Part shown: piece after piece, positions 1 to 64,000 of the stretch
How the letters are laid out: every line of letters begins with the position of its first letter
Position numbering within the stretch: position 1 is the stretch's first letter
Virus record (IMG/VR): IMGVR_UViG_3300028840_006907
Span: 256,001 to 320,000 of that record
DNA length: 64,000 nucleotides
DNA from: a virus
Direction: 5' to 3' (one strand)
Program-made: the position numbers and the translations under genes
Notes under the pieces: generated by a model
Databases searched by the model: none
Told to the model about the DNA's origin: nothing
The model's input: only the letters and a program-made list of their open reading frames with translations

Positions 1-2
1 TA

Positions 3-656
3 AGATATTATGGAGGATTATTTTTCGAATCATCGAGTAGTATGTATTTATCTTCCGTATCATCATTTACTCCTCCTGCAAATTGTTCTGTCTCTTTTTG
101 GCTCTTTCATAGTAATGATGGTGGCACTCCTAGAATAGTTAGCCATAGTGATAATTGGGAAATATGGATAAATGCAAGTAATCAAATATCTAATGATATG
201 AATTGGGGTACTTCTTTGGTATCTAGTGCTACTATTAATACTAATACACGATATTATATAGTATGTACAAGAGCTTCTGACAATACTTTACAAATATATG
301 TAAATGGCCAATTTGATAATTCTAGTAGTGGTGGAACAGGTTCACCAGGATCGGCCACGTTTTATGTAGGTGTTAAACAAACATTATTACAATATTTTGA
401 TGGTTATATAGAAGATTTAAGAATTTATAATAGAGTCCTTTCAGCAAATGAAATAGCCACTATTTATGGCTGTAAAGGAACAGATTCCATTACTTATGGC
501 TTAATTCATAAATGGCCTATGCAAGAAAAGGCAATAGATGTGGTTGCTAGTGGAACCGGGTCTATAATAGATTTAGGTCCAAGTAGACTAGATTTGACTC
601 CTAATAATAATCCTACTTATTCTGGAACACAATTGAAATTTAAAAGGTTTGGATAA
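3..656 (+). CDS. fiber-like protein, C-terminal LamG-type jellyroll module (5' partial, gene starts upstream of window)
   Basis: Frame is open from nt 3 with no stop; track ORF 42-656 aligns with the C-terminal ~200 aa of three downstream paralogs (FTPP..CSVSFW, YxVCT, EDLRIYNR, basic C-terminus). Confidence 0.55.
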   Translation, partial: RYYGGLFFESSSSMYLSSVSSFTPPANCSVSFWLFHSNDGGTPRIVSHSDNWEIWINASNQISNDMNWGTSLVSSATINTNTRYYIVCTRASDNTLQIYVNGQFDNSSSGGTGSPGSATFYVGVKQTLLQYFDGYIEDLRIYNRVLSANEIATIYGCKGTDSITYGLIHKWPMQEKAIDVVASGTGSIIDLGPSRLDLTPNNNPTYSGTQLKFKRFG

Positions 657-2878
657 TGGGTAAACAAATTTTTAGTTCAGAGGGTTCCGATACTTTCACT
701 GTACCAAAAGGAGTGACTTCCATTACTGTCAAGGCATGGGGTGCAGGAGCTGGTGGTGGAGGGGGTGGAACGGCTAGTGTTGGTGGAGCCGGAGGTGGTG
801 GAGGTTATGTTCAGGGTGATATATCTGTAACACCTGAAGAAACCCTTAATATTCATGTAGGTGGAAATGGAGGTTTAGGAACTTTTACAGGTACCGCAGC
901 TTCTGGTGGTGGGGGAGGAGGTAAATCTTCAGTTTACAGAAGTACAACTCCTTTATTTGTAGCTGGCTCTGGAGGAGGCGGAGGTGGTGGTGATAATTCA
1001 TCAGGGACTCCGGCGGGAGCCGGAGGTGCTGGTGGAGGAAGTACTGGTGGGTCTGGTGGTTCTTCCGGAGGAGCTAGTGGCGGTAGTGGTGGCACTCAGT
1101 CAATTGGTGGAACACAGGGTTCTGGAGGTCAAAATGCAGGAGTTTTTGGAAAAGCTCGTGCAGAAACCACTTTAAATAATGCCTTAAATTTTGATGGTGA
1201 TCCTGAATATGTTACAATAGGAACAGATTCTGTTTTTAATTTTACTAATTCTTTTACCCTTGAATGTTGGATTAAACCCGATAATGTAACAGGATCTAAA
1301 AGGGTAATAAGTTCAAGATCATCTGATACCAATAATGGAGTTGGATTTGGTATTAACGGTAACAATCCTGCTTTTACAACATATGGTAAACAAGATTTTA
1401 CTTCTACTGGAACCGTTTCAGCAGGAGTTTGGGCTCATATAGCAGTAGTCTTTACTTCAGGTAATAATGCAAGATTTTATATAAATGGAGAGTTTATAAA
1501 TCAGGTAGACGGTACCCAAGCAGCTACAACTTCTGGTATATATATGGTTCTTGGTATGCTTGGTTTTTATGATGATGAACAATATTGGGTAGGTGAACTT
1601 GATGAAATAAGAATGTGGAATGATGAGCGTACTGATAAAGAGATATCTGATTATTATGCTCAAACTCTTACAGGTAGTGAAGCAAACTTAGTCGCTTACT
1701 ATAAATGTAATGAATCATCAGGTACAAATCTTCCCGACGAAACCACAAATAGTAATGATGGCACACTCCAAAATATGGAAGATGCTGATTGGGTTACATC
1801 AAGTTGGTCTCCATTGACAGACGCTGCTGATGCTGGGGCTGGTGGTGACGGTGGAATGGGTACTGGCACTGGGGGTGGTGGCTCTGGTGGCACAACATAT
1901 GGCGGTGATGGTGGAATTGGTGATAGTGGTGGCACCCCTGGATTTTCTGGCGGTGGCGGAGGCGGTGCAGGCTATGGTGGAGGTGGCGGGGGATCATGTT
2001 CGGTTTCTGGCGGAGACGCTGGTGGTGGTGGGGGCGCTGGCTCTAGCTATATTATAGGTACCGCTACGTCAACTACCAATACGCAAGCATCAGGCCAGAA
2101 TCCACCTAATACGGGCGACCCAGACTATACTGGTTCTGTAGGAGTTGGAGGAAATGGGGGTAGTACAAGTACAAATGGGAATAATGGTAATGATGGTTTA
2201 ATAGTTATCAGTTGGGTTGACCCTCCAGCATATATAGGTATGAAATTTGAATCAGATAGTTCACAATTTTTGTCTTCTGTAGCAAATTTTACCGCTCCTT
2301 CTAGTACAACTGTTACATTTTGGTTATCTTCTACTAATCTCACAGGATTAAAAAGAATTATTGGTTGGTCCGATTTTTGGGAAATAAAGACGATTGATAA
2401 TGATATATCTAATGATTTAAATGGAGAGTTAACCACTTATTCTACAACTCCATTAGATCTTAATACTCTTTATCATGTTGCTTGTACATATAATTCCTCT
2501 GATGATGCTGCGAAAGTATATATAGATGGGTCTCTTGATGGTACGGGTTCAAATACTGAAACTCCTTCTGGAACAACACTACAAATAGGTTTTAGACCTG
2601 GTGCACCTGACGGTTATTTTGACGGTTATTTAGGTGATATAAGAATTTATGATAGGGTTTTATCTGATTTTGAAATAGCCACAATTCATGCATGTCGAGG
2701 AACTGATGGAATAGTCCATGGTTTACGTAATAGGTATTTATTAAATGAAAGAGCAATGAATGTTGCTGCTGATGGGACAGGTTCGGTTAAAGATATGGCT
2801 CAGGATCAATTAAACATGACTCCAAATAATAGTCCTGTTTATGAAGGAACAACATTAAAATATAGAAGGATGGGTTGA
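656..2878 (+). CDS. Gly-rich repeat protein with two LamG-type jellyroll segments (fiber/adhesin-like)
   Basis: 740 aa; ATG overlaps upstream stop (TAATG); long poly-Gly tracts; LamG-like motifs LDEIRMWN and GDIRIYDR; C-terminal module shared with neighbours. Confidence 0.7.
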   Translation: MGKQIFSSEGSDTFTVPKGVTSITVKAWGAGAGGGGGGTASVGGAGGGGGYVQGDISVTPEETLNIHVGGNGGLGTFTGTAASGGGGGGKSSVYRSTTPLFVAGSGGGGGGGDNSSGTPAGAGGAGGGSTGGSGGSSGGASGGSGGTQSIGGTQGSGGQNAGVFGKARAETTLNNALNFDGDPEYVTIGTDSVFNFTNSFTLECWIKPDNVTGSKRVISSRSSDTNNGVGFGINGNNPAFTTYGKQDFTSTGTVSAGVWAHIAVVFTSGNNARFYINGEFINQVDGTQAATTSGIYMVLGMLGFYDDEQYWVGELDEIRMWNDERTDKEISDYYAQTLTGSEANLVAYYKCNESSGTNLPDETTNSNDGTLQNMEDADWVTSSWSPLTDAADAGAGGDGGMGTGTGGGGSGGTTYGGDGGIGDSGGTPGFSGGGGGGAGYGGGGGGSCSVSGGDAGGGGGAGSSYIIGTATSTTNTQASGQNPPNTGDPDYTGSVGVGGNGGSTSTNGNNGNDGLIVISWVDPPAYIGMKFESDSSQFLSSVANFTAPSSTTVTFWLSSTNLTGLKRIIGWSDFWEIKTIDNDISNDLNGELTTYSTTPLDLNTLYHVACTYNSSDDAAKVYIDGSLDGTGSNTETPSGTTLQIGFRPGAPDGYFDGYLGDIRIYDRVLSDFEIATIHACRGTDGIVHGLRNRYLLNERAMNVAADGTGSVKDMAQDQLNMTPNNSPVYEGTTLKYRRMG

Positions 2879-2881
2879 TAA

Positions 2882-5173
2882 ATGGGACAGCAATCTTTCA
2901 GTACAGCCGGTTTAACTTCATTTCAAGTTCCTGTTGATATTACATCTATAACGGTAAAGTGTTGGGCTGGTGGAGCTGGTGGAGGAGCCGGGGGGACTTC
3001 TGGTGTTGGAGGAGTGGGTGGCGGTGGTGGCTATGTTCAGGGAGATATAACCGTCACTCCTTCGGAAATACTTAGTATTCATCTTGGGGGTGCTGGGAAT
3101 TCAGGAAGTTTTGGAGGAACTTCTGGTTCTGGAGGTGGTGGTGCTGGTCTATCTAGTGTCTCGCGTGGCTCAACACCTTTATTTGTAGCCGGAGCAGGTG
3201 GGGGAGGCGGTGGTGGAGACAATAGTAATCCGGCTGCTGGTGGAGCTGGTGGGGCAGGAGGTTCCTCTACCGGAGGAACTGGAGGCAGTTCTCTAAATGC
3301 CAATGGAGGAACTGGTGGAAGTCAAGTATCTGGTGGTACTGGTGGTACTGGTGGTATAGTTTCAGGTGCTGCTGGAGGTGCCCCTATTTCTGCAGCAGCT
3401 AATTTTGGTAATTGCCTTGACTTTGATGGAACAGATGAATGGGTCTCTTCAGCTAATTCTTATTCTAATCCTCAGACTTTTACAACTGAGTTATGGTTTA
3501 AAACTACCACTACTTCAGGAGGATTATTAATTGGTTTCGGAAACAGTCAAACAGGAACTTCTACCAGTTATGACAGAAGGATCTGGTTAAGTAATTCCGG
3601 AAATGTCTATTGTGGAGTTTATGCTGGATTAATTTTAGGAGTTCAGACGGTAAATTCTTCTGGTACATATAATGATGGAGAATGGCATCATGTTGCAATG
3701 GTCCATGACTCTGGAGGGTTTGAATTATTTGTTGATGGTATATCACAAGGAACAAATGCAAATCCTTCACAAGATACTTTTACAGGTTACTGGCGACTCG
3801 CAGGAACTACGGTTTGGTCGGGATGGTCTCCTGCTCCTACTAATAATTATTATGTAGGTCAAATTGATGAAGTCAGATTTTGGCAAGAAGCTCGAACAAC
3901 TTGTCAATTAATAAATAATGCAAATAAATATTTAGCTGGAACTGAGACTAATTTAGCTTTTTATTGGAAATTAAATGAATCTTCCGGTTCTACCGCAAAT
4001 GATGAAACTACCAATAATAATGATGGCACACTCCAAAATATGGAAGATGCAGACTGGGTTACTTCTAGTTGGAGTGGTAAGTGGATAGGTATTGGTACTG
4101 GAGGTGATGGTGGAGACGGTAATGATGGAGGGACTACTAGAGGATCAGAGGCTAATGGAGGTATCACTTGTGCTGGATCAGGTGGTACAGCCGATGTCGG
4201 TGCTGCTGGTTATGGTGGCGGTGGTGGCGGTGGCGCTGGTTACGGTGGAGGTGGAGGAGGCTCGGCTTCTCAAGCTTCAAATGCTGGTGGAGGTGGTGGA
4301 GGAGGTGGCTCCAGTTATATAATTGGTTCTGCTACGTCAACTACCAATACGCAAGCTTCGGGACAGAATCCTCCCAACACAAGCGACCCGGACTATACTG
4401 GTTCTGCAGGAGTTGGTGGAAATGGGGGTGCTACAAGTACTGCAGGATCAAATGGTAATAATGGTTTGATTGTTATTAGTTGGACAGAACCTCCGACATA
4501 TGTTGGGATAACATTTGTAGCGAGTAGTTCTCAAAGATTGGCATCAGTAGCAAATTTTACTCCTCCTCAAAATTGCTCCGTATCATGGTGGTTAAAACTA
4601 TCTTCGTTGAATCAGTTTGGGAGGACAGCAAGTCTAAGTGTTAATTGGGAAATAGGTCTATCTGATAATGCAGGTACTCCTACTGCTAATGGTATTATTA
4701 ATGCTATGAATAGTGGTGCTCTTTTGTATTCTTCAACAAGTCTTCAAGCTGATCTTCGTTATCATGTTGTATGTACAGCAACTTCTAGTGCCCGTCAAAT
4801 ATTTTTAAATGGTGTTCTTGATAATAGTGCTGCTTCTGGAGGGACTGCTCCTGCAGCAGGGACTCTTTATGTTGGATGTCAATATGGTGGAACTCTATAT
4901 TTTCTTGATGGGGCTATAGAGGATTTAAGGGTATATAATCGGATAATTACTGCAGAAGAAGTGGCTACAATTTATGCTTGTGAAGGAAGAGACGGTATAA
5001 CATATGGCTTAATACATCGATGGCCTATGAATGAAGGTGCAGCAGGTGTTGTAGCGAGTGGTACTGGTTCTGTAAAAGATGAGGCTACAAATCAATTGAA
5101 TTTAACTGCAACTAATAGTCCAGTTTATTCTGGATCACAATTGAATTATAGACGAAAATATAGGACTCATTAA
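2882..5173 (+). CDS. Gly-rich repeat protein with two LamG-type jellyroll segments (paralog of 656-2878)
   Basis: 763 aa; same architecture; shares identical peptide NDGTLQNMEDADWVTSSWS and near-identical DNA patches with 656-2878. Confidence 0.7.
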   Translation: MGQQSFSTAGLTSFQVPVDITSITVKCWAGGAGGGAGGTSGVGGVGGGGGYVQGDITVTPSEILSIHLGGAGNSGSFGGTSGSGGGGAGLSSVSRGSTPLFVAGAGGGGGGGDNSNPAAGGAGGAGGSSTGGTGGSSLNANGGTGGSQVSGGTGGTGGIVSGAAGGAPISAAANFGNCLDFDGTDEWVSSANSYSNPQTFTTELWFKTTTTSGGLLIGFGNSQTGTSTSYDRRIWLSNSGNVYCGVYAGLILGVQTVNSSGTYNDGEWHHVAMVHDSGGFELFVDGISQGTNANPSQDTFTGYWRLAGTTVWSGWSPAPTNNYYVGQIDEVRFWQEARTTCQLINNANKYLAGTETNLAFYWKLNESSGSTANDETTNNNDGTLQNMEDADWVTSSWSGKWIGIGTGGDGGDGNDGGTTRGSEANGGITCAGSGGTADVGAAGYGGGGGGGAGYGGGGGGSASQASNAGGGGGGGGSSYIIGSATSTTNTQASGQNPPNTSDPDYTGSAGVGGNGGATSTAGSNGNNGLIVISWTEPPTYVGITFVASSSQRLASVANFTPPQNCSVSWWLKLSSLNQFGRTASLSVNWEIGLSDNAGTPTANGIINAMNSGALLYSSTSLQADLRYHVVCTATSSARQIFLNGVLDNSAASGGTAPAAGTLYVGCQYGGTLYFLDGAIEDLRVYNRIITAEEVATIYACEGRDGITYGLIHRWPMNEGAAGVVASGTGSVKDEATNQLNLTATNSPVYSGSQLNYRRKYRTH

Positions 5174-5220
5174 TTATAAAATTTACATATAAGATCTATA
5201 TAACATATAAGGAGGTTCAA

Positions 5221-5736
5221 ATGTATAAAACAGCATTAGTATGTGGAGTCTGGGACAAATTGCATGAAGGGCATAAAAATATAATTAAATATTCTATAGA
5301 AAATTCTGAATTACTGAAAATTTTTGTATTAGAAATTAATATACATGATAGACATGAAGAGCCTTTTATACCTTATGAAGAAAGAAAAAAAACAGTCGAA
5401 AATTATGTCCTTTCTTTAGGGGCAAGAGATAAGGTACAAATAATAGGAAAAAAAGATGCTACGGAAGTTATGGTATTGGATGAATTGAGAACTGTAGATT
5501 GCGCCTTTGCTTGTGCTAAAGATAAAAATCAGCAAATTTTAGAAATGATAAAAATAACTCAAGATAGAGTTGCTAAATTAGAAGGCCCTGATGGACGTAA
5601 GCCATTTGTTATGGAATGGGTAGATCCTGTGAAAAATGATGAAGGAAAAATAATCTCTTCAAGTAAATACAGGAAAAAAAGCCGTTTAGAAAAAGAAAAG
5701 AGAGTAAATTCTTCAGGTGGATATGGTCGATTTTAA
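5221..5736 (+). CDS. HIGH-motif nucleotidyltransferase (cytidylyltransferase-like)
   Basis: AGGAGG RBS upstream; N-terminal GVWDKLHEGH matches the GxFDxxHxGH signature of glycerol-3-P cytidylyltransferase-type enzymes. Confidence 0.5.
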   Translation: MYKTALVCGVWDKLHEGHKNIIKYSIENSELLKIFVLEINIHDRHEEPFIPYEERKKTVENYVLSLGARDKVQIIGKKDATEVMVLDELRTVDCAFACAKDKNQQILEMIKITQDRVAKLEGPDGRKPFVMEWVDPVKNDEGKIISSSKYRKKSRLEKEKRVNSSGGYGRF

Positions 5737-6959
5737 TGGCACAATATAAAGTTCGTACATCTAATGCTAACCAAGGCCAGTATATGAAAAATGCTGGCTC
5801 TCGAACTACTACTGGTCCATTACAATTTGGGAGATCTGGTAAAGGAACAGCAAATGATGTTCGAATAGCTTTAAGATGGCAACCAAATATAGATATGACT
5901 GGTAAATATATGATAGTTACTTCTGCCTATATTCGTGTTACAAGAGAGACTGAAGATACTGGCGCATTTACAGCTACAGTTAGAGTGCATAATGGTTCTG
6001 CTCCTGATTTATCTACAACTGATTTAGCTTGGGGTTATTCTGATATAGGTTATTCTCAATCATGGTCGATAGCAGATTCATGGAGTGCTGATACTGAATT
6101 TACTTCACCTGATATGAAAAGCGCAGTACAAGCTTGGTTTAATAGGAGTGCTCATTCAAGTACGGATTGGATTGGTTTCATTATTGATGATGGTGATTCT
6201 GCTGATGATGAATATAAAGGAGTCTATGATGCTGATCATTCTACTTCAAGTTATCGTCCTGAATTAGAAATAAATTATAAAATATATTCAGGAGGAGATA
6301 ATGGTGGATTATCTTTTACAGCATCGAGTTCTCAGTATTTGGAATCAGTTAGTAATATTACACCTCCTGCAACATCTTCAGTATCTTTTTGGATTTATTT
6401 AACTGAATTGAATCAATTTGGTCGAACTATTAGTCGATTTGCTTATGAAATTGGTCTATCAGATAATGCCGGATCTCCTCCTAATGGGATAGTTAATGCT
6501 ATGACTAGTGGAACTATACTTGTATCAAGTTCTCTTACAGTGAATACCCTTTATCATTGTGTTTGTACGGCCTCATCTACTGCTCGACAGATATATCTTA
6601 ATGGAGTATTGAATACTTCAGGAGGTGGTGGTACGGTATCAACAGCAGGGACTATGTGGATCGGGTCACAAGATGGTGTTGATTTTTTCCTATCTGGTCA
6701 TTTAGAAGATATACGAATTTATAATCGTATCCTTACATTAGCTGAAGTTCAAACTATTTATGCTTGCCAAGGCTCAGATAGTATTACTTATGGATTAATT
6801 CATAGATGGCTTATGAATGAGGGTCCGATAAGTTCGGTAGCAAGTGGTACTGGACTAGTAAAAGATTATGGGATAAATCAAGTAAATATGACTCCATTTA
6901 ATAGTCCAGTTTTTTTAGGAACTCAAATGAAAAATAGGAATAAGTATAGGACCCATTAG
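5736..6959 (+). CDS. fiber-like protein, unique N-terminal domain plus shared C-terminal LamG-type module
   Basis: 407 aa; ATG overlaps upstream stop; C-terminal ~200 aa paralogous to 3-656 and to C-termini of 656-2878 and 2882-5173 (EDIRIYNR, ...KYRTH end). Confidence 0.65.
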   Translation: MAQYKVRTSNANQGQYMKNAGSRTTTGPLQFGRSGKGTANDVRIALRWQPNIDMTGKYMIVTSAYIRVTRETEDTGAFTATVRVHNGSAPDLSTTDLAWGYSDIGYSQSWSIADSWSADTEFTSPDMKSAVQAWFNRSAHSSTDWIGFIIDDGDSADDEYKGVYDADHSTSSYRPELEINYKIYSGGDNGGLSFTASSSQYLESVSNITPPATSSVSFWIYLTELNQFGRTISRFAYEIGLSDNAGSPPNGIVNAMTSGTILVSSSLTVNTLYHCVCTASSTARQIYLNGVLNTSGGGGTVSTAGTMWIGSQDGVDFFLSGHLEDIRIYNRILTLAEVQTIYACQGSDSITYGLIHRWLMNEGPISSVASGTGLVKDYGINQVNMTPFNSPVFLGTQMKNRNKYRTH

Positions 6960-7048
6960 GTTGTAATAATGTATAAATATTTCATTAATAATATTACAGG
7001 AATATGTCGATTTTAAAAAGATTTGGATAAAAATAAGGAGATTTTAAA

Positions 7049-8779
7049 ATGGCAGATGTATTAAATAGAACAACGAAAGAACAGAGGTTCAGTGTTCATA
7101 CTCCCGATTATTCAGTAGTAGACTGGATAATAAATCCAGATCTATCCGGAGTGATTGGAGTCCCAGTAAAATATTGGAAAATAGATGGTGATGTTGTTTC
7201 AGAGATGAATCAATCTGAAAAAGATGCGGTTGATAGTGCTCTATTGCCTGGTATAAAAACAGCTAAAAAAGCTTCTTTAAGAACAGAGGGTGACCAATTA
7301 ATAGAAAATCAAGGCTATTCAGCAGGTAAACAAAGATCATTAATTTCTCAGCATTCTAAAAGTACTAAAATGAAACCCAAAAGAGAAAAGTATGTTAGAG
7401 ATTTTATGGATTGGATTGAGCAAGTAGATGAAGAAGTCGTATTAAAACAAGATTTGGTAGATGATCAGACTTCAGAAGCAGGAGTAAATTCTGTTATTTT
7501 AGATTCTGCAGGTCTTATTGCTGCTGATCCTGGTGTTACCATTTCAGGTACTCTTGATACTACAGATAGTTCTAGCTTAGATAATTATCTTGATACAAAT
7601 GCTGAAGTGACTGATCCATTAACCGGTATTGTAGGTCCGTGGGATCAAATGCAGATATTAAATCATCGACGTGAAATATATAATGACTCATCAAATCCAA
7701 TTTATTGGCCTGATAATACTGCCATTTTAGGTTCGGGAGGTTATTTAGAAGATCATGCCAATCGGATTAATAATCTTGAAGTGATTCATGGAAAGTTAGG
7801 TTGGCATAATCAATTAATAACTCAAGCGACTTATACTCGACCTAAAGATCTGCTCATTTATTATGGGTGGTTAAACTCTTATAATTCAGGAATTCTTTCT
7901 TGGAACAATGAGAGCGTGGCTCAGCATATGGCGAGATATAGTCTTCTTGTTTTTGGAGACGGTATTCAGGATCCTGGCCATGGAGATTATGCCAATACTC
8001 AAGTTATTGTTCCACGTGTAAAGGCTTTAAGTTGTTATTCTGAAATTTATGGCTATGTAACTGTTGATCAAACTTTTAGTGATTTTACTTCAAAAGTTGA
8101 TCAATGGGATACCTTACAAGTAGATGGAATATTTTTAGATGAAGCGGGTTATGATCATGGTCGGACTCGGGATGAATTTAATCAGAGAGTAGATTATGTC
8201 CATGGCAAAACTTATGCTAATAAATGTTTTGCTAATGCTTGGAATACAGATCATATTTTAGGAATAACCAATGATCCTAGTTATCCTGATTCTACATATA
8301 ATGACTCTTGTGCTGAATCTAATTTAACTTTAAACGATTGGATTCTTCTTGAAAGTTTTCCTGTCAATACTACAGCATATGCAGCAAATGATGGGTATGA
8401 ATCTATCAGTGATTGGGCCACAAGAGGAGTAAAAGCGAAAGATTTAAGAGCTACATATGGTGTAAATTTTGCCAGTGTTAGTATGATTTCCAATGACCAT
8501 ACAGATAATACTGCTTTATCTAACTTTGCCTTTACTTCTTCGATGATGTTTTCATTAGAAGGTCATGGAACCTCAGATACCAATTATGCTGCTAGTTCTG
8601 CTAGGGTTAATTATTTTCCTCGTCCAGATATCACACAAATGGGAGTTGTTTATAGCTTAAATTGTTCTGTCCAAATTGATGCGAATGATTCGTCAGTCTA
8701 TCATAGATATACACCGAATGCTAAAATGTCGTTAGATTTTTCTGATGGTGCTCATACAAGTACTATAGCAAAATTTTAA
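7049..8779 (+). CDS. putative TIM-barrel glycoside hydrolase (GH114/spherulin-4-like), long form
   Basis: 576 aa; C-terminal ~300 aa paralogous to 9276-10208 (LLIYYGWLN, LVFGDGIQDP, VDGIFLDEAGYD); family assignment is by motif resemblance only. Confidence 0.5.
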   Translation: MADVLNRTTKEQRFSVHTPDYSVVDWIINPDLSGVIGVPVKYWKIDGDVVSEMNQSEKDAVDSALLPGIKTAKKASLRTEGDQLIENQGYSAGKQRSLISQHSKSTKMKPKREKYVRDFMDWIEQVDEEVVLKQDLVDDQTSEAGVNSVILDSAGLIAADPGVTISGTLDTTDSSSLDNYLDTNAEVTDPLTGIVGPWDQMQILNHRREIYNDSSNPIYWPDNTAILGSGGYLEDHANRINNLEVIHGKLGWHNQLITQATYTRPKDLLIYYGWLNSYNSGILSWNNESVAQHMARYSLLVFGDGIQDPGHGDYANTQVIVPRVKALSCYSEIYGYVTVDQTFSDFTSKVDQWDTLQVDGIFLDEAGYDHGRTRDEFNQRVDYVHGKTYANKCFANAWNTDHILGITNDPSYPDSTYNDSCAESNLTLNDWILLESFPVNTTAYAANDGYESISDWATRGVKAKDLRATYGVNFASVSMISNDHTDNTALSNFAFTSSMMFSLEGHGTSDTNYAASSARVNYFPRPDITQMGVVYSLNCSVQIDANDSSVYHRYTPNAKMSLDFSDGAHTSTIAKF

Positions 8780-8788
8780 GAGGATTTT

Positions 8789-9262
8789 ATGGATGTTTTA
8801 TTTGATGTTTATGATTCTGTTGGGGGTGTAGATGTTGATAGTGCTGTAACAGTATTATTTGATACTTCGAGATATATATGTAATAATGTGTCTTTATTAT
8901 CAGGAGAAATTAATATCTTACCTAATTCTCATAGTATAATTCCTCCAGACAATGATATCTTATTACTTATGGCAAAAGTTACAATAGATGCTGTTAGTGG
9001 GAATAATCAAACTCAAGCAAAGATATGGCTCGAAGTTGACACAGGTTCAGGTTATGTAGTGGTACCTGGAACTGATAGTTATTCTTATAGTATTTCAAAT
9101 AGTGTGGGTCATGGTACTGCTATTATAAATACCACATATCAAATTAGTAAATTAAATAAGATTATTTGTAAATTTAGAGTTAGAGCAGAAAAATCAGTGG
9201 GGAATAATTCTTTAAGTACACTAGCTCAAGCTAGTAATTTCATAGGTTTAATTAACGAATGA
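8789..9262 (+). CDS. hypothetical protein
   Basis: 157-aa ORF with RBS-like AAGAGGA upstream, located between the two glycosidase-like paralogs. Confidence 0.55.
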   Translation: MDVLFDVYDSVGGVDVDSAVTVLFDTSRYICNNVSLLSGEINILPNSHSIIPPDNDILLLMAKVTIDAVSGNNQTQAKIWLEVDTGSGYVVVPGTDSYSYSISNSVGHGTAIINTTYQISKLNKIICKFRVRAEKSVGNNSLSTLAQASNFIGLINE

Positions 9263-9275
9263 GGGAGGATTATTT

Positions 9276-10208
9276 ATGAGACCAAAGAACCTGTTAATTT
9301 ATTATGGGTGGCTTAACGCTTATAATAGCGCAGAAAATCAATGGCAAAATGAGAACGTGGCGATTGACCTTTGTAAATATAATGTACTCGTTTTTGGAGA
9401 TGGGATTCAGGATCCAAGTCACGGGGATTTTGCAAATACTCAAGCAATACTCGCTCGAATCAGGGAATTAAACCCAGCTTCATTGATTTTCGGTTATGTG
9501 ACTGTAAACCAATCTATAACAGATTTTACTACAAAAGTAGTATTATGGAATGATCTTGAAGTTGACGGCATCTTTATGGATGAAGCAGGCTATGATTATG
9601 GGAAAAATCGTGCTGAGTTAAATAGTCGTATTGATGTTGTCCATAGTCAAGAGACAGCAAATACATGCTTTTTAAATGCTTGGAATATTGATCATATTCT
9701 TGGTATAGAAGAAGATTCAAATTTTCCTAATGCCACTTTTAATCCAGGTTTAGTAGATTCTAATGCTTATGAAGATGATTGGTATTTATTAGAAAGTTTT
9801 GCCGTTAATACTTCAGCTTATGGTACAAATGATGGGTATGCTAATGGAAGTGAATGGGTTGTTCGTGGAAATAAAGCTATAGAAAAACGAAAAGAATATG
9901 GTATAAAGTTAGCCTCAACTGGAATTATTAATGATGATAATCCTGAAGGTCAGAGTTTATTTGATTTTTGTTATAGGTCTGCATTGGCTTTTAGTTTAAA
10001 TGCCAATGGTACTTCGGATGCTTTTTATGGAGCTAGTTCTGCAGCTACTAAATATTGGGATCGTCCTAAACCTTATCATTTCACCAAAGAGGAAGAATTT
10101 TCTGTAGTGGAAGATCAGAAGACAGCTAATGCTTATATTAGATTTTTTCCATTCATGAAAGTAACTCTTAATTTCGGAACCAATAGTTCATCTATATTAA
10201 GATGGTAA
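9276..10208 (+). CDS. putative TIM-barrel glycoside hydrolase (GH114/spherulin-4-like), short form
   Basis: 310 aa; GGGAGG RBS; paralog of 7049-8779 C-terminal region. Confidence 0.5.
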   Translation: MRPKNLLIYYGWLNAYNSAENQWQNENVAIDLCKYNVLVFGDGIQDPSHGDFANTQAILARIRELNPASLIFGYVTVNQSITDFTTKVVLWNDLEVDGIFMDEAGYDYGKNRAELNSRIDVVHSQETANTCFLNAWNIDHILGIEEDSNFPNATFNPGLVDSNAYEDDWYLLESFAVNTSAYGTNDGYANGSEWVVRGNKAIEKRKEYGIKLASTGIINDDNPEGQSLFDFCYRSALAFSLNANGTSDAFYGASSAATKYWDRPKPYHFTKEEEFSVVEDQKTANAYIRFFPFMKVTLNFGTNSSSILRW

Positions 10209-10209
10209 G

Positions 10210-10226
10210 TTAATAATCTTTTGATA
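10210..10226 (+). promoter_or_regulatory. conserved 17-nt motif TTAATAATCTTTTGATA (copy 1)
   Basis: Starts 2 nt after the stop of 9276-10208; near-identical copies at 14813, 15260, 19013, 27282, 58149. Confidence 0.5.
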
Positions 10227-10284
10227 CGAAAGCTATATATAGATAGTAATAAAATCCAAATAACAAATACAGATAGGAGATAGT

Positions 10285-10464
10285 ATGAATCAGGTTGATA
10301 TTGAAAGAGAACGTCTTGCTTTTGATGAAAAAGTAGCACTTGCTGAATTAGAGGAAGCGAAAGCAAATCAGAGAGTGAAAGAAATTAAATATCAAAAAGC
10401 TCGTTTTTGTTTAGAAATTTTCGTAGCGAATGCTCGGGAAGAAACTCAAAAAACACAAGGATAG
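10285..10464 (+). CDS. small hypothetical protein (59 aa, predicted helical)
   Basis: ATG preceded by AGGAGA; below the ORF-track size cut-off; fills the gap between motif copy 1 and the next gene. Confidence 0.4.
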   Translation: MNQVDIERERLAFDEKVALAELEEAKANQRVKEIKYQKARFCLEIFVANAREETQKTQG

Positions 10465-10470
10465 AATTTT

Positions 10471-10782
10471 ATGCCAGGAGAATTAAAAGATCCTGAACAA
10501 TCTATACCTTTTCACTATGACCCTAAATATGATCAAGTCCCTGGTGCTAATCAGCCAGGGGCTAGAAATACTGATGGGTATATAGAATCTATTATTATGG
10601 AGAATTTAGGGATAAGAGTCAGTCCTGAGAAGATGGAAATGATCATAGAAAAATTGGACGACAAAGGATTCTTTCATAGAAATCCGGGTAGTCAGGAGTT
10701 CAGGGATGAAGTGGTCAAACTAACTAAACGCTTTGTAATGGCGGGAAGGGTCGCTAGAAAATGCCTGATTTTAATAAATTGA
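10471..10782 (+). CDS. hypothetical protein
   Basis: 103-aa ORF directly upstream of the portal region. Confidence 0.5.
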   Translation: MPGELKDPEQSIPFHYDPKYDQVPGANQPGARNTDGYIESIIMENLGIRVSPEKMEMIIEKLDDKGFFHRNPGSQEFRDEVVKLTKRFVMAGRVARKCLILIN

Positions 10783-11141
10783 TAACTGAAATTGATGATG
10801 ATAGTAAAGACATAAAGATAAAATTAGGAAATTTATTTGAAAAATATGAAAATCTTTATCGGGAAGGGAATAGACAGTTTAGAACAGAGAGAATAGCTTC
10901 TGCTGGGTCAATGGATGGTCTGGAAGAATTTCGTCGTTTGATGCTTATTGTAAAAAGAAATAAGGATGTAGTGGCCTCGCTAATGCGGGGTATAGCTAAT
11001 TTTAGGTCTATTTCAAATTTTAAGTTTGTAGAAGAGGAAGTAGAAATTTCAAAACCGAAACCAAAGAAAACAAAGAAAGCTACTCCTGAAAAAGTGATCA
11101 TACCTATACCAATAGTAGCGGAGGAATTTAATGGCGAATAA
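10761..11141 (+). CDS. hypothetical protein
   Basis: 126-aa ORF overlapping the previous by 22 nt; K/E-rich C-terminus. Confidence 0.5.
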   Translation: MPDFNKLITEIDDDSKDIKIKLGNLFEKYENLYREGNRQFRTERIASAGSMDGLEEFRRLMLIVKRNKDVVASLMRGIANFRSISNFKFVEEEVEISKPKPKKTKKATPEKVIIPIPIVAEEFNGE

Positions 11142-14100
11142 ACGAATAAGAGTTGTAACAGCGCAAGATAATGTACCGAAACGGGCAACTCGAAGAAAAG
11201 TAGTCAGCAGGGATACTAATCCTAAGGTGACAAATCTTACAGATAATGAAAAAAGAGCCAGACGGATTGCTACAACAACATCTATGGGATTCGGTCTTCG
11301 TTCTGCAAGTGATATTGTAAATAGCAGTGAAGCAAACTTTTACTCCCCCCAATTAAGTACTGATTTTCTTGAGAAGCCACAGAATCTACGTGAACGTAGA
11401 GCCTTTTATAGATTCTTTTATAATACGAATGAAATTATCGGACAATCTATTGATATTCATTCCACATTACCTCTTTCGAAATTGCGTCTCGTTCCTCCAA
11501 AAGGGAGAAATAAACATCAGAACAATTACGTTTTTAAGTTTTTCCAAAAGATGTGTGATGAAATGAAGCTCTTTAAAACACTTATTGAGATAACTCATGA
11601 ATACTTTCTTTTTGGTAATTGCTTGGCTAAGTATGCCGAGGTAAAGACTCCCTTTGGGTATAAGGAAGCGAAAGAGATAGAAGTAGGTGACTTCTTATTG
11701 ACAGATAAAGGGCGCTATAGGAAAGTCTTGAAGAAATGTGTAAGACCTTCTGAAAATGTTCTCAAAGTTAAATGTTGGAAAGATTTTAGGGAATTACCTG
11801 TTTCTGAAGAACATCCTATAGAAATATTAAAAGATGATGGCTTTGTTTTTGCCCAAGCTGAGGAATTGTCCTTAAACGACTATATCCGAGTTACTTGGCC
11901 TACTGAAATATCTGATAAAGAATATGTTCCTTTTGAATTTACAGATAAATATACAAAAGTGGAAAATGGCTATGAGTTAAAATTTGAAGTACTGCGTACC
12001 AGAAATCCTCATGCTTTCCGTGCTCGAAAAGAATTATTATCATGGCTAAGTTCTTTATCTAAACCAGTAATAAGGACAAGAAAACAGTTGTCCGAAGATT
12101 TTGATGTTCCTCTTTCCACATTGAATAATGTGATTTATAAACTTGGGAAAGAACTTGATGTAAAATTTCATGAAAGAATAGGTGCTTCAGGTTTTCAAAA
12201 AGGTTCTCAAGTAAAATGGTTTCCTATTGAGGACATAGAAGTCACGGATTCCTATAGTATTCATAAAACCCTATTTTTAGATGCTATTGATGGAATTGAT
12301 ATCAATAATGATTTTGCGTATCTTGCAGGATATTGGTTGGGAGATGGCACTTTGGCTCGTGATTCGCAAAGAGGGACATGGGGTCGTGGTTTGTGGCAAA
12401 TTTCAGTAGACCAGGAATTTGAAGGTTTAAATCGGATACGAAGTATTTTACATAATTTTTTTGGTTCTGGTAATGTGATAGAATGGAATTCGGGTAATCT
12501 ACTTTATTTAAAAGTTATCTCAAATCCTGCTTTTTTAGAATGGTGGGCTGAAAATTTTGGTGAAACTTCTTTCGGTAGAAATTATAAAAGAATTCCTGAA
12601 TGGTTTATAAAACTTCCTATGGAAAAACTTCAAAATTTTCTGGCAGGTTTGATAGATTCAGATGGTTGTATTAGTGTGAGTGGTGAAAATCAGAAATGTA
12701 TAACGAATATCTCAATGGCGTCTCGAAATATAATGGATTCTGTAAGAGACATAACTTTAAAATGTGGTGTTGTAGTGAATTACAACGAAGGAACTGAAAG
12801 AGAAGTTACTTTACCACAGGGAGACAAATGTTTCTCAAAAAAAATGTATACTGTAACAGCCTCAGATGAAGAATCCTGTAAAATTTTAACTCAATATGCC
12901 ACAAAAAGTATACCTGTAGATGCCCAATTCTCAGAAATGGGAAGATATTGGATAAGAACTGATTCAGGTTTAGCCTTCAAAATTAAGTCTATAAAAACAG
13001 AAGAATATAATGATTTAGTATACAATTTTGAAGTAGAAGAAGACCATACCTATCAAGTAGCTGGTTTTAGTACTCATAATTGCTTTATTTTTGCTGAAGA
13101 AGATGATTGGAAGGAAGGTATAACTACCGAAAACATAGGACAGAAAAAAGAAGAGGCCAAACAACGTTCCCAGCTCCTTAAAGATAAATTTGATATTAAG
13201 GATAAGAATCCTCTTTATAAAGGATGGAAAAAGCTTCTTATACTTCCTCCTGACCAGGTTAGGGTTCGTAAACTTCCTCTTACTGATGAGGTAGCAATTG
13301 AATATATGCCTGATCCGGAAACTCGAAAATTTCTGACTTCTGATATACCAATTGATCCTACAGATCCTACAAGAAGGTTAGACTATTCTATTTCTAATGA
13401 ATTGCGGGAAAAAGTACGTCAAAGTGGGGTTATACCTTTGGATACCGATCCTTATACAGGTTCACATGTTTTTCATCTGGCAAGAAAGAAATCACAATAT
13501 GAGCCTCTTGGTGTATCTATCGTTGAGCGTTGCATAAATACTCTTGTTTTAATGGATAAATTGAGACAGGCTCAGACATCGATTGCATCGCGTCACATGA
13601 CTCCTATGCGTGTTGTATGGGCTGAGGACTTAAATTCGGATGATGTCGATAATTTACGTGAGCAGGTTGATCTTGCTTTAGTAGATCCTGATTTCAGTAT
13701 TATTGCCAATTATGAAATTCACTGGGAAGAAATGGGATCGAATGGCCGTTTATTAGATGTAGAAGCGGAAATGGAAAGCTCATTAAATAGATTATTTGCC
13801 GGATTAGGTGTGACTCGGGAAATGTTAACTGGTGAAGGTACTTATACAGGGAGTAGAGTTTCATTAGAAATAATGAATACTATGTATCTTCTTTTCCGTG
13901 AAGTGCTCCAGGATTATATAGAAAATACATTGTTTAAGCCTATAGCTAAAAAGAAGGGTTTTATAGAATATGATGAATATGGTAATGAGACACTTCTTTA
14001 TCCGAAAATCAGTTTTACCCGATTGGCTATTAGAGATAATGAGCAATATTTTGACGCAGCCTTTCAGTTATATCAGAAGGGTTCAATTTCCATCGATCTT

Positions 14101-14484
14101 ATTTTGGATATTCTTAATATTGATCCTGATGCGACCAGGGAAAAGATTGAACAAGATCTGTTTACTGTTAATGATAGTCTTTTCAATGAAATGATGAGAA
14201 ACCTTTATACAAATGTGGCTGCCCCACTTGTAGAGGAAACTAATGTTACTGAGAAATTGGCTAAATATCTTCATTTAGAAAAGACTGAAAAACCTGAGGC
14301 CACAGAAGGTGAATCTCGATTTAGTTCTGTTAATGGAAAGGATTACAGGAAAAAGCTTTCAAAAGTCATGAAATACTTTATTGATAATCCTGAAAAATTA
14401 AATTCCATTTTTGCAAAGAATGGACAGTTAAAACCTAAACAAGCGAGAAATAATCAATGCGTTGTCGCTCAATCCCGGAATTAA
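11131..14484 (+). CDS. portal protein interrupted by an intein
   Basis: 1117 aa; GGAGG RBS; exteins (aa 1-163 and 651-1117) total ~630 aa and carry a portal-like LFAGLGVTREMLTGEG motif; sits upstream of scaffold-like and capsid-like genes. Confidence 0.6.
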   Translation: MANKRIRVVTAQDNVPKRATRRKVVSRDTNPKVTNLTDNEKRARRIATTTSMGFGLRSASDIVNSSEANFYSPQLSTDFLEKPQNLRERRAFYRFFYNTNEIIGQSIDIHSTLPLSKLRLVPPKGRNKHQNNYVFKFFQKMCDEMKLFKTLIEITHEYFLFGNCLAKYAEVKTPFGYKEAKEIEVGDFLLTDKGRYRKVLKKCVRPSENVLKVKCWKDFRELPVSEEHPIEILKDDGFVFAQAEELSLNDYIRVTWPTEISDKEYVPFEFTDKYTKVENGYELKFEVLRTRNPHAFRARKELLSWLSSLSKPVIRTRKQLSEDFDVPLSTLNNVIYKLGKELDVKFHERIGASGFQKGSQVKWFPIEDIEVTDSYSIHKTLFLDAIDGIDINNDFAYLAGYWLGDGTLARDSQRGTWGRGLWQISVDQEFEGLNRIRSILHNFFGSGNVIEWNSGNLLYLKVISNPAFLEWWAENFGETSFGRNYKRIPEWFIKLPMEKLQNFLAGLIDSDGCISVSGENQKCITNISMASRNIMDSVRDITLKCGVVVNYNEGTEREVTLPQGDKCFSKKMYTVTASDEESCKILTQYATKSIPVDAQFSEMGRYWIRTDSGLAFKIKSIKTEEYNDLVYNFEVEEDHTYQVAGFSTHNCFIFAEEDDWKEGITTENIGQKKEEAKQRSQLLKDKFDIKDKNPLYKGWKKLLILPPDQVRVRKLPLTDEVAIEYMPDPETRKFLTSDIPIDPTDPTRRLDYSISNELREKVRQSGVIPLDTDPYTGSHVFHLARKKSQYEPLGVSIVERCINTLVLMDKLRQAQTSIASRHMTPMRVVWAEDLNSDDVDNLREQVDLALVDPDFSIIANYEIHWEEMGSNGRLLDVEAEMESSLNRLFAGLGVTREMLTGEGTYTGSRVSLEIMNTMYLLFREVLQDYIENTLFKPIAKKKGFIEYDEYGNETLLYPKISFTRLAIRDNEQYFDAAFQLYQKGSISIDLILDILNIDPDATREKIEQDLFTVNDSLFNEMMRNLYTNVAAPLVEETNVTEKLAKYLHLEKTEKPEATEGESRFSSVNGKDYRKKLSKVMKYFIDNPEKLNSIFAKNGQLKPKQARNNQCVVAQSRN
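11620..13080 (+). mobile_element. intein with LAGLIDADG homing-endonuclease domain (in-frame within portal gene)
   Basis: Begins with Cys after FGN, ends ...STHN followed by Cys; two LAGLIDADG motifs (LAGYWLGDGTL, LAGLIDSDGCI); 487 codons. Confidence 0.75.
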
Positions 14485-14816
14485 TCCGTTTAATTGCTAA
14501 AGAGATGGATAATGAGGGTGAGGTTGTTAAGAAGTTTAAGGCCAAACCAAAAAATAAACCTCCTCGTCGAAAGCCTTCTATTCAGAATGAAAGTAGTAAA
14601 TCTGATTATATGAAGAATTATATGGAAGAGTATCGGGGAGATGGTAAGGATTATCAAAAGAAGCCTGAATTGATAAAAGAACTTCGAAAGAAGCAAAGAG
14701 AACGTTTAAAGGGTAAAAAATTGCTAAAAGCTTCTGGTAATGTTGGCATAGGATCTAATACTCCTGTACGTGAATTATATATAACAGAGTCTTCTGATAT
14801 TCTATTTATAGATTAA
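14457..14816 (+). CDS. hypothetical basic protein
   Basis: 119-aa K/R-rich ORF overlapping portal 3' end; true start may be an internal ATG. Confidence 0.45.
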   Translation: MRCRSIPELIRLIAKEMDNEGEVVKKFKAKPKNKPPRRKPSIQNESSKSDYMKNYMEEYRGDGKDYQKKPELIKELRKKQRERLKGKKLLKASGNVGIGSNTPVRELYITESSDILFID

Positions 14817-14829
14817 TAATCTTTTGATA
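14813..14829 (+). promoter_or_regulatory. conserved 17-nt motif TTAATAATCTTTTGATA (copy 2)
   Basis: Overlaps stop codon of 14457-14816; 41 nt upstream of ATG at 14871. Confidence 0.5.
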
Positions 14830-14870
14830 TTTATTTGATTCTTCCAAGTTTAGAGAGAAGGAATAAAGGT

Positions 14871-15257
14871 ATGTCGAAGAAAAAAGGTTTAGGACAACAT
14901 GTTGAGAAATCTCTTACTGTGATGGATGATCTAGCAAAGGGTTTAAAAGATTTTGCTCATATGCCTTTGAAAAAAGGTTTAGTTTCAAACGATACCTATG
15001 ACGATGATATAGGGAAATTAATTAATAGTGCTAAGGAAGAGGCTTTTGCCCTTATTAATAAAATCGATGATTTAAAGCATAAAGTAAAGGGTATGAAGAA
15101 AAAGCACAATAGCCGTTTTGCTAGAAATGTTGTAGCTCGTTTTCTTGAGTCTAAGACTGAGATGGAAGAGTGGGTAAAAACGGTTAAAGAAGAAAAAGTT
15201 AGTGAAGATCCTGAAAAATGGGTAAAAACAGTCAAAGAGAAAAAGGTTCAGAAATAA
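14871..15257 (+). CDS. hypothetical protein
   Basis: Start chosen at ATG with AGAAGGA RBS (track start 14835); C-terminal short repeat EEWVKTVKEEKV/EKWVKTVKEKKV. Confidence 0.5.
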   Translation: MSKKKGLGQHVEKSLTVMDDLAKGLKDFAHMPLKKGLVSNDTYDDDIGKLINSAKEEAFALINKIDDLKHKVKGMKKKHNSRFARNVVARFLESKTEMEEWVKTVKEEKVSEDPEKWVKTVKEKKVQK

Positions 15258-15259
15258 GA

Positions 15260-15276
15260 TTAATAATCTTCTAATA
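15260..15276 (+). promoter_or_regulatory. conserved 17-nt motif, variant TTAATAATCTTCTAATA (copy 3)
   Basis: Starts 3 nt after the stop at 15257; 41 nt upstream of ATG 15318. Confidence 0.45.
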
Positions 15277-15317
15277 ATGCTTTAAAAGGCAACAATAATA
15301 AATAAAGGTATTTAGCG

Positions 15318-15887
15318 ATGAATATTATTTTATTAGTCCCCAAAGTGGTACAAAATTATATAGGTCAATTTCCAGAAGTTAGACATAATGCATATAATTA
15401 TTTCAATTATGATAACAGAATCATAGATGAAAGAGTTAATCGTCATGATCAAAAGCCCCCTTATAAAGGGCCAGATGATTTTTCTAATCCGGATTATGAC
15501 GCTTTGATTACATATGCTAAAACTATAATAAATCCTATTCTAGCTAAATATAGTATGAAAGTGGCTCATGAGGATGCTCTTCATACAGCAATTCGTGATT
15601 TCAATAACGGTTTATTCGATGGTAAAGTTAATGCCTCTAAATTTGAAGTATTGTTGAAAGGGATGGCTTTACCTGCAGTGCCAATGCAACCTCCTTGTCC
15701 GTGTGGGGTTATGGCCAAGAAAGAAGATAAAAAAGAAAAACCTACTGAAATTAAACCTCATGTTTTAAAACAGTTAGGTTTAAGTCCTAAAGATATTCCA
15801 ATGAGACAAGTTGTTAAAAAAGTGGTGCAAAGAGGTAAGGCACCCCTTGTTGTTCGTGAAAAAGGTAAGCATATAATTAAGAAATAA
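15318..15887 (+). CDS. hypothetical protein
   Basis: 189-aa ORF with ATG start. Confidence 0.55.
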   Translation: MNIILLVPKVVQNYIGQFPEVRHNAYNYFNYDNRIIDERVNRHDQKPPYKGPDDFSNPDYDALITYAKTIINPILAKYSMKVAHEDALHTAIRDFNNGLFDGKVNASKFEVLLKGMALPAVPMQPPCPCGVMAKKEDKKEKPTEIKPHVLKQLGLSPKDIPMRQVVKKVVQRGKAPLVVREKGKHIIKK

Positions 15888-15917
15888 ATTTACAAAAAAA
15901 TACTAAGGAGGATTGTA

Positions 15918-16250
15918 ATGGCTCTTAAGAATGCGAAAGAATATACTGAAAGATTAGACAAAATCGCTGATAAAATTGAAAAGATTTCTCCAGAACTTGC
16001 TCTCTGCATAGATAAAATCTCAGATGTTATTGAGGGCAAAAAAGATGCTTCTACTCTTAAGTTTGATCCAGATGAAGCAAAATACATGGCTAATCGTTTT
16101 AACTTTGATGTACGTCAACGTGAAGCTGATGAACCTTACATGGATAATTTCAACAAGAGTGATTTCGAACAAGTAATGGATGAAAAGAAAAATCCAGAGC
16201 CAATCCGTACTGCAAGCGTTCCTTATCAAAAAGTACAAGAAGAAAAATAA
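15918..16250 (+). CDS. hypothetical protein
   Basis: 110 aa; strong RBS TAAGGAGG. Confidence 0.6.
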   Translation: MALKNAKEYTERLDKIADKIEKISPELALCIDKISDVIEGKKDASTLKFDPDEAKYMANRFNFDVRQREADEPYMDNFNKSDFEQVMDEKKNPEPIRTASVPYQKVQEEK

Positions 16251-16283
16251 TTTTTGTTCTCTTTTGATTTAAGGAGGTAATTA

Positions 16284-16820
16284 ATGCCTGCATTATATCC
16301 ATCAGCGGTGGCACCTGAGGCTTTTAAACCAGGTGAATGCGTTAGAAGGTTTGTAACGGAATGGAATGTTACTCCCTATTTGGGTGTTGTGTCACATATT
16401 GTTCCGGCAACTAGTAAAGTATGGGTTCAATGGCCTTTTGGGTCTCAACCTGAAGATCCTGAATTTCTTGTTAAAGTAAATCCTGATGTTGCAGGAATGC
16501 CTACAGCTTTTATTGATCGAGGTTATAACTCTTATGAGAAGACTTTGTCGGAAAAGGCTTATGGAGCTATTCCTAAAAGAATAATACCTAGTCGTGACTG
16601 TGTTAAACCTATAGTTGTTACTGCTCGGGATAAAATGGCCATACGTATTGCTCATACATTTGCTACTCGGACGATAGGGAGTCTTGTTGATGACATTGAA
16701 GGTTGTTTAAAAGATGGTATGACAGATGTACAGACCTATAATAAAATCTTTAATAAATATGGGACTATATGTTCTGATTATATCATAAAATCTTCAATTA
16801 AAAAGATTTATCAATCGTAA
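16284..16820 (+). CDS. hypothetical protein
   Basis: 178 aa; RBS AAGGAGG. Confidence 0.6.
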   Translation: MPALYPSAVAPEAFKPGECVRRFVTEWNVTPYLGVVSHIVPATSKVWVQWPFGSQPEDPEFLVKVNPDVAGMPTAFIDRGYNSYEKTLSEKAYGAIPKRIIPSRDCVKPIVVTARDKMAIRIAHTFATRTIGSLVDDIEGCLKDGMTDVQTYNKIFNKYGTICSDYIIKSSIKKIYQS

Positions 16821-16830
16821 GGAGATATCA

Positions 16831-17127
16831 ATGATACATAAATGGACTACTAAGTTCGGGCCAGTAGTTTTAATTACTCCCGAATCAGAAGGTAGAAGGA
16901 GACCTACAGTAGGAATTTTTTCAAAAGGTTATGAGGGTTACGCTGTAGGTAATAAAGCAAATGTGCTTAAGACTCTTATAGAGACTAAAGCTCATTTTAC
17001 TCAGGAGAAAGATGAAAAACCCGATGTTTCAGATAAAGTAAAAAGCCCTATTAAAAAGTTTTCATTTGCAAATGTGATTCGTGTTTATGCGAAAAAATTA
17101 GAGGAGAAGAATAATGTTTCTTCATAA
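16831..17127 (+). CDS. hypothetical protein
   Basis: 98 aa; RBS AAGGAGA. Confidence 0.5.
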   Translation: MIHKWTTKFGPVVLITPESEGRRRPTVGIFSKGYEGYAVGNKANVLKTLIETKAHFTQEKDEKPDVSDKVKSPIKKFSFANVIRVYAKKLEEKNNVSS

Positions 17128-17416
17128 ATATAAGGATGAATCAGGGACTTTTTATGGTTTGACGGGTTCGAGTAATTCTAATAATGTGAAGCTATTAGCA
17201 GATTCTGTAGGAAAGAATGTTATCCCGGCTGACCGGGTTAAGAATGCTCTTGCCCTTATAGAAGCTGCCTTTAGGGAGAAGCCTGAGGAAAAGAAACCAG
17301 AACCTGAGAAAAAGAAACCCGAGAAAGAAGAGAAGTCTGAAAAAAAGGAAAAAACAGCTATTTCGGATGTAATCCGTAAATACGGGCTGACGCTAAATTC
17401 ACTAGATAAGGAATAA
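17114..17416 (+). CDS. hypothetical protein (K/E-rich)
   Basis: 100 aa; RBS GGAGAAG; overlaps previous gene by 14 nt. Confidence 0.5.
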   Translation: MFLHKYKDESGTFYGLTGSSNSNNVKLLADSVGKNVIPADRVKNALALIEAAFREKPEEKKPEPEKKKPEKEEKSEKKEKTAISDVIRKYGLTLNSLDKE

Positions 17417-17420
17417 TTAT

Positions 17421-18989
17421 ATGGCAATGCTAAAATACGGCTCGGCTGTTATAATCGATTCTGAAGTAAGCACTGATCAGTGGTCTAAGAGTGTTTGTTG
17501 CGGTAATAAAGGTAAACATTCTTGTGGTGAAGGTAAATGCCGGGTCAAGATTGCTAAAAATGTATTTGCTAAATATACTCCTGAGAAATACTTATTGAGC
17601 CATTGTACGATTATAGCTGCAGTTGATACTGAATTAGCTAATCCTTCTGATCCTAAAAGTGATTATTATATCCATCCTAATTTTTCCAAATATGTAAATA
17701 ATAATGGTGATGCATGGTCAAAGCAGATGCTTGCTTCATGTTACCGTTCTTTTATAGGTTCCCATAATTACTTGGAACATGTACAAATACCCGAACTCAG
17801 TAAGGGGAGGGTAATTGATGCTATTCTGAGAGAAGTCCCTATAGGACGAGATAAACAGGGTAAAGAGTTAACAACCTATTATGTTGATATTCTTGTTGCT
17901 ACTGAGAGAAAGCATAAACAGTTAATAGCTGATATTCAATCAAAGAAGCTTAATTCTCTTAGTATGGGATGTAAAATAGCTTATAGCATATGTACTAAAT
18001 GTGGTAAAAAGGCAGTAGATGAAACAGAGGCTTGTCAGCATATTCGTTTTGAAAAGAACAATATGTTTTATGATAATAATGGTGTTCAACGTAAGGTAGC
18101 TGAATTGTGTGGCCATTATTCTGAGCCTGAGAGTGTTACTTTCATCGATGCTTCATGGGTAAAAAATCCTGCATTTACTGGTGCTGTAATTCGAAATATC
18201 GTTAATCCACCAGAAAACATCTTGGCTAAAATTGAGGAAGCTAGTAAAAAAGAAAGTTATCTGATTCAAGAAGATGATTTTCTTAAGGCTGCTCATAAAA
18301 TAGCCCAGGATCCTCCAGCAGAAGAAGAACCTCCTGCAGAGGAAGAGACTGCTCCTGATACTGAGGCACCAGAAGCTCCTCCTGAAGAAGCTACTCCAGC
18401 CGATGAAGGTGGTGCTGTTGAAGAGCCTCCTGCCGAGTTACCTGAGGTAGATCAGAATAATGTCAAGACTTGGAAAAATGAGGTAAAGAAAAAGGTCCTT
18501 CAAGAATTGGGTGATGAATTAGTTGAAGAGATGACAAAAGAAGATGATATGGGACCTCGTGAATTAGAAACTTTGGATGATAGTTTAATTCAACCAACCG
18601 CATCTCAAGCATTAAAGCGTATGTGGGTATTAAAGGAAGGTTGGAATAAATTCCTGAAGGAAACGACAAATGGTTTAAGTAAAGATAATCATGATCGGTT
18701 AAAATTCGGTGCTTTCATAATGTTGAATAGCAATGATCCTAAAGTTTTATCTCATTATGGTTATAACCGTAGGGATTTTTTAGCAGTGATGTCTTACATA
18801 GATCAATTTTTTAAGAATCGTTTACCAGTAAGAGTGAAGAAAGCAGTAGCTAAGCTCAATGGTACGAAGGATTTATCATTAAAAGATACTGTACATTCTT
18901 TACAAAAGCTTTCGGGAAAAAGGCTTGCTGAAAAAGAAATTAAGAAGTCTTTAGTGTGGTTAAAATTAATGGATTTGTACAAAGAATAA
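17421..18989 (+). CDS. hypothetical head-module protein with Cys clusters and acidic Pro/Glu-rich segment
   Basis: 522 aa; CCGNKGKHSCGEGKC and CTKCGK...C motifs; low-complexity PPAEEEPPAEEE segment; lies between portal and scaffold-like gene (no protease motifs recognised). Confidence 0.6.
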   Translation: MAMLKYGSAVIIDSEVSTDQWSKSVCCGNKGKHSCGEGKCRVKIAKNVFAKYTPEKYLLSHCTIIAAVDTELANPSDPKSDYYIHPNFSKYVNNNGDAWSKQMLASCYRSFIGSHNYLEHVQIPELSKGRVIDAILREVPIGRDKQGKELTTYYVDILVATERKHKQLIADIQSKKLNSLSMGCKIAYSICTKCGKKAVDETEACQHIRFEKNNMFYDNNGVQRKVAELCGHYSEPESVTFIDASWVKNPAFTGAVIRNIVNPPENILAKIEEASKKESYLIQEDDFLKAAHKIAQDPPAEEEPPAEEETAPDTEAPEAPPEEATPADEGGAVEEPPAELPEVDQNNVKTWKNEVKKKVLQELGDELVEEMTKEDDMGPRELETLDDSLIQPTASQALKRMWVLKEGWNKFLKETTNGLSKDNHDRLKFGAFIMLNSNDPKVLSHYGYNRRDFLAVMSYIDQFFKNRLPVRVKKAVAKLNGTKDLSLKDTVHSLQKLSGKRLAEKEIKKSLVWLKLMDLYKE

Positions 18990-19012
18990 GTGAAAAAAAG
19001 TTAAGTACAATA

Positions 19013-19029
19013 GTTTCAATTATTAATAA
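19013..19029 (+). promoter_or_regulatory. conserved 17-nt motif, variant TTAATAATCTTTTAATA (copy 4)
   Basis: Intergenic, 72 nt upstream of ATG 19102. Confidence 0.45.
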
Positions 19030-19101
19030 TCTTTTAATATTGGTATGATGGACAACAAAAAAGATTAAAAATAAAAGATAAATATTCATAGGAGGTTAAA
19101 C

Positions 19102-19935
19102 ATGGCGAGAGAAAGATTGAGCTGGGATAAGAAGAAGGAAGCCGAACAAAAGAAACAGGCTGATCCTTACACAATGAATCAAGATCATACTAATCCACCA
19201 GCTTCGAAATACGATATTGGTGGTCCTTCTGAATTTGCAGAAGATCCAGATATGAAAACTCCATGGAAAAATGAGGGTCGTGTTGAGACTGGTCATCCTG
19301 CTCCAGCTCGTGAAGCAGTTAAAGCTGCTCGTCAGTTGGAAGACAAAGCTCTCAAATGCATTACCATTGCTCAGAGAATACTTCCAGGAGCCTCTGATAA
19401 CATTATCGAAGATCAAGCGACTGATTTTATGCATTTACCTGACAAATGCATCCTCGCTACTCTTCAACGTCAAGCTGAATTAGCAGAAAAGCTTGCTAAA
19501 GATGATGAGAAGGACGAGGAAAAAATGGAAGAAGAAAAGGAAGCTAAAGAAGAAAAAGTAGTTGAAGAAAAGCCTGCTGAAAAAGAAGCAGCTAAAGAAA
19601 AAGAAGAACCGGAAGAAGAGGAAGAAAAGGAAGCTAAAGAAGAAAAAGTAGCTGAAGAAAAGCCTGCTGAAAAAGAAGCAGCTAAAGAAAAAGAAGAGCC
19701 GGAAGAAGAAGAGGAAGAAAAGGAAGCTAAAGAAGAGCCAAAAAAAGAAGCTACCGCAGAAATGGATATTGAATTAGGTGGTGATAATAGTGTGGATCTT
19801 CTCGATTCAGTATTTGCTGCTGAAGAAAAACAAGGTGCAAAAAAACTTAGTGGGATAGTGAAACAGGCTTCATCAGAAGGTGAATTGGGTAGTCTCTGGA
19901 CTTCTCCACCTGATGTGTCTGAAGCTTTCAAATAA
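19102..19935 (+). CDS. scaffolding-like acidic repeat protein
   Basis: 277 aa; RBS GGAGG; extremely E/K-rich with tandem repeat EEKEAKEEKV(V/A)EEKPAEKEAAKEKEEPEEEEE; immediately upstream of capsid candidates. Confidence 0.55.
   Translation: MARERLSWDKKKEAEQKKQADPYTMNQDHTNPPASKYDIGGPSEFAEDPDMKTPWKNEGRVETGHPAPAREAVKAARQLEDKALKCITIAQRILPGASDNIIEDQATDFMHLPDKCILATLQRQAELAEKLAKDDEKDEEKMEEEKEAKEEKVVEEKPAEKEAAKEKEEPEEEEEKEAKEEKVAEEKPAEKEAAKEKEEPEEEEEEKEAKEEPKKEATAEMDIELGGDNSVDLLDSVFAAEEKQGAKKLSGIVKQASSEGELGSLWTSPPDVSEAFK
19531..19737 (+). repeat. in-frame tandem repeat (period ~90-93 nt, ~2.3 copies) inside scaffold-like gene
   Basis: Near-identical units at 19531-19620 and 19621-19713 plus a partial third copy. 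Confidence 0.8.
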
Positions 19936-19985
19936 AGAAGATATTCGCAATTAACAGAATTTACTAACTTAGGAGGTTAAGATTT

Positions 19986-20549
19986 ATGGCTAGTTCAAAT
20001 CTCCCGCTCCCTAATGCGCATTGTAATGTTCTGTATCGTCAGACTTTCAATACTTACGGTACAATCGTTGCTGCTGGATTAACTCAGAATAACCGCGTAG
20101 GGAACGCACAGAAAGCGAACAATACTCGCCTGAATGCAAATACCAATTTAGGTATTCTCGCAGGTAGTGTTGTTGCTGTAGCTGGAAGTGGTACAATTGG
20201 GCCGTGCGCCGGTGACGCTTCTGCAAATGACCTTGCAGTAGGTATTGCAGTAAATGATGCTGTCGGTAACGCCTATGAGTCAAGTTCCGCTGTAGCATCG
20301 AACAGAGTAGTTTATGCCCATGGAACCGGTACAGTCTTTAATACCGATATCTATGAGACAAAAGCAACGGACGGCACCGCTGCTGTTACCTATACTGCAG
20401 GTGACAGATTGTATTCATCCCAGAATGGGTTGCTTACAAATTCAAGTGGTATGGCCTTAGTTCCTAGTGCCTATCATACTATGATTGGCATTGTTTTAGA
20501 AGTTCCAACTGCTTCTAATCCATATATGACCGTTCAAATGAGAATATAA
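19986..20549 (+). CDS. hypothetical head protein (A/G/T/S/N-rich; possible decoration protein)
   Basis: 187 aa; RBS AGGAGG; position between scaffold-like and capsid genes; function not established. Confidence 0.5.
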   Translation: MASSNLPLPNAHCNVLYRQTFNTYGTIVAAGLTQNNRVGNAQKANNTRLNANTNLGILAGSVVAVAGSGTIGPCAGDASANDLAVGIAVNDAVGNAYESSSAVASNRVVYAHGTGTVFNTDIYETKATDGTAAVTYTAGDRLYSSQNGLLTNSSGMALVPSAYHTMIGIVLEVPTASNPYMTVQMRI

Positions 20550-20564
20550 GGGAGGTGAGTCTCA

Positions 20565-21437
20565 ATGGCTGAAATTAGCAATCAAGTAAAACAAGAAATT
20601 ATTGCTGAGTATATTAAAACTGCCGGTGGACGTGCGAAACTCGCTGCGTCAATGACTCAGCCTTTACGTCTTAGGAGAGACTACACCAGTGTAGGTCGTA
20701 AGACTTTCTTGGTAGAACAGCTCCCTGACGGTGCATTACCAATTTATGACAAAGATCCTAATGTCACAGCATATGTGATTGGTGAAGAAGGTGCCAACAT
20801 TTTGGCTATCACCAAACCTCGCCGTGTCATTTTTCCTTTGTTTGAAATTGCATCCAATCCGGAAATTCCGTTAACTCAAATCAAAGAACGTCGTTTCGAT
20901 CTCATCGAACGTGCTCAAGACCTTGCTAAATCAGAAATTCAGGCTGAAGAAGACACACGTGTTTTTGAAGTTCTGGATGCTGTAGCAACAAATGGTTTTG
21001 ATAACATCGGTGCAACGAATGCAGATATCCCTGCAACTGCTCCTCTTACACCTTCAGACCTCGCTGATGCTTTTGCACTAGTAGAGCGCCATGATCTGCG
21101 TGTAGCAAGAGTATTTGCCAATGCACTGGATTACAGTGACATTCGTAAGTGGGGACGTGATGTTCTTGATATCGAGAGTCAGGCAACATTACTTAAAACT
21201 GGTCTTATGGCAACCGTTTGGGGAGCCCAGATCATAGTTTCAAGAAAAGTTCCTGTAGGATACATCTATGTATGTGCAGAACCTGAATTCTTTGGCCGGA
21301 TACCTGTCCGTACAGAGCTTACAGTTCTCTCTGCTGATGATCCACGTAACCGTACAATCGGATTTTCATGTTTTGAAAATCTTGGTATTGGTTGCCACAA
21401 TCCTCTCGGCTTGGATCGTGTCGTACTTTCTCGATAA
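20565..21437 (+). CDS. major capsid protein candidate (HK97 fold)
   Basis: 290 aa; RBS GGGAGG; followed by a strong terminator; head-module context; resemblance to HK97-fold/encapsulin-type shell proteins is by eye only. Confidence 0.55.
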   Translation: MAEISNQVKQEIIAEYIKTAGGRAKLAASMTQPLRLRRDYTSVGRKTFLVEQLPDGALPIYDKDPNVTAYVIGEEGANILAITKPRRVIFPLFEIASNPEIPLTQIKERRFDLIERAQDLAKSEIQAEEDTRVFEVLDAVATNGFDNIGATNADIPATAPLTPSDLADAFALVERHDLRVARVFANALDYSDIRKWGRDVLDIESQATLLKTGLMATVWGAQIIVSRKVPVGYIYVCAEPEFFGRIPVRTELTVLSADDPRNRTIGFSCFENLGIGCHNPLGLDRVVLSR

Positions 21438-21460
21438 GAATTGATACTTATTGATAAAAA

Positions 21461-21507
21461 GGGCTATTAGAGGGACAGTCCCCACTAATGGCCCTTTCTT
21501 TTTTTAT
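21461..21507 (+). terminator. rho-independent terminator after capsid gene
   Basis: ~14-bp GC-containing stem (GGGCTATTAGAGGG / CCCACTAATGGCCC) followed by TTTCTTTTTTT. Confidence 0.75.
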
Positions 21508-21526
21508 GAATTAAAGGGAGTAAAAA

Positions 21527-21892
21527 ATGAAAAGTCTATCATCGTTTTTAAAAAAGATAGCTTATCGTATAGCTACTGAATTCCCTGATACTTCAGAATT
21601 ACGCGAGAATGAACCTGATTGGTCTGAGCTAAATAAAGAGTCTCTTCCATGGCAGGCATTTGCTAATTATAAGTCCATGGATAAAGAGAAAAAATCTACC
21701 TGGAAATATCCTCATCATTTTATAGCTGGAGGTAAAAAAGAGGATGGGATTTTTACATCAGGTACGATGTATCTTCATAAAGGTGGTTTAAACGCTGCCT
21801 GGGCTGCTGCTCAAGGTGCTCGGTCAGGAAAAAAAGCTACTCCAGAAATTATCACTCATTTAGAAAGACATCGTAAAGCTATAAAAGAATAA
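21527..21892 (+). CDS. hypothetical protein
   Basis: 121 aa; RBS AAGGGAG. Confidence 0.55.
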   Translation: MKSLSSFLKKIAYRIATEFPDTSELRENEPDWSELNKESLPWQAFANYKSMDKEKKSTWKYPHHFIAGGKKEDGIFTSGTMYLHKGGLNAAWAAAQGARSGKKATPEIITHLERHRKAIKE

Positions 21893-22028
21893 GCTAAAAA
21901 AATTTGTAATTATTCTTCATTTAAAACGTTTTGATTTAAAAGAAGTTATCATATTTTATGGTAACTTTTTTTCATTTGTTTAAAAAATTTTGCTGTTCGT
22001 TTCCCTTCTAAACCTTGTATTAATATGT

Positions 22029-23063
22029 ATGGGAAAGAAATGCAAAGATAAGCACTGTTTTAATGATGCTGAAATAAAAGGTTATTGTGTAAGGCATTAT
22101 TTTAGCCTACCTAGATGTGAGTATCCTGGGTGTCCGAATATTACTCTTGTTAAAAACGGCCTCTGTAAAAAACACTCTGAATTAGATCCAAAAGACATAC
22201 CTAATTATAAACCGAAAAGAAGACAGGAATCGGTTAAAAGGGAAATTAAGTTTCCTAAAAATTGGAATCATTTTTCTTTGGAACAGAAAAAAATCCTTCT
22301 TAATAAGGAAACGAAGTCTAAATTAATAATATATATCTTAAAAAAGGATCAAAGTTTTGATGTAAAGAATGCTTGTAAAAGGAGGCTTCTGGAATTAGGG
22401 TGTGAAATACCAAAAGATTTAACGTATAAATGTAAAGTCCCTGGTTGTGATAATGGTCCAAGTTCGTTAAATCATTATACTAGTGGATTTTGCCAAACTC
22501 ATTATCAGCAATATCTAAAAGGAATAATAGATAAAGACGGTAAATCAATCAGGGATTTGGTAGATGTAGGGAAACACAATGCTAATATATCTCCTGAAAG
22601 GGCTATATTATCTAAATATAATACTTTAATTAAAGGCATACACCATATCAGGAAAGAATTGCGAAATCTGAGAGATATGTCCTTTGACATGGATTATAAA
22701 TTTAATTTCTTTCCGCAATTAGGGTTTGTTGAAGACAGTTTAAAATTTATTTATAGTCCCCATTTTATTCTGAAGAATACATCGTTTTTGAAAAACACTA
22801 CATTAAAGGAGATCTTGGGAGAGAAAGAAGAACACGCACAGGTGATGTTGAAATTAGATGGCAATGAATATAAGGGGGAATTGATTCAGGGAGATGAATC
22901 AAAAATATTCATTACTGATAAAATAGATAAGAAAGGTTCAGTAGTTCTTTTTTTGAGAGGTATAGAAGATTTTACAGAATATCCTTTTGAATGCAAAGCT
23001 TATGATAAGGAAACTAACATAGTACAGAATATACGAATAGAGGAAATTCGTGAAGATAAGTAG
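22029..23063 (+). CDS. Cys/His-rich repeat zinc-finger protein (putative DNA-binding)
   Basis: Start set at first ATG (track start is TTG at 21990); three copies of Cx3-4(G)Cx7-12GxCxxH(Y): CFNDAEIKGYCVRHY, CEYPGCPNITLVKNGLCKKHS, CKVPGCDNGPSSLNHYTSGFCQTHY. Confidence 0.55.
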   Translation: MGKKCKDKHCFNDAEIKGYCVRHYFSLPRCEYPGCPNITLVKNGLCKKHSELDPKDIPNYKPKRRQESVKREIKFPKNWNHFSLEQKKILLNKETKSKLIIYILKKDQSFDVKNACKRRLLELGCEIPKDLTYKCKVPGCDNGPSSLNHYTSGFCQTHYQQYLKGIIDKDGKSIRDLVDVGKHNANISPERAILSKYNTLIKGIHHIRKELRNLRDMSFDMDYKFNFFPQLGFVEDSLKFIYSPHFILKNTSFLKNTTLKEILGEKEEHAQVMLKLDGNEYKGELIQGDESKIFITDKIDKKGSVVLFLRGIEDFTEYPFECKAYDKETNIVQNIRIEEIREDK

Positions 23064-23068
23064 GTTTT

Positions 23069-23245
23069 ATGATTATAACGACTCTTTCTTGTGCCATTAT
23101 TTTAATCGCAATATTTTTATTGATATTGTCTTTATTATCTGATTGTGAGCCTTTTGGGATAAGTCGAGATCTAATAGTCACTCTTTTTCAGATATTAAAT
23201 GCTATTTTAGCTGGAGCTATAATCATTTATCATAATTGGGGTTAA
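23069..23245 (+). CDS. small hydrophobic protein (58 aa, two predicted TM segments)
   Basis: ATG ORF below track cut-off; hydrophobic ILIAIFLLILSLL and ILNAILAGAIIIY; weak support. Confidence 0.3.
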   Translation: MIITTLSCAIILIAIFLLILSLLSDCEPFGISRDLIVTLFQILNAILAGAIIIYHNWG

Positions 23246-23249
23246 TTTA

Positions 23250-23459
23250 TTACCACTTATTGTAATTTCTGCCATATGAATTATTTCTATGGTTTTGATT
23301 GCTTCCATTCCTATCATCTTTTTCGGCTTTTCTTTTTTTCCTACAATCTGGACATCTTACTGGATCGCTGAAACCTTTTTGATTAAAGAAATCCTGTTCA
23401 CCGGCTGTGAAAGTAAAATTATTACCACAATCTCTGCAAGCTATCTGTCTGTCAGACAT
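23250..23459 (-). CDS. zinc-ribbon protein (zf-trcl-like)
   Basis: 69 aa; RBS AAGGAGAAAAT; CRDCGNNFTFTAGEQDFF...RCPDCRKKR four-Cys ribbon; last gene of the minus-strand cassette. Confidence 0.55.
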   Translation of the reverse strand: MSDRQIACRDCGNNFTFTAGEQDFFNQKGFSDPVRCPDCRKKRKAEKDDRNGSNQNHRNNSYGRNYNKW

Positions 23460-23473
23460 ATTTTCTCCTTTGG

Positions 23474-24361
23474 TTATTCCTCTAATTTTTCTACAATCGA
23501 TTTCAATTTATTAATATGTTCTTGTTCTTCTTGTATTTTTTCTTCCCATAGATCAGAATCTTTAAGTGAGGTAATAGTCCGGTCTATAAGATTTACGAGA
23601 ACACTCGGTTCTAATGCATCCAGTTCCCAGCTTTCTTCTCCAAATTTTATAATATATGATTGATATCGGGAATCAGTAGTTTTGGCAGGATTGGGAGGAG
23701 GGCTAAATTCCTCTATTTGATTAAAGTTCAGAGCGATACGTTTTACTTCCATTCCACCCATAAATAATTCTAATCGATCAGTTATGTCCCTAGTCATATC
23801 GATCCCAGATGGATCATGATCGCCTAGATGGATGACAATAGGTATCTGTGATTTACCTTTAAATTTCATTGCATGTCTTCTGAATCTGCGACCTGCTGAC
23901 CACATTTCACTTTGAGAAGTATAACCTCTACATGAAAAATATGGCACATCATGTTGATTACATATCCTGTCTATAACTCCGACAAGAGCATCTTTTTCTA
24001 TCCAGACTTCGGGACGATATATTTGGTTTTCCCATTTATCGATTTCATATTGTTCAATACAAGTTTCGATAATTTGAGCTGGGCTGTCCCAATGAGATAA
24101 CTGTTGTAATTCTCTTGTTCTATCTTCAAGTCTATCCCAATCTACTAATCCAGCAAGTCGAGCATCATTGATAATAGATCCCAATCTTTTATACTCTGAT
24201 TGTTTATTAGCAATAAGATCTCGGGAGACAAACTGGTAGTATAATTGACGAAGAGTAAGTTTAAATCCTTGCCCTCTATATTCTTCGATGATATTATTAG
24301 CTTGATCTATTATAGTTAAGCTAGAACTTGCGAAATTTTTCTTGATATATGCTATTTTCAT
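23474..24361 (-). CDS. Spo11/TopoVI-A-like Toprim protein (minimal stand-alone form)
   Basis: 295 aa; winged-helix LRQLYYQ (Tyr41/42), Toprim IEKDA (Glu122) and HLGDHDPSG (Asp181/183) with Top6A-like spacing; start overlaps upstream stop (ATGA). Confidence 0.55.
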   Translation of the reverse strand: MKIAYIKKNFASSSLTIIDQANNIIEEYRGQGFKLTLRQLYYQFVSRDLIANKQSEYKRLGSIINDARLAGLVDWDRLEDRTRELQQLSHWDSPAQIIETCIEQYEIDKWENQIYRPEVWIEKDALVGVIDRICNQHDVPYFSCRGYTSQSEMWSAGRRFRRHAMKFKGKSQIPIVIHLGDHDPSGIDMTRDITDRLELFMGGMEVKRIALNFNQIEEFSPPPNPAKTTDSRYQSYIIKFGEESWELDALEPSVLVNLIDRTITSLKDSDLWEEKIQEEQEHINKLKSIVEKLEE

Positions 24362-25038
24362 TGGGAGATAATATTTATTGTAGTTGGGTATTGGTTTTTT
24401 ACTATGAATTCTGCTTCTGCTTCATTTAAAGCTTCTACTGAAACAGTTTTATTATGAATGATACTTTTTTTATTATAATAAAATTCAATATTCATTTGAA
24501 ATTTTCGTTTCTTTGGTGGGGTAAAATCCTGTTGTATATCTATAAAAAAATTTTGTGGGCCTAAAATAGAAGGACCTATAAGTTTTTCAGTAGTTTCCTT
24601 TTTTATACTAATTATTTCTTTTGGAGAAAATTGGTCTTTTATTTTTTTAATAGCGTCTTCGATATCTTCAGCAAAAATATTAATTGTTGTTGGGGTTTCG
24701 AATTCTTTTGTTTCTCCTAATATTTTATTCTGATAAAAGAGTATCATTTGAACTTCAAATCGTTGATGAGTTTTATACGGCTTATTAAAGTTTTCGATTA
24801 TTCTTTTTTCAAGTGAAGCATAATCAAATTCAAATGTATTAGGACCATAATCCATTCGGCAATGGTTAGGCCATAGAGGTTGTGATTCTGGAGAATGGTG
24901 TTCAGTATATGGATTGGAGCTTTTTGGTTCACCTTTAAGTTCTGGTCTATAAAAATCTGTCCAGTCTGTCAATTGCCCAGTTTTAATAAGAAGTTTTAAA
25001 TATGCTGGATCTATTCTTTTGTATTTATGATCTTCCAT
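24358..25038 (-). CDS. hypothetical protein (first gene of Toprim cassette)
   Basis: Start set at ATG with AAGGAAAATT RBS (track TTG start at 25086); 226 aa; no recognised motifs. Confidence 0.5.
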   Translation of the reverse strand: MEDHKYKRIDPAYLKLLIKTGQLTDWTDFYRPELKGEPKSSNPYTEHHSPESQPLWPNHCRMDYGPNTFEFDYASLEKRIIENFNKPYKTHQRFEVQMILFYQNKILGETKEFETPTTINIFAEDIEDAIKKIKDQFSPKEIISIKKETTEKLIGPSILGPQNFFIDIQQDFTPPKKRKFQMNIEFYYNKKSIIHNKTVSVEALNEAEAEFIVKNQYPTTINIISQ

Positions 25039-25215
25039 AATTTTCCTTAAAAAAGATGTTTGAATTATAACTAAAATATAATTCAAACATCAACAAATTT
25101 TATGTAGAAATAAATTGTATGGGGAGAATCCCACAATATCTAAGTATACTAAAAAGTTTAGACAAAGACAAAGAAAAAAACTAATTTGAAGAAATAAAAT
25201 ACTATATTAAGTAAG

Positions 25216-25248
25216 AAATATACCAAAATAGCCCAAAATATACCAAAA
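25216..25248 (+). promoter_or_regulatory. two direct repeats AAATATACCAAAA in divergent intergenic region
   Basis: Copies at 25216-25228 and 25236-25248 (20-bp centre-to-centre) between the minus-strand cassette and gene 25374. Confidence 0.4.
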
Positions 25249-25373
25249 GTTTTTGCTTATTTCATCTAAGTCTAATTTTTTGAAGTATTTGGAATAAAAA
25301 TAATATAATTTATGATTTATTATGGTTTTTCTTATTAAGTAGATCGTGTATCTAATTTTGAAAGGAGTTGCCT

Positions 25374-26087
25374 ATGGCAGAAGAACAAAAGAGCTATAAA
25401 GATGTTTATCCTGAGATTGACCCTCTCATTAAAGCAGATCCTCTCCTTAATTGGGGAAGATTTAAAAAAGAGCATCCTGATTTATCTAATAAAATTACAA
25501 GATGGTCTTATCTTCGTCGAAGAAGCATAATTTTAGGTTACGGGGGTTATGGGAGTAAGATGAAAAATAAGAAAAAGAGTAAGAAAGGTGCCCGTAGAAT
25601 GAAAAAGAAAGAAACTCCAAAGAAAGTTAAAGTAGTAAAGACTATCCAGAATTTAAAAGGTGTTACTGATGAGCAGATTGTCAAGTATGTTAGTGATACT
25701 CTTCCAACCTCGAAAAATAAAAGGGAATATGTCAAATTGGGTAAAATATTAGTAAAAAACCCAGGTATATCATATCCAGATTTAAAGAAAAAGAAGTTTG
25801 TAACAATGAGCAATCCGACTTATTACATATTCAGAAAAAACTTTATTAATCATTTCAGTGCTAATGGTAAAGTAGAGCCGGAAGTAGTTGAGACGAAACC
25901 TAAGAAAAAGAATGGCTATAAAAGAAAAGGGACTATTTATAGATCTATACTTATCGATAAAGAAGCTAGTGATGTTGAGGTAGCTCAAGCGAAAAAAATT
26001 ATTGGAGCAATGAGAGAAGAAGAAAAAATGAATTATGAAGTAGAAGAATTAAAAACTGGTTATGAAATCAGAAAGTTTACTAAATAA
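25374..26087 (+). CDS. lysine-rich basic protein (possible nucleic-acid binding)
   Basis: Start at ATG with AAAGGAG RBS (track TTG start at 25368); K-rich tract KMKNKKKSKKGARRMKKKETPKKVK. Confidence 0.55.
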   Translation: MAEEQKSYKDVYPEIDPLIKADPLLNWGRFKKEHPDLSNKITRWSYLRRRSIILGYGGYGSKMKNKKKSKKGARRMKKKETPKKVKVVKTIQNLKGVTDEQIVKYVSDTLPTSKNKREYVKLGKILVKNPGISYPDLKKKKFVTMSNPTYYIFRKNFINHFSANGKVEPEVVETKPKKKNGYKRKGTIYRSILIDKEASDVEVAQAKKIIGAMREEEKMNYEVEELKTGYEIRKFTK

Positions 26088-26103
26088 TTAAGGAGGTTAA
26101 TGT

Positions 26104-26490
26104 ATGACTAGAGGCTCACTTAAGAAAAAGTTGTCGGGAGAAAAATCTTGGCTTATTATTAATGATGGCTCAGATGGGGTGAAGGTGGTAAAGGAGTTTG
26201 GTATACAGAAACGGAAAGTAATTGAGTTTTCTTTAGTTTGTGTTTCAGAGGGTATTTATATCAAACATCCTCACTATGAGTTCCGATCTACTGTATCTCA
26301 TTATTGCTCTACTCAGAAGGACATAAGATTGAGTCTAAATAAGACATTTCTTTCGTCAATTATAAAAACCCTAAGAAAGATAGGTTTGTGGGAAGCCATT
26401 GTAAACAAGGACTTTTTACAAGTCAATCGAGATAACTCAAAATCAAATAAAGGTGTCGTGAAAAGGGAATTAAGACGATTATTGGGGTAG
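26104..26490 (+). CDS. hypothetical protein
   Basis: 128 aa; RBS TAAGGAGG. Confidence 0.55.
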   Translation: MTRGSLKKKLSGEKSWLIINDGSDGVKVVKEFGIQKRKVIEFSLVCVSEGIYIKHPHYEFRSTVSHYCSTQKDIRLSLNKTFLSSIIKTLRKIGLWEAIVNKDFLQVNRDNSKSNKGVVKRELRRLLG

Positions 26491-26494
26491 TTTA

Positions 26495-27253
26495 GTGAAG
26501 AGGAAAGAATCAACAAAGACTTCAGAGTTTCTAGAAAATCTTTTGAAAAAGATGGCTTCTAGGAGACTCATTCGAATTCGTACAGAAAATAATAAATCCT
26601 TGAAGATTTCCTATAAAGGGTGCAGTGATCTTTTTAGTTCAAAATGGAATATAAAAATATACAATTCAGGGACAGTTGTATGTACTGATTTAGTACCTTT
26701 AAGAAAGTATGCTGTTGGGAAATTTAAGCTTCCTGATCCGTCTTTAAAATTGATAAAATGCGACGACAGCGGCTGGGGGTTTCCCTTATGCGGAATTTTG
26801 ATAGGTCTTGAATTTAATAGAAAAATATATGTGGGTGAAATAGGTGTTGAGTATTTTAAGTCACCTTCATTTGAAAAGAAAGAGTATTTGAAAAAATATT
26901 CTGATGAGGGTATTAAAATACTTAATAAAAAAATAGGTGCTAATCCTAAAACCCATAGAATTGAAATATGTACTGGATATGTAAATGGAACTCTTCGAGA
27001 TGATTTAAGAGAATTAGGATATGATGTACGAACAGTCGAAATAACGGGTCTACTCCAGAATAAGCTAGAGATATATTATAAAATGTACATAAAGAAGAAG
27101 ACTGGAGTAGATCTCGCCTATGACCCTAAAGAAGTAACAAAAAAACAGCTAGTTTTTGAATACCACAAGGCCCTGGAATGGGGTCAGAAGTATGCACCTC
27201 ATTTATTGAAATCTGGATGGCAGTCCATGAAAGATAAAGGTATTACTGGATAA
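26495..27253 (+). CDS. hypothetical protein (weak RNase H-like fold suggestion)
   Basis: 252 aa, GTG start; DDSGWGFPLCG resembles the first-strand motif of RNase H-fold nucleases; speculative. Confidence 0.4.
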   Translation: MKRKESTKTSEFLENLLKKMASRRLIRIRTENNKSLKISYKGCSDLFSSKWNIKIYNSGTVVCTDLVPLRKYAVGKFKLPDPSLKLIKCDDSGWGFPLCGILIGLEFNRKIYVGEIGVEYFKSPSFEKKEYLKKYSDEGIKILNKKIGANPKTHRIEICTGYVNGTLRDDLRELGYDVRTVEITGLLQNKLEIYYKMYIKKKTGVDLAYDPKEVTKKQLVFEYHKALEWGQKYAPHLLKSGWQSMKDKGITG

Positions 27254-27281
27254 TACCACCCACCTAAAATATTTCCAAAAA

Positions 27282-27298
27282 TTAATAATTTATTGATA
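27282..27298 (+). promoter_or_regulatory. conserved 17-nt motif, variant TTAATAATTTATTGATA (copy 5)
   Basis: 34 nt upstream of ATG 27333. Confidence 0.4.
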
Positions 27299-27332
27299 TT
27301 TTCTTTTCTGGAAAAAGCAGAAAGGAAAATAT

Positions 27333-27764
27333 ATGCGTGTATTAATATCTGATGTAATTCGAAAGACTGCTATAGATTTTAGTGTGTTACGAAAAATTCC
27401 CGGTTTTCTTAAAAATCCTATAGAAGCTGCTAAAAAATATATTGTAGATCTTATTTTAGAAGATCCTGAAAAGAATTTAATGCCTGTTTTAAATTTTAAA
27501 CCTGGTGCAAGTGCCAAAACTGCTCTTGTACCTTATCCAAAAGGAACACCCAGACCTAAAAAGAAAAAGAAGATTATGGATACAAAGACAATCCTAGGTC
27601 TTACTGCAGTAGTAGCTTTGACGTTTTTGCTTCAAATATTTGGTCCAGGATTTGTAAAGGATATTGAAAAAGATGTCCAATCTAAAATAAATGATAAAAA
27701 AATTATCCAAACTATAAAGACTAATTATGCTGAGACACAAAAAGCAATAGAAGGAGAATTCTAA
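27333..27764 (+). CDS. membrane-anchored hypothetical protein
   Basis: 143 aa; RBS AAAGGAAAA; one hydrophobic helix ILGLTAVVALTFLLQIFG. Confidence 0.55.
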   Translation: MRVLISDVIRKTAIDFSVLRKIPGFLKNPIEAAKKYIVDLILEDPEKNLMPVLNFKPGASAKTALVPYPKGTPRPKKKKKIMDTKTILGLTAVVALTFLLQIFGPGFVKDIEKDVQSKINDKKIIQTIKTNYAETQKAIEGEF

Positions 27765-27808
27765 TTCCCGCCTTTCTTATGGTTAAGTGTTTTCTAGTAA
27801 GGGAGTGA

Positions 27809-28537
27809 GTGTATGCACTCCCTTCGAAATGGATCTCAAAAATTATGAAAATTACGATAGCTTCCTGTATAAGAAAAACTGCACTGCAATCAAAAGCTGA
27901 TCACTGGGCTTCTAAGATCAGAGACAATTATGATATGACCTGTGAGTTTGGTCCAAAAGTCTATGATGGTCATTTAATCCTTAGAGAAGTATACAATATA
28001 TTAAAACCGGTTCCACCAGCCCTTATAAAAGATTGTGGTATTAAGAAGCTCCTGATTCGGGGAGACATGGGTCCGAATAAACCGTATTATCCGAATCACG
28101 GATATTTTGTAGGTGATCAAGTAGCATTAAATGCTGATATTTTCCACCATCCTGATTTACCCGATGATTTTTTTGATCATCGTGGGTATTTTCTAACTCG
28201 TCCTCAACAGACACTTTTACATGAAGTTTCTCATGCATTCGATTTTCATAACGGTGAATTATCTAGAAAAGAAAATTGGTTAAAATTGTCTGGATGGAGT
28301 GATAGTTTTAGACCCGGTCTTAAACGTCTCATTATTAGTGAGCCTGGTACTCCTCAAATAGTTGGAGATATGTATTATGATCCTAAAGCTGAAGGATTTA
28401 CAAGATTTTATGCTCGTAGAAATAGTGAAGAAGATTGGGCTGATTCTAGTGCCTTTTATATAGGTGGGCTTAAGAATAAAGTGCCTATAAAAAAACATAC
28501 CTATTTTGATAATATTTATAAAAAATATTATCCCTAA
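27809..28537 (+). CDS. putative zinc metallopeptidase (HExxH)
   Basis: 242 aa; GTG start after GGGAG; single HEVSH motif in TLLHEVSHAFDFH; family not assignable by eye. Confidence 0.4.
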   Translation: MYALPSKWISKIMKITIASCIRKTALQSKADHWASKIRDNYDMTCEFGPKVYDGHLILREVYNILKPVPPALIKDCGIKKLLIRGDMGPNKPYYPNHGYFVGDQVALNADIFHHPDLPDDFFDHRGYFLTRPQQTLLHEVSHAFDFHNGELSRKENWLKLSGWSDSFRPGLKRLIISEPGTPQIVGDMYYDPKAEGFTRFYARRNSEEDWADSSAFYIGGLKNKVPIKKHTYFDNIYKKYYP

Positions 28538-28607
28538 CTTTTTAAACTATTATTTTAAATCAGAGATTATAGTATATTTCTAAGATTATACCATAAGATA
28601 TTAAGTA

Positions 28608-29783
28608 ATGATTCCAGAAAATAATTCTCTATTAGATTTGACAGGTGAAAAATTTGGAGACTGGAAAGTTATTTCTCGTGCTTCAAATATTAAAGGCCAT
28701 ACCAGATGGCTTTGTGTCTGTAATTGTGGTAAAAAAGTTCCTGTTTATACCTCAAGTTTAAGGTCAGGAAAATCAACTAGTTGTGGGCATAAGAAAAGAA
28801 ATTTCATAGATTTATCAGGTAAAAGATTTGGTAAGTTATATGTAATTGGTGAGACAACAAAAAACCCTTATACCTATGCCTTAAGATATCGTTCCAAAAA
28901 TAAAGGAAAATGTTGGGAATGTTTATGTGATTGTGGAAATAAATGTATTGTAACTTCTAGGAATTTGTTATCGGGTAATACTAAAAGTTGTGGTTGTTTA
29001 GGGATTTTTTCTGATCCCACTAAAGGTTCTAAAAAGGCTCTTTTTAGAAAATATAAAAGAAGTGCAAAAATAAGAGACCATTCTTTTAATATATCTTTTG
29101 ATCAATTTTTAGTTATGATAGATCAAGAGTGCTTTTATTGTGGAAAAAGTCCTTCTCAAACTTTTAAAGGTAATAGAGAAGATTTTCTTTATAATGGTAT
29201 TGATAGATTAGAGAGTAATAGAGGTTATGAAATAGGTAACATAGTTACTTGTTGTAAAGAATGTAATTATTTAAAATGGACAAAAAGTATTAACGATTTT
29301 TTAATATGGCTAAAAATGTGTTATAATCATTTAAATCTTGAGTTCACTGACTCCCTTTTAACTATCCAAATAAATTCAAATGAAGTGGATATTCAAAATA
29401 ATGAAAAATATAATCTAAGAAAAGATGATCCTTGTTATTACTCTAAGAATACGTTTTATAATGTTTATAAAAATGTTTGTGGTAAGAAAAGAGGGTTAAT
29501 TTTTGAATTGAGTTTTGAGGAATTCTTTTCTATTAGTCAAAGGAAATGTTTTTATTGTGGTATAGAACCTAATAAGCTCTTTAAAAAGGGTTCAAGTAAA
29601 GGATTCTTTTATAATGGTCTTGATAGGATAAATAATGACATGGGTTATATCAAAGATAATATTGTTACTTGTTGTTCAATTTGCAATGAATCTAAGATGA
29701 ATTTAGATCAAAAAATTTTTATTAATAGAATCAAAAAATGCTATGGATATTTAAAGAAATATTATTTAAAAAAATTTTTTTGA
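28608..29783 (+). CDS. tandem HNH-like (His-Me finger/zinc-ribbon) endonuclease-like protein
   Basis: 391 aa; N-terminal CxC..C zinc knuckles; two repeats of CFYCG...YNG(I/L)DR(L/I)..N.GY...NIVTCC..CN..K (HNH-like, His replaced by Arg in DR). Confidence 0.5.
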   Translation: MIPENNSLLDLTGEKFGDWKVISRASNIKGHTRWLCVCNCGKKVPVYTSSLRSGKSTSCGHKKRNFIDLSGKRFGKLYVIGETTKNPYTYALRYRSKNKGKCWECLCDCGNKCIVTSRNLLSGNTKSCGCLGIFSDPTKGSKKALFRKYKRSAKIRDHSFNISFDQFLVMIDQECFYCGKSPSQTFKGNREDFLYNGIDRLESNRGYEIGNIVTCCKECNYLKWTKSINDFLIWLKMCYNHLNLEFTDSLLTIQINSNEVDIQNNEKYNLRKDDPCYYSKNTFYNVYKNVCGKKRGLIFELSFEEFFSISQRKCFYCGIEPNKLFKKGSSKGFFYNGLDRINNDMGYIKDNIVTCCSICNESKMNLDQKIFINRIKKCYGYLKKYYLKKFF

Positions 29784-29865
29784 ATTTTTTGCTTAATACT
29801 TACCCTCCTTCGTGTCGTATAATAGATAGGGTTGATCCAATTTCAACATTTAGTTTAGGAATTTT

Positions 29866-31947
29866 ATGAAACCAACAATTTCTCTTGTAATGGTAGTCTA
29901 TAATGTCAGTAAGACACTTGATAGATGTCTTAAAGGTTTTAGTCAGTGTTCGGATGAAATAGTAGTTGTTATAGATAATAAAACAACGGATAATAGTGAA
30001 GAAATTGCTCGAAAATATACCGATAAAATTTATCATTTCGATTGGATAGATGACTTTTCTGCCGCGAGAAATTTCTCTTTTGATAAGTGCACATGTGATT
30101 TTATCCACTGGTGCGATGGTGATGATTACATTCTTCCTGAAGATATAAAAATGATAAATGATCTAGATCTTACTGATTGGGATATGGTTGTTATGGATTA
30201 TGTCTATGCTCAGGATGAGTTTGGAAATGATAAATCGGTTGTCCCCAGAGAGAGAATTATAAGAAGATCTCTGGGATTGAAATGGGAGGGTGAAATACAT
30301 GAGTGTATTTTACTTCAAGGAAGAGTAAAACATACCCATATCCGAACTTATCATGATAAACAGCATGGGACTTCTGAACGTAATCTTGCCATATTAGAAA
30401 GAATTACTGAGAAAAATCCTAGTTCAAGAAATCTCTATTATCTCGGTAAAGAATATTATGATATGGGTAGAATTGATGAGGCAATTAATTATCTTTTGAA
30501 ATTTCTTGATTGTCCTGATGCCTTTTGGGAAAATGCTTATCAGGCTCATTGTAAATTGGCTATGGCTTATTTACAGAAAAAAGATGAGACTAGATTTAAA
30601 AAGCATATTTTTGAATCGATTAAGATGGAAGACCGTCAGGCAGAACCTATATATTTTCTCGCTTTATATTATATGAATAAAGGTCAATGGGATAGAGCTA
30701 TTCAGTGGTTTGAAGTATGTGCTCATATGGAGCATCCTGCAGATCTTCTAGGTGCTCATTTACCAGAATATTATACATGGTTACCTAATTTAAATCTTTG
30801 TGTTTGTTATAATGCTATTGGTGAAATTGAGAAAGCATACGAATGTAATGAAAAAGTTTTGAAATACCGTTCAAAAGATCCTCGTGCTGTCAGTAATAGA
30901 GAAATTCTTAAAAATGCTTTAAACTCAAAAAAGAAGAAAGAAGATGGTCAAGGTAAAAAACTGAATCTCGGTTGTGGTGGTAAACCTGTAGAGGGTTTTG
31001 TCAGTGTTGATATATTTAAAAGTCCCAAAATTGATGAAGTTTTTGATATGGGTGATATTCCGTATAAAGATAATACTATAGGAGCTATTTATAGTGAGCA
31101 TGCTTTAGAACATGTTTCTTTTGAACGAGTAGAAGAAGTTCTTAAAGAATGGTTTCGAGTTTTACAACCAGGGGGAGAACTTTTCCTTTATATGCCTGAT
31201 TTTGAAAATTGTTGTAAAAGTTATATAAATGCTCCGATTGACCATCCTCATTTTATGAATACTAAAGCTTGGTTTAAATATACTGTCTATGGAATTCAAA
31301 AGAGTCAGGGCGGGGAACCAGATGAAGCCCAGTTCCATCTTAGTGGCTTTTCAAAAGAGGAGATAAAAATAGTATTAGAACGGAATGGTTTTGTTATTGA
31401 TAAAGTAGAAAATTATGGTGGGGAAGGTCAGAAGCCTGATTATGGAACTCCTTCTATGGAAATCCATGCCCGAAAGCCTGAAGTAAAAAAGGAAATAATA
31501 CCTGTCAAGAAAGAGTCTGTGAAAGTGGTAGAGAAACCGAAACCTGTGAAAAAGGATTCGGGTATAAAGGTAGCCTGGATCGGGACTGAGAATTGGGTAG
31601 CTGCTCAGACAAGAATCAGAATATTAAATGTGCATCAATGGTTAAATGACCATGGTATAGAATCGGTGGTAACAAATAACTGCAAGGATGTAATCACGCA
31701 AGATTTTGATGTAGCCATTGTCGGAAAGAGATTTGATGAAGAAATTTATAATGGTGTCAAGGAATTGAAGAAGTCCAATAAAATAGTCTATTGCGATTTA
31801 TGTGAGGATGTTGTTAATTGGGCCTGGGTAAATGAGATAATGGTTGAATGTGATAAAGTTATCTGTTGTTCTAATACTCTTGCTGAGAGGGTGAAGCCAG
31901 TGAATCCTAATGTTGTAGTTATTGAAGATGCCTACGAGATGGTATAA
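29866..31947 (+). CDS. multidomain glycosyltransferase (GT2) / TPR-like / class I methyltransferase fusion
   Basis: 693 aa; N-terminal GT-A motifs (SLVMVVYN, DxD in WCDGDD); central SAM-methyltransferase motifs (LNLGCGGKP, LQPGGELFLYMPD). Confidence 0.65.
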   Translation: MKPTISLVMVVYNVSKTLDRCLKGFSQCSDEIVVVIDNKTTDNSEEIARKYTDKIYHFDWIDDFSAARNFSFDKCTCDFIHWCDGDDYILPEDIKMINDLDLTDWDMVVMDYVYAQDEFGNDKSVVPRERIIRRSLGLKWEGEIHECILLQGRVKHTHIRTYHDKQHGTSERNLAILERITEKNPSSRNLYYLGKEYYDMGRIDEAINYLLKFLDCPDAFWENAYQAHCKLAMAYLQKKDETRFKKHIFESIKMEDRQAEPIYFLALYYMNKGQWDRAIQWFEVCAHMEHPADLLGAHLPEYYTWLPNLNLCVCYNAIGEIEKAYECNEKVLKYRSKDPRAVSNREILKNALNSKKKKEDGQGKKLNLGCGGKPVEGFVSVDIFKSPKIDEVFDMGDIPYKDNTIGAIYSEHALEHVSFERVEEVLKEWFRVLQPGGELFLYMPDFENCCKSYINAPIDHPHFMNTKAWFKYTVYGIQKSQGGEPDEAQFHLSGFSKEEIKIVLERNGFVIDKVENYGGEGQKPDYGTPSMEIHARKPEVKKEIIPVKKESVKVVEKPKPVKKDSGIKVAWIGTENWVAAQTRIRILNVHQWLNDHGIESVVTNNCKDVITQDFDVAIVGKRFDEEIYNGVKELKKSNKIVYCDLCEDVVNWAWVNEIMVECDKVICCSNTLAERVKPVNPNVVVIEDAYEMV

Positions 31948-31956
31948 GGAGTACAA

Positions 31957-32706
31957 ATGGAAGTTAGGAAATTTGAAAATGTCCGAGAACTAATAGATAG
32001 TATGAATTCGGTCGGAAAAAGAATTTGGATTGGGGCTGATGATCCTAAAAATTTGACCTTAAGAGTAGTAGACGAAAATTTAGACTATGCTTTTGAGATA
32101 GGTATGTCTGATATGAAAGATACAGCACATTTATTAAATGCTCAAGAAATCGAAGTTTTCCGAAATAGCAAAGACCACTGGAGATTGGTGAAGGATGTCA
32201 AGATCACTGAGCATCAGAAATATCTAATTAGTCATTCTTATTTCAATGGTATGGCGGATTATTTGAGTAGAATTTACAGTCAAGAGTCGTACTTTAGTGA
32301 TTTACGGTTGAATGGTGAGATCAAGATATTAAAAGAAGGCGAATTACCTTTATACGATATTAATCCAGAAAAAGAAACCTATTGTTTTGGTGAGGATGGT
32401 GAAGAGTTAATAAAGGTTGGATTTAAAAACAGAGTATATGTCCCTCTTTTTGAGATAGCCCAATGTCCTTTAAAAAAGTATAACTCTGTATGGGATGTAA
32501 AGGTAGACGATTTTATTACCAATAATGATTTATTGGAATATGAGAACGATTTTTATGAAAGAATCGTAAAGGAGATAGGGACAAAAGTTAAGATAATTAT
32601 CCCTATAAGAACTCCTATAACTGTTTTACCAGTGACTAACTGGGTTAAAGGTGAATTTGGTTTTTCATCTTTTATTATTCTTGGGATCGGAGTATTTAAA
32701 CAGTGA
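31957..32706 (+). CDS. hypothetical protein
   Basis: 249 aa; RBS TAAGGAG. Confidence 0.55.
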   Translation: MEVRKFENVRELIDSMNSVGKRIWIGADDPKNLTLRVVDENLDYAFEIGMSDMKDTAHLLNAQEIEVFRNSKDHWRLVKDVKITEHQKYLISHSYFNGMADYLSRIYSQESYFSDLRLNGEIKILKEGELPLYDINPEKETYCFGEDGEELIKVGFKNRVYVPLFEIAQCPLKKYNSVWDVKVDDFITNNDLLEYENDFYERIVKEIGTKVKIIIPIRTPITVLPVTNWVKGEFGFSSFIILGIGVFKQ

Positions 32707-33434
32707 TTGATATTTTTATGACCACATGGTTTCGAGAAGAGTTCACACGTAAGTCTATTGAATTGATTCATGAAAGGACTAAACCTGGCACTTTCCAACT
32801 TCATATTTTTGATAATAACAGTGGCCCGAAGATGCGCGAGTATTTAATAGGGCTTTTAAAAAATAAGAAAATAGCATCATTACATCTTGATTCTCGGAAT
32901 ACCGGATGTCTTTATAATAAAGGTATTTTTCATATGATGGTGGAGGATTTTTGTAAATATTATATATGTACAGATAATGATGTCTATCCGCCTAAACTCT
33001 CTCCTGATTGGCTATCCCAGATGATTAAAATTATGGATGCTCATCCTGAACTAGCCTTTCTTGTCCCTCAGATACCCCCTCAGTGGCTTCAGGAACCTGA
33101 TCTTGCTAATTTAAAGGATGATATCGTTTATTGTAAAGCTGTTGGAAACACTTTTAAATTAGTTCGTAGAAAAGCGTTTCCTATATCAGAATTCCGTCCT
33201 GTACTAGGAGCATATGGTGATGATGCTCAGGTATGTGAACAGGTAAAATTACGAAATTATAAAGTAGCGTTTTGTCGGAATATTTTTTGTTATCATGCAG
33301 GACAATGTGAAAATTGGGGTTATAAAAAAGAAGAGATAGATTTGGATCCTCGTAAAGATGGTTACGGTAAACCGTTTAGCTATAAATTAATGAATGAAGA
33401 AACCTATGAACCTTTTCCGGAGAACAAAATATGA
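32703..33434 (+). CDS. putative glycosyltransferase (GT-A fold)
   Basis: 243 aa; GTG start overlapping upstream stop; GT2-like FDNNSG and TDNDV motifs. Confidence 0.45.
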   Translation: MIDIFMTTWFREEFTRKSIELIHERTKPGTFQLHIFDNNSGPKMREYLIGLLKNKKIASLHLDSRNTGCLYNKGIFHMMVEDFCKYYICTDNDVYPPKLSPDWLSQMIKIMDAHPELAFLVPQIPPQWLQEPDLANLKDDIVYCKAVGNTFKLVRRKAFPISEFRPVLGAYGDDAQVCEQVKLRNYKVAFCRNIFCYHAGQCENWGYKKEEIDLDPRKDGYGKPFSYKLMNEETYEPFPENKI

Positions 33435-33778
33435 AAAAGGCCACAGTAATAAGTCTGAGTGTAATAGTAGCTATTCTGGCAATAATTATTATAGTTACAA
33501 TAACTCATAACAGTGGAATAAATCTTACCAATCTTCATGTATCTGAAGATAAAAAAATTGAAGTAAATGAATGGGAACCTATAAAAACAGCCGGTGAAGA
33601 TGAACTAGTAAAAGTAGTTTGGGATCAGAAATATGGAGCTACGAAGACTGAGAATTGTAAAGTTGTATTTGAGAATAAGAAAAAGAAATTGTATAAATTA
33701 ATTGCCCCTGGTCTGGAAGTAGTAATAGAGCGTTCAAATATAAATGATATCTCATTTGAGATTATTAAAAAACAATAG
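33431..33778 (+). CDS. membrane-anchored hypothetical protein
   Basis: 115 aa; N-terminal hydrophobic anchor VISLSVIVAILAIIIIV; ATGA overlap with upstream gene. Confidence 0.55.
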   Translation: MKKATVISLSVIVAILAIIIIVTITHNSGINLTNLHVSEDKKIEVNEWEPIKTAGEDELVKVVWDQKYGATKTENCKVVFENKKKKLYKLIAPGLEVVIERSNINDISFEIIKKQ

Positions 33779-33844
33779 TGGTTCGAATAGATAGACCTAT
33801 ATATGGCACTATTCATTTAACTTTGATGTGTAAAGGAGATTGAA

Positions 33845-34657
33845 ATGAGTGAGTATATTCCTCAAATTTGTATTAGTGCTAGTGATCCTGTTAATTCGGT
33901 AAAAAGTCTACAGGGAAGTATTATAGGTATTCTATTTGAAAAAAAGGGTAAAGAAATTAAAAGTTCTATTTATGATAGACTCAAATCAATAGATAATAAA
34001 ATCAAAGAATATGAATCAGTATGTGGTAAGACTGAATCATTTGTGGAAGAGAAAGAGAAAGAACTAAAATCTTTAAAGGAATTTCATCAAACAAAAGAAG
34101 ACGAAAAAAAGGCTCTATTATTGCCTATTAAAAAGGAAATTGAAGAAAAAATAAAAAGAGCCAATGATATTACTTATGAATTTGATCTTAGTGTGTTTAA
34201 TGCAACAAAAGAGAAAGCGATTGAATTTGAAAAAGGTTTTGATGATATTAAAAATAAATTTGATGAGATAGATAATTTACTTATAAAAGATAGAGCTGTT
34301 ATTAAAGGTGCCAGAGGTATTCAGGGTTCAACAGGTCTTATGGGAGAAACGGGGATTCAGGGAGAACCTGTTCACGGTATAGGTTATGGAAGTGATGGTA
34401 ATATAGGAATAGGTACTGATAACCCTGATTCTATTCTTCATATGGGGACTGATCCAGGAGATAAAGCATATAGTAGATTAAATACACTTAATAATCTTTT
34501 AAAAAAATATATCAATAAACTGGAATCATTAAAAGAAGGTATTAATAGATTGAAAGAAGAAAAGAGACGTCTTCAATTAACCTATGATAATATTGATGAA
34601 TCCAGGGATTACAAATTAGATCTTAATATGTTGTCTGCTTTCGGTTTCGAAAAATAA
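33845..34657 (+). CDS. coiled-coil protein with short collagen-like (G-X-Y)7 segment
   Basis: 270 aa; RBS AAAGGAGA; GARGIQGSTGLMGETGIQGEP flanked by heptad-like K/E-rich sequence. Confidence 0.55.
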   Translation: MSEYIPQICISASDPVNSVKSLQGSIIGILFEKKGKEIKSSIYDRLKSIDNKIKEYESVCGKTESFVEEKEKELKSLKEFHQTKEDEKKALLLPIKKEIEEKIKRANDITYEFDLSVFNATKEKAIEFEKGFDDIKNKFDEIDNLLIKDRAVIKGARGIQGSTGLMGETGIQGEPVHGIGYGSDGNIGIGTDNPDSILHMGTDPGDKAYSRLNTLNNLLKKYINKLESLKEGINRLKEEKRRLQLTYDNIDESRDYKLDLNMLSAFGFEK

Positions 34658-34670
34658 CTGGAGGAATGTT

Positions 34671-35144
34671 ATGAAAATTGTAAAAGCAATGAAAAAAATT
34701 GCCCGGTTGAAAGGGGAAGTACGCGAATTAAAGAAACGCATGAGCCGTTGTTTAAATACCCTAGAAGATAATGAAGATTTTGTTGAATCCTATAAGGATT
34801 TAGAGAAAGAATTACTTCATAAAATTACGATGATTATAAATTTGAAAAGTATTATTATGAAAGCAAATATTGATAATAATATGTTTTCTGTTATTGTGAA
34901 TTTGGGTGAACTTAAGAGTTATATGGAATATTTAAAAGAACTTGAACCTAAATCGGGTTTTAATAGTTTAAATGATTATTCAGATAAAAATGCTGAATTT
35001 AAATCACAATTGACTATAAAAGAAAAGAATGATAAAATTTCTGAATGTCAAAAAGCTATTAATGATTTGACAGATCTATTGGACGATTTTAATGCTACAA
35101 CTAATGTAGAATTTACAGAAATAGATTTAAAATTATTTGAATAA
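34671..35144 (+). CDS. hypothetical coiled-coil protein
   Basis: 157 aa; RBS GGAGGAA. Confidence 0.55.
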   Translation: MKIVKAMKKIARLKGEVRELKKRMSRCLNTLEDNEDFVESYKDLEKELLHKITMIINLKSIIMKANIDNNMFSVIVNLGELKSYMEYLKELEPKSGFNSLNDYSDKNAEFKSQLTIKEKNDKISECQKAINDLTDLLDDFNATTNVEFTEIDLKLFE

Positions 35145-35149
35145 ATAAA

Positions 35150-35340
35150 AAGTGTAGTTGTCCGATGAATAGGTTATAATTTAGTTCAGTTCCGATTGAG
35201 CTTTTTTATAATTTATAAAAAATACATGGTATAAAGATATTGATATTTTCTTAATAATCGTCTTAGGTTTTACAAGTTTTTAGTTTTCAGTTGAGTCGAA
35301 TATCATTGTTCTTTTTTAGTTTTAGTTGACAACTACACTT
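35150..35340. repeat. 13-bp perfect inverted repeat pair flanking a 165-bp AT-rich segment
   Basis: AAGTGTAGTTGTC at 35150-35162 and its reverse complement GACAACTACACTT at 35328-35340. Confidence 0.7.
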
Positions 35341-35361
35341 CCTTTATTAGATAGGAATAAT

Positions 35362-35652
35362 ATGGGTAAACTTCATAAAGAACTTTTTAAAGGATTAAAA
35401 TGGGTCCTTATTGCTATACTTATTATAGCGTTTATGGTGGGAGCCTGGGTAGGGTTGGCATGGTCAATAGGTTGGTTTGTAAATAGATTTTTTGATTTAC
35501 AAAATTTCAGCCCTGAGAGTTACATTTCATTCGGATCTATTATGCTGGTCTTTAATCTAATATTACAAATAATAACTGTAATTATCACCGTATGGGCTCT
35601 TCTTGCCTGGGGAAAATCCCGAGGAATGAATAATTTAAAGGGGGTCAAGTGA
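35362..35652 (+). CDS. small membrane protein (two TM helices)
   Basis: Start at ATG (track TTG start at 35326); hydrophobic LIAILIIAFMVGAWVGLAW and LVFNLILQIITVIITVWALLAW. Confidence 0.5.
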   Translation: MGKLHKELFKGLKWVLIAILIIAFMVGAWVGLAWSIGWFVNRFFDLQNFSPESYISFGSIMLVFNLILQIITVIITVWALLAWGKSRGMNNLKGVK

Positions 35653-36134
35653 ATCGTACAATAGAGATTGATGCTGAATTTTTTGAGCACCTTTTAAATT
35701 GTATGGCAAATCAGAAGTATATCGGATCCCAATTACCTGAAAAAGCTGCCGAGAAACAAAAGATTATTGATGAGGCATGGCGAAAAGGTATGGATATATT
35801 AAATCCTATCGTTAAAACGAAAGATAAAGCAGAGGATGCTTTAAAAAAATTCAATAAGAAACTTCATAAAGATCTCCCCCTTATTACAAAAAAGATAAAA
35901 GATGTAATGGATGACAATAAATATCCAAAGGATTATGTCACTGAATATGCTATGAAGTGGACTTCTGTAAGACAAGATTGTGAGATGTATTGTCTTATAG
36001 CAGAATCGGTAGATAAAGAAGAATTCGAAAAGTTATGTGAAGACAGAAGTTATACCCGGAATATGAGAGATTATATCATAGAGGTTTTAAAACATGTAGG
36101 GTTAGGAGATAATCTTGAACTGGGACATGAATAG
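35649..36134 (+). CDS. hypothetical protein
   Basis: 161 aa; GTG start after AAGGGGG, overlapping upstream stop. Confidence 0.5.
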   Translation: MNRTIEIDAEFFEHLLNCMANQKYIGSQLPEKAAEKQKIIDEAWRKGMDILNPIVKTKDKAEDALKKFNKKLHKDLPLITKKIKDVMDDNKYPKDYVTEYAMKWTSVRQDCEMYCLIAESVDKEEFEKLCEDRSYTRNMRDYIIEVLKHVGLGDNLELGHE

Positions 36135-36315
36135 GTTTGAAAGATGGTTTTTAAAACGGCTTTGTAGAAAGATAGTGACACAGGGTGATCATAAGAGGCG
36201 TATTATTGAACATTATAAAATATTAATGGAAGCTGCAAAAGAAGAATTTACAGAAGAAAATAAGTATGGTCTTGATAGTTTCATGCAAGAATGTTTTGAA
36301 AAAGCACTTAAATAG
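36127..36315 (+). CDS. small hypothetical protein
   Basis: 62 aa from ATG (track TTG start at 36115); overlaps upstream gene end. Confidence 0.35.
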   Translation: MNRFERWFLKRLCRKIVTQGDHKRRIIEHYKILMEAAKEEFTEENKYGLDSFMQECFEKALK

Positions 36316-36335
36316 TAAAGGAAGATAATTGAAAT

Positions 36336-39320
36336 ATGGCAGAGCAATTAAAAGTTGGATGGGTCGGATATGGGGGTAATAGTTGGATGGCTGAGGATCT
36401 TCGGCCAGTTATAGAAAAGCTAGGAATGACTTTATTCACGATTCATGAACATGATAACGCAGATATTAAATGGGAAAAGGATAACTGGTTCAATCATTTA
36501 AAAAAAGCTGATATAGTTATAGCTCCAGCTAATTATAAAAAACAACCTGCAAAGAGTGCAAATCGATTAATACAATCAATGTCAATGGGTAAACCTGTCA
36601 TATGTTCTCCTTTACCTGCATATTTAGATGTGGCTAAAAAACATCCTGGTTCATTTCTTCTAGCTGATGTCCCGGAAGAATGGGAGGAATGTTTAAAATT
36701 GCTTAGAGATAATCCTTCTTTTCGTAAACAGATGAGTGAGAAGGCTCTAGAAGCTGTTGAAGATTTTTCGATAAATGTCATAGGAAATAAGTGGCTAGAA
36801 TTATTAGAGAAAGATGTACCAATAAAAAAAGATACTGAATCGAATAAAGTTCTTATTACAGATATAATCATACCTACATATAAAAATCTTCGTGGCTTGA
36901 AGTTATGTATTGAGAGTATTCTGGAGTGTACGTTAGTGCCGTACAATATTATAATTGTAAATAATGGAACTGATGAGGAATTGCATAACTATTGTTCTCA
37001 ATTGGTAAATGTAACTTACATAAAAAAAGACAGACTTAATTTTGCCCAAGCCATGAATGTCGGGATTAAAGCAGGTGATTCTGATTTAGTCGTTCTATTA
37101 AATGATGATGTTATTGTCAGTAAAGGATGGCTTATGAATTTGAAATATGCCTGTACTGAAGATGTGGGTGCAGTAGGACCTTTAAGTAATTGTGATAAAT
37201 CCTGGCTCCATAATCATGATATCAATATTGGTGGAGTAGAATTACTGCCTGGTTCAAATACTTTTGAACAAATTGAGCCTATTATTTCTCAGATATATAA
37301 TTATGAATCTCCTTTTTTAGAAGAACCTGAACGAAAATGGGTTGCATTTTATGCTACTTTAATTCCTCGGTCAGTAATAGAAGAAGTAGGTTTTTTAGAT
37401 GAGTCCTTTACAAATTCGGGAGAGGATGTTGATTATTGTAACAGGATTATGAAGTTAGGGTATAAAATAAAACAGACCTATAAAAGTTTTGTATTTCATT
37501 TCGGAGCTGTAAGTAGGAAATTACTGGAGCAGGAAGATAAGGGCACTTATCAGAAAGCTGATGAGGAGACTCAAGAATATTTAAAGATCAAGTATTCAAA
37601 ACCAACAGTAATAATCTATTCCGGTGCCAGTTGGGAGAGATGGAGTTATAAGTCTCTTGAACAGGGGGGTATTGGTGGTAGTGAAGTTTGGCAGATAAAT
37701 GTTTGTCGTGAGTTAAATAAATTGGGTTATAGAGTAATCAGTTTTAATGATTCCCCGGAAAAGGAAATGTGGGAAGATGGGATTCAATATCTTCATTATG
37801 GAGAATTTTCGAAATGGTGTGATGGTAACTATGCCGATTACGCAATTATAAGTAGAACAACCGATCCTTTACATCATCCTTTAAGAGCTGGAAAAATATT
37901 TATAATGGTTCACGATGTCTGGTTACTTTCTGCTAGAGATCAATTATTCCTTGATAAAGTAGATAAATTTTGTGTACTTAGTAAATGGCATTGGGATTTT
38001 TTTAAAGGTCACCATGGAATCCAAGATGAATCAAAATTGGCGTTGACTTCTAATGGGATAGATTTTAATCGTTATGATAACAAAAATATTGAAAGACATC
38101 CTTATAAAATGTTTTACAGTTCTTCCCCGGATCGAGGTCTTGATACACTCCTTTACCTATTTCCCTTTATTAAGGAAAAAATTCCAGAACTTGAACTCCA
38201 TATTTATTATGGATTTAACAATTGGGAAAAGGCAGTGAAGATGAGAAAAAACCAGATTGAGATAGATAGAATGAATAAAATAAAAAAGGATATGGAACAA
38301 CCTGGGGTATTTTATCATGGCCGAGTTGGTCAGAAGGAGCTAGCTGAAGCGCAATTAGAATGTTCTCTTTGGGCCTATCCGACGGATTTTGAAGAAGTTT
38401 TTTGCATCACTGCTATTGAGGCTCAAAGAGCCAGAATCCCTGTATTAGCAACGAATTACGCTGCTTTACAGACAACAGTAGGTGACTCAGGAATTCTAAT
38501 AGGAAATGGCATGAAAGGAGAATCTTATACACGAGATTATCGATTAAAATTTGTAGATGAGTGTATAAAAGTTTTAACAGATAAAGAATATAGAGAACAC
38601 TGGATTGAGAAAGGTTTAAAAAATACGGAGAAATATTCTTGGGAACAAGTGGCTAAAAATTGGAAGAAATTGTTTGAAAAAAGTGATCAAAAAGTAGAAG
38701 CAAAAATTATAGATGAAAAAGAATACAAGAAAGATCGAGTGCTAGTTCATGAAATGAAAATAAGTTCTAATTATATGCCAGATCCTCACAGCCATTTAAA
38801 TAATGAGAGAGATCGTTTTCATTATTATAAAACACTTAATGCTTTCGTTTCATCAAATTCATGTAGTGCATTGGATGTGGGTTGTTTTGATGGGTGGATT
38901 GATTTTCTTCTTATAGAACAAGGATTTAAATTAACTGGAGTTGAGTTGATGGAACCTCTTGTTCAAGCTGCTCGAAAATATGCAGAAGTTAAACAACTTG
39001 ATTATACAATTTATCAGGGTTTTTTTGAAGAGATTGAGATAGACCAGAAATTTGATTTAGTGATATGTTTGGAGACTTTGGAACATATTGATTTAAAACT
39101 TGTCCCTGAGTATATACAAAAAATGAAAAGTCTTGCTACAAAGGGTCTTTTCATATCACTCCCGGATCAGAAACATGAAGATAATACCCAGCATTTATGG
39201 ACACCTACTGAAAATTTAATAAGAAAAATGTGGGGTAATAAAAAGAATTTTTCATTGGAATACCATACTTATCAGGATTCAAATTTACCCGCTAATTGGT
39301 TAATTTATTTCGAAGTGTAG
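36336..39320 (+). CDS. giant multidomain glycosyltransferase (GT2 + GT4-like) / methyltransferase fusion
   Basis: 994 aa; GT-A segment (ITDIIIPTYKN...IIIVNNG), GT-B/GT4-like segment (EVFCITAIEAQRARIPVLAT), C-terminal class I methyltransferase motifs (ALDVGCFDGW, LETLEHI). Confidence 0.65.
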   Translation: MAEQLKVGWVGYGGNSWMAEDLRPVIEKLGMTLFTIHEHDNADIKWEKDNWFNHLKKADIVIAPANYKKQPAKSANRLIQSMSMGKPVICSPLPAYLDVAKKHPGSFLLADVPEEWEECLKLLRDNPSFRKQMSEKALEAVEDFSINVIGNKWLELLEKDVPIKKDTESNKVLITDIIIPTYKNLRGLKLCIESILECTLVPYNIIIVNNGTDEELHNYCSQLVNVTYIKKDRLNFAQAMNVGIKAGDSDLVVLLNDDVIVSKGWLMNLKYACTEDVGAVGPLSNCDKSWLHNHDINIGGVELLPGSNTFEQIEPIISQIYNYESPFLEEPERKWVAFYATLIPRSVIEEVGFLDESFTNSGEDVDYCNRIMKLGYKIKQTYKSFVFHFGAVSRKLLEQEDKGTYQKADEETQEYLKIKYSKPTVIIYSGASWERWSYKSLEQGGIGGSEVWQINVCRELNKLGYRVISFNDSPEKEMWEDGIQYLHYGEFSKWCDGNYADYAIISRTTDPLHHPLRAGKIFIMVHDVWLLSARDQLFLDKVDKFCVLSKWHWDFFKGHHGIQDESKLALTSNGIDFNRYDNKNIERHPYKMFYSSSPDRGLDTLLYLFPFIKEKIPELELHIYYGFNNWEKAVKMRKNQIEIDRMNKIKKDMEQPGVFYHGRVGQKELAEAQLECSLWAYPTDFEEVFCITAIEAQRARIPVLATNYAALQTTVGDSGILIGNGMKGESYTRDYRLKFVDECIKVLTDKEYREHWIEKGLKNTEKYSWEQVAKNWKKLFEKSDQKVEAKIIDEKEYKKDRVLVHEMKISSNYMPDPHSHLNNERDRFHYYKTLNAFVSSNSCSALDVGCFDGWIDFLLIEQGFKLTGVELMEPLVQAARKYAEVKQLDYTIYQGFFEEIEIDQKFDLVICLETLEHIDLKLVPEYIQKMKSLATKGLFISLPDQKHEDNTQHLWTPTENLIRKMWGNKKNFSLEYHTYQDSNLPANWLIYFEV

Positions 39321-39322
39321 TT

Positions 39323-39610
39323 ATGAATAGGTATGACATTATTTTGGGTAACAATAGTCGGTTAGCGATGATGGAAAAATGGTCCCCTAAAGATTATAGA
39401 CAGGAATATTTAGGGGAATTCGTAAAACCAACATGTTCAGTTTCTGATGGTCATAATAATTATTGCCCATCAAAACCAGAACATTTTTTTGAGTATCATG
39501 GTAAAGAAGTGGGTTTATGTAAAGACTGCTATTTACATTATTTAAATGGACATTTTGATAAAAGATTTCAGAAAAAGAATTATGGTTATACCATCTATCA
39601 AATCGATTAA
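39323..39610 (+). CDS. small Cys-containing hypothetical protein
   Basis: Start at ATG (track TTG start at 39296); 95 aa; CSVSDGHNNYC...CKDC. Confidence 0.4.
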   Translation: MNRYDIILGNNSRLAMMEKWSPKDYRQEYLGEFVKPTCSVSDGHNNYCPSKPEHFFEYHGKEVGLCKDCYLHYLNGHFDKRFQKKNYGYTIYQID

Positions 39611-39611
39611 A

Positions 39612-40247
39612 ATGAAAAAAGGGCTATTTTTTACTTTTGAAGGTATTGATGGTTGTGGCAAAAGTACTCAATTAAGATTATCTACAGAATATCTTAAAAC
39701 TAAAAATATCCCTCATATAGTGACCCGAGAACCGGGAGGTACACCACTAGCAGAGAAAGTCAGAGAAATAATATTATCCCCACAGAATGATATTAAAGAT
39801 CGAGCTGAAGTTTTATTATACCTTGCTTCTAGAGCACAACATGTGGAAGAAAAGATAATCCCGGCAATGGAGCAAGGTAAAATTGTGCTTTGTGATCGTT
39901 TTCAGGAAGCTACATTTGCTTATCAAGGATTTGGTCGTGGTTTTTTAAGAGAGACTTTAGAAGTTTTAAATAATTTCTCTACTGATGGGTTGCAGCCAAC
40001 AAGGACCTTTATTTTTGATGTGAGTCTTAAATGTGCTAGTGAGAGATTAAAGAAGACCGGTAAAGCTCCGGATCGGCTTGAGCAAAATTCTCTTGAATTT
40101 TTTAGTAAAGTACGACAGGGTTTTTTTTCTCTAGCTGAAATTCATTCTGATCGAATACATCTTATTAATAGTGAGAAACCTATAGATGAAATTTTTGAAA
40201 TTGTTAAAAAAGATATAAACAAATATATAGATTATGGAAGCATATAA
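39612..40247 (+). CDS. tmk: thymidylate kinase
   Basis: Start set at MKKGLFFTFEGIDGCGKST (P-loop) rather than upstream track start; VTREPGGT motif present. Confidence 0.8.
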   Translation: MKKGLFFTFEGIDGCGKSTQLRLSTEYLKTKNIPHIVTREPGGTPLAEKVREIILSPQNDIKDRAEVLLYLASRAQHVEEKIIPAMEQGKIVLCDRFQEATFAYQGFGRGFLRETLEVLNNFSTDGLQPTRTFIFDVSLKCASERLKKTGKAPDRLEQNSLEFFSKVRQGFFSLAEIHSDRIHLINSEKPIDEIFEIVKKDINKYIDYGSI

Positions 40248-40401
40248 ACTTTGTCCTCGATGTGGGGAATTGGTACCATTCAATACATATTTTGGTGGGT
40301 ATTTTTGTAAGTGTGGTTGGAAAGATGATACTTTTGATAAAGAGCGTATTGCTGCTATGAGAAAATGGAAACTACCAAAATCTTCAGATGGAATTATTTA
40401 A
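40234..40401 (+). CDS. small zinc-ribbon protein (55 aa)
   Basis: ATG ORF below track cut-off; CPRCGELV...CKCGW; overlaps tmk 3' end by 14 nt. Confidence 0.3.
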   Translation: MEAYKLCPRCGELVPFNTYFGGYFCKCGWKDDTFDKERIAAMRKWKLPKSSDGII

Positions 40402-40681
40402 GTTCATACCATTCTGGCATTGCTTCTTTTTTTGAAAGTTTTCGTTGTACCTTTATAGATGTTTTAGGTTCATTTTTAACATATACTTTGTTATATCCCA
40501 GGGATTCCTGGGGATTTAATTCCATATCATTTGTTATTTCAAAAGAGATACCAGAAAAATCACTCTCTATTCTAACTCTTCTTTTATTATTCTCCTTCGA
40601 TTTTTTAACTGCTCTAAGAAGTTCTCTTAATGTTTTTTCGGTAAGATGTATCGTACTTTTATCGATATTTATATGAGGCAT
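40394..40681 (-). CDS. hypothetical basic protein
   Basis: Start at ATG (track TTG start at 40693); protein-like K/E-rich composition, preferred over the F/L-rich + strand ORF 40365-40676. Confidence 0.45.
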   Translation of the reverse strand: MPHINIDKSTIHLTEKTLRELLRAVKKSKENNKRRVRIESDFSGISFEITNDMELNPQESLGYNKVYVKNEPKTSIKVQRKLSKKEAMPEWYELK

Positions 40682-40930
40682 ATTCCCACCCAATAAATTT
40701 TATAGCCGATCAAAAATTAAAGATAATATAATGCATTTCTAAATTTCAAATTTCCTTTAATTCAAAGGGTATTTCAGTGTCTCTTTGTGGCTCTTCAGTT
40801 TAATAATCATTTAATATTAGCTTCTAATTAGGTAGAGTTATACAAGAAATATTTATGAATAAATTCGATTATCTATTAATAGTTAACCGTTTTAAAAGCA
40901 TAGAAAATCTTAGGAATAAAAAGAGGCTGT

Positions 40931-42280
40931 ATGGAACAAAAATTATCGGTTATAGGATTAGGTAAATTGGGCTGTACAATGATGGTATGTTTTGCTCATA
41001 AAGGATGGGAAGTTATAGGGGTTGATGTTAATGAATTAACTATTGAAACTATTCTACGAGGTCGGAGTCCTATCGATGAACCTTTTGTAGAAGAGATGAT
41101 AAGTGATAATGCAGAAAGGATAAGAGTAACATCTGATTGTGAAAATGCTGTTTTAAATAGTGATGTAAGTTTTGTAATAGTTCCTACTCCCAGTAAGGAA
41201 GATGGGTCTTTTTCGACAGAATATGTTGAAAATGCTACAATGGAAGTTGCGAAAGCTTTGACAAAAAAGAACTCTTATCATTTAATTGTAATTACTTCTA
41301 CTGTTCTTCCTGGAGACAGTCTTCGAATTTCTTATGAGATTGCTCGGGAGTCAGGGAAAGAACTAGGAAAGGATTTCGGTGTTGTTTATAATCCTGATTT
41401 CATAGCACTCGGTAAAATTGTCAGCGATTTTTTAAACCCTGACATGATCCTTATCGGTGAGTACGATGAGAAGTCAGGAGATATCATTCAAGACATACAC
41501 CTGAAACTTATAGATAGTAATCCTACTTTTCATAGGATGAATTTCTTTAATGCTGAACTGGCGAAAATTTCTCTTAATGCCTACTGTACTTTGAAAATTA
41601 CTTTTGCGAACATAATCGCGGAGATATGTGAGAATTTACCTGGCGGTGATTCTAATAAAGTCTTAAGTGCTGTAGGAGCTGATAGTCGGGTGGGTCAAAA
41701 ATATCTCAAAGGTGGTTTGGGGTACAGCGGACCATGTTTTCCGCGTGATAATCGAGCCCTCGCCCATTCTGCAAGGTTCTTTGGCACTACAAATTATTTC
41801 TGTGAGATGACAGATGCAATAAACAACTATCATAAAACAGAAAGAATATGCAATCTTTTATTGGGGTACATGGAAGAAAAGAACACAAAAGAATTAGCTA
41901 TACTTGGTTTATCCTATAAGGAAGATACTCCTGTGATTGAAGAATCTGTATCTATTTCAGTTATAAAAACTCTTTGGGAAAAAGGAATGAATATAAAAGT
42001 TTTTGATCCGGTTGCTATGGAAAATGCAAAAAGAGAATTAGAAGGTTATGATAATATTTATTATGCCTCTTCTGAATATGATTGTATAGATGGTACTTCC
42101 GTTTGTTTTATAGCTACTCCTTGGAAACAGTTCTTTAGTTTGAATCATCAAGAAGTAATAAAAAGAATGAAAAAGAGTTCTATTATTCTTGACTCATGGG
42201 GAGTATTACCTTATGACAGAGCAACTAATAGAGGCAAAAAAGTAGAGGTAAAACAACTAGGGAAAAATTATCAATCGTAA
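40931..42280 (+). CDS. UDP-sugar 6-dehydrogenase family protein (UDP-glucose/UDP-ManNAc dehydrogenase-like)
   Basis: 449 aa; N-terminal Rossmann GLGKLG; catalytic-Cys region GGLGYSGPCFPRD. Confidence 0.75.
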   Translation: MEQKLSVIGLGKLGCTMMVCFAHKGWEVIGVDVNELTIETILRGRSPIDEPFVEEMISDNAERIRVTSDCENAVLNSDVSFVIVPTPSKEDGSFSTEYVENATMEVAKALTKKNSYHLIVITSTVLPGDSLRISYEIARESGKELGKDFGVVYNPDFIALGKIVSDFLNPDMILIGEYDEKSGDIIQDIHLKLIDSNPTFHRMNFFNAELAKISLNAYCTLKITFANIIAEICENLPGGDSNKVLSAVGADSRVGQKYLKGGLGYSGPCFPRDNRALAHSARFFGTTNYFCEMTDAINNYHKTERICNLLLGYMEEKNTKELAILGLSYKEDTPVIEESVSISVIKTLWEKGMNIKVFDPVAMENAKRELEGYDNIYYASSEYDCIDGTSVCFIATPWKQFFSLNHQEVIKRMKKSSIILDSWGVLPYDRATNRGKKVEVKQLGKNYQS

Positions 42281-42342
42281 AAATTAGATATAAGAAGTCT
42301 CATTGAGACTATTCAATAAAATAATAAATAGGAATAAAAAAG

Positions 42343-43146
42343 ATGCCGAGATTAAGCTTTATTGTCACTGGACGAAATGACAATTATGACCAAAATTTTA
42401 ATGAACGTTTAACCATCGCTTTAAGAAGAAATATAAAATCCCTTCCAGACGCTGAATTCATTTTTGTAGAATGGAATCCTTATTTAGACCGCCCATTAAC
42501 ATGTTCAAAATTAAAAAGGACTTTTGGAGATCGAGTTAAATATTATGTAGTTCATCCTAAATATCATAAATATTATTGTAACATTGATGGTTTTCTTGAA
42601 TACCCTCCAAAAAATATCGGAATACGTAAGGCTACAGGTGAATTTATTATTTGTACAAATTCAGATGTAATTTTTTGTCCAGATCTAGTTCATTGTATGA
42701 ATATGCATTTGGAAAAAAATGTCCTTTATCGTGCTACTCGAATTGATATCCGACCAGATTATCTTAATGTAAGTTTCCCCCTTCATCCAAAATTTAAGCT
42801 TGAAACAAATCAAGGTCCTATGAATGCAGCGGGTGATTTTCTTTTAATGCATCGGGATCTATGGTATAAAACTACTGGTTATTGCGAGGAATACCCGTGG
42901 CAGAGATTACATAAAGATGCTCAGATAGTTTATTTGCTTTCTAATAAAAGAGGGTATGAAGTTCGAAACATAGGATCTATGACACATTGGAGACATCCTA
43001 GCTCCTGGTCTAATGGAAAATGTCGAGCTAGAGTAGGTGATGTGAATTGGGATTTTCAAAAATGTAATTACAAAATGAATAAAAAAACATGGGGTCTCAC
43101 GTTTACAGATGAGGTCGAAAAAGACGGCATAATTTGGCTAATTTAA
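42343..43146 (+). CDS. putative glycosyltransferase (GT-A fold)
   Basis: 267 aa; GT2-like NIGIRKATGEFIICTNSDVIF. Confidence 0.4.
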   Translation: MPRLSFIVTGRNDNYDQNFNERLTIALRRNIKSLPDAEFIFVEWNPYLDRPLTCSKLKRTFGDRVKYYVVHPKYHKYYCNIDGFLEYPPKNIGIRKATGEFIICTNSDVIFCPDLVHCMNMHLEKNVLYRATRIDIRPDYLNVSFPLHPKFKLETNQGPMNAAGDFLLMHRDLWYKTTGYCEEYPWQRLHKDAQIVYLLSNKRGYEVRNIGSMTHWRHPSSWSNGKCRARVGDVNWDFQKCNYKMNKKTWGLTFTDEVEKDGIIWLI

Positions 43147-43176
43147 ATTTACATATAGATATTGAAAGGAGATTGT

Positions 43177-44151
43177 ATGAAACGTATATTGGTTACTGGA
43201 GCAGGCGGTTTTATTGGAGGCCATTTAGTCACTCGATTGAAAGAGGAGGGCTATTGGGTTCGTGGAGTTGATATTAAAGAGCATGAATATAAGAAGACTG
43301 ATGCAGATGAATTTTATCTTAAAGATTTGAGAATAATGCAAAATTGTCTTACTTCATGCGCTGATATTGATGAATGTTATACATTAGCTGCTGACATGGG
43401 TGGTGCAGGATTTGTTTTTACTGGTGAGAATGATGCTGATATCATGCATAATTCTGCGAAGATAAATTTAAATATGGCTGAAGCTTGCCGAATACAAGGA
43501 GTAAAGAAGATATTTTATTCCTCTTCAGCGTGCATGTATCCTGCTCATAATCAAACCGATCCGGATAATCCTTTACTTTCTGAGGATTCTGCTTATCCTG
43601 CAGCTCCCGATAGTGAATACGGGTGGGAAAAACTTTTCTCAGAACATCTTTATTTAGCTTATAACAAAAATTATGGACTGGATGTTCGTGTGGCAAGATT
43701 TCATAATATTTTTGGAGTTTTGGGAACATGGCAAGGTGGAAGAGAAAAAGCTCCTGCTGCATTGAATCGTAAAGTAGCTATGGCTAAAGATGGTGATGTA
43801 ATCGAAGTGTGGGGACCTGGTACTCAAACACGTTCTTTCCTTTATATAGAGGAATGTATTGAAGCAGTACGTCGTTTCATGGAATCAGATTTTTTAGGCC
43901 CTGTAAATATAGGTTCTGAAGAAATGATTTCAATAAACGATCTTGCGAAAATGGCCATAGATATTAGTGGTAAAAAACTTACTATCAAAAATGTGGAAGG
44001 TCCTGTAGGAGTTATGGGCCGTAATTCAGATAATAATTTATATGAAGAAAAGGTTGGATGGAGACCTTCAAAACCTTTACATTATGGTATGGAAAAGACT
44101 TATGCTTGGATAAGTGATCAAATTAAACAAATTTATCCCTTTAGAAAATAG
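43177..44151 (+). CDS. NAD-dependent nucleotide-sugar epimerase/dehydratase (SDR family)
   Basis: Start at ATG with AAAGGAG RBS (track TTG start at 43162); VTGAGGFIGGHL; YGWEK (YxxxK). Confidence 0.75.
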   Translation: MKRILVTGAGGFIGGHLVTRLKEEGYWVRGVDIKEHEYKKTDADEFYLKDLRIMQNCLTSCADIDECYTLAADMGGAGFVFTGENDADIMHNSAKINLNMAEACRIQGVKKIFYSSSACMYPAHNQTDPDNPLLSEDSAYPAAPDSEYGWEKLFSEHLYLAYNKNYGLDVRVARFHNIFGVLGTWQGGREKAPAALNRKVAMAKDGDVIEVWGPGTQTRSFLYIEECIEAVRRFMESDFLGPVNIGSEEMISINDLAKMAIDISGKKLTIKNVEGPVGVMGRNSDNNLYEEKVGWRPSKPLHYGMEKTYAWISDQIKQIYPFRK

Positions 44152-44154
44152 CTT

Positions 44155-44856
44155 ATGGAATTAATAACAAAAGCAGTTATAATGGCTGGTGGAGAGGGTA
44201 CTCGGTTAAGACCTTATACAGAAATGACTCCTAAAGCAATGTTAGAGGTTAACGGTATTCCTCTCTTACGTTTAATGATAGAGAGACTTCATAGTTTTGG
44301 TATAACTCATTTCTATTTAAGTGTAAATTATCTCTCGAAAGTAATCTGTGATTATTTCGGTGATGGATCTAAATTTGGGATTAATATCACTTATATAAAA
44401 GAACCTTATTCGATGGGGACCGCAGGTTCAATTAGTATGGTTGATATTGAAGAACCTTTTTTGGTTATAAATGGAGATGTTTATACCAGTCTTGATTTTA
44501 GAGATCTCTTTGTAGAATTTAGAAGATCTAAATCAGATCTATTAATATGTTGTAGGGAGCAATTATTAAAAACAGATTATGGTGTTATTGTAAAAGAAGA
44601 TGACAGGATAACTTCCTGGGTTGAAAAACCTGAGTTTACTCATTACATAAGTTGTGGTATCTATGTATTCAAACCAGAGATTGTAAAATATATACCTAAA
44701 GAACATTTTTTTAATATGAATCATTTAGCTGAAGCGGTTATTGAAAAGAATAAAAAAGCTGGATTTTATTTAATGGATGATCTAGATATCTGGATTGATA
44801 TAGGAACTATTGAAGAATATAATAAGGTCAAGGAATTGTTAACAGTAAAAAAATAA
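44155..44856 (+). CDS. sugar-phosphate nucleotidyltransferase
   Basis: 233 aa; AVIMAGGEGTRLRPYT motif. Confidence 0.75.
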   Translation: MELITKAVIMAGGEGTRLRPYTEMTPKAMLEVNGIPLLRLMIERLHSFGITHFYLSVNYLSKVICDYFGDGSKFGINITYIKEPYSMGTAGSISMVDIEEPFLVINGDVYTSLDFRDLFVEFRRSKSDLLICCREQLLKTDYGVIVKEDDRITSWVEKPEFTHYISCGIYVFKPEIVKYIPKEHFFNMNHLAEAVIEKNKKAGFYLMDDLDIWIDIGTIEEYNKVKELLTVKK

Positions 44857-44865
44857 GAGGATAAA

Positions 44866-45759
44866 GTGAGAGTTGTATTTATTGGTTGCGTCAATTTCAG
44901 TAAAGCAATGTTGGAATATGCTTTAGAAATAGAGTGCCTTGAAATAGTGGGTATCGTGACAAAATCAGAATCCAATTTTAATACAGATTTCTGTTCTTTG
45001 GCCCCTTTAGCCCAGGAACATAATATTTCTTATCTTTTATACGATCAATTAAAATCGGAAAGTGGACTCAATAGTTGGGTTGAATTAAAATTTCCTGATG
45101 TGATCTTTTGTTTTGGTTGGTCCCATTTATTAAAAGCTGAACTTATAGAAATTCCTAAAATAGGAGTCATAGGACATCATCCTACAATGCTTCCTAAGAA
45201 TAGAGGGCGACATCCAGTAATATGGGCGTTAGCTTTAGGATTGGAGTATACTGCTTCAACTTTTTTCTTTATAGATCCTGGGGTGGATTCTGGGGATATT
45301 CTAGATCAAATCCCTGTAAATATAAATTTTGATGATGATGCTAGTATTCTCTATCAGAAGATCACAGTGACTGCAGGAAAGCAATTAAAAACATTTTCTC
45401 CTCTTTTGGAGAAAGGAGAATATATAGTTGTTAAACAAGATATGAGTAAAGCTACATGGTGGAGAAAAAGGTCAAAAGCTGATGGATATATTGATTGGCG
45501 TATGAGTTGTTTTTCCATTCATAATTTAGTCCGGGCTTTGACTTGTCCTTATGTAGGGGCTCATTGTGAATTTAACAATAGGGATATAAAGATCTGGAAA
45601 GTTAGAATAATGTATAAAGGATTAGATGATATTGAACCAGGTAAAATAATCGATTTAAATAGAAATAAAAATGAAATCTATATAAAGTGCGGGGATGGAG
45701 TTATGTGTATCTATGATCATGAATTTGATCCTCTGCCTGAGATCGGAACTTATTTATGA
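44866..45759 (+). CDS. sugar N-formyltransferase (formyl_trans_N family)
   Basis: 297 aa; GTG start after AGAGGA; HPTMLPKNRGRHP matches HxSLLPxxRG; C-terminal domain as in Fmt-like enzymes. Confidence 0.65.
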   Translation: MRVVFIGCVNFSKAMLEYALEIECLEIVGIVTKSESNFNTDFCSLAPLAQEHNISYLLYDQLKSESGLNSWVELKFPDVIFCFGWSHLLKAELIEIPKIGVIGHHPTMLPKNRGRHPVIWALALGLEYTASTFFFIDPGVDSGDILDQIPVNINFDDDASILYQKITVTAGKQLKTFSPLLEKGEYIVVKQDMSKATWWRKRSKADGYIDWRMSCFSIHNLVRALTCPYVGAHCEFNNRDIKIWKVRIMYKGLDDIEPGKIIDLNRNKNEIYIKCGDGVMCIYDHEFDPLPEIGTYL

Positions 45760-46415
45760 AAATTATTGCCATTGCACCTCATCCTGATGATGAGACTCTG
45801 GGATGTGGTGGTACACTCTTGAAGCATCGGGATGCCTCAGATGATATTTATTTGGTTCTTGTTACTACAGCAGGTTCTGAATACAGTGAAGAGCATATCA
45901 ATAATAAATACAAAGAAATAGATAATGCCAACGAGATTTTTGAATTTAAGACTATCTTCGATTTGGGTTTCCCTGTTACTCATATTGGTTCTATAGATAT
46001 ATCAGAAATAATTGGTAAACTAATGGACACATTTAAATTAGTGGGTCCCGATATTATTTATGTTCCTTTCCCGTATGATATTCATACTGATCATCAAGTT
46101 GTTTTTGATGCGGTTTCTTCGTGTACAAAATGGTTCAGAATACCTACTTTGAAAAGAATACTAGCCTATGAAACTATATCTGAAACAGATTTTATTATTA
46201 GACCCGGTCCTTCTTTTATCCCTAATGTTTTTGTCAATATTGAAGATCACATTGATAAAAAGATAGAGGCTATGAAATGCTATGCTAGTGAAATTGCTAT
46301 GCCTCCTTTTCCTCGTAGTGAGGAGAATATCAGAGCCCTGGCAACATTAAGAGGTTCAACATCTGGTTTCAAAGCTGCGGAAGCTTTCATGTTGTTAAAG
46401 GAGATAGATGAATGA
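45756..46415 (+). CDS. PIG-L/LmbE family deacetylase
   Basis: 219 aa; AIAPHPDDETLGCGGT motif; ATGA overlap with upstream gene. Confidence 0.7.
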   Translation: MKIIAIAPHPDDETLGCGGTLLKHRDASDDIYLVLVTTAGSEYSEEHINNKYKEIDNANEIFEFKTIFDLGFPVTHIGSIDISEIIGKLMDTFKLVGPDIIYVPFPYDIHTDHQVVFDAVSSCTKWFRIPTLKRILAYETISETDFIIRPGPSFIPNVFVNIEDHIDKKIEAMKCYASEIAMPPFPRSEENIRALATLRGSTSGFKAAEAFMLLKEIDE

Positions 46416-47380
46416 GTAAAAAAGTTTTAGTTACTGGTGCAGGAGGATTTATAGGATCTCATTTAGTAAAACGGCTCATGGAATATGGGTATGATGTTAC
46501 AGCACTGGTAAAATATAATGCAAATGGTTCTTGGGGCTGGTTAGACACATTTCATCGTTCTGTAATCAAAGATATTAGAGTAGAGTTGGGTGATGTTCGG
46601 GATCCGGAACAAATGATGAGATATAAAAACATGGATATTATTTTCCATTTAGCTGCTTTGATAGGTATCCCTTATTCCTATGTAGCTCCTCGTTCATATG
46701 TCGATACCAATATAAACGGTACTTTAAACATGCTTCAGGTTTGTCGGGAAAATGGAGCTACTTATATTCATACATCAACTTCTGAGGTATATGGTACAGC
46801 CCTTTATGAACCTATTGATGAAAAACATCCTATCCAAACACAGAGTCCATATTCAGCTACAAAAAGTGCTGGAGATAGTTTAGCAAAGAGTTATTATCTT
46901 TCCTTCGATTTGCCCGTTATTATAGTAAGACCATTCAATACTTTTGGAACACGTCAATCTTTAAGAGCTGTTATTCCCACTATTATCAGTCAGGCATGTA
47001 AAGATGATGTTATAAAACTTGGAGATCCAAGTACCATGAGAGATTTCATTTTTGTGGATGATACTGTAGAAGGCTTTATAAAGGCCGCTGAGAGGGGAAA
47101 ATCTGGAGAGACTTATAATATAGGTTATGGCAAAAAAAGGTCAATAAGAAGTATTGTGGATGACGTAGGCAATATATTAGGTAAAGTTTTAAAAATTGAA
47201 TCGGAACCAGAGAGAATGCGACCTCCGAAGAGTGAGGTAAGAGTTCTTGTTTGTAATAATGAAAAAGCAAAAAAAGAATTGGGATGGGATATTAAATGGC
47301 CTTTTAAAAAAGGGTTGGAATATTTGATCTACGATTGGCAACGAGAAAACAAAGAAAGTAAAGATTTTTATCATGTCTAG
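46412..47380 (+). CDS. NAD-dependent nucleotide-sugar epimerase/dehydratase (SDR family)
   Basis: 322 aa; VTGAGGFIGSHL; YSATK (YxxxK). Confidence 0.75.
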   Translation: MSKKVLVTGAGGFIGSHLVKRLMEYGYDVTALVKYNANGSWGWLDTFHRSVIKDIRVELGDVRDPEQMMRYKNMDIIFHLAALIGIPYSYVAPRSYVDTNINGTLNMLQVCRENGATYIHTSTSEVYGTALYEPIDEKHPIQTQSPYSATKSAGDSLAKSYYLSFDLPVIIVRPFNTFGTRQSLRAVIPTIISQACKDDVIKLGDPSTMRDFIFVDDTVEGFIKAAERGKSGETYNIGYGKKRSIRSIVDDVGNILGKVLKIESEPERMRPPKSEVRVLVCNNEKAKKELGWDIKWPFKKGLEYLIYDWQRENKESKDFYHV

Positions 47381-48449
47381 TATATTTTTACACATACCTC
47401 ATATAGGGGAAGAGGAAAAGGCAGAAGTAAATAAGGCTCTTAATACTGGAGAATTGACCTGTGGAAATTATTTAAATCAATTTGAAAAAGAATTAAGTGA
47501 AAGGATAAATTCTCCTGTTGTTTTATGCTCTTCTGGAACAGCAGCTTTGCAATTAGGTCTACATGCTATGGGTATAGGTCCAGGAGATGAAGTAATTGTT
47601 CCTAATATGTCTTTTGTTTCGACTATAAATTCTGTTTTATATATGGGTGCTACCCCAGTTTTGTGCGATGTAGGTGATCCTGAATACGAGCTTTCCATTG
47701 ATCCTGAAGAAATAATCGATCTCATAACTCCTCGAACTAAAGCTATAATGGTATCTCATCTTTGTGGGGGATACGGTGACATTGAAAAGATATTAGATAT
47801 AGCTAGTGCGTATAAAGTTGATGTCATTGAAGATGCTGCTCAGGCAGTAGGTTGTACTATGAATGGCAAAGCTTTGGGAACATTTGGAAAGTTTGGTGTC
47901 TATTCATTTAATGGGAATAAAATTATCACCACAGGTGGTGGAGGCACTCTTTTAACTTCAGATCGTGGAATGAGTCAGAGAGTACGAAATCTTCTTAATC
48001 AAGCGAAAGACATTTTAAATCCTTTTTCTCATATAGAGATGGGGTATAATTATAGAATCAGTAATATCCATGCTGCGATAGGTTGTGCTCAATTAAAAAA
48101 ATTAGACTCTTTTATTGATAAGAAAAAATTTATTCATGAGACCTATAAAAAGAAGTTAGACATAATAACTTATAAGGAAAAATCCAATTATTGGTTGAAT
48201 GTTTATAAAGTAAAAAAATTTAATCCTTATGAAGCTGTTTGGAATCTGGATTACAAAAGCATAGAGACTCGTCCTATTTATACCCCTTTTCATATGATGG
48301 ATTTTCTTAAAAAATATGGTGAGGATGAATACCCGGTTTCAGAGAAATTATATAACAGTCTTTTTTGTTTGCCATCTTATTTATCTCTTGATGAAGAGAT
48401 AATCGATAAAGTAGTGGATGAAATAAATAATTTGGAGAATAGTGAATGA
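47373..48449 (+). CDS. DegT/DnrJ/EryC1-type PLP-dependent sugar aminotransferase
   Basis: 358 aa; conserved layout with PLP-lysine region YSFNGNKIITTGGGG. Confidence 0.75.
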   Translation: MSSIFLHIPHIGEEEKAEVNKALNTGELTCGNYLNQFEKELSERINSPVVLCSSGTAALQLGLHAMGIGPGDEVIVPNMSFVSTINSVLYMGATPVLCDVGDPEYELSIDPEEIIDLITPRTKAIMVSHLCGGYGDIEKILDIASAYKVDVIEDAAQAVGCTMNGKALGTFGKFGVYSFNGNKIITTGGGGTLLTSDRGMSQRVRNLLNQAKDILNPFSHIEMGYNYRISNIHAAIGCAQLKKLDSFIDKKKFIHETYKKKLDIITYKEKSNYWLNVYKVKKFNPYEAVWNLDYKSIETRPIYTPFHMMDFLKKYGEDEYPVSEKLYNSLFCLPSYLSLDEEIIDKVVDEINNLENSE

Positions 48450-49141
48450 AAAAACATATCCTTTTGATGTTTAATATGGGAAATAGTGGTGGGAAGTATT
48501 TCGAAGATATTTGTAATACTCACGAAGATGTTCAGATATGGCAAGAAGCAAATCACCTTTTAAAAGTAGATCATCTTGAGACACCAGTTCAGTTCGACAG
48601 GGTATATGCTTTTTTCATGAAACAGTATGAAGAAAATAAGAAAAAAACCATCGGATTAATAAAAGCTTTTGATCATCGGTTAATAGGATTGGCTGAAAGA
48701 ACTGGTGGGTCTATCATGCAGATGTTCAGACATCCTGTAGGTGTGGTGGGTTTTAAGACAGGCCATAAAATGGCTGAGTGTGAACAGAGAGGTTTGTTTG
48801 ACAAACTAGACACACCTGAAAAGATTTTTGAAGCTCATGTGGATTTTTATGCCTCAATATATAATTCCTATACGAAGAATGCTCATAAGTGGCCTGTTGT
48901 TAAATTAGAGGATTTAAAAAAGTCTTTACGGGAAAGAACTCCGTATTTTGAAGATGTAATGAAAAAAGCGCTGAAAGTTGACTGGCAACCGAAACATACA
49001 AAAAAAGTTATTAATATGGGAGGGCTTGAAGAGAATAGAGATCATTTTGATATTTGGAAATCATGGGAAGATTGGAAGAAAGATATTTTTCTGAAGTATT
49101 TCCAGGAAATAATGAAATTGTATATGTATGAATGGGAATGA
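48446..49141 (+). CDS. sulfotransferase-like protein (paralog of 52367-53158)
   Basis: 231 aa; MFNMGNSGGKYF and RHPVG motifs; shared C-terminal W..W.W.KK..F.KYF signature with 52367-53158. Confidence 0.4.
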   Translation: MKKHILLMFNMGNSGGKYFEDICNTHEDVQIWQEANHLLKVDHLETPVQFDRVYAFFMKQYEENKKKTIGLIKAFDHRLIGLAERTGGSIMQMFRHPVGVVGFKTGHKMAECEQRGLFDKLDTPEKIFEAHVDFYASIYNSYTKNAHKWPVVKLEDLKKSLRERTPYFEDVMKKALKVDWQPKHTKKVINMGGLEENRDHFDIWKSWEDWKKDIFLKYFQEIMKLYMYEWE

Positions 49142-49155
49142 TAGGAGGACGAAGT

Positions 49156-50151
49156 ATGAAAAATTTGGAAATCATAGCTGAGTTCGGAACTAATCATGTC
49201 GATCCTAATGGTAAAGTTCTTGAAAATATTGAGGATTTGATACATACACTAGCAGACAAAGGAGCGACTGCAGTTAAATTTCAGCTTTTTAAAGCTGATA
49301 ATTTAGTAGAAAAGAATACTGAAGTACATGGCCTTATAAAAAATTTGGAAATTGCTCTTGAAGAGCATGTCAGATTAAAAAAGATCTGCGAAGAAATAGG
49401 TTTGCGGTATCTTTGCACTCCTTTTTGCGTTGAGTCTTTGGATGCTCTTCTTAGTATAGGAGTAAAGGAAATAAAAATAGCCAGTTGTGATTGTGGTAAT
49501 TTACAATTGATGTCAGATATTGTACAACGTCATAACAAAATTCATCGAGTTATAATGGCTACAGGTATGTCAACATTGAATGAAATTGGTGTTTCCATTG
49601 ACATCCTTATTGATGGAGGATTTAATATTGATCTTTTACATTGTACAAGTGTTTACCCTACACCGATATACCGAGCTTCTCTAGACATGATAAGAGTCTT
49701 AAAAAAGAAGTGGGGTTTATTTAATATAGGATATTCGGATCATACATTGGGGACTGAAGTGGTGGGTATAGCCCGAGCTATGGGTTGTACCATTTTTGAA
49801 AAGCATGTAACTCCTGATAGAACAATGCCCGGTTTTGATCATGCTTATTCTTTTCCTATTGATGAATTTGATAAATATGTCGATGCTATCAAGAATGTCG
49901 ATCAGATAATAGGAGAAGAAAGAAAATACGTAGATAAAAAAGAAGCAGTATCTCGTGATGCCATGAAAAGAGGCATATGGTTTAAAAAAGAAGTGTTTAA
50001 AGGGCAGAAAATAACCAGAGATGATATCATTGTACGAAGACCGTTGAAAGGGGCCGTTAACCAGACTTACTATTTTTCTGTTCTTGGTAAAAAAGTAAAG
50101 AAGAATTTTAATGAGGATGATCCCGTTTTAACGGAGAATTTATATGAGTAA
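49156..50151 (+). CDS. nonulosonic acid synthase (NeuB/PseI/LegI family)
   Basis: Start at ATG with AGGAGG RBS (track start 49132); IIAEFGTNH motif near N-terminus; length ~331 aa typical of NeuB. Confidence 0.7.
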   Translation: MKNLEIIAEFGTNHVDPNGKVLENIEDLIHTLADKGATAVKFQLFKADNLVEKNTEVHGLIKNLEIALEEHVRLKKICEEIGLRYLCTPFCVESLDALLSIGVKEIKIASCDCGNLQLMSDIVQRHNKIHRVIMATGMSTLNEIGVSIDILIDGGFNIDLLHCTSVYPTPIYRASLDMIRVLKKKWGLFNIGYSDHTLGTEVVGIARAMGCTIFEKHVTPDRTMPGFDHAYSFPIDEFDKYVDAIKNVDQIIGEERKYVDKKEAVSRDAMKRGIWFKKEVFKGQKITRDDIIVRRPLKGAVNQTYYFSVLGKKVKKNFNEDDPVLTENLYE

Positions 50152-51052
50152 AATAGGAATTCGATGTGATTGTGGACCGGTAATGGGCATGGGTCATATA
50201 TCTAGGCAGAAACTTATTTATGAAGAACTCATGAAATTGGACCACGAAGTTTCTTTTTTTGTAAAAAGAGAACGGAACATAGTTAAATCAATGGGACTTC
50301 CACTTTCAAATAAGATTTTAATGGATACAATGGATACTTTGATAATTGATTTAGTGGAAGGTTTTGAGGATTATGATTTTCCTCGAACTAAAATAGTTTT
50401 TTATGATGGTCCGGAAATGATACATTGTGATGCTGATATCATTTTTGCTTTAAATTATAAACAACAGAAATCCTGGTATAGAGGAACGGGTTATTATGTT
50501 GGGCTAGATTATATCCCGATGGATCCCAGCATTTCTAAAATAGAGAAAGAATTTGGTAATTTAGAAAAAATATTAATTATGACAAGTGGAATCGATCCTT
50601 GGGATATGCCAGGACAAATAGTTAGAGTTATTAAGGATCTGGGTTATGACATCACAGTTAAATTATCTAATGCTTATCCAAAAGATTGGATCAGTAAACT
50701 TGAGAAACATGCTGAGATAATTTTAAATGTGGATAGTGTTGCTTCATTATATGAAGAATATGATTTAATGATATGTACTGCAGGAAATGTGTTGTTCGAG
50801 GCTGCTGTAGCTGGTTTACCCTGTATAAGTTTTTCGACGGGTAAAGTTCAGGAGGGCCATGGGGCGTTTATGAGTGACAAAGGTTTTTCAGTTCATCTTG
50901 GAGGCTTTTGGAATAATACTGCTGAAGTTGGTTATTTGTCTGATGCTATAAAATTTTTAGCTGATAGATCGGATAGAGAACAAAGATCTGAGATAGGTCG
51001 TTCTATTTGTGATGGTAAAGGATTAGAAAGGATAATAAATATTATAGGGTAA
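50144..51052 (+). CDS. PseG-like UDP-sugar hydrolase / GT-B family protein
   Basis: 302 aa; IRCDCGPVMGMGHISR resembles the PseG R.D...G.GH..R signature; GT28-like C-terminal segment. Confidence 0.5.
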   Translation: MSKIGIRCDCGPVMGMGHISRQKLIYEELMKLDHEVSFFVKRERNIVKSMGLPLSNKILMDTMDTLIIDLVEGFEDYDFPRTKIVFYDGPEMIHCDADIIFALNYKQQKSWYRGTGYYVGLDYIPMDPSISKIEKEFGNLEKILIMTSGIDPWDMPGQIVRVIKDLGYDITVKLSNAYPKDWISKLEKHAEIILNVDSVASLYEEYDLMICTAGNVLFEAAVAGLPCISFSTGKVQEGHGAFMSDKGFSVHLGGFWNNTAEVGYLSDAIKFLADRSDREQRSEIGRSICDGKGLERIINIIG

Positions 51053-51055
51053 AAT

Positions 51056-51718
51056 ATGAAAACTATCGCATTTACATTGCCAGTAAGAAAGAACAGTCAA
51101 AGAGTAAAAAATAAAATGTTAAGACCTTTTGCAGGGAGAAGTTTATTTGAGATCTATTTGGATAAAATCGAATGTTTCAAACATTTGGTTTATGTTGTTG
51201 CCTATGAAGAAGAATTTATTAACATAGCTAAAAAAAGGGGATTTAAATATCTTCATAGAAGTGAAGAGTCTGCTAATGGGGAAACTTCTCCAGTTATCCA
51301 TAGTTATTTAAATGAGATGAAAGAAGATTTCATTTTTATGGCAACTGCGTGTTGTCCTTTGATGAAGACAGAGACTTTGAAAAATATCATGGTAGAGCTA
51401 TGTTCAAAACTCCATGATCCTAATTATCACGGTTTAATAACTGTAAAAAGATGTGGTAATGCTATTTGGAATTCAGAGAAGAAAGTAATGAATGATGATG
51501 TTCGAACTTTCAATACTAAGTTAAGAAAACCTTTTTACATCGAGACTAGTTCCGTTTTTGTTTTTAGACGTGAAAGATTTCTTAAACTAGGTGCATATTG
51601 GGATTTTGGTGATAAAGATCCCGATCTTTATGAAATTAATTCAATTGAAGCTACTGATATTGATACAATGGATGATTTCGAAGTAGCTGAAATACTTTAC
51701 AAAAGAAGGTTGTCATGA
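51056..51718 (+). CDS. CMP-nonulosonic acid synthetase-like cytidylyltransferase
   Basis: 220 aa; N-terminal PVRKNSQRVKNK as in acylneuraminate cytidylyltransferases. Confidence 0.55.
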   Translation: MKTIAFTLPVRKNSQRVKNKMLRPFAGRSLFEIYLDKIECFKHLVYVVAYEEEFINIAKKRGFKYLHRSEESANGETSPVIHSYLNEMKEDFIFMATACCPLMKTETLKNIMVELCSKLHDPNYHGLITVKRCGNAIWNSEKKVMNDDVRTFNTKLRKPFYIETSSVFVFRRERFLKLGAYWDFGDKDPDLYEINSIEATDIDTMDDFEVAEILYKRRLS

Positions 51719-52374
51719 AAAATTATGGCTATGCTGATATGAGTGAAAAAGAAAAATTATCTAAAGAACAAGTATTAGAATTTTGGAAAAATCCTATAAA
51801 CGATAATACTAATAAAAATGAGAACAATGATCCTGAGCATTATTTGAGTGGGGAAAAACGTAGCCGATATCTCGTTGAATTAATTAAAAGGCATTTACAT
51901 AAAGAAGCAAAAATATTAGAGATTGGTTGTAATGTCGGGAGGAATTTGCATTATCTATATGAAACAGGTTATAACAATTTAAATGGGATAGAAATTAATG
52001 ATAATGCTGTTCAAGTGATGCATAAAAATTATCCCGAATTATATGGAAGTGTAGGAATTTATAATTGTCCGGTTGAATCTATTATTACATCTTTTTCCGA
52101 TGAAGCCTATGACTTGGTCTTTACAATGGCTGTTTTAGAGCACATTCATTATGAGAGTGATTTCATTTTCTCTGAGATAGCTCGGGTAGCCAAAAGATGT
52201 ATAATTACAATTGAAGATGAAAAAACTACCTGGAGTAACAGACATTTTCCTCGTAATTATAAGGAGGTGTTTGAGAAGATCGGGAATTGGGTACAGATTT
52301 ATGATATGAATTGTGGTGGGATTAATATACTTGATGATCGATTTTGGGTAAGGGTATTTAAAAAGAATGTCTAA
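51715..52374 (+). CDS. class I SAM-dependent methyltransferase
   Basis: 219 aa; motif I ILEIGCNVGRN. Confidence 0.65.
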   Translation: MKNYGYADMSEKEKLSKEQVLEFWKNPINDNTNKNENNDPEHYLSGEKRSRYLVELIKRHLHKEAKILEIGCNVGRNLHYLYETGYNNLNGIEINDNAVQVMHKNYPELYGSVGIYNCPVESIITSFSDEAYDLVFTMAVLEHIHYESDFIFSEIARVAKRCIITIEDEKTTWSNRHFPRNYKEVFEKIGNWVQIYDMNCGGINILDDRFWVRVFKKNV

Positions 52375-53158
52375 ACGAATAGTGTTAGTCAGAAATATGG
52401 GAAACAGTGGCGGTGCCTGGTTAATGAAGGTATTTAATATGCATGAAAACATATTAATGTTTCAGGAATTAAACCAGATACTGAGGTTAAGATATGATTA
52501 TTCGGATATAAATAAGAAGAATCTAAATTACCCTCATGTTGACTATGATGTAAAAATAGCTCAACGGAGTCGTGATCTTAAAGGATTTTTATTTAATAGT
52601 AGAACTCAGTGTCATATAGCAACTAGTTTTCTTTTATATCAATATGATATTAGAAAAGAAGATGCGATTGGGTTAATAAAATGTTTTGATCATGAATCTA
52701 TAAGAGAATGTAGAGTAAAATGTCCTTCTGTTAAAGTTGTACAAGTTTTAAGAAATCCTATTGGTATAATAGATTTTTATATGAGTCAGGAAAATTTAAG
52801 GCAAATAGCCCATCATGATCCATATGAAATATCTTTTAAAAAACATGTGGATTTCTTTCATAATAAATTTATAGATTTTTGGGAAAATAATGAAAAAAAA
52901 GGTGAGAAAATTATACGACTAGAAGATTTGAATATATCATTGAAAGATGGAAATCCTTTCTTAAAAGACACTATGGAAGATTTATTTGAAGTTAATTTCT
53001 CAAATGAATTTATTGAAAAAATCAAACAAAATTTAGGTTATGGGAATGAAGGTAACCAGAATAAAGAGATATGGCAAAACTGGGAAGGATGGAAAAAAGA
53101 ATATTTCAAGAAATATTTCGAAAATCTAATGATGAATCTTGGCTATGAATTGAGGTGA
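52367..53158 (+). CDS. sulfotransferase-like protein
   Basis: 263 aa; VRNMGNSGGAWL (5'-PSB-like) and LRNPIGIIDFYMS (3'-PB-like); paralog of 48446-49141. Confidence 0.4.
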   Translation: MSKRIVLVRNMGNSGGAWLMKVFNMHENILMFQELNQILRLRYDYSDINKKNLNYPHVDYDVKIAQRSRDLKGFLFNSRTQCHIATSFLLYQYDIRKEDAIGLIKCFDHESIRECRVKCPSVKVVQVLRNPIGIIDFYMSQENLRQIAHHDPYEISFKKHVDFFHNKFIDFWENNEKKGEKIIRLEDLNISLKDGNPFLKDTMEDLFEVNFSNEFIEKIKQNLGYGNEGNQNKEIWQNWEGWKKEYFKKYFENLMMNLGYELR

Positions 53159-53161
53159 TAA

Positions 53162-53737
53162 ATGAATTTATTTGAATCTGCGTACTATACTGAAGAGGAT
53201 CTGAGAAAAGGCGGTTTTAAAAGTGTCGGTAAAAATGTTCAGATTGATAAAAGTTGCACGATAATAGGCTTAGATAAAATCACTCTAGGAGATAATGTTC
53301 GAATCGATGGTTACTGTTGTATTATTGCCACAAAAGAGGAAGTGATTTTCGGTTCTTATATTCATATAGGTTCGTTTTGTCATCTCTGTGGAACTGCAGG
53401 TCTTATAATGAAAGATTTTTCAGGTTTGTCACAAGGAGTTCGAATTTACTCCTCTTCTGATGATTATTCAGGAAAGTTTTTAACTAATCCAACTGTTCCC
53501 GATAAATACACAGGTATAATAAGAGAACCAGTTATTATAGGTAAACATGTTATAATCGGGGCTAATACTGTTATTCTTCCAGGAGTTGTTATAGGTGATG
53601 GGTCAGCTATTGGTGCCATGTCCCTTGTAACAAAAGACGTAGATAAAAATAGTGTCTATGCAGGTTGTCCAGCGAAATTTATAAAAACACGTTCAAAAAG
53701 AATATTTGATTTAGAGAAGAGGTTATTAAATGAATAA
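53162..53737 (+). CDS. hexapeptide-repeat (LbH) sugar acetyltransferase
   Basis: 191 aa; repeated [LIV]-G-x-x-x-x hexapeptides (VIIGKHVIIGANTVILPGVVIGDGSAIG). Confidence 0.7.
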   Translation: MNLFESAYYTEEDLRKGGFKSVGKNVQIDKSCTIIGLDKITLGDNVRIDGYCCIIATKEEVIFGSYIHIGSFCHLCGTAGLIMKDFSGLSQGVRIYSSSDDYSGKFLTNPTVPDKYTGIIREPVIIGKHVIIGANTVILPGVVIGDGSAIGAMSLVTKDVDKNSVYAGCPAKFIKTRSKRIFDLEKRLLNE

Positions 53738-54443
53738 ATCAATTTTCATATGTTCAGGAGGTCGATGTGGTACACATTGGGTTCGGCCTATTCTTGCTCA
53801 GCTTTTAGATTTACAAACTGGGTTTGATTGGAAAGGATATAATCCAAATAAAATTCCCTTTAAAACAGAACCTGGAGCTATTTGGAAAATAAAGATGGTA
53901 GAAAAGAGAGAGCCAGGAGGAAGGATTTATTCAGGGCATATGCCAATTACAGAACTTCTACCTATTATCAGTTTAGTAAATATAATAATTCTTATAAGAG
54001 ATCCTAGAGATATGTGTGTTTCGGCTGCATATTATACTCCAGAAAGAAGAGTATTAACTCAAGAAGAATTTGAATCTAAATTTAATAATTTATTAATACA
54101 AGGAAGCCCGAATCCTGATTTTCATGAATCTTATATAGAAAGTAAGAATAAAATACCTCATTTTTTATTAAAATATGAAGATATGATTCATGATGATTAT
54201 GGCTCAATAGTTAAATTTTTAAATAATTCAGGTTATAAATTTGAAGAAGAAAAATTAAAATATGTACTTGATAAAAACTCATTCAAGAATTTATCAGGTG
54301 GACGAGAAGCCGGTGAGGAGGATAATACCGCTTTTTATAGAAAAGGTATTGTGGGTGATTGGGTAAATTATCTCTCTAATGGTTTACTTGAACAATATAC
54401 CGATAGGCATAAAACTTTGTTGGAAGAATGGGGGTATATGTAA
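53730..54443 (+). CDS. sulfotransferase
   Basis: 237 aa; CSGGRCGTHW (5'-PSB-like) and LIRDPRDMCVSAAYY (3'-PB RDPxD..VS.Y). Confidence 0.55.
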   Translation: MNKSIFICSGGRCGTHWVRPILAQLLDLQTGFDWKGYNPNKIPFKTEPGAIWKIKMVEKREPGGRIYSGHMPITELLPIISLVNIIILIRDPRDMCVSAAYYTPERRVLTQEEFESKFNNLLIQGSPNPDFHESYIESKNKIPHFLLKYEDMIHDDYGSIVKFLNNSGYKFEEEKLKYVLDKNSFKNLSGGREAGEEDNTAFYRKGIVGDWVNYLSNGLLEQYTDRHKTLLEEWGYM

Positions 54444-54444
54444 T

Positions 54445-55116
54445 ATGGAAGATTATTTTGAACAAATGGTAACAGTTTTTAAAAAGTACTTTAAAGAGTA
54501 TTATCGTAATGTATTCACAAATCAATCAGTGGAAACCTGTACAGGTATTTATAATCTTTGTAAAAAAGAAAATCCAGATCAAGTAGTGGAAATGGGAACC
54601 AATCATGGGGCTTCTACTCTTTCTATAGTAAAAGCACTGACTGATTTAGGGAAAGATTTGTCTATTATTACTTCAATTGATTTAGACCACGAGAAATGGA
54701 AGGCAACATTTAATATACAAAAAGAATTGATTAAAAAGTATGATTTAAATTTAGGAAAAGTAAAATTAATAACTCAAGATTTTAATTCAGTAGATCCTGT
54801 AGAAATAATTGACCCTGAAAAGAAAGTATTTATTTTTTATGATATGCATGATCATCGAGGCCCATGGTCACAGAGACTACTTGATTTATGGGTACCTTTA
54901 GTTAAGAATGGTGTCTTCTCTATTCATGATGTAACTCCTGTAAGTGAATCCTTTGAAATAGTTCAGGATAAAATTTCCCCTCGAACAAAGATACAGTATA
55001 AGAGTGGGCAGTATTTTGCAGGTTTCAATGAATGTTTTCGAATAATAAAATGGGCAAATACAAATAACATAAATATAGAGATATTTCCAGGAGGAGTATA
55101 TTTCAGAAATGGCTAA
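54445..55116 (+). CDS. class I SAM-dependent methyltransferase-like protein
   Basis: Start at ATG just after upstream stop (track start 54379); VVEMGTNHGASTLSI motif. Confidence 0.5.
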   Translation: MEDYFEQMVTVFKKYFKEYYRNVFTNQSVETCTGIYNLCKKENPDQVVEMGTNHGASTLSIVKALTDLGKDLSIITSIDLDHEKWKATFNIQKELIKKYDLNLGKVKLITQDFNSVDPVEIIDPEKKVFIFYDMHDHRGPWSQRLLDLWVPLVKNGVFSIHDVTPVSESFEIVQDKISPRTKIQYKSGQYFAGFNECFRIIKWANTNNINIEIFPGGVYFRNG

Positions 55117-55795
55117 CATTTTTATTGGAAAAAATATGTCAAATATAAAAAATATTCCTGGTTTAAATAAAATAACAAAGATACATGATGTGGCTGATTA
55201 TGTGAGATTAGCTGATTTTGTCTATAAAACAATTTCCCATTCTATGGATAGTGGGATTGATTTAGATTATTCTGTTAATCAATTGTATTGGCAATTTGTG
55301 AATAAAAAGAGATTTGGATGGTGCTATATGCATGCTCTGTATTATCATCTTATAGTACAAGAATATGGTCGTGAATCTTTTGTTTATGATTATGGCTTAC
55401 CAGCGCCACAATTAACTCATAGTGTTGTTGTAGTAACTTTACGTGATGATAAGTATTTAATTGATCCTTATTTTAATCGTTATTATGTAACAGAAAAAGG
55501 GAATCCGTATACATTTCCTGACTTATTGGCTATGATAAAAACTGATCCAACAAAAATTTATAGTAAATATGGACCTGGTTTGAAAGAAGTTAAACAGGGA
55601 GATAAATATATAGAAACTTCTCCTGAACAATTTGAAAAAGGAGTATTGGAATCGTGGCGAGTAAATCAGAATTATGATAAAATAATGATGGAAAAATTTA
55701 ATAGCACAAATGCATTATTATTAATGCATTGTAAAGTACAAAAAGCTAAAGTATGTAAAAAAATAGATGGGACAAAGTATTTTGACTTTTTCTAA
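55109..55795 (+). CDS. hypothetical protein
   Basis: 228-aa ORF inside glycan island. Confidence 0.5.
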   Translation: MANIFIGKNMSNIKNIPGLNKITKIHDVADYVRLADFVYKTISHSMDSGIDLDYSVNQLYWQFVNKKRFGWCYMHALYYHLIVQEYGRESFVYDYGLPAPQLTHSVVVVTLRDDKYLIDPYFNRYYVTEKGNPYTFPDLLAMIKTDPTKIYSKYGPGLKEVKQGDKYIETSPEQFEKGVLESWRVNQNYDKIMMEKFNSTNALLLMHCKVQKAKVCKKIDGTKYFDFF

Positions 55796-56570
55796 TGTTA
55801 TATCCTTTATCAGTGCATTTAAAAAGTTTAAACCTCCTTATGGTATGATACAGCATTCTGCTATGTATTCATGGAATGCTAATAATATTGAAGTATTTGT
55901 TCCAGATAATGAGGTTGGAGTTAAAGATGCTTGTCAGAGTTATCCTAATATTAAATTAATCCCCGATGTTAAACGGGCTCGGGAAATGGGCTTTTCAAAT
56001 CAGTCTCCTATGGTAAAAGATCTGATTGCAAAAGCTCTACCTTTAATCAATACTCCGATGGTAGCTTTAATTAATTCAGACATTATAATTCAACCTGATT
56101 TTATAGAAAGAATAGAAAAAATACTGAAAGAATACGGTTTTGATATTTATATGGTGGGAACTCGATTTGATATTAAATTGGATATTCATATAAGTTCGGA
56201 AGAGACATATAAACAGGTATTGAGTTCAGAACGAAAAAGTTATGATGGCAGTACTTCTTCAGATATATTTATAGCTTCTAAATTTACCTGGAGGAAGATA
56301 GTTCATGAAATGCCTGATTTTATTCTAGGTCGGTATGGGTGGGATAATTGGTTACATATGATTGCAGAACTTAAAGGATATCGTAAATTTAATTGTACAG
56401 ATGCTTTGACTATTCTTCATTGTGAGCATGATCATAAGCATATAGTTCTTCAGGAAAAGGCTGAAAAACAAAGTGCTCCAAGTTCACAGCATAATTTAAA
56501 GTTATGGAATGAAGTAAAAAATGTTTATGGGACGACCAGGATAAATGCATGGCCAAAAATTGAAATATAA
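55767..56570 (+). CDS. hypothetical protein (possible glycosyltransferase)
   Basis: 267-aa ORF; weak GT-like ALINSDIIIQPDF; overlaps previous gene. Confidence 0.45.
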   Translation: MGQSILTFSNVISFISAFKKFKPPYGMIQHSAMYSWNANNIEVFVPDNEVGVKDACQSYPNIKLIPDVKRAREMGFSNQSPMVKDLIAKALPLINTPMVALINSDIIIQPDFIERIEKILKEYGFDIYMVGTRFDIKLDIHISSEETYKQVLSSERKSYDGSTSSDIFIASKFTWRKIVHEMPDFILGRYGWDNWLHMIAELKGYRKFNCTDALTILHCEHDHKHIVLQEKAEKQSAPSSQHNLKLWNEVKNVYGTTRINAWPKIEI

Positions 56571-56571
56571 T

Positions 56572-56610
56572 AGGGGTAAAGAAGTTTCTCTACCCCTACA
56601 TGCACATTTT
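56572..56610 (+). terminator. candidate terminator hairpin
   Basis: 7-bp stem AGGGGTA/TACCCCT with 12-nt loop, T-run shortly downstream; weak. Confidence 0.3.
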
Positions 56611-56661
56611 AACCACAATCCCATCTTATGGCTAAAAATATAATAAAAGGATGATACAAGA

Positions 56662-57480
56662 ATGAACCTTCTTCAGAGAGTAAAAAAATATTGGGATGAT
56701 AGACCCTGTAATATACGCCATTCAAAGGAACCCGTTGGAACCAGAAATTATTTCAATGAGGTTGAATATAAAAAATATAAAGTTGAACCGCATATATCAG
56801 GTTTCGCTGATTTTAATAAATGGAAGGATAAAAAGGTCCTTGAGATAGGCTGTGGGCTGGGCACTGAGACTATAAATTTTGCTAGAGCTGGTGCTAGGGT
56901 TGTCGCTGTGGATATGTCTGAGAAATCTTTGGAGCTGGCTAAGAAACGAGCGGAAGTTTTTGGCTTGTCCGATAAGATTACATTTTATCAGGGAAATGCT
57001 GAAGAACTTGATAAATTTATCCCAGCTCAGAAATTTGATCTTATCTGGTCTTTTGGTGTTATTCATCATACCCCGAATCCTGAGAACGTTATTGAATGTA
57101 TCAAGAAGTACCTGTCTCCAAGCAGTGAATTACGAATGATGGTTTATAATAAATTTAGTTGGAAAGTATTCTGGATCCTTTTTAAGTACGGGAAGTTTAA
57201 GTTTTGGGATATTGATAAATTCATAGCTCAAAATTCAGAAGCTCAGACCGGGTGCCCAATCACCTACACTTATACAAATAAATCAGTTCAAAAATTACTA
57301 AAAGGGTTTGTAATCGATAATATTAAAATTGAGCATATTTTTCCTTATAAAATTCGTGAATATAAGGAGAATAAATTCAAATTTATCTGGTATTTTAGAT
57401 ACCTGCCCAAATGGTTTTTTCATTGGTTAGAAAAGAGAATCGGTTGGCATATGTGCATAATCGCCAGATGGAGAATTTAG
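56662..57480 (+). CDS. class I SAM-dependent methyltransferase
   Basis: 272 aa; motif I VLEIGCGLGTET, VVAVDMS. Confidence 0.7.
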   Translation: MNLLQRVKKYWDDRPCNIRHSKEPVGTRNYFNEVEYKKYKVEPHISGFADFNKWKDKKVLEIGCGLGTETINFARAGARVVAVDMSEKSLELAKKRAEVFGLSDKITFYQGNAEELDKFIPAQKFDLIWSFGVIHHTPNPENVIECIKKYLSPSSELRMMVYNKFSWKVFWILFKYGKFKFWDIDKFIAQNSEAQTGCPITYTYTNKSVQKLLKGFVIDNIKIEHIFPYKIREYKENKFKFIWYFRYLPKWFFHWLEKRIGWHMCIIARWRI

Positions 57481-57601
57481 GGGTGGCCAGCCCCGCGTAG
57501 GCGGGGAAAAGGGATACGATAAGAAAAAATCTGCTCTGTGGAACAGCCCCACGAAAGTGGGGAATAATGCCACCCATTTTAAAAGATAGTATTGGGTGGT
57601 C
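57481..57601 (+). other. GC-rich multi-hairpin element between convergent genes
   Basis: Hairpins CCCCGC-GTAG-GCGGGG (57491-57506) and CCCCAC-GAAA-GTGGGG (57547-57562); GGGTGGC (57481-87) and GGGTGG (57594-99) both complementary to GCCACCC (57569-75). Confidence 0.5.
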
Positions 57602-57631
57602 TTTTAAATCAACTCTAAATTTTCCAGGAGT

Positions 57632-58096
57632 TTACAACCAGTCATCTTCTTTTCGGATAGATATTTTAGATAAAGTATCATTGTTAAGAAAAAGAGTTAC
57701 AATATAACGAACCCATTGATCATCATAATACCCAAATTCTTGTATTTCACTATTATCTGGAAATGAATCTACTATAACACTAGGTCCATAAACTTTCAGG
57801 ATTTTTCTTTTTGACATTCCAATCTTTAAATTTTGAAATTTACCTTCTTTAATTTCGATGTTATATAATCGGTGAGCAAAGATGTAACAAACCATATTCG
57901 GATAGTGCATATAAAGATCACTTTTAATAGTATCAATTTTTATAGGTTCTCCGAATTTTTCTATAACATCTTTAACAGTAAGGTCTTTTCGAAGATCGAA
58001 ATCAGGTCCGAATGGGAAGACACCGCAACTGTCGATTGAACGACTGAAGCATAAACTTACAAAAAGTATGATTGATATTAAAGTTTTCATATTCAC
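57632..58096 (-). CDS. secreted hypothetical protein (signal peptide)
   Basis: 154 aa; RBS GAGAGGAG; N-terminal MNMKTLISIILFVSLCFS. Confidence 0.6.
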   Translation of the reverse strand: MNMKTLISIILFVSLCFSRSIDSCGVFPFGPDFDLRKDLTVKDVIEKFGEPIKIDTIKSDLYMHYPNMVCYIFAHRLYNIEIKEGKFQNLKIGMSKRKILKVYGPSVIVDSFPDNSEIQEFGYYDDQWVRYIVTLFLNNDTLSKISIRKEDDWL

Positions 58097-58148
58097 TCCT
58101 CTCTATATATTATACCAGTCAAATAGCCATTTTATACCAAAAAAAATT

Positions 58149-58165
58149 GTAATAATCTTTTAATT
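58149..58165 (+). promoter_or_regulatory. conserved 17-nt motif, variant GTAATAATCTTTTAATT (copy 6)
   Basis: 30 nt upstream of ATG 58196. Confidence 0.4.
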
Positions 58166-58195
58166 GCGATGTAACGTAATGAAAAGGGGTAAATT

Positions 58196-58963
58196 ATGAT
58201 AGATGCGAAAAGAGTCGTTTTTTCATACTTAAATTTAAAAGTTGCCAAAGATATGACACCAGAAGAGGCAAAGAAAATAGTGGATAAAATGCCTCCAGGA
58301 AGATTTGATAAAATTAAAAAATTGTTACAGCCTTTTGCTAGATTGTTTAAAAAATCTTTTAATGTAAGAGATGCTGGTGTCCTTGATACTTTAGGAAAAT
58401 TAAGTAGGGCTAAGGGAATTCCTCTTGTTGAATTGTTAGCAGTAGCTTCTATCATGTTTGGTGCTACTGTTCCGTCTTATGCTGACACTGCTAAAGAAAA
58501 AGCTCCAATAGTTCAAGTAAAAGAGAAAAGGCCCATTTCTGAGGTAAGAGCGGATCTAGAAAAAGTTTTTGAATTACCAAAAGGTTTAATGACTCTTGTA
58601 AAAGTTACTCCTCAATTAGCAATAAATTTAAAAGGTATAGATGGATTTGTAGAGACCGTGGGTAAAAATCTCGATAAGAGTATAACTCCTGAAGTTTCAG
58701 TATTGTTAAATCAAGTCCCAGATAATCAATGGCCTGAATTATTGTCTGGTTTAGTAATGCAGAAAATTCAAGAAGATGATAAAGTTGATAAGAAATTTAA
58801 AAAGTTTATTAAACACCATAAAACTAGCCCTCAAAATATGAAAAAAGAGATAGCAAAAGTTGTCTCACAAGAGAAATCTGGCATTCAAAAATTTGTTGAT
58901 AAAGGCATGGCTGAGAAGGGCCTAGCTAAAAAAGCCCATGAAAGAGGCTATTTAATTTCATAA
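58196..58963 (+). CDS. hypothetical protein
   Basis: 255 aa; RBS AAAAGGGG; preceded by motif copy 6; preferred over antisense ORF 58132-58455. Confidence 0.55.
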   Translation: MIDAKRVVFSYLNLKVAKDMTPEEAKKIVDKMPPGRFDKIKKLLQPFARLFKKSFNVRDAGVLDTLGKLSRAKGIPLVELLAVASIMFGATVPSYADTAKEKAPIVQVKEKRPISEVRADLEKVFELPKGLMTLVKVTPQLAINLKGIDGFVETVGKNLDKSITPEVSVLLNQVPDNQWPELLSGLVMQKIQEDDKVDKKFKKFIKHHKTSPQNMKKEIAKVVSQEKSGIQKFVDKGMAEKGLAKKAHERGYLIS

Positions 58964-59496
58964 ATAGCTGTCTTTGTAGTTTTCATACCGAAAAGTTTAA
59001 ATGGATATTTCCCTAAAAACAATTCTATTGCATCTTGGTATACGTATTCTACAGGATTTTGAAGAATTATAATTCCTCCTTTTCTCACTTTTGGAACAGC
59101 CTCTTTGATACAAGAAGATCTTGATCTACCATTTATGAAAATGATATCAAAAGAATGATCAGCAAAGTTATTTATATAATTTACATAGTCTCTAAAATTC
59201 TTATATAAATAAGCCGGTACAGTACTTCCGAAGCTCTCATGGCTGTAAGGAAAGGGTTTAGGGTCATCGATAGGTTCTATTAATTCATAAGTAAAATTTC
59301 CTTTATTAGGTCCTATCTGTTTTTTTAATGTCTCATATGTTTCTCTGTCATGTTCCACTGATACTACAGCTTTAACAGTTCTTCTGAAATAAATAGTAGA
59401 ATCTCCTGATCCATATTCAAAAGTGATCATGTCATATTCAATGAAACTTTTTAACCAGTCTATAGCTTCAGGTTCAATTGGGGGGTAAACTTCCAT
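58948..59496 (-). CDS. class I methyltransferase-fold protein
   Basis: 182 aa; FEYGSGDSTIYF, DIIFINGR, KGGIIIL motifs. Confidence 0.45.
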   Translation of the reverse strand: MEVYPPIEPEAIDWLKSFIEYDMITFEYGSGDSTIYFRRTVKAVVSVEHDRETYETLKKQIGPNKGNFTYELIEPIDDPKPFPYSHESFGSTVPAYLYKNFRDYVNYINNFADHSFDIIFINGRSRSSCIKEAVPKVRKGGIIILQNPVEYVYQDAIELFLGKYPFKLFGMKTTKTAIYEIK

Positions 59497-59856
59497 TTAT
59501 TCTTCCTCTATTCTTTTTAGTCCAATATTTCCAAGTTCTTCATCATTAAGTTTTTCTAATTTTATATGTTCATTCATGATAATTACATAAAATGGAATAT
59601 CAATAGATGATTGAAAGATGTCAATTAAATCTTGTGCTTGTGCCTCGGTAACAGGCATTTTAGGTCTTATAATGACAAGATCATCTTCTTTCAATTGTAA
59701 CTTTTCTAATTGGTAATTTATAACGATGTTTTCTACATATTGTTCAGCTACCTCTTTTGGATTGTGGCTCAAAGTATATCCGCATTTGTCACATTTGCCT
59801 GTATAAAAATCGATAGCTTCATCTCTACATTCAGGGCATTCTATTTTTTTATCCAT
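59497..59856 (-). CDS. zinc-ribbon-containing hypothetical protein
   Basis: 119 aa; CPECRDEAIDFYTGKCDKCG at N-terminus. Confidence 0.5.
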   Translation of the reverse strand: MDKKIECPECRDEAIDFYTGKCDKCGYTLSHNPKEVAEQYVENIVINYQLEKLQLKEDDLVIIRPKMPVTEAQAQDLIDIFQSSIDIPFYVIIMNEHIKLEKLNDEELGNIGLKRIEEE

Positions 59857-59858
59857 TT

Positions 59859-60485
59859 CTAAAATTTCCTTTCTACAGTATCTTTGAATTTAATCATTTT
59901 CCCAGTTCCGGTTCCTATGTGAGGAAAAGGAGTTTCAAATTCATATTTAATGACACATTTTGGCCAAGTCATGGTTGATTTTCCTCTTCTTTGTACTTTT
60001 GTTGTTGTCACACTTCTATTGTTATCTTCTATAATGAATGTGCAAGGTAAATCCCAACCATCTACATAACGAACAGCTTCATAAAAATGTCCTTCATCTT
60101 CAGCTCCATCTCCAATAAAACACCATACTTTATTTTTGCTTTTCTCCATTTTTAAAGATAAGGCTATTCCGGTAGCTATAGAAGCGGTTCCTGCTAGTAT
60201 AGAAGATGACAGGAAATTTAATTTTTTATCGAAGACATGCATTGAATCCCCGTTTAATAATATCTTTTCAAGATCTTTTTCATTTCCTCCTGCTAGTAAA
60301 TAATGGTAGTGGGATCGATGGGTAGAAAGAATATAATCTCCTTCATTAACTTTTTTGAATATTTCAATAATTTGATCTTCATTTCCTCCATTTAAATATA
60401 TCAAATAAGGAAGAAGCCCTTCTTCAAAGAGTTCAATTACTCTCTTTTCAAAAGAGATAAGTTCATTTTTTGTTTTATTAAACAT
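59859..60485 (-). CDS. transketolase-like N-terminal (TPP-binding) subunit
   Basis: 208 aa; GGAG RBS; TPP motif WCFIGDGAEDEG...IIEDNNRSV. Confidence 0.6.
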   Translation of the reverse strand: MFNKTKNELISFEKRVIELFEEGLLPYLIYLNGGNEDQIIEIFKKVNEGDYILSTHRSHYHYLLAGGNEKDLEKILLNGDSMHVFDKKLNFLSSSILAGTASIATGIALSLKMEKSKNKVWCFIGDGAEDEGHFYEAVRYVDGWDLPCTFIIEDNNRSVTTTKVQRRGKSTMTWPKCVIKYEFETPFPHIGTGTGKMIKFKDTVERKF

Positions 60486-61527
60486 AGTTATCTCCGTAAC
60501 ATTCTATTATTTGATGTATTATCTTATTTTTTGCCTCATTAGCACATTGATGTGTACAAGATATGTCAGGTCTAAAATTTTGAAAGAAATTTTCTGTATC
60601 TCGTGAGAACCAGGTTTCACTGAATTTTTTATTTTTAATGGATCCTACCAATCCTTTTGGAGAATAAGCCATATTGTGACAAGTATAGATATTGAGATCA
60701 GCTCCAATTACAGGTACTATTAACGAGAAGAAACATTTTTTGTATTCTCTTTTATTTACCATAGGAGATATATTGTAACTGTCAAAAACATCAATACCTT
60801 CAATTTGACTAGCATATATAGTATCCAATTGTTCTCTTACTTGATATTTAATGGTATTGTGATAGTTATAAAAATCAGGAACCCACACCGGGGAGAATCG
60901 TATATTATCTACACCCATTTTATGTACAAGTTGAAAAGCTTCTATTAAGAATTCACAATTTTCTTTTGTTATGATATAGTTGACCCCGAGATTACAGGAA
61001 CTTTCTTTTTTTGAAAAGTTAAGAACATTTTCTACTATTTGATGAAACATTTTAGGGGATGCTTTTCTCGATTCGATAAAACTTTTTTCATCCCAGTAAT
61101 CGATAGAAACTCTAATCCATTTAGCATGAGTCATAATATCAGCTATGTTTCCACTGAGGAATTGACCATTTGTTAATATGGAAAGATCTATTTTACACTC
61201 AAGAGTTTTTTCAAGTATTTTCTCAATACCTTTATGAATTAATGGCTCTCCTCCACCAGAATAGGTAATAGCTTTAACACCAATGTCTTGAAGATCCTCT
61301 AATATTTCCATCATCTTTTCTGTGGGAATTTCATCCACTCTTTTCATATCGTCATGCATTTTAGAAAAGGAATAGTTGTACACACAGAAGTAACAATTAT
61401 GACAACATCTATTGGTAGGTTTTATTCTGACATAGATAGGAGAAGTTACAACATCATTTCGAAACGATTTCAATTTATCAGGAAACCACACTATTTTATA
61501 GTTGTTGTATTTATTATTCATTGTCAT
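60478..61527 (-). CDS. radical SAM enzyme
   Basis: Start at ATG after GAGG (track TTG start at 61545); CX3CX2C in PTNRCCHNCYFC; lies between the two transketolase-like halves. Confidence 0.7.
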   Translation of the reverse strand: MTMNNKYNNYKIVWFPDKLKSFRNDVVTSPIYVRIKPTNRCCHNCYFCVYNYSFSKMHDDMKRVDEIPTEKMMEILEDLQDIGVKAITYSGGGEPLIHKGIEKILEKTLECKIDLSILTNGQFLSGNIADIMTHAKWIRVSIDYWDEKSFIESRKASPKMFHQIVENVLNFSKKESSCNLGVNYIITKENCEFLIEAFQLVHKMGVDNIRFSPVWVPDFYNYHNTIKYQVREQLDTIYASQIEGIDVFDSYNISPMVNKREYKKCFFSLIVPVIGADLNIYTCHNMAYSPKGLVGSIKNKKFSETWFSRDTENFFQNFRPDISCTHQCANEAKNKIIHQIIECYGDNYV

Positions 61528-62038
61528 AGAAACCTCGTGTTTCAATTAGCATCATAGAGGTTTCCCATTTTGCTGCCTCTTTATAATGGTATAAAATTTC
61601 TTCTGAGTTATTTAATCTGATAACAGGAAAATCTACCATTTTCGATACAGCTTCAGTATGGTCCTGGACATGAGTTATGCAACTATATAAAGGTTTTTCT
61701 TTTTTCCCAATGACAACTCTTATAATCACTTTAGGATCGTAATCACCGTTTGACATAACTTTTATTTTGTCTAAATGATTTACTATTGAATCTAGTGCAT
61801 TTAAAACAAAATCAAATCGTTCAAAATAAACAATTGGTTTGTATCCTCTGATGCTCATTCCTATGGCCATTCCTGCCATTAAGTTCTCGGCTACAGGTGT
61901 TTCGATTAATTGAGATTCCGGAACATCAATTAAGGTATTAGCTGCTCTAGTGTATTTTGTATTATATCCTATAAATACTGTTTTTTCTTGTTTAGCCAAT
62001 TCATTCATCGAGTATTTAAGAGCATCTATATATCGCAT
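61514..62038 (-). CDS. transketolase-like C-terminal (pyrimidine-binding) subunit
   Basis: 174 aa; ETPVAENLMAGMAIGMSIRGYKPIVYFERFDF. Confidence 0.6.
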   Translation of the reverse strand: MRYIDALKYSMNELAKQEKTVFIGYNTKYTRAANTLIDVPESQLIETPVAENLMAGMAIGMSIRGYKPIVYFERFDFVLNALDSIVNHLDKIKVMSNGDYDPKVIIRVVIGKKEKPLYSCITHVQDHTEAVSKMVDFPVIRLNNSEEILYHYKEAAKWETSMMLIETRGFYDNE

Positions 62039-62656
62039 CTATTTAACCTTTTCTTTTGGTGTAATAATCAGATAACCTTGGTCTCGGTAATCTTTTGTGA
62101 CATCGTGTGTCTCTTTAAACATTTCAACAATGTAATTAGTACCATTTAAACCGTATTTAGGTCTGAAGTATCTGTAACGTGCTATTAAATTACCTGTTTC
62201 AAATGGCCCATCTTCATGATGATTTAGATCATCAATAATCATGACGTCTTTACCTTTTCGATATTTTTTTATCATTTCGAGTTCTAAGTTTAAAGGAAAT
62301 TTCAATCTTTTTGGAAGATCTTCATCATAGTGATGTCCATCTATCTGAAAGTCAGCTCCGGGAAAATGAGCATCTAAAAAGAAAAGAACTACATCAGTTT
62401 CTTTAACTTCATTTTTAAATAGTGATTCGAGTCCTACTGGAGATTCACAATTCAAAAAATTAATTCGTGGGTCTACAATATTTTTTGAGGTTTCATTGAA
62501 AAGTTTTTCGATAATTTCAATAGAGTGTATTTTTTCAAAAGGAAATCCTAATGCATATGTTACTCCTTCTCCTTTTCCCGTACCTGTCTCTATCATAATA
62601 TTGCATCCGTAATCTCTGATATACTCATCAAGTTTATGCTTGTTTAGAGTTCCCAT
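62039..62656 (-). CDS. class I methyltransferase-fold protein
   Basis: 205 aa; glycine-rich motif I-like IETGTGKGEGV. Confidence 0.45.
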   Translation of the reverse strand: MGTLNKHKLDEYIRDYGCNIMIETGTGKGEGVTYALGFPFEKIHSIEIIEKLFNETSKNIVDPRINFLNCESPVGLESLFKNEVKETDVVLFFLDAHFPGADFQIDGHHYDEDLPKRLKFPLNLELEMIKKYRKGKDVMIIDDLNHHEDGPFETGNLIARYRYFRPKYGLNGTNYIVEMFKETHDVTKDYRDQGYLIITPKEKVK

Positions 62657-63513
62657 TATATTTCCCTTTGGTTAAAGTTTGGTGTATAAAATTGTTGAAT
62701 CGCTTTATAATCATGTGGTAAAAAGTATTTCTTTATCCATGTATATGTAGGCATTCTATTGTAGATATTTTGATCATGAGTTTTTATGAATAATTTATGA
62801 GGAGGAAGTACTTTACAACATAAAATAGCACAGAAAGAATCGCACCCAACATAATAACCTGCGTATTTTGACAGGGCTATTATTGAAGTTAAAGGAATGT
62901 CTTTTGGGGCTATGAAATGATTTAAAGTAGGTGCAACAGGTGTGTCTGAAATAATGAGAACCTTTAAGCCAGTCTTTATTGACAGGTTATTTATAAATTC
63001 CCAATCATCATTATTGATAACCGCTATATCACTTCGTGGTCTTGAAGAGGTTGGATAGTGCATTAAGATATATTTAAAAGGTTCTATTTTTAATCCATTC
63101 CAATCAATATCATCAACACTAGCGCTCATTAAAAATGATGACCCTTGAAAAGTTCTATTGGTATCCATTATCATTGGTACCATGTCTACGGGACGTACAT
63201 CATCTTCAGGTTTTATATTAAGTAATTCTTTTCCTATTGTGTAATCAGGTTCGATGTCAGATCTAAAATGCCAGAAGGTATCTTTTATCGGGCTAGATTG
63301 AAAGGTCCTTCTCATATTTTTTCTACCTACTTCTTCATCTATGAAGTGATGCTTTTTTACTCTGTAATAGATATTATGATCAATTATAGGAGCTATGCAT
63401 TTCCCAAATCTGCATGGCCAGTATATTTCAGTTATAGATTCTCTTTCTTTTTGAGTCATTAAAGCATCGATACACATCATATCTCCGATGCCGACAGAGA
63501 AGTAAATTTTCAT
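62656..63513 (-). CDS. hypothetical protein
   Basis: 285 aa; GGAG RBS; start overlaps upstream gene. Confidence 0.55.
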   Translation of the reverse strand: MKIYFSVGIGDMMCIDALMTQKERESITEIYWPCRFGKCIAPIIDHNIYYRVKKHHFIDEEVGRKNMRRTFQSSPIKDTFWHFRSDIEPDYTIGKELLNIKPEDDVRPVDMVPMIMDTNRTFQGSSFLMSASVDDIDWNGLKIEPFKYILMHYPTSSRPRSDIAVINNDDWEFINNLSIKTGLKVLIISDTPVAPTLNHFIAPKDIPLTSIIALSKYAGYYVGCDSFCAILCCKVLPPHKLFIKTHDQNIYNRMPTYTWIKKYFLPHDYKAIQQFYTPNFNQREI

Positions 63514-64000
63514 TATTTTTCTCCAAAAATCATAAATGAGTGAAATAGGTCCCTTTCGGAAGCATAAATATTTTTATAGCCTTTGTTTTTCATGTAATCT
63601 TGGATAATTTTAGGTGTAAAGATATGCCTATGTTTTCTATTGTTCCATGGCCTCCAATATTCTTGTTCATAATGAGGAAGGTATAAGAACAATATCCCTC
63701 CTTCTTTTAAAATTTCATACCAATAATCCATGGCATCTATCCAGTTTTCGATATGTTCTAAGCAATGACTTGAGAAGACATAATCGACATCTTTCTTTGG
63801 TAAATTTAAAGCATGATACCCATCATCGAAGATTAGGTCAATAGGAATAGCTCCAGGTAAAGCCCAGGATCCTTTTCTGCATCCTATGTCATAACCTGTA
63901 CCTTTACATAATTGTTGGGCATAAGGTATAGCGAATTTGGCTGCATAACCTTCTGCTTGAAAATGGGGGTAAAATTTATTATTGAATTCTATTAATTCCA
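63513..64000 (-). CDS. class I SAM-dependent methyltransferase (5' partial, runs off window end)
   Basis: Minus-strand frame open to nt 63998 with no stop; motifs YDIGCRKG and DYVFSSHCLEH; track ORF 63513-63731 is its C-terminal part. Confidence 0.5.
   Translation of the reverse strand, partial: ELIEFNNKFYPHFQAEGYAAKFAIPYAQQLCKGTGYDIGCRKGSWALPGAIPIDLIFDDGYHALNLPKKDVDYVFSSHCLEHIENWIDAMDYWYEILKEGGILFLYLPHYEQEYWRPWNNRKHRHIFTPKIIQDYMKNKGYKNIYASERDLFHSFMIFGEK

Follow-up and report, generated by a model that had tools for sequence, protein, structure and literature searches.

Huge phages are almost all uncultured, and their recognition of hosts is poorly understood. The locus described here, at the left end of a 64,000-nucleotide stretch of viral DNA (the window), raises the question of whether neighboring genes that end in a common module form a diversifying set of receptor-binding proteins or adhesins, as a preliminary description had proposed, and how such a set would be built. 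The reading favored here, with a probability of roughly 60%, is that the genes of the locus form a translationally coupled array and encode lectin-like, modular proteins that belong to the fiber apparatus of a phage-G-related huge phage, most likely adhere to host-surface glycans and diversify by module shuffling. An adhesin-type role is supported, and a role in receptor binding is inferred from the fold and the gene context.

The four array genes are co-oriented (Table 1), and their C-termini align across ~210 residues at 45-50% identity. All four match the Laminin_G_3 profile PF13385 (64.6-154.5 bits versus a cut-off of 27.6), with two matched stretches each in genes 2 and 3, and share the motifs FTPP..SVSFW, YHxxCT and EDLRIYNR, with KYRTH, RFG or RMG in the tails. 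This C-terminal module consists of a Laminin_G_3 jelly roll and a return-strand tail of ~55 residues, the latter homologous to the 'link' located behind the internal LamG. The LamG units are two-sheet jelly rolls superposable on LG, LNS and pentraxin domains. Thus, the common module and the paralogy noted in the preliminary description are borne out: the module is a folded domain, and genes 2 and 3 are paralogs over their full length (52% amino acid identity).

The remaining parts of the array differ from gene to gene. Gene 1 encodes 385 residues when read on the parent contig, of which the window holds the C-terminal LamG and tail module and the last residues of an N-terminal 'B' domain; the stop codon of gene 1 and the gene 2 start overlap. 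Gene 2 encodes, in order, the N-half of a glycine-rich domain, a type-A LamG cassette that includes the return-strand 'link' motif, the glycine-rich C-half, and the C-terminal LamG and tail. The cytidylyl/adenylyl-transferase-like gene inside the array is absent from the syntenic arrays of relatives. For gene 5, a full-length homolog was not found; its N-terminal domain is modeled with no confident fold (pLDDT 30-55), weakly resembles the DNRLRE-like N-domains of relatives (hhalign probability 21%) and shows no similarity to the gene 1 N-domain by BLASTP. In the related locus L010, the gene 3 ortholog has a 3' flank that is homologous to the stretch behind gene 5; thus, the 3' end of gene 5 is the positional ortholog of the end of that gene, which implies an insertion via C-module homology. 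The region has no excess of promoter- or terminator-like sites, and tRNA and Rfam families were not found there. Antisense proline-rich ORFs within the glycine tracts (e.g., 1699-1935 and 3079-3303) are by-products of the GGN repeats and not genes.

Table 1. Features of the array and its immediate surroundings (window coordinates).
Feature	Position	Strand	Remarks
Gene 1, 3' part	1-656	+	cut at left window edge; PF13385 E 6e-23
Gene 2, 740 aa	656-2878	+	ORF, Pfam, paralog alignment
Gene 2 glycine-rich domain, N-half	about 656-1160	+	equivalent of gene 3 N-half
Gene 2 type-A LamG cassette, aa 173-380	1172-1795	+	LNNALNFDG to NMEDADWV
33-nt identical patch	1753-1785 = 4018-4050	+	encodes NDGTLQNMEDA; at cassette 3' boundary
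Gene 2 counterpart of gene 3 segment 4061-4483	1796-2215	+	paralog alignment
26-nt identical patch	2063-2088 = 4331-4356	+	encodes ATSTTNTQA; in C-half of glycine-rich domain
Gene 2 C-terminal LamG and tail module	2252-2878	+	Pfam, alignment
Gene 3, 763 aa	2882-5173	+	architecture as gene 2 but with type-B cassette
Gene 3 predicted TNF-like/polyglycine-II glycine-rich domain, N-half	2882-3385	+	
Gene 3 type-B LamG cassette, aa 175-393	3404-4060	+	FGNCLDFDG to NMEDADWV
Gene 3 segment 3' of cassette	4061-4483	+	best conserved part between genes 2 and 3
Gene 3 C-terminal LamG and tail module	4520-5173	+	Pfam, alignment, model
Cytidylyl/adenylyl-transferase-like gene, 171 aa	5221-5736	+	inside array; stop overlaps gene 5 start
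Gene 5, 407 aa	5736-6959	+	orphan N-terminal domain 5736-6320, then C-terminal LamG and tail 6318-6959
Intergenic stretch	6960-7048	+	homologous to 3' flank of gene 3 ortholog in L010
Conserved downstream neighbors (576, 157 and 310 aa)	7049-10208	+	

The glycine-rich segments are locally GC-rich, as first described (52-55% versus 34% in the window), and their glycine content of 38-43% (GGN codons) fully accounts for it. According to the structure model, the poly-Gly tracts are not linkers but the two halves of one folded TNF-like/polyglycine-II domain, which a LamG cassette of ~210 residues splits in genes 2 and 3. The AlphaFold2 model of gene 3 (pLDDT 90.8, pTM 0.77) gives this domain a beta-sandwich with stacked extended glycine segments, and a fold search places it with the ALK/LTK type. 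The domain is N-terminal in the model, with its first beta-strand at residue 2 and no helix before it. That it begins at residue 1, without the N-terminal helical docking domain of the Pam3 fiber protein gp24, is an observation that speaks against the favored reading. Sequence profiles detect the domain at the margin: the Pfam glycine-rich profile scores 21.8 bits against gene 2 (E 2e-4), below the cut-off of 24.3, while such profiles match four of the eight cassette-deleted domains (best E 6.4e-5), and precomputed matches to PF21722 or PF12810 are present on several homologs. A profile of the cassette-deleted domain found no match among PDB sequences; the glycine composition probably defeats HMMER, hence the need for the fold search. 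In three homologs (P0011, P0014 and P0012) the glycine-rich domain is continuous and free of a cassette, which identifies the cassette as an insertion. Thus, the 'second LamG-like segment' of the preliminary description is LamG, as claimed, but is better described as a cassette inserted into a domain predicted to be folded. The term 'fiber-like' does not fit the four genes, as their products are strings of globular domains, and the fiber is encoded by the giant collagen-like gene immediately upstream.

The position of the array behind this collagen-like gene is fixed, and the number of array genes varies from one to four across relatives. The collagen-like gene (445 to >3000 aa) has a conserved C-terminal domain and lies ahead of the array in most syntenic loci; the exception is L017, in which a gene of 3081 aa comes after a single array gene. 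Within the syntenic arrays, every separate polypeptide ends in exactly one C-module, whether the domains are split or fused. The C-module is also found behind unrelated N-terminal domains of binding type (e.g., RCC1 propellers). In the mechanism proposed, the array proteins would be virion components, the shared C-terminal module would be the part by which each separate polypeptide docks at one virion site used by all (a candidate is the conserved globular domain at the C-terminus of the collagen-like fiber), and variable glycan binding would be supplied by the N-terminal domains and the grafted LamG cassettes. Conservation of the C-module between copies is only 41-61%, and the module is absent from the homologs P0004, P0006 and P0013, both of which run against docking.

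The polarity may also be the reverse, with the shared C-terminal LamG as the distal glycan-binding tip and the N-terminal domains (glycine-rich, B and orphan) as anchors at different virion sites. Such an arrangement is conceivable but less likely: Pam3 gp24 has the glycine-rich domain as its receptor-binding tip, and in Bxb1 gp33 this domain is distal; fused domains retain a single C-module, which is a better fit to an assembly handle than to a binding tip; and the same C-module follows N-terminal domains that are unrelated and themselves of binding type.

The case that the array proteins diversify by exchange of modules comes from related contigs, the comparison that the preliminary description had recommended. 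The LamG cassette has fixed boundaries and falls into three types that are deeply diverged; cassettes are 21-31% identical between types and 41-75% within types, while their flanks are 47-92% identical regardless of cassette type. The cassette is variably present at the glycine-rich site and is elsewhere nested in two other host domains, including the B-type domain of P0013, where its identity with the gene 2 cassette is 59%. When the cassette is taken out, the host domains align again. In addition, quartet site patterns change from one part of the gene to another (chi2 35.3, p = 4e-4). The same cassette type in different host domains, the three types on conserved flanks and the incongruent site patterns are strong evidence that modules have been shuffled, as read from the sequences of relatives. 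Duplication, gene fusion/fission and homologous recombination through shared modules would be the sources of this diversity. A further step is tentative and rather doubtful: the ~210-residue LamG unit, together with its return strand, may form a cassette that is self-contained and can be grafted. Its fixed ends would be xGNCLxFDG and NMxDxDW, and recombination would repeatedly move it into surface loops of host domains unrelated to one another (the glycine-rich domain, the B-type domain and a further LamG). The 3' boundary, which is conserved at the nucleotide level and is the site of the 33-nt patch, would then serve as a recombination handle, and the lineage would possess a natural domain-grafting route to receptor-binding diversity. 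On the same view, the C-terminal tail would be the truncated start of a further LamG and might also dock the proteins by strand complementation.

Gene conversion or shuffling had originally been proposed from two stretches of identity between genes 2 and 3. Both stretches are real; the second is 26 nt as reported, but the first is 33 nt, one base longer than given. Collections of metagenome and viral contigs, which do not include the parent contig, gave no match to a degenerate form of the longer patch. The chance of such identity was estimated by a null in which both proteins were kept and the codons redrawn from local or genome codon usage. The patches exceed this expectation, with P = 0.007-0.011 for a longest run of at least 33 nt, 0.001 for a second run of at least 26 nt and ≤ 0.0005 for both. 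Under the favored reading, the patches may be short conversion tracts between the paralogs. An alternative is that genes 2 and 3 are old paralogs that evolve independently, without gene conversion, and that the patches reflect purifying selection on two invariant peptides combined with AT-biased codons, or a constraint at the nucleotide level. Consistent with this alternative, both patches lie within the most conserved peptide stretches, synonymous sites elsewhere are nearly saturated (codon identity of 0.50 at identical residues versus 0.45 expected), and in the glycine-rich C-half the L010 ortholog is about as similar to genes 2 and 3 as these are to each other. A distant ortholog (L011_b754) moreover has AATGATGGCACACTCC in common with the 33-nt patch, and conservation may thus act at the nucleotide level. 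The resampling probabilities and the heterogeneity of site patterns along the gene argue for conversion, as does the 33-nt patch itself, where gene 3 is identical to its paralog but has six synonymous differences from its own ortholog, which encodes the same peptide. Independent evolution is thus judged rather unlikely. Taken alone, the two patches would provide modest evidence for gene conversion; it is the relatives that carry the case for shuffling.

Assignment of the proteins to the virion is suggested by the surroundings. The locus is a conserved slot in which a collagen-like fiber gene is followed by a variable LamG/glycine-rich array and then by glycoside-hydrolase-like genes; the downstream neighbors of 576 and 310 aa have in common a weak region that is Spherulin4-like (glycoside-hydrolase-like). 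Most syntenic relatives agree with the window in that the array lies after the collagen-like gene and before the portal, protease and capsid genes, and this proximity to head genes makes a head-fiber location possible instead of a tail-fiber one. The homolog P0004 is encoded within a myovirus baseplate cluster (Gp138_N, sheath initiator and Phage_Wedge1). In sequenced phages, a nucleotide search with positions 1-7000 returned only a 130-nt low-complexity Gly-tract match to cyanophage S-RIM12, and tblastn with gene 3 and with the 576-aa neighbor gave nothing beyond distant matches to LamG or to the N-terminal part. When viral contigs were scanned with gene 3, only LamG relatives at 25-30% were returned. 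Among sequenced relatives, LR745208.1 is the closest by capsid protein, and tblastn with gene 3 found no homolog in it, although the low-complexity filter may hide one.

The array proteins could instead act outside the virion, as intracellular or host-surface lectin-like factors (e.g., substrate-recognition partners of the large glycosylation gene set of this 388-470 kb genome). The nucleotidyltransferase-like gene inside the array is in keeping with this idea, as are ~28 kb of glycosyltransferase, sugar-nucleotide and nonulosonic-acid genes downstream and the glycosyltransferases close behind the array in L014. The idea is nevertheless improbable in view of the tight linkage to the collagen-like fiber gene across syntenic relatives, the fold matches to tail-fiber tip and appendage proteins, the homolog in a baseplate cluster and the PHROG matches to virion structural proteins, the last of which are made via the LamG part.

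Diversity-generating retroelements classically act on phage tail proteins with a lectin fold, but the idea that the region is such a target, with the patches as remnants of a template/variable repeat pair, can be dismissed, as the 64-kb window has no long repeat pair of this kind and no inverted repeats, the ORFs scanned (part of the window) include no reverse transcriptase, and mismatches between the copies are not adenine-specific but spread over all four bases, mostly at third codon positions.

The array slot probably contains host-range determinants of this phage-G-related lineage. The build is unusual in that one lectin cassette is nested in three different host domains and the same end module is placed on every separate polypeptide. 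The polyglycine-II tip scaffold is already of engineering interest (Pam3 gp24 and S16 gp38); structural confirmation of the cassette boundaries and insertion sites would yield design rules for the grafting of binding domains onto it.

Among characterized systems, the Pam3 tail fiber gp24 (PDB 7YPX) has the same TNF-like/polyglycine-II tip domain as that modeled for genes 2 and 3, and its glycine-rich domains are assigned to host recognition (PMC9608196). In genes 2 and 3, by contrast, the domain is N-terminal, is split by the LamG cassette, lacks a helical docking domain and has a second LamG module behind it; thus, despite the common tip domain, these proteins are not fibers of the gp24 type. 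Related glycine-rich tips are those of S16 gp38 and the Bxb1 gp33 'tail wing brush' (9D93). The same fold is found in the glycine-rich ligand-binding domain of the ALK/LTK receptor kinases (PDB 7NX3, 7LS0, 7LRZ and 7LIR; PF12810/PF21722), from which the phage proteins differ in the absence of a kinase or receptor context, a Pfam match that falls below the cut-off and a LamG insertion foreign to ALK.

For the LamG units, the closest likeness is to the multi-LamG 'virion structural proteins' of T4-like cyanophages and metagenome giants (phrog_8510, phrog_701 and phrog_18802), whose LamG_3 units share the W-x-L-x-E...D...G-x-L strand motif. In those proteins, one polypeptide carries a long tandem array, whereas the units of the present locus occur singly, spread over several short genes and nested in other domains. 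Siphophages of lactococci and Lactobacillus have carbohydrate-binding modules inserted in tail proteins ('evolved' Dit/Tal, BppA-type). By analogy, glycan binding may be added in the present array by grafting of a beta-sandwich of lectin type into a loop of a structural protein; the host domains differ (a glycine-rich domain, another LamG and an unnamed beta-rich domain), as do the cassette (LamG_3 with a return strand) and the lineage (a huge phage-G-like myovirus). In T-even and lambdoid phages, mosaic tail-fiber genes exchange segments at conserved motifs. The array resembles these in its conserved flanks around highly diverged cassettes, incongruent phylogeny along the gene and short identical tracts, and goes further in the insertion of whole domains into loops of unrelated domains and in gene fusion/fission within a fixed slot. 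It is thus an elaborate but recognizable version of the variation that phages display in their host-attachment proteins.

The fibre-like gene array combines domains of recognizable identity, LamG cassettes that are inserted into other domains, fall into types and have moved between host domains, a mosaic ancestry, and a conserved slot by a collagen-like fibre gene. As the preliminary description held, the four genes share a C-terminal module (C-module): their final ~210 residues can be aligned with 45-50% identity and contain the motifs named there, and the LamG-type assignment is borne out by Pfam Laminin_G_3, which matches 4/4 genes far over the cut-off. Gene 1 is 385 aa at full length on the parent contig, and gene 2 is a collinear paralog of gene 3 (52% identity). 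The array genes are probably co-translated, since their stop and start codons overlap or almost touch (656; 2878/2882; 5736). Antisense ORFs within the glycine tracts are artefacts of GGN repeats and are rejected as genes. The LamG superfamily is very large, with 92,911 representatives retrieved at E <= 0.001 when profiles were searched exhaustively; among the top 150 clusters, the complete module lies at the extreme C-terminus in ~20, and in some its N-terminal partners differ (e.g., RCC1 propellers).

Features of the array, from the ORF listing (window positions)
Feature	Coordinates	Strand	Remark
Gene 1	42/3-656	+	truncated by window edge
Gene 2	656-2878	+	
Gene 3	2882-5173	+	
Nucleotidyltransferase-like gene	5221-5736		171 aa, between genes 3 and 5
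Gene 5	5736-6959	+	

The poly-Gly tracts of genes 2 and 3 are indeed locally GC-rich (52-55% GC vs 34% in the window) because glycine makes up 38-43% of these segments. They are predicted to be a folded TNF-like/polyglycine-II domain, with a confident AF2 model for gene 3 (pLDDT 90.8, pTM 0.77; 55 homologs as input). Sequence profiles detect this domain weakly, the Pfam Gly_rich_2 match falling under the cut-off, and its profile has no match among PDB sequences. Bxb1 gp33 is the outermost piece of a tail-tip side appendage (PMC12646305).

The glycine-rich domain is uninterrupted (~300 aa) in the homologs P0011, P0014 and P0012, and its two halves are separated in genes 2 and 3 by a LamG unit of 208-219 aa. 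The second LamG segment reported earlier is thus present in both genes, not as a separate segment but as an insertion that splits the glycine-rich domain. The cassette ends are constant (start xGNCLxFDG, end NMxDxDW(V/Q)), and the final ~40 residues, LxxYWKLNE..G....D.....DG.L.NM.D.DW, are a strand motif usually located ahead of a LamG_3 domain that here follows the domain, with high confidence in the AF2 model of gene 3. LG-type jelly rolls have adjacent termini. Since this return element would carry the chain back close to its start, the cassette LamG unit could be inserted into loops. The C-module has the same design in all four genes (LamG, then GLxxRWxxNE...G.G..KD....LN.TP.N.P.Y.G..L.(Y/F)(R/K)R), so its 'basic tail' is the same return element.

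Twelve homologs, genes 2 and 3 included, were used for typing, and the cassettes fall into three types: (i) type A in gene 2, P0005, P0007, P0008 and P0009, (ii) type B in gene 3, P0002, P0003, P0004 and P0006, and (iii) type C in P0010 and P0013. Cassettes are 41-75% identical within and 21-31% between types; the flanking glycine-rich halves and the link motif are 47-92% identical whatever the cassette type, and their similarity pattern does not track it. In P0013, the B domain (an N-terminal domain type also found in gene 1) holds a nested type-A cassette with 59% identity to the one in gene 2. When cassettes are taken out, host domains realign to uninterrupted relatives (45-68%). For a quartet made up of genes 2 and 3 plus two gene 3 orthologs, parsimony-informative site patterns vary along the gene (chi2 35.3, df 12, p = 4e-4; same value by permutation), and the first 36 codons of the gene 3 ortholog on contig L010 are nearer to gene 2. 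The type-independent flanks, the type-A cassette in another host domain and the shifting site patterns uphold the proposed cassette shuffling.

The identical DNA stretches between genes 2 and 3 were found again at 1753-1785 = 4018-4050 (33 nt) and 2063-2088 = 4331-4356 (26 nt). Conserved residues use the same codon in 50% of cases vs 45% expected from codon usage; thus, synonymous sites are nearly saturated overall. When all codons are redrawn with both proteins held fixed, a run >= 33 nt has P = 0.007-0.011, a second run >= 26 nt P = 0.001, and both jointly P <= 0.0005. For the 33-nt patch, the L010 ortholog of gene 3 encodes the same peptide with six synonymous differences and the paralog gene 2 has zero; half of the patch is also common to a more distant gene 3 ortholog, and the 26-nt patch behaves similarly. 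These P values and comparisons point to a real but modest local reduction of synonymous divergence. In the middle of the first glycine tract (971-1100 vs 3197-3330), codon identity at identical residues is 0.06-0.21, below the ~0.45 gene-wide expectation, which may reflect ambiguous alignment of glycine runs or avoidance of repeated DNA. A diversity-generating retroelement is not supported, as the 64-kb window has no template/variable repeat and mismatches are not adenine-specific. The region contains neither an RNA family nor a tRNA, and promoter- or terminator-like sites are not in excess.

No full-length homolog of gene 5 was found anywhere; at its C-module it shares 59-61% identity with gene 3 and with the L010 ortholog, and its 3' flank (6960-7048) shows clear homology to the sequence downstream of the latter. 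The nucleotidyltransferase-like gene and the gene 5 N-domain thus look like an insertion via recombination between C-modules. The former, a small cytidylyltransferase/PPAT-like gene with matches under curated cut-offs, is absent from the syntenic arrays of relatives.

The source is a phage-G-related huge phage: its capsid protein (20565-21437) shares 76.6% identity with the counterpart in the uncultured 485-kb phage LR745208.1, and the values are lower for Tunturiibacter phage Tunturi_5 (49.5%) and Bacillus phage G (39.9%). The exact gene 3 protein occurs on contigs of 388,651 and 469,617 bp. The portal gene (11131-14484, 1117 aa) is interrupted at about aa 200-650 by an intein that contains a LAGLIDADG homing endonuclease, and the portal genes of relatives encode 612-630 aa without an intein. 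Just upstream of the capsid gene, a 277-aa ORF (19102-19935), which may encode a scaffolding-type protein, has tandem acidic/lysine-rich repeats (EEKEAKEEK...) at 19480-19725, with 18-nt periodicity and a 90-nt copy, 97% identical, 90 nt away. HNH/endonuclease VII-like genes at 28608-29783 and 21990-23063, located between the head genes and a glycosylation cluster, suggest homing-endonuclease traffic in this part of the genome. This cluster, ~28 kb of plus-strand glycosylation and sugar-nucleotide genes (29866-57480), includes fusions (GT2+TPR+methyltransferase, GT2+GT1+methyltransferase), UDP-glucose dehydrogenase, two epimerase/dehydratases, NTP transferase, formyltransferase, PIG-L deacetylase, DegT aminotransferase, NeuB synthase and a CMP-type cytidylyltransferase; it looks like a nonulosonic-acid pathway, an unusual phage cargo, and is possibly used for glycosylating virion or fibre proteins.

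Directly upstream of the window (L009 1-6606) is a giant gene for a collagen-like protein of >2400 aa, which combines G-X-Y repeats and a conserved C-terminal globular domain (~170 aa). A collagen-like gene of 445 to >3000 aa also precedes the array in five further related contigs that share this slot (L010, L011, L014, L016, L018), most of which have downstream a conserved gene of 576/578 aa and another of ~310 aa; L017 instead has a 3081-aa gene after a single array gene. Both downstream proteins are weakly Spherulin4-like (glycoside-hydrolase-like) and may be glycoside-hydrolase-like depolymerases. Those of the window (7049-8779, 576 aa; 9276-10208, 310 aa) are partial paralogs with a 47-nt repeat (7839-7885 / 9280-9326, 81% identical, peptide PKDLLIYYGWLNSYN). 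The array has one to four genes, depending on the locus, with varying combinations of DNRLRE-like, B, glycine-rich (with or without cassette) and C-module domains. The fused polypeptide P0010 has a single terminal C-module and split polypeptides have one each; P0013 is the exception, with none. P0004 (glycine-rich and LamG-B, without C-module) sits in a baseplate gene cluster of a different phage. On the unrelated myovirus-like contig L019 (3690-6353), two neighbouring glycine-rich-domain proteins (561 and 325 aa), with a common GRGxxNGV(L/M) tail in place of the C-module, immediately follow genes for the baseplate hub and wedge and are themselves followed by a LamG + Phage_Wedge1 protein.

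The array proteins are predicted, with a probability of about 0.6, to be adhesins, which would be virion-borne and bind host glycans. Variable binding would come from the N-terminal domains together with the LamG cassettes grafted into them, and the C-module may be a handle that joins each polypeptide to a common site, for which the collagen-like fibre offers a candidate in its globular end; this docking role specifically is rather doubtful. A serious rival reverses the polarity and makes the C-module the binding tip. A non-virion role tied to the neighbouring glycosylation genes is a less likely possibility that fits poorly with both the fibre linkage of the array and the fold matches. The shared modules could also supply the homology through which recombination gains, loses, fuses and splits genes. 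A limited literature search found no description of the combination, namely a fixed-boundary LamG cassette nested in polyglycine-II and two other domains, one terminal LamG and return-strand module per polypeptide, and, in a lineage of huge phages, a variable array that follows a collagen-like fibre. Taken singly, the elements are known: LamG domains occur in structural proteins of phages, fibre tips can be glycine-rich and TNF-like, tail proteins can carry inserted lectin modules, and fibre genes can be mosaic.

Follow-up and report, generated by a model that had tools for sequence, protein, structure and literature searches.

In a huge tailed phage, we identified a pair of paralogous genes that we read, at a probability of roughly 0.55, as encoding enzymes of the retaining endo-alpha-glycosidase type, the longer of which would serve as a fibre-docked virion depolymerase of an alpha-linked host polysaccharide and the shorter of which would be free or co-assembled. 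The argument starts from features that the analysis shows: the paralogy and modelled fold of the two proteins, their conserved acidic residue pair, their place in the genome, a module shared with other proteins and the order of the genes. The window, by which we mean the whole stretch of 64,000 nucleotides that was analysed, comes from a phage-G-like phage (a relative of Bacillus phage G, with contigs of 389-470 kb), the capsid protein of which is 77% identical to that of a 485-kb uncultured phage, 49.5% to that of Tunturiibacter phage Tunturi_5 and 40% to that of phage G.

Both open reading frames delimited by an earlier sequence-only reading of this DNA hold in full (Table 1), with a Shine-Dalgarno-like AAGGAG upstream of the long form and GGGAGGA upstream of the short form. 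In a BLASTP alignment (E 5e-108), residues 264-576 of the former match residues 2-310 of the latter with 49% identical and 68% positive positions, a similarity that, at the level of sequence, is far above chance, and the blocks LLIYYGWLN, LVFGDGIQDP and VDGIF(L/M)DEAGYD that had been cited for the paralogy were all found. The extra N-terminal region ascribed to the long form exists as well, at 263 aa and not the approximately 250 aa given for it. Between the paralogues lies a 157-aa ORF that had gone unmentioned; it has two homologues in close relatives (55-58% identical), is absent from relative L029 and is thus lineage-specific. We considered it as a detached BclA_C-like C-terminal extension of protein P0104 and as the counterpart of a 150-aa ORF in the equivalent place after the pair in relative L005, and BLASTP showed no similarity in either case. 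Searches of PHROGs and NCBIfam gave no match to either paralogue or to the 157-aa ORF, the DNA of 7049-10208 matched none of 50,697 phage records, and between 5 and 11.5 kb of the window no predicted promoter or terminator rose above shuffled expectation. The N-module, linker, barrel and 157-aa ORF were found nowhere else in the 64-kb window, which holds no tRNA genes.

Table 1. Features of the fibre array and the glycosidase-like pair (window positions).
Feature	Position	Strand	Details
Three further Laminin_G_3 fibre-like genes	42-656 (cut at window edge), 656-2878, 2882-5173	+	Pfam, PHROGs
Laminin_G_3 (ConA-like lectin) fibre-type protein, 407 aa	5736-6959	+	Pfam E 1.4e-17; directly upstream of long form
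Long paralogue, 576 aa	7049-8779	+	ATG; ORF and translation; AF2 model; 100% identical gene on JGI and Logan contigs
N-module of long form, aa 1-66, small beta domain	7049-7246	+	MADVLNRTTKE..WIINPDLSGV.GVP.KYWKI.GD.VSEM.QSEKDAVD; model strands 2-52
Helical region of long form, aa 67-184	7247-7600	+	Three long helices (55-87, 92-108, 110-138), then flexible stretch
Pre-barrel linker of long form, aa 185-263	7601-7837	+	TDPLTGI.GP...HRRE.YND..NP.Y...ILG..G.L..HA.R...LE.IHGKLGWHNQ
(beta/alpha)8 barrel of catalytic type and C-terminal beta-sheet, long form	7838-8779	+	BLASTP to short form; AF2
Candidate nucleophile D364, long form	8138-8140	+	Alignment position, conservation
Candidate acid/base E435, long form	8351-8353	+	Alignment position, conservation
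157-aa ORF between paralogues	8789-9262	+	Own GAGGA ribosome-binding site
Short paralogue, 310 aa	9276-10208	+	ATG; barrel from residue 4; without signal peptide or anchor
Candidate nucleophile D102, short form	9579-9581	+	Alignment position, conservation
Candidate acid/base E173, short form	9792-9794	+	Alignment position, conservation

AlphaFold2 (AF2) gave a confident (beta/alpha)8 barrel, with eight beta/alpha units and a C-terminal sheet, for the short form (pLDDT 93.2) and the long form (pLDDT 93.0; pTM 0.67, the relative orientation of its domains being uncertain), bearing out the TIM barrel that had been proposed from sequence. The best four PDB matches in Foldseek were all members of GH168, the endo-alpha-1,3/1,4-L-fucanases (Fun168A, Fun168D, PbFucA, Rho5174; PDB 9jos, 9jof, 9nhf, 9f9v, 8rg5), which are thus the nearest solved fold at a structural-alignment identity of only 10-16% and with no sequence-level match. 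Like the window proteins, GH168 enzymes combine the barrel with a small C-terminal beta-sandwich (PMC11685898). They are, however, secreted bacterial catabolic enzymes for sulfated fucans, whereas the window proteins are phage-encoded, acidic (pI 4.6-4.7) and devoid of signal peptides, and the two groups are unlikely to share a substrate. The acidic pI speaks weakly against a polyanionic substrate; we ruled it out as the mark of a halophile-like acidic proteome, the median pI being 6.2 across 49 window proteins.

In Pfam, Spherulin4 (PF12138, equivalent to GH135) was the sole match, at 20.8 bits for the short form and 16.3 bits for the long form, both under the curated cut-off of 30.2 bits. 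The same match occurs in 40 of 49 close homologues, and two relatives pass the cut-off (P0176, 42.8 bits; P0121, 35.3 bits), which indicates that the barrel clade borders on or overlaps PF12138. The suggestion of a GH114/GH135-type enzyme therefore survives in its GH135 half, at sub-threshold scores; the nearest solved fold is instead GH168, and Pfam-A at E<=1 returned no GH114 (Glyco_hydro_114) match in the window paralogues. Sequence and profile searches of PDB chains with the short form, alignments A1 and A2, and P0176 returned no glycosidase match, and the chains searched with the A1 and A2 profiles included the GH168 structures (limit E<=10). The paralogues would fall within the retaining endo-alpha-glycosidase superfamily of (beta/alpha)8 proteins, which comprises GH168, GH191, GH166 (PelA), GH135 (Sph3) and GH114. 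The Spherulin4/GH135 enzyme Sph3 has the same barrel and is a fungal, membrane-anchored protein required for galactosaminogalactan synthesis; compared with it, the window proteins have an additional C-terminal sheet, and the long form also begins with an N-terminal module of fibre type. The PelA hydrolase domain (GH166), GH191 and the GH114 endo-alpha-1,4-galactosaminidases are cellular enzymes of biofilm matrix systems, unlike the phage-encoded window pair. The barrel family numbers about 980 clusters at 50% identity in a protein representative search. A genome scan with A1 yielded relatives only 24-32% identical, in Acidobacteriota, Cyanobacteriota, Saprospiraceae and other MAGs, one further match of 45% identity on a 66-kb contig that is probably mis-binned, and no clue to the phage host.

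The candidate nucleophile and acid/base residues are D102 and E173 in the short form and D364 and E435 in the long form, and ~97% of the 282 domains in the family have this pair: the D102 position is Asp in 264 of 272, and the E173 position is Glu in 262 of 269. The candidate Asp lies at the end of strand 4 (GIF[LM]D-EAGYD) and the candidate Glu on strand 6 (LLE-SF), and the 71 residues that separate D102 from E173 are within the spacing of 56-76 found for known Asp/Glu pairs in GH114, GH135, GH166, GH191 and GH168 (PMC11685898, PMC12054363). Because there is no sequence-level match to a solved glycosidase, the pair is assigned from position, spacing and conservation and not from residue-level superposition. 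Four further polar residues are invariant in the family (H49, N134, D168 and R112).

The barrel might instead be a non-catalytic, lectin-like receptor-binding head on the fibres, in which the acidic residues are kept for sugar binding only. The neighbouring genes do encode lectin-type Laminin_G_3 proteins. Among cultured phages, only the Bacillus jumbo phages KLEB27-3 and WH1 (on which a literature search found no papers) carry the domain, as a distant homologue inside giant proteins annotated as a 2078-aa 'tail fiber protein' and an 1894-aa 'virion structural protein'. Each of these phages has lost one member of the acidic pair, WH1 gp079 having R in place of E and KLEB27-3 gp050 having K in place of D, which indicates that the fold can play a non-catalytic role in fibres. 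Set against this, both acidic residues are kept in both window proteins, as in nearly all family domains, together with the four other polar residues. Such conservation is typical of active enzymes, and we therefore consider a purely sugar-binding barrel quite improbable and infer catalysis.

The pair is located between an array of four Laminin_G_3 genes and the portal/protease/capsid genes; just downstream of it are a portal gene with an intein, a prohead protease gene and an HK97-type capsid protein gene. In agreement with the proximity to fibre genes described earlier, the upstream genes carry Laminin_G_3 domains, and the PHROGs that they match bear annotations for virion structural, tail fibre or tail fibre assembly proteins. 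A tandem of long and short forms upstream of the portal gene recurs in L029 and L005, where the long forms cluster with that of the window (77% and 59% identity). The short forms of the window and L029 are 71% identical, that of L005 has no clear grouping, and long and short forms are ~50% identical to one another. The glycosidase-like cassette is missing from the related 485-kb phage, as expected of a swappable host-range module. This pattern of presence and absence among related phages is shared with virion-borne depolymerases (tailspikes and enzymatic tail fibres, which attach to the particle through a modular N-terminal domain), as are the position in a receptor-binding gene block and, for the long form only, a design in which a conserved N-terminal module carries a swappable C-terminal domain. 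In relatives, the barrel domain is joined to tail-tip proteins and to Peptidase_G2, an intramolecular-chaperone domain that tailspikes typically have; the fusion partners also include Prophage_tail with a CBM, a YadA stalk, a beta-helix of the pectate-lyase type, collagen-like repeats with BclA_C, and a J-type tip-attachment protein. Classical phage depolymerases form trimers of right-handed beta-helices, beta-propellers or triple beta-helices, and to our knowledge nearly all characterised phage depolymerases are of these three kinds. By contrast, the catalytic-type unit of the window pair is a TIM barrel, and our literature search found no paper tying Spherulin4, GH135, GH114 or GH166 to phage depolymerases.

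The window also contains a glycan-synthesis cluster of ~27 kb (29.9-57.5 kb), which encodes GT2/GT4 glycosyltransferases, methyltransferases, UDP-glucose dehydrogenase, epimerases/dehydratases, an aminotransferase, a formyltransferase, a PIG-L deacetylase, NeuB and a CMP-type cytidylyltransferase. The hydrolases could accordingly be imagined to trim or remodel a phage-made glycan, for example on fibres or capsid, as part of the phage's own glycosylation programme and not to act on the host surface. Such a role would suit the cytidylyltransferase-like gene within the fibre array (5221-5736), the lack of a signal peptide in both paralogues and the occurrence of short forms elsewhere amid non-structural genes. 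It would also suit the nearest families by sequence and fold, which include Sph3 and PelA, members of polysaccharide biosynthetic systems (PMC12054363; compare Sph3, Ega3 and PelA for galactosaminogalactan and Pel). We nonetheless judge it unlikely: the pair is ~20 kb from the cluster with the head module in between, the genes that stay beside it across phages are those for fibres and the portal, the fusions in relatives are to tail-tip, tailspike-chaperone and collagen/BclA_C fibre modules and not to synthases, and L029 retains the pair while lacking the cytidylyltransferase-like gene.

How the long form could be mounted on the particle is suggested by its N-terminal extension. The N-module recurs, at 60-75% identity, at the start of ~90 proteins (146-350 aa) whose C-termini vary and include DUF4376 (the Tfa chaperone domain), Ig-like domains and glycine-rich domains; DUF4376 (PF14301) has no Pfam match in the long form itself and was found only in small proteins with the same N-module. 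The helical region that follows, at the end of which the model's pLDDT falls to ~60 (aa 171-180), is homologous to the middle of proteins P0266-P0273, P0277 and P0279, and the pre-barrel linker is kept in nearly all long forms irrespective of their N-terminus. In the window, in L029 and in four of five sampled unrelated contigs (L032, L034, L035 and ERZ1426812), the N-module gene directly follows a Laminin_G_3 gene, the exception being L037, where the preceding gene has no recorded Laminin_G_3 match. The protein encoded at 5736-6959, the candidate docking partner of the long-form N-module, has a C-terminal LamG domain that ends in a basic tail (..KNRNKYRTH). This C-terminal domain has homologues in the LamG proteins encoded just ahead of the N-module genes of L029, L032, L034 and L035. 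The N-module probably clips the long form onto the fibre.

This arrangement resembles that of Tfa-type assembly proteins and caps (Mu U/TfaMu, Alteromonas phage V22 gp27; DUF4376), the N-terminal part of which binds the fibre tip (PMC7882524). The long-form gene is likewise immediately 3' of a fibre gene, and its N-module is also the N-terminus of small proteins ending in DUF4376. The difference is that the long form has a glycosidase-like barrel in place of DUF4376, and its fibre binding is putative. A more specific and tentative proposal is that of a plug-in system, in which the ~66-aa N-module would bind a fibre protein at its C-terminal, basic-tailed Laminin_G_3 domain and mount interchangeable cargo in trans at the fibre tip, the long form being a glycosidase payload and the barrel family meriting a GH family of its own. 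The long form would then act as an enzymatic 'fibre cap', with its depolymerase docked in the manner of a chaperone and not built into the fibre polypeptide.

The suggestion of the sequence-only reading that the extra N-terminal region could anchor the long form finds indirect support in the shared N-module and the conserved gene order after Laminin_G_3 genes. Virion association, which that reading had proposed for both forms, is not supported for the short form: it lacks an anchor, and its stand-alone copies in other huge phages (L004, L030) lie among non-structural genes, so that it need not be on the particle. Both forms could in principle be free, late-expressed proteins that stay off the virion and are released at lysis, where they would thin matrix or biofilm and keep progeny off debris. 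This fits the missing anchor and signal peptide of the short form and its stand-alone copies outside structural modules, yet it leaves unexplained the conserved N-module of the long form, the placement after Laminin_G_3 genes and the tail-protein fusions of relatives, and we regard it as very improbable for the two together. It could hold for the short form alone, which the fibre-docked depolymerase reading already allows.

Under that preferred reading, two paralogous enzymes would be encoded at the distal end of the fibre (receptor-binding) array, just upstream of the portal gene, and the N-module would dock the long form on the Laminin_G_3 domain at the C-terminus of the preceding gene's fibre protein, much as Tfa-type chaperones and caps, encoded just after the fibre gene, bind the fibre tip. 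We infer that virions would thus be equipped with a depolymerase able to cleave alpha-linked capsule or exopolysaccharide of the host at adsorption, and the short form would be a bare enzyme that is freed at lysis or co-assembled with the long form.

The principal tools for removing capsules and biofilm matrix are phage depolymerases, and the barrel family, associated with fibre modules of huge phages and with tail proteins of other phages, would represent a different depolymerase scaffold, the TIM barrel of the Sph3/PelA/GH168 superfamily. We know of no member of this family that has been characterised and of few phage enzymes for alpha-linked matrix polymers. If active, these proteins could cut such polymers, for example Pel-like or fucan-like ones, and might define a new glycoside hydrolase family. 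The pairing of a Laminin_G_3 gene with an N-module gene additionally provides a testable rule for how accessory proteins may be mounted on the fibres of uncultured phages.

The two paralogous genes that the sequence-only reading had described as glycosidase-like, hereafter the long and short forms, are both present, and every sequence block quoted as shared by their products was recovered; residues 2-310 of the short form align with residues 264-576 of the long form at 49% identity (BLASTP, E 5e-108). The fibre array said to lie beside them is equally real: four Laminin_G_3 (ConA-like lectin) proteins, matching PHROGs for virion structural, tail fibre and tail fibre assembly proteins, are encoded 5' of the pair, and in the full contig a gene for a 2404-aa protein lies ahead of this array. 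The Laminin_G_3 proteins of the window and of a close relative, L029, are mosaic. The 740-aa and 763-aa proteins have a common N-terminus of ~115 aa, 71-73% identical to a 530-aa L029 protein, and the three tabulated window proteins have a common C-terminal LamG domain with a basic tail (..YRTH), pointing to several fibres that share both base and tip. A cytidylyl/adenylyltransferase-like gene inside the array, missing at the same place in L029, weakly matches pantetheine-phosphate adenylyltransferase and glycerol-3-phosphate cytidylyltransferase. The pair itself encloses a previously overlooked 157-aa ORF that matches no Pfam or PHROGs family and is a genuine, though lineage-restricted, gene, because its two homologues (55-58% identity) both occur in close relatives; in L029, where identities are 71-77%, the paralogues directly adjoin and the ORF is absent between them.

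Features of the window, of compared loci and of barrel proteins (window coordinates unless a locus or protein is named)
Feature	Location	Strand	Remarks
Laminin_G_3 proteins	656-2878, 2882-5173, 5736-6959; L029 2283-6163		mosaic
Cytidylyl/adenylyltransferase-like gene	5221-5736	+	171 aa
Long form	7049-8779	+	576 aa, ATG start, Shine-Dalgarno-like sequence 5' of gene
157-aa ORF	8789-9262		between long and short forms
Short form	9276-10208	+	310 aa, ATG start, Shine-Dalgarno-like sequence 5' of gene
Portal gene interrupted by intein with LAGLIDADG homing endonuclease	11131-14484	+	downstream of pair
Prohead protease	17421-18989		downstream of pair
HK97-type major head protein	20565-21437		downstream of pair
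HNH/endonuclease VII-type homing-endonuclease-like genes	21990-23063, 28608-29783	+	just past head module
Glycan cluster	29866-57480	+	
Thymidylate kinase	39546-40247		mid-cluster
Small beta domain	long form aa 1-52		model
Three long helices	long form aa 55-138		model
Flexible stretch	long form around aa 171-180		model
Helical pre-barrel linker	long form aa 185-263		model; barrel comes next
KLEB27-3 gp050	L003 7785-14021		2078-aa "tail fiber protein"
WH1 gp079	L039 5662-11346		1894-aa "virion structural protein"
TnpB/Cas12f-like gene	L004 15030-16556	-	Pfam Cas12f1-like_TNB
Distant cellular relative	L019 5797-6994		apparently frameshift-split
Barrel fusion: Prophage_tail + CBM_4_9	P0245		
Barrel fusion: Peptidase_G2	P0247		intramolecular-chaperone domain typical of tailspikes and fibres
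Barrel fusion: YadA stalk	P0202		
Barrel fusion: pectate-lyase-type beta-helix	P0239		
Barrel fusion: collagen-like repeats	L005 long form		
Barrel fusion: BclA_C-type heads	P0088		Pfam match
Barrel fusion: fibre protein	BFVD		named "tip attachment protein J"

Judging from the head genes downstream of the pair and from head-protein identities, the source genome is a huge tailed phage of the lineage allied to Bacillus phage G: its head protein shares 77% identity with that of the 485-kb uncultured phage LR745208.1, 49.5% with that of Tunturiibacter phage Tunturi_5 (309 kb) and 40% with that of phage G itself (498 kb). Two metagenomic contigs, of 388,651 and 469,617 bp, encode a protein identical to the short form. 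The intein-bearing portal (1117 aa) matches Pfam LAGLIDADG_3, Intein_splicing and Hom_end, with portal PHROG matches on either side; the L029 portal has 630 aa and no intein, and in the 246-kb phage contig L005 an intein is located in another gene (932 aa). The 391-aa HNH-type protein matches several HNH PHROGs over two separate stretches. At ~57.6 kb gene orientation flips from + to - and GC skew, about +0.2-0.3 up to there, falls to around 0 or below, a change (~57500-64000) that marks a module boundary.

The barrel predicted earlier was borne out by AlphaFold2, which modelled the short form with a mean pLDDT of 93.2 and a pTM of 0.91 from a 49-sequence alignment, as eight alternating strand/helix units, after which comes a C-terminal sheet of three strands. 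The proposed GH114/GH135 affiliation fared less evenly. The sole sequence signal is to Pfam Spherulin4 (GH135), at 20.8 and 16.3 bits against a 30.2-bit cut-off; of 49 close homologues, 40 match this model at E<0.01, and P0176 and P0121, both from the family, score above the cut-off. The GH114 model matches neither form. The best Foldseek matches, as independent structural evidence, are four GH168 entries, a family whose enzymes likewise join a small beta-sandwich to the barrel (PMC11685898). No glycosidase emerged when PDB chains were searched by sequence and by profile. In an exhaustive HMMER scan over 1.84 billion representatives, 980 clusters matched the family at E<=0.001, of which 295 did so at E<=1e-30. 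Some metagenomic members carry several barrels: P0121 (1879 aa) has three matched stretches plus Ig domains and P0210 (4081 aa) has two. A distant relative (28% identity) on a 957-kb cyanobacterial MAG contig, flanked by multi-pass membrane proteins and an AAA-type ATPase gene in what is possibly an exopolysaccharide locus, shows that the family is not confined to phages.

Enzymes of GH114, GH135, GH166 and GH191 have, on the C-terminal barrel face, an Asp nucleophile and a Glu acid/base at a spacing of 56-69 residues (PMC12054363), and GH168 has the pairs D206/E264, D152/E228 and D184/E254. The short form has D102 at the end of strand 4 (GIFMD-EAGYD) and E173 on strand 6 (LLE-SF), spaced 71 residues apart. 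In 282 domains, taken from 265 proteins of the family, these positions hold Asp in 264/272 and Glu in 262/269, R112 and D168 never vary, and conservation exceeds 94% at H49, G73 and N134. By position, spacing and conservation, D102/E173 and their long-form equivalents D364/E435 are thus candidate catalytic pairs. That the barrel serves solely as a lectin is improbable, given ~97% conservation of both acidic residues. The fold can also have a non-catalytic part in fibres, as the cultured Bacillus jumbo phages KLEB27-3 and WH1 suggest: their barrels, near the N-termini of large proteins adjoining Laminin_G_3 or other structural proteins, have one residue of the pair replaced (D to K in gp050, E to R in gp079) and are probably non-catalytic.

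A tandem long and short form just 5' of the small genes preceding the portal recurs in L029 and L005. The long forms are 77% and 59% identical among themselves, as against about 50% to their own genome's short form, and identity between the short forms of the window and L029 is 71%, so the duplication predates the split between these two genomes, with both copies retained; the L005 short form groups clearly with neither type. In the 485-kb relative neither the pair nor a Laminin_G_3 array was found 5' of the portal, as expected of a swappable host-range module. Conserved position, fusions in relatives, the barrels of the cultured phages and this variability of the cassette all speak for a role on the virion, with the long form as a candidate depolymerase. 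That the pair instead processes the phage's own glycan is unlikely: the window does hold a ~27-kb sugar-biosynthesis cluster including NeuB, and Sph3 and PelA belong to biosynthetic systems, but the fibre/portal neighbourhood is conserved and relatives are fused to tail proteins. The cluster encodes GT2-TPR-methyltransferase and GT2-GT4-methyltransferase fusions, UDP-glucose dehydrogenase, two epimerase/dehydratases, a sugar nucleotidyltransferase, a formyltransferase, a PIG-L deacetylase, a DegT aminotransferase, the nonulosonic acid synthase NeuB and a CMP-type cytidylyltransferase, a gene content that suggests synthesis by the phage of one sialic-acid-like sugar and of another that is aminated or formylated.

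The long-form model (AlphaFold2; pLDDT 93.0, pTM 0.67) places several elements before the barrel, among them a linker kept in almost all long forms independent of N-terminus type. Its first ~66 aa, the N-module, are 60-75% identical to the N-termini of ~90 proteins of 146-350 aa, whose C-termini vary (DUF4376, Ig-like He_PIG, glycine-rich regions and others). DUF4376 is the domain conserved among Tfa-type tail fibre assembly proteins, which are encoded right behind the fibre gene and bind the fibre tip through their N-terminal part (PMC7882524, PMC10579305); the long form likewise lies downstream of a fibre gene and shares its N-module with DUF4376 proteins. Among five sampled unrelated contigs with N-module genes, the gene start overlaps or nearly abuts a Laminin_G_3 stop codon in four (L032, L034, L035 and ERZ1426812), and in the fifth, L037, the preceding gene has no Pfam match on record. 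The same order holds in L029 and in the window, where the third tabulated Laminin_G_3 gene precedes the long form. Because this order recurs and the C-terminal domains of the upstream Laminin_G_3 proteins are mutually homologous, most with a basic tail, we infer that the N-module docks onto the C-terminal Laminin_G_3 domain of the upstream fibre protein.

Virion association, earlier proposed for both products, is not supported for the short form, because its barrel begins at residue 4, it has neither signal peptide nor anchor, and stand-alone copies sit amid small non-structural genes in two huge-phage contigs, L004 (345 kb) and L030 (411 kb). A TnpB/Cas12f-like gene lies 4 kb from the L004 copy. 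The short form may leave the cell at lysis as a free enzyme, or be co-assembled with the long form; that both are free lysis-time enzymes is quite improbable, since only the short form fits such a reading.

The related families are all retaining and endo-acting on alpha-linked polymers, either GalN/GalNAc polymers (Pel, galactosaminogalactan) or sulfated fucans. Both forms are acidic (pI 4.6-4.7 vs a median of 6.2 for 49 window proteins), which hints at a neutral or cationic rather than sulfated substrate, weakly so because the fibre proteins are as acidic as the pair. Our literature search found nothing linking Spherulin4, GH135, GH114 or GH166 to phage depolymerases or tailspikes, and UniProt and BFVD hold a few automatically named phage proteins of this fold. 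Virion-associated depolymerases are already known; what is new here is an uncharacterised TIM-barrel family and, probably, a chaperone-style docking module on its long form.

What the first reader, a model, noticed from the sequence alone, without database searches (positions are those of the whole stretch)
10210..58165. Conserved 17-nt intergenic motif TTAATAATCTTTTGATA upstream of at least six genes
Near-identical copies at 10210-10226, 14813-14829, 15260-15276, 19013-19029, 27282-27298 and 58149-58165, all on the + strand, each 30-72 nt upstream of a start codon and several abutting the preceding stop. No consistent sigma70-like -10 follows at fixed spacing, so it may be a promoter for a virus-encoded polymerase or sigma factor, or a binding site for a regulator. 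A partial copy (TTAATAATCG) lies at 35251-35260 inside the inverted-repeat region.
Basis: seen in the sequence. Interest (0 to 1): 0.5.

Follow-up and report, generated by a model that had tools for sequence, protein, structure and literature searches.

The report
Conserved promoter-like motif of a huge phage
A 17-base AT-rich sequence sits, always pointing towards the gene, in front of head-assembly and sugar-synthesis gene blocks of an uncultivated ~390 kb phage and of its relatives; it is most likely the phage lineage's own (probably late) promoter, which is an ordinary kind of element, although the protein that reads it was not found.

Summary
One coordinate is off by 10 nt: the copy is at 19023-19039, not 19013-19029. 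Two further intergenic copies exist, at 40800 and a weaker one at 6963.

A weight matrix built only from related phages gives 10 hits in the window, all on the + strand. Eight of them lie in the 4.7% of the window that is non-coding. About 0.8 hits per strand are expected by chance.

The window is part of a 388,651-bp metagenomic phage contig, distantly related to Bacillus phage G. In about 1 Mb of related phage DNA the same element, TAATAATCTnTTAATAy, occurs 141 times:
- 133 hits are on the gene-sense strand and 125 are non-coding.
- They recur before the same orthologous genes, namely the capsid operon, the protease operon and the portal operon.
- The genomes range from 33% to 57% GC, and the flanking sequence is not conserved.

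No -35 element or downstream -10 element accompanies the motif. Copies follow terminators directly. Just past the window end, two copies sit back to back in a divergent intergenic region.

The best reading is a self-contained, lineage-specific promoter for structural and glycan genes. It is probably read by a phage-encoded sigma-like factor or another specificity factor. That factor was not found in the 84 kb I could see. This is a new member of a known kind, of moderate interest.

The parts
6963..6980 (+). Weak variant copy GTAATAATGTATAAATAT, 68 nt before the gene at 7049-8779 (576 aa).
   Evidence: Scores at least 14 bits with the matrix built only from relatives, and 14.6 bits with the first matrix. 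Intergenic.
10210..10226 (+). Copy TTAATAATCTTTTGATA. It lies 1 nt after the stop of gene 9276-10208 and 58 nt before the first ORF of the block that holds the portal gene (11131-14484).
   Evidence: Portal assignment.
14813..14829 (+). Copy TTAATAATCTTTTGATA. It overlaps the stop codon of gene 14457-14816 and lies 41 nt before the ATG at 14871.
   Evidence: An orthologous copy is present in 12 related loci and in L178.
15260..15276 (+). Copy TTAATAATCTTCTAATA. It lies 2 nt after a stop codon and 41 nt before gene 15318-15887, the first gene of the block ending in the prohead protease (17421-18989).
   Evidence: An orthologous copy is present in 23 related loci.
19023..19039 (+). Copy TTAATAATCTTTTAATA, the best-scoring one. 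It lies 62 nt before gene 19102-19935, which heads the three-gene unit ending in the major capsid gene (20565-21437).
   Evidence: 25 bits. Conserved at the orthologous place in about 50 relatives while the flanks diverge.
21458..21505 (+). Intrinsic terminator after the major capsid gene: a 40-nt hairpin followed by CUUUUUUU. It closes the transcription unit that starts at the 19023 copy.
   Evidence: Fold of -24.4 kcal/mol, z = -4.5. Sequence shown.
27282..27298 (+). Copy TTAATAATTTATTGATA, 34 nt before gene 27333-27764.
   Evidence: 15.7 bits.
40800..40816 (+). Copy TTAATAATCATTTAATA in a 254-nt intergenic region. It lies 114 nt before the UDP-glucose dehydrogenase gene (40931), the first gene of a run of about 19 co-directional sugar-synthesis and modification genes that extends to 57480.
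Evidence: 19.7 bits.
58149..58165 (+). Copy GTAATAATCTTTTAATT, 30 nt before gene 58196-58963. It lies in a 99-nt divergent intergenic region; the upstream neighbour, 57632-58096, is on the other strand.
   Evidence: 16.9 bits.
54082..54098 (+). Good match TTAATAATTTATTAATA inside gene 53730-54443. It could be an internal promoter of the long sugar operon or a chance match.
   Evidence: 18.4 bits. Coding position. No comparative data.
30485..30501 (+). Weak match inside gene 29866-31947, probably chance.
   Evidence: 12.6 bits.
34488..34504 (+). Weak match inside gene 33845-34657, probably chance.
   Evidence: 14.7 bits.

Best explanation
The motif, with lineage consensus T-A-A-T-a-a-T-C-T-n-T-T-A-A-T-A-y, is a self-contained promoter used by this lineage of huge phages. 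It starts transcription of the head-morphogenesis units (portal block, protease block, capsid operon) and of the large glycan-synthesis and modification blocks.

Transcription would start within or a few bases after the motif and run through the downstream co-directional genes until a terminator, such as the one after the capsid gene.

The 17 conserved bases are contiguous and no -35 or separate -10 element accompanies them. The same AT-only sequence is kept in phage genomes from 33% to 57% GC. I therefore infer that specificity comes from a phage-encoded factor and not from the host's housekeeping sigma. A sigma-like or tandem helix-turn-helix protein directing host RNA polymerase is the more likely reader; a phage RNA polymerase is less likely.

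The two TAATA half-sites lie 11 bp apart, on one face of the helix.

What is shown: position, strand, conservation and absence of accompanying elements.
For: - **Within the window.** A matrix built only from relatives gives 10 hits on the + strand and 0 on the - strand. Eight hits fall in the 4.7% of the window that is non-coding.
- **Outside the window, same contig.** A divergent 252-nt intergenic region carries two copies pointing outward. One is 61 nt and the other 85 nt before its gene. One of them heads the operon that lies on the - strand at 58948-63731 in the window.
- **Relatives.** In about 1.0 Mb of related phage DNA (6% non-coding) there are 141 hits: 133 on the sense strand and 125 non-coding.
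- **Orthologous positions.** The element recurs before orthologues of gene 19102 (50 loci), 15318 (23), 14835 (12) and the portal block (6). L178 repeats the window's layout of portal, motif, gene, motif, gene.
- **Footprint.** In 106 non-redundant sites, only positions 2-18 carry information, about 20 bits. The 30 nt upstream and 45 nt downstream carry almost none.
- **GC range.** The motif is kept in genomes up to 54-57% GC (L042, L054).
- **Terminators.** Terminator hairpins end directly at the motif in L031, L001 and L002, leaving no room for another promoter. The capsid unit ends in a strong terminator.
- **Distance to the gene.** The distance to the start codon varies from 24 to 113 nt with a lower bound of about 24, apart from a single 13-nt value. 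This fits a promoter followed by a 5' UTR that holds a Shine-Dalgarno sequence.
- **Sigma70.** Sigma70-type sites are not enriched: 79 found against 75 expected.
- **Sigma-like proteins in the wider group.** Phage G gp3 and a roughly 1000-member double region-4 family in the LR745208.1 branch are both encoded 8-11 kb upstream of the portal gene.
Against: - There are no transcript 5' ends, so initiation at the motif is not shown.
- No sigma factor, RNA polymerase or other candidate reader was found in the window (Pfam scans of about 46 of the 77 ORFs called). Profile searches for the two sigma-like families over all ORFs of at least 50 aa in the window, both flanks and the capsid-gene loci also found none.
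- The sigma-like proteins of relatives occur in genomes that do not carry this motif. They were not detected on the long motif-bearing contigs in IMG/VR.
- The complete relative LR745208.1 lacks the motif altogether.
- 'Late' timing is inferred only from the kind of genes downstream. The glycan blocks need not be late.
- Three matches lie inside genes.
Confidence: 0.62

Rival explanations
1. The motif is an operator: the binding site of a phage activator or repressor that sits beside a weakly conserved host-type promoter. It controls the transcription units but is not the promoter itself.
For: Two TAATA half-sites lie 11 bp apart, as in sites for tandemly bound regulators. Relatives encode proteins with two tandem region-4-like helix-turn-helix domains. 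Literature on this phage group notes expansions of helix-turn-helix and zinc-ribbon proteins (PMC7824862).
Against: No -10-like element is conserved at any fixed distance downstream, and no -35 upstream, in 106 sites. In several relatives a terminator hairpin ends exactly where the motif starts. In the window the start codon can be only 30 nt after the motif. This leaves little room for a separate core promoter.
Confidence: 0.15
2. The motif is an ordinary promoter read by a host sigma factor, housekeeping or alternative, whose consensus in the unknown host happens to look like this. No phage factor would be involved.
For: Positions 3-8 (AATAAT) and 13-18 (TAATAy) both resemble a -10 hexamer. 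In many capsid-operon copies a TG precedes the motif, as in extended -10 promoters. The host is unknown, and a capsid-gene scan of bacterial and archaeal genomes gave nothing.
Against: The ten bases after the first -10-like hexamer are the most conserved part of the motif; C at position 9 carries 2.3 bits. A sigma70-type enzyme would not require that. G replaces the would-be -11 A of the second register in three window copies. The same 17 bases are kept in phages of 33-57% GC, which are unlikely to share one host. A separate sigma70-like site, TTGAAG-18-TATAAT, exists in the 281-nt divergent region at 25280-25309.
Confidence: 0.1
3. The motif acts in RNA, not DNA. It would be a 5'-UTR element: a processing site, a stability element, or the target of a translational repressor on transcripts that start further upstream.
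For: Sense-strand specificity and position before start codons would also be expected of an RNA element. The pyrimidine run UCUnUU could in principle pair with the Shine-Dalgarno sequence.
Against: - The distance to the start codon varies from 24 to 113 nt.
- Predicted pairing with the Shine-Dalgarno sequence occurs at 35 of 98 sites, against 20-35 when the motif is shuffled.
- The motif has no self-complementarity, and there is no Rfam match.
- Copies occur in divergent intergenic regions and directly after terminators, where upstream transcription is absent or stopped.
Confidence: 0.05

Closest known systems
T4-type late promoters (TATAAATA, read by the minimal sigma gp55 with gp33 and the sliding clamp)
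   Same: A single short AT-rich element without a -35, placed before structural genes. The 3' half of the motif, TnTTAATA, matches TATAAATA at 6 of 8 positions, or 7 of 8 when n = A, which holds in 45 of 106 sites. The T4 consensus is quoted from established knowledge.
   Different: Eight further conserved bases, TAATAATC, lie immediately upstream, which T4 late promoters lack. No gp55 or gp33 homologue was seen. Jumbo phages of the phage G group are reported to lack the T4-type set (PMC7824862).
Promoters of single-subunit phage RNA polymerases (T7, T3, SP6 type)
   Same: One contiguous block of about 17 bp that begins with TAATA and ends in an A/T-rich segment, with no bipartite structure.
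   Different: There is no conserved initiating sequence after the block; positions beyond 18 carry no information. No polymerase gene was found in the window, and none among nine large proteins of the complete relative LR745208.1.
Single-element middle/late promoters read by phage-encoded sigma factors (phiEco32 gp36; Bacillus phage SPO1 gp28 and gp33/34)
   Same: A phage-specific consensus replaces the host consensus for later genes, and host core polymerase is redirected by a small phage sigma. Relatives of this phage encode small region-4-containing sigma-like proteins next to the head genes.
   Different: The consensus sequences are unrelated. The cognate factor of this motif is unknown. 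The sigma-like proteins found belong to branches that lack the motif.
Late promoters of the non-virion multisubunit polymerases of phiKZ/AR9-type jumbo phages
   Same: Jumbo phage, with a short lineage-specific promoter before late genes.
   Different: No beta-prime catalytic motif (DFDGD type) occurs in any ORF of LR745208.1 or of the related loci. The capsid is HK97-type, related to that of phage G, and this phage group is described as lacking such polymerases.

Membership tests
Sigma70/sigmaA housekeeping promoter | Two hexamers (-35 and -10) separated by 17 +/- 1 bp | tested here: not met
   There is no information content in the 30 nt upstream of the motif in 106 sites. Consensus sigma70-like sites number 79, against 75 expected in shuffles.
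Sigma70/sigmaA housekeeping promoter | A -10 hexamer TAnnnT with near-invariant A at -11 and T at -7 | tested here: inconclusive
   Two registers are possible: AATAAT at positions 3-8 and TAATAy at positions 13-18. In the second register, G replaces A in 3 window copies, and the last base is T in only 61 of 106 sites.
T4-type late promoter | A single 8-bp element TATAAATA with no other conserved bases | tested here: not met
   The 3' half resembles it at 6-7 of 8 positions, but 8 further bases upstream are equally conserved.
T4-type late promoter | gp55-type minimal sigma and gp33 encoded by the phage | not testable with these tools
   Only 84 kb of the 388,651-bp contig could be read. None was seen there.
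T7-type single-subunit polymerase promoter | A contiguous conserved block of about 17-23 bp spanning the start site | tested here: inconclusive
   The block is contiguous and 17 bp long. The start site is unknown, and no bases after the block are conserved.
T7-type single-subunit polymerase promoter | Phage-encoded single-subunit RNA polymerase | tested here: inconclusive
   None was found in the window proteins scanned or among nine large proteins of LR745208.1.
phiKZ/AR9-type non-virion polymerase promoter | Phage-encoded split beta/beta-prime subunits | tested here: not met
   No DFDGD-type catalytic motif occurs in the ORFs of LR745208.1, the window or 80 related loci.
Phage-specific promoter (generic: cis element marking starts of phage transcription units) | Intergenic, co-oriented with the downstream gene, and present on either strand according to gene direction | tested here: met
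Phage-specific promoter (generic) | Conserved at orthologous positions in related genomes while flanks diverge | tested here: met
Phage-specific promoter (generic) | Transcripts start at a fixed position relative to the element | not testable with these tools
   No transcript data are available for this uncultivated phage.

The most novel reading that the evidence does not exclude
The motif is the promoter of a transcription system not yet described. A phage-encoded factor would read two TAATA half-sites one helical turn apart and recruit RNA polymerase without any -35/-10 architecture. One candidate is a diverged member of the tandem region-4 helix-turn-helix family seen in the sister branch, with changed recognition helices. 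This would occur in a group of huge phages that the literature describes as having neither their own polymerase nor a sigma factor.
Probability: 0.3. Interest if true: 0.6.

Novelty: new member of a known kind. Interest (0 to 1): 0.4.

Why it matters
Huge phages related to phage G are known almost only from metagenomes, and how they time their gene expression is unknown. One comparative study states that this group lacks both RNA polymerase and sigma factors.

A sharply defined promoter consensus of about 20 bits, conserved across many such genomes, has three uses:
- It marks the transcription units of the head and glycan modules.
- It allows the regulon to be read directly from sequence in any member of the lineage.
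- It defines the DNA target needed to search for the cognate factor by co-variation or binding assays.

It is not a new kind of element.

Tried and rejected
This sigma-like protein has region 4. Its family is well conserved, but loci that encode it lack the motif. No homologue is in the window or the relatives.
- **Complete relative LR745208.1.** I fetched all 485 kb. It has 55% GC, no motif and different enriched upstream words, so it does not inform on this motif.
- **Double region-4 family.** LR745208.1 carries a protein with two tandem region-4-like domains. Two IMG/VR scans returned only loci of 42-67% GC. The loci of the first scan have no motif. No long motif-bearing contig appeared in either scan.
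- **Exact-motif scan of IMG/VR.** Only L178 proved to be a relative. A metagenome-wide motif scan was not run for the same reason.
- **Capsid-gene scan of 185,579 bacterial and archaeal genomes.** No relative was found, so there is no host clue.
- **Walking further along the source contig.** The flanking protein is collagen-like and the search was flooded.
- **A helicase from LR745208.1 as a query for replication modules of relatives.** It found only itself.
- **Literature search for the sequence.** Nothing relevant.
- **tRNA and Rfam scans of the window.** Nothing.
- **HTH hits just after the capsid gene in relatives.** These are homing-endonuclease/methyltransferase fusions, not sigma factors.
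- **An archaeal BRE/TATA reading.** I considered and dropped it. At 58149 the Shine-Dalgarno sequence lies less than 20 nt after the motif, too close for a start site about 25 nt downstream of a TATA box. Cultured relatives infect bacteria.
Full report
**Observation.** The 17-mer TTAATAATCTTTTGATA and close variants are on the + strand at 10210, 14813, 15260, 19023, 27282 and 58149. There are 13 matches with up to 3 mismatches, against 2.5 expected, and no shuffle reaches 13. Reading all intergenic regions and scoring with a weight matrix added two intergenic copies. One is at 40800-40816, before the UDP-glucose dehydrogenase gene. The other is a weaker variant at 6963-6980. Three matches lie inside genes, at 30485, 34488 and 54082. 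The partial copy at 35251 has only the 5' half.

**Context.** The window is phage DNA.
- It holds a portal gene interrupted by an intein, a prohead protease and an HK97-type major capsid protein.
- Concanavalin-like fibre proteins lie upstream of these.
- A long series of glycosyltransferase, methyltransferase and nucleotide-sugar genes lies downstream.
- The capsid protein is 77% identical to that of the 485-kb uncultured phage LR745208.1, 50% to a Tunturiibacter jumbo phage and 40% to Bacillus phage G.
- The window is part of a 388,651-bp JGI metagenome contig. I could read 9.3 kb beyond one end and about 9.5 kb beyond the other.

**Statistics inside the window.** To avoid circularity I built a matrix only from related phages. 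It gives 10 hits of at least 10 bits on the + strand and none on the - strand. Eight of the ten lie in the 4.7% of the window that is non-coding. First-order Markov sequences give 0.76 hits per strand. Nearly all genes between 42 and 57480 are on the + strand.

**The minus-strand operon and the divergent pair.** The operon at 58948-63731 runs on the - strand and continues beyond the window. Its first gene is preceded by a copy, TTAATATTCTTTTAATA, on its own strand, 61 nt before the ATG. The same 252-nt divergent region holds a second copy pointing the other way, 85 nt before the oppositely oriented gene. Orientation therefore follows the gene, not the strand.

**Relatives.** Eighty IMG/VR loci around capsid-gene homologues, plus the window and its flanks, make about 1.0 Mb with 6% non-coding DNA.
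- The matrix finds 141 hits there: 133 on the gene-sense strand and 125 non-coding.
- The region upstream of the first gene of the capsid operon has diverged beyond alignment, yet the motif stands out as an island in about 45 loci.
- The gene downstream of a hit is the orthologue of window gene 19102 in 50 cases, of 15318 in 23, of 14835 in 12, and of the portal block in 6.
- A locus recovered independently, L178, repeats the window's arrangement of portal, gene, motif, gene, motif, gene.
- The motif is kept in genomes from 33% up to 54-57% GC. In those GC-rich genomes an all-A/T/one-C 17-mer cannot be a compositional accident.
- A sister branch of 53-64% GC, which includes LR745208.1, lacks it. 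At the capsid operon that branch shows a shorter T-rich TATA-like sequence instead.

**Anatomy.** In 106 non-redundant intergenic sites the information is confined to 17 contiguous positions, T A A T a a T C T n T T A A T A y. This is about 20 bits against the local background, somewhat inflated by the score threshold. C at position 9 is the strongest position. The 30 nt upstream and 45 nt downstream are essentially uninformative. So there is no -35 and no separate -10 at any fixed spacing. The sequence contains two TAATA half-sites 11 bp apart and has no dyad symmetry.

**Geometry.**
- Anchored on the Shine-Dalgarno sequence, the distance from the motif to the start codon runs from 24 to 113 nt, with a median of 50 and one outlier at 13.
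- In several relatives a strong hairpin, in two cases with a T-run, ends exactly at the first base of the motif.
- In the window, the unit that begins at 19023 runs through three genes. It ends in a -24 kcal/mol hairpin plus U-run right after the capsid gene.
- Together with the back-to-back pair in the divergent region, this is the layout of transcription-unit starts.

**Rivals tested.**
- *Sigma70-type promoters:* consensus sites are not enriched (79 found, 75 expected). One plausible site lies in the 281-nt divergent region at 25280-25309, which suggests that host-type promoters serve other genes.
- *RNA element:* there is no Rfam family or tRNA. The motif has no self-complementarity. Predicted pairing with the Shine-Dalgarno sequence is no more frequent than with shuffled motifs (35 of 98 against 20-35). 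The variable distance argues against a translational operator.
- *Operator beside a host-type promoter:* not excluded, but nothing else is conserved nearby and there is often no room for a core promoter.

- Pfam and PHROG scans of about 46 of the 77 window ORFs found no sigma factor or polymerase.
- Phage G gp3 carries sigma region 4 and belongs to a well-conserved family. Genomes that encode it lack the motif, and no homologue appears in the window or the relatives.
- I fetched LR745208.1 in full. It has no beta-prime catalytic motif and no polymerase domain among nine large proteins.
- LR745208.1 does have two paralogues of a 197-aa protein with two tandem region-4-like helix-turn-helix domains. 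The copy at 419691-420284 is encoded about 11 kb upstream of the portal. This is the same relative position as gp3 in phage G.
- That family has about 1000 members on huge-phage contigs, with almost invariant recognition helices. The IMG/VR loci that carry it have 42-67% GC and lack the motif. It was not detected on the long motif-bearing contigs.
- The wider group therefore does encode sigma-like proteins next to its head genes. This qualifies the statement in PMC7824862 that group 3 jumbo phages lack sigma factors. The factor for this particular motif remains unidentified, and attempts to read more of the source contig failed.

**Mechanism proposed.** I think the motif is a self-contained promoter.
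- Two registers are possible. In the first, positions 3-8 (AATAAT) act as a -10-like element. The conserved CTnTT would then be the discriminator, and the purine at position 14 or 15 (A, or G in three window copies) would be the start site. In the second, the 3' half (TnTTAATA, one or two changes from the T4 late consensus) is the melting element and TAATAATC is an upstream recognition element.
- Either way, the high and contiguous information content, the lack of a -35, and conservation across genomes of very different GC point to a dedicated, phage-encoded specificity factor.
- 'Late' is inferred from the head genes downstream. The glycan blocks share the signal, which suggests they are co-expressed with virion genes.

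**Comparison and novelty.** It works like the lineage-specific middle or late promoters of T4, SPO1, phiEco32 or T7-type phages. It fails the defining tests for a sigma70 promoter, for a bare T4 late box and for phiKZ-type systems. Membership of the T7 type is undecidable without the polymerase. I found no description of this consensus. It is best filed as a new member of a known kind, useful mainly as a handle on transcription in an uncultivated huge-phage lineage.

Noticed in passing
window 57481-57575 (+), between the convergent genes 56662-57480 and 57632-58096: A GC-rich structured element of about 95 nt in an otherwise 33% GC genome. Two 6-bp hairpins, CCCCGC-GTAG-GCGGGG and CCCCAC-GAAA-GTGGGG, are enclosed by a long-range stem GGGUGGC...GCCACCC. 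The fold is -42.9 kcal/mol with z = -3.9. There is no Rfam match. Similar small CCCC/GGGG hairpins occur in 5' leaders downstream of the motif in relatives. It could be a compound terminator or a small RNA.
   Followed up: partly
window 11131-14484 (+): The portal gene (1117 aa) is interrupted by an intein with a LAGLIDADG homing endonuclease, at about residues 200-650. The portal of relative L178 aligns over residues 78-1095 at 69% identity.
   Followed up: no
window 29866-39320, 40931-57480 and 58948-63731 (-), continuing in L203: More than 30 kb is devoted to glycan synthesis and modification. Genes include UDP-glucose dehydrogenase, epimerases/dehydratases, a DegT aminotransferase, NeuB, multidomain glycosyltransferase-methyltransferase proteins with TPR repeats, a sulfotransferase, a radical SAM enzyme and a split TPP-dependent E1/transketolase-like pair. 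Much of it follows the motif: the 40931-57480 run, and the minus-strand block that includes 58948-63731 (its copy lies past the window end in L203). No intergenic copy precedes 29866-39320.
   Followed up: partly
LR745208.1 419691-420284 (-) and 153886-154695 (+) (loci L238, L233): Two paralogues of a protein with two tandem sigma70 region-4-like helix-turn-helix domains. The family has about 1000 members on huge-phage contigs and nearly invariant recognition helices, SQPTVCYRLQRA and SQGLVRHRFIRS. The copy at 419691-420284 is encoded about 11 kb upstream of the portal, as gp3 sigma is in phage G. This qualifies the published statement that this jumbo-phage group lacks sigma factors.
   Followed up: partly
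loci L011, L027, L037, L047, L058, immediately downstream of the capsid gene: In several relatives, but not in the window, the capsid gene is followed by a large ORF. It combines repeated helix-turn-helix modules, a LAGLIDADG-like endonuclease segment and a methyltransferase domain. It looks like a mobile insertion.
   Followed up: no
window 39321-39545 and 40248-40364: Stretches that my crude gene caller left as 'intergenic' read as cysteine-rich zinc-ribbon-like peptides, for example CPRCG...CKCG. Phage G is reported to have a large expansion of zinc-ribbon proteins.
   Followed up: no
locus L032 8301-8377: Two motif copies in tandem, 59 nt apart, before the capsid operon. A perfect 9-bp hairpin (GCCTAATAA-AGA-TTATTAGGC) lies directly after the first copy. 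It may be a duplicated promoter or an attenuator.
   Followed up: no
window 25087-25367: A 281-nt divergent intergenic region without the motif. It holds the best sigma70-like site of the scanned stretch, TTGAAG-18-TATAAT at 25280-25309. It may be a host-type (early?) promoter for genes of unknown function.
   Followed up: no
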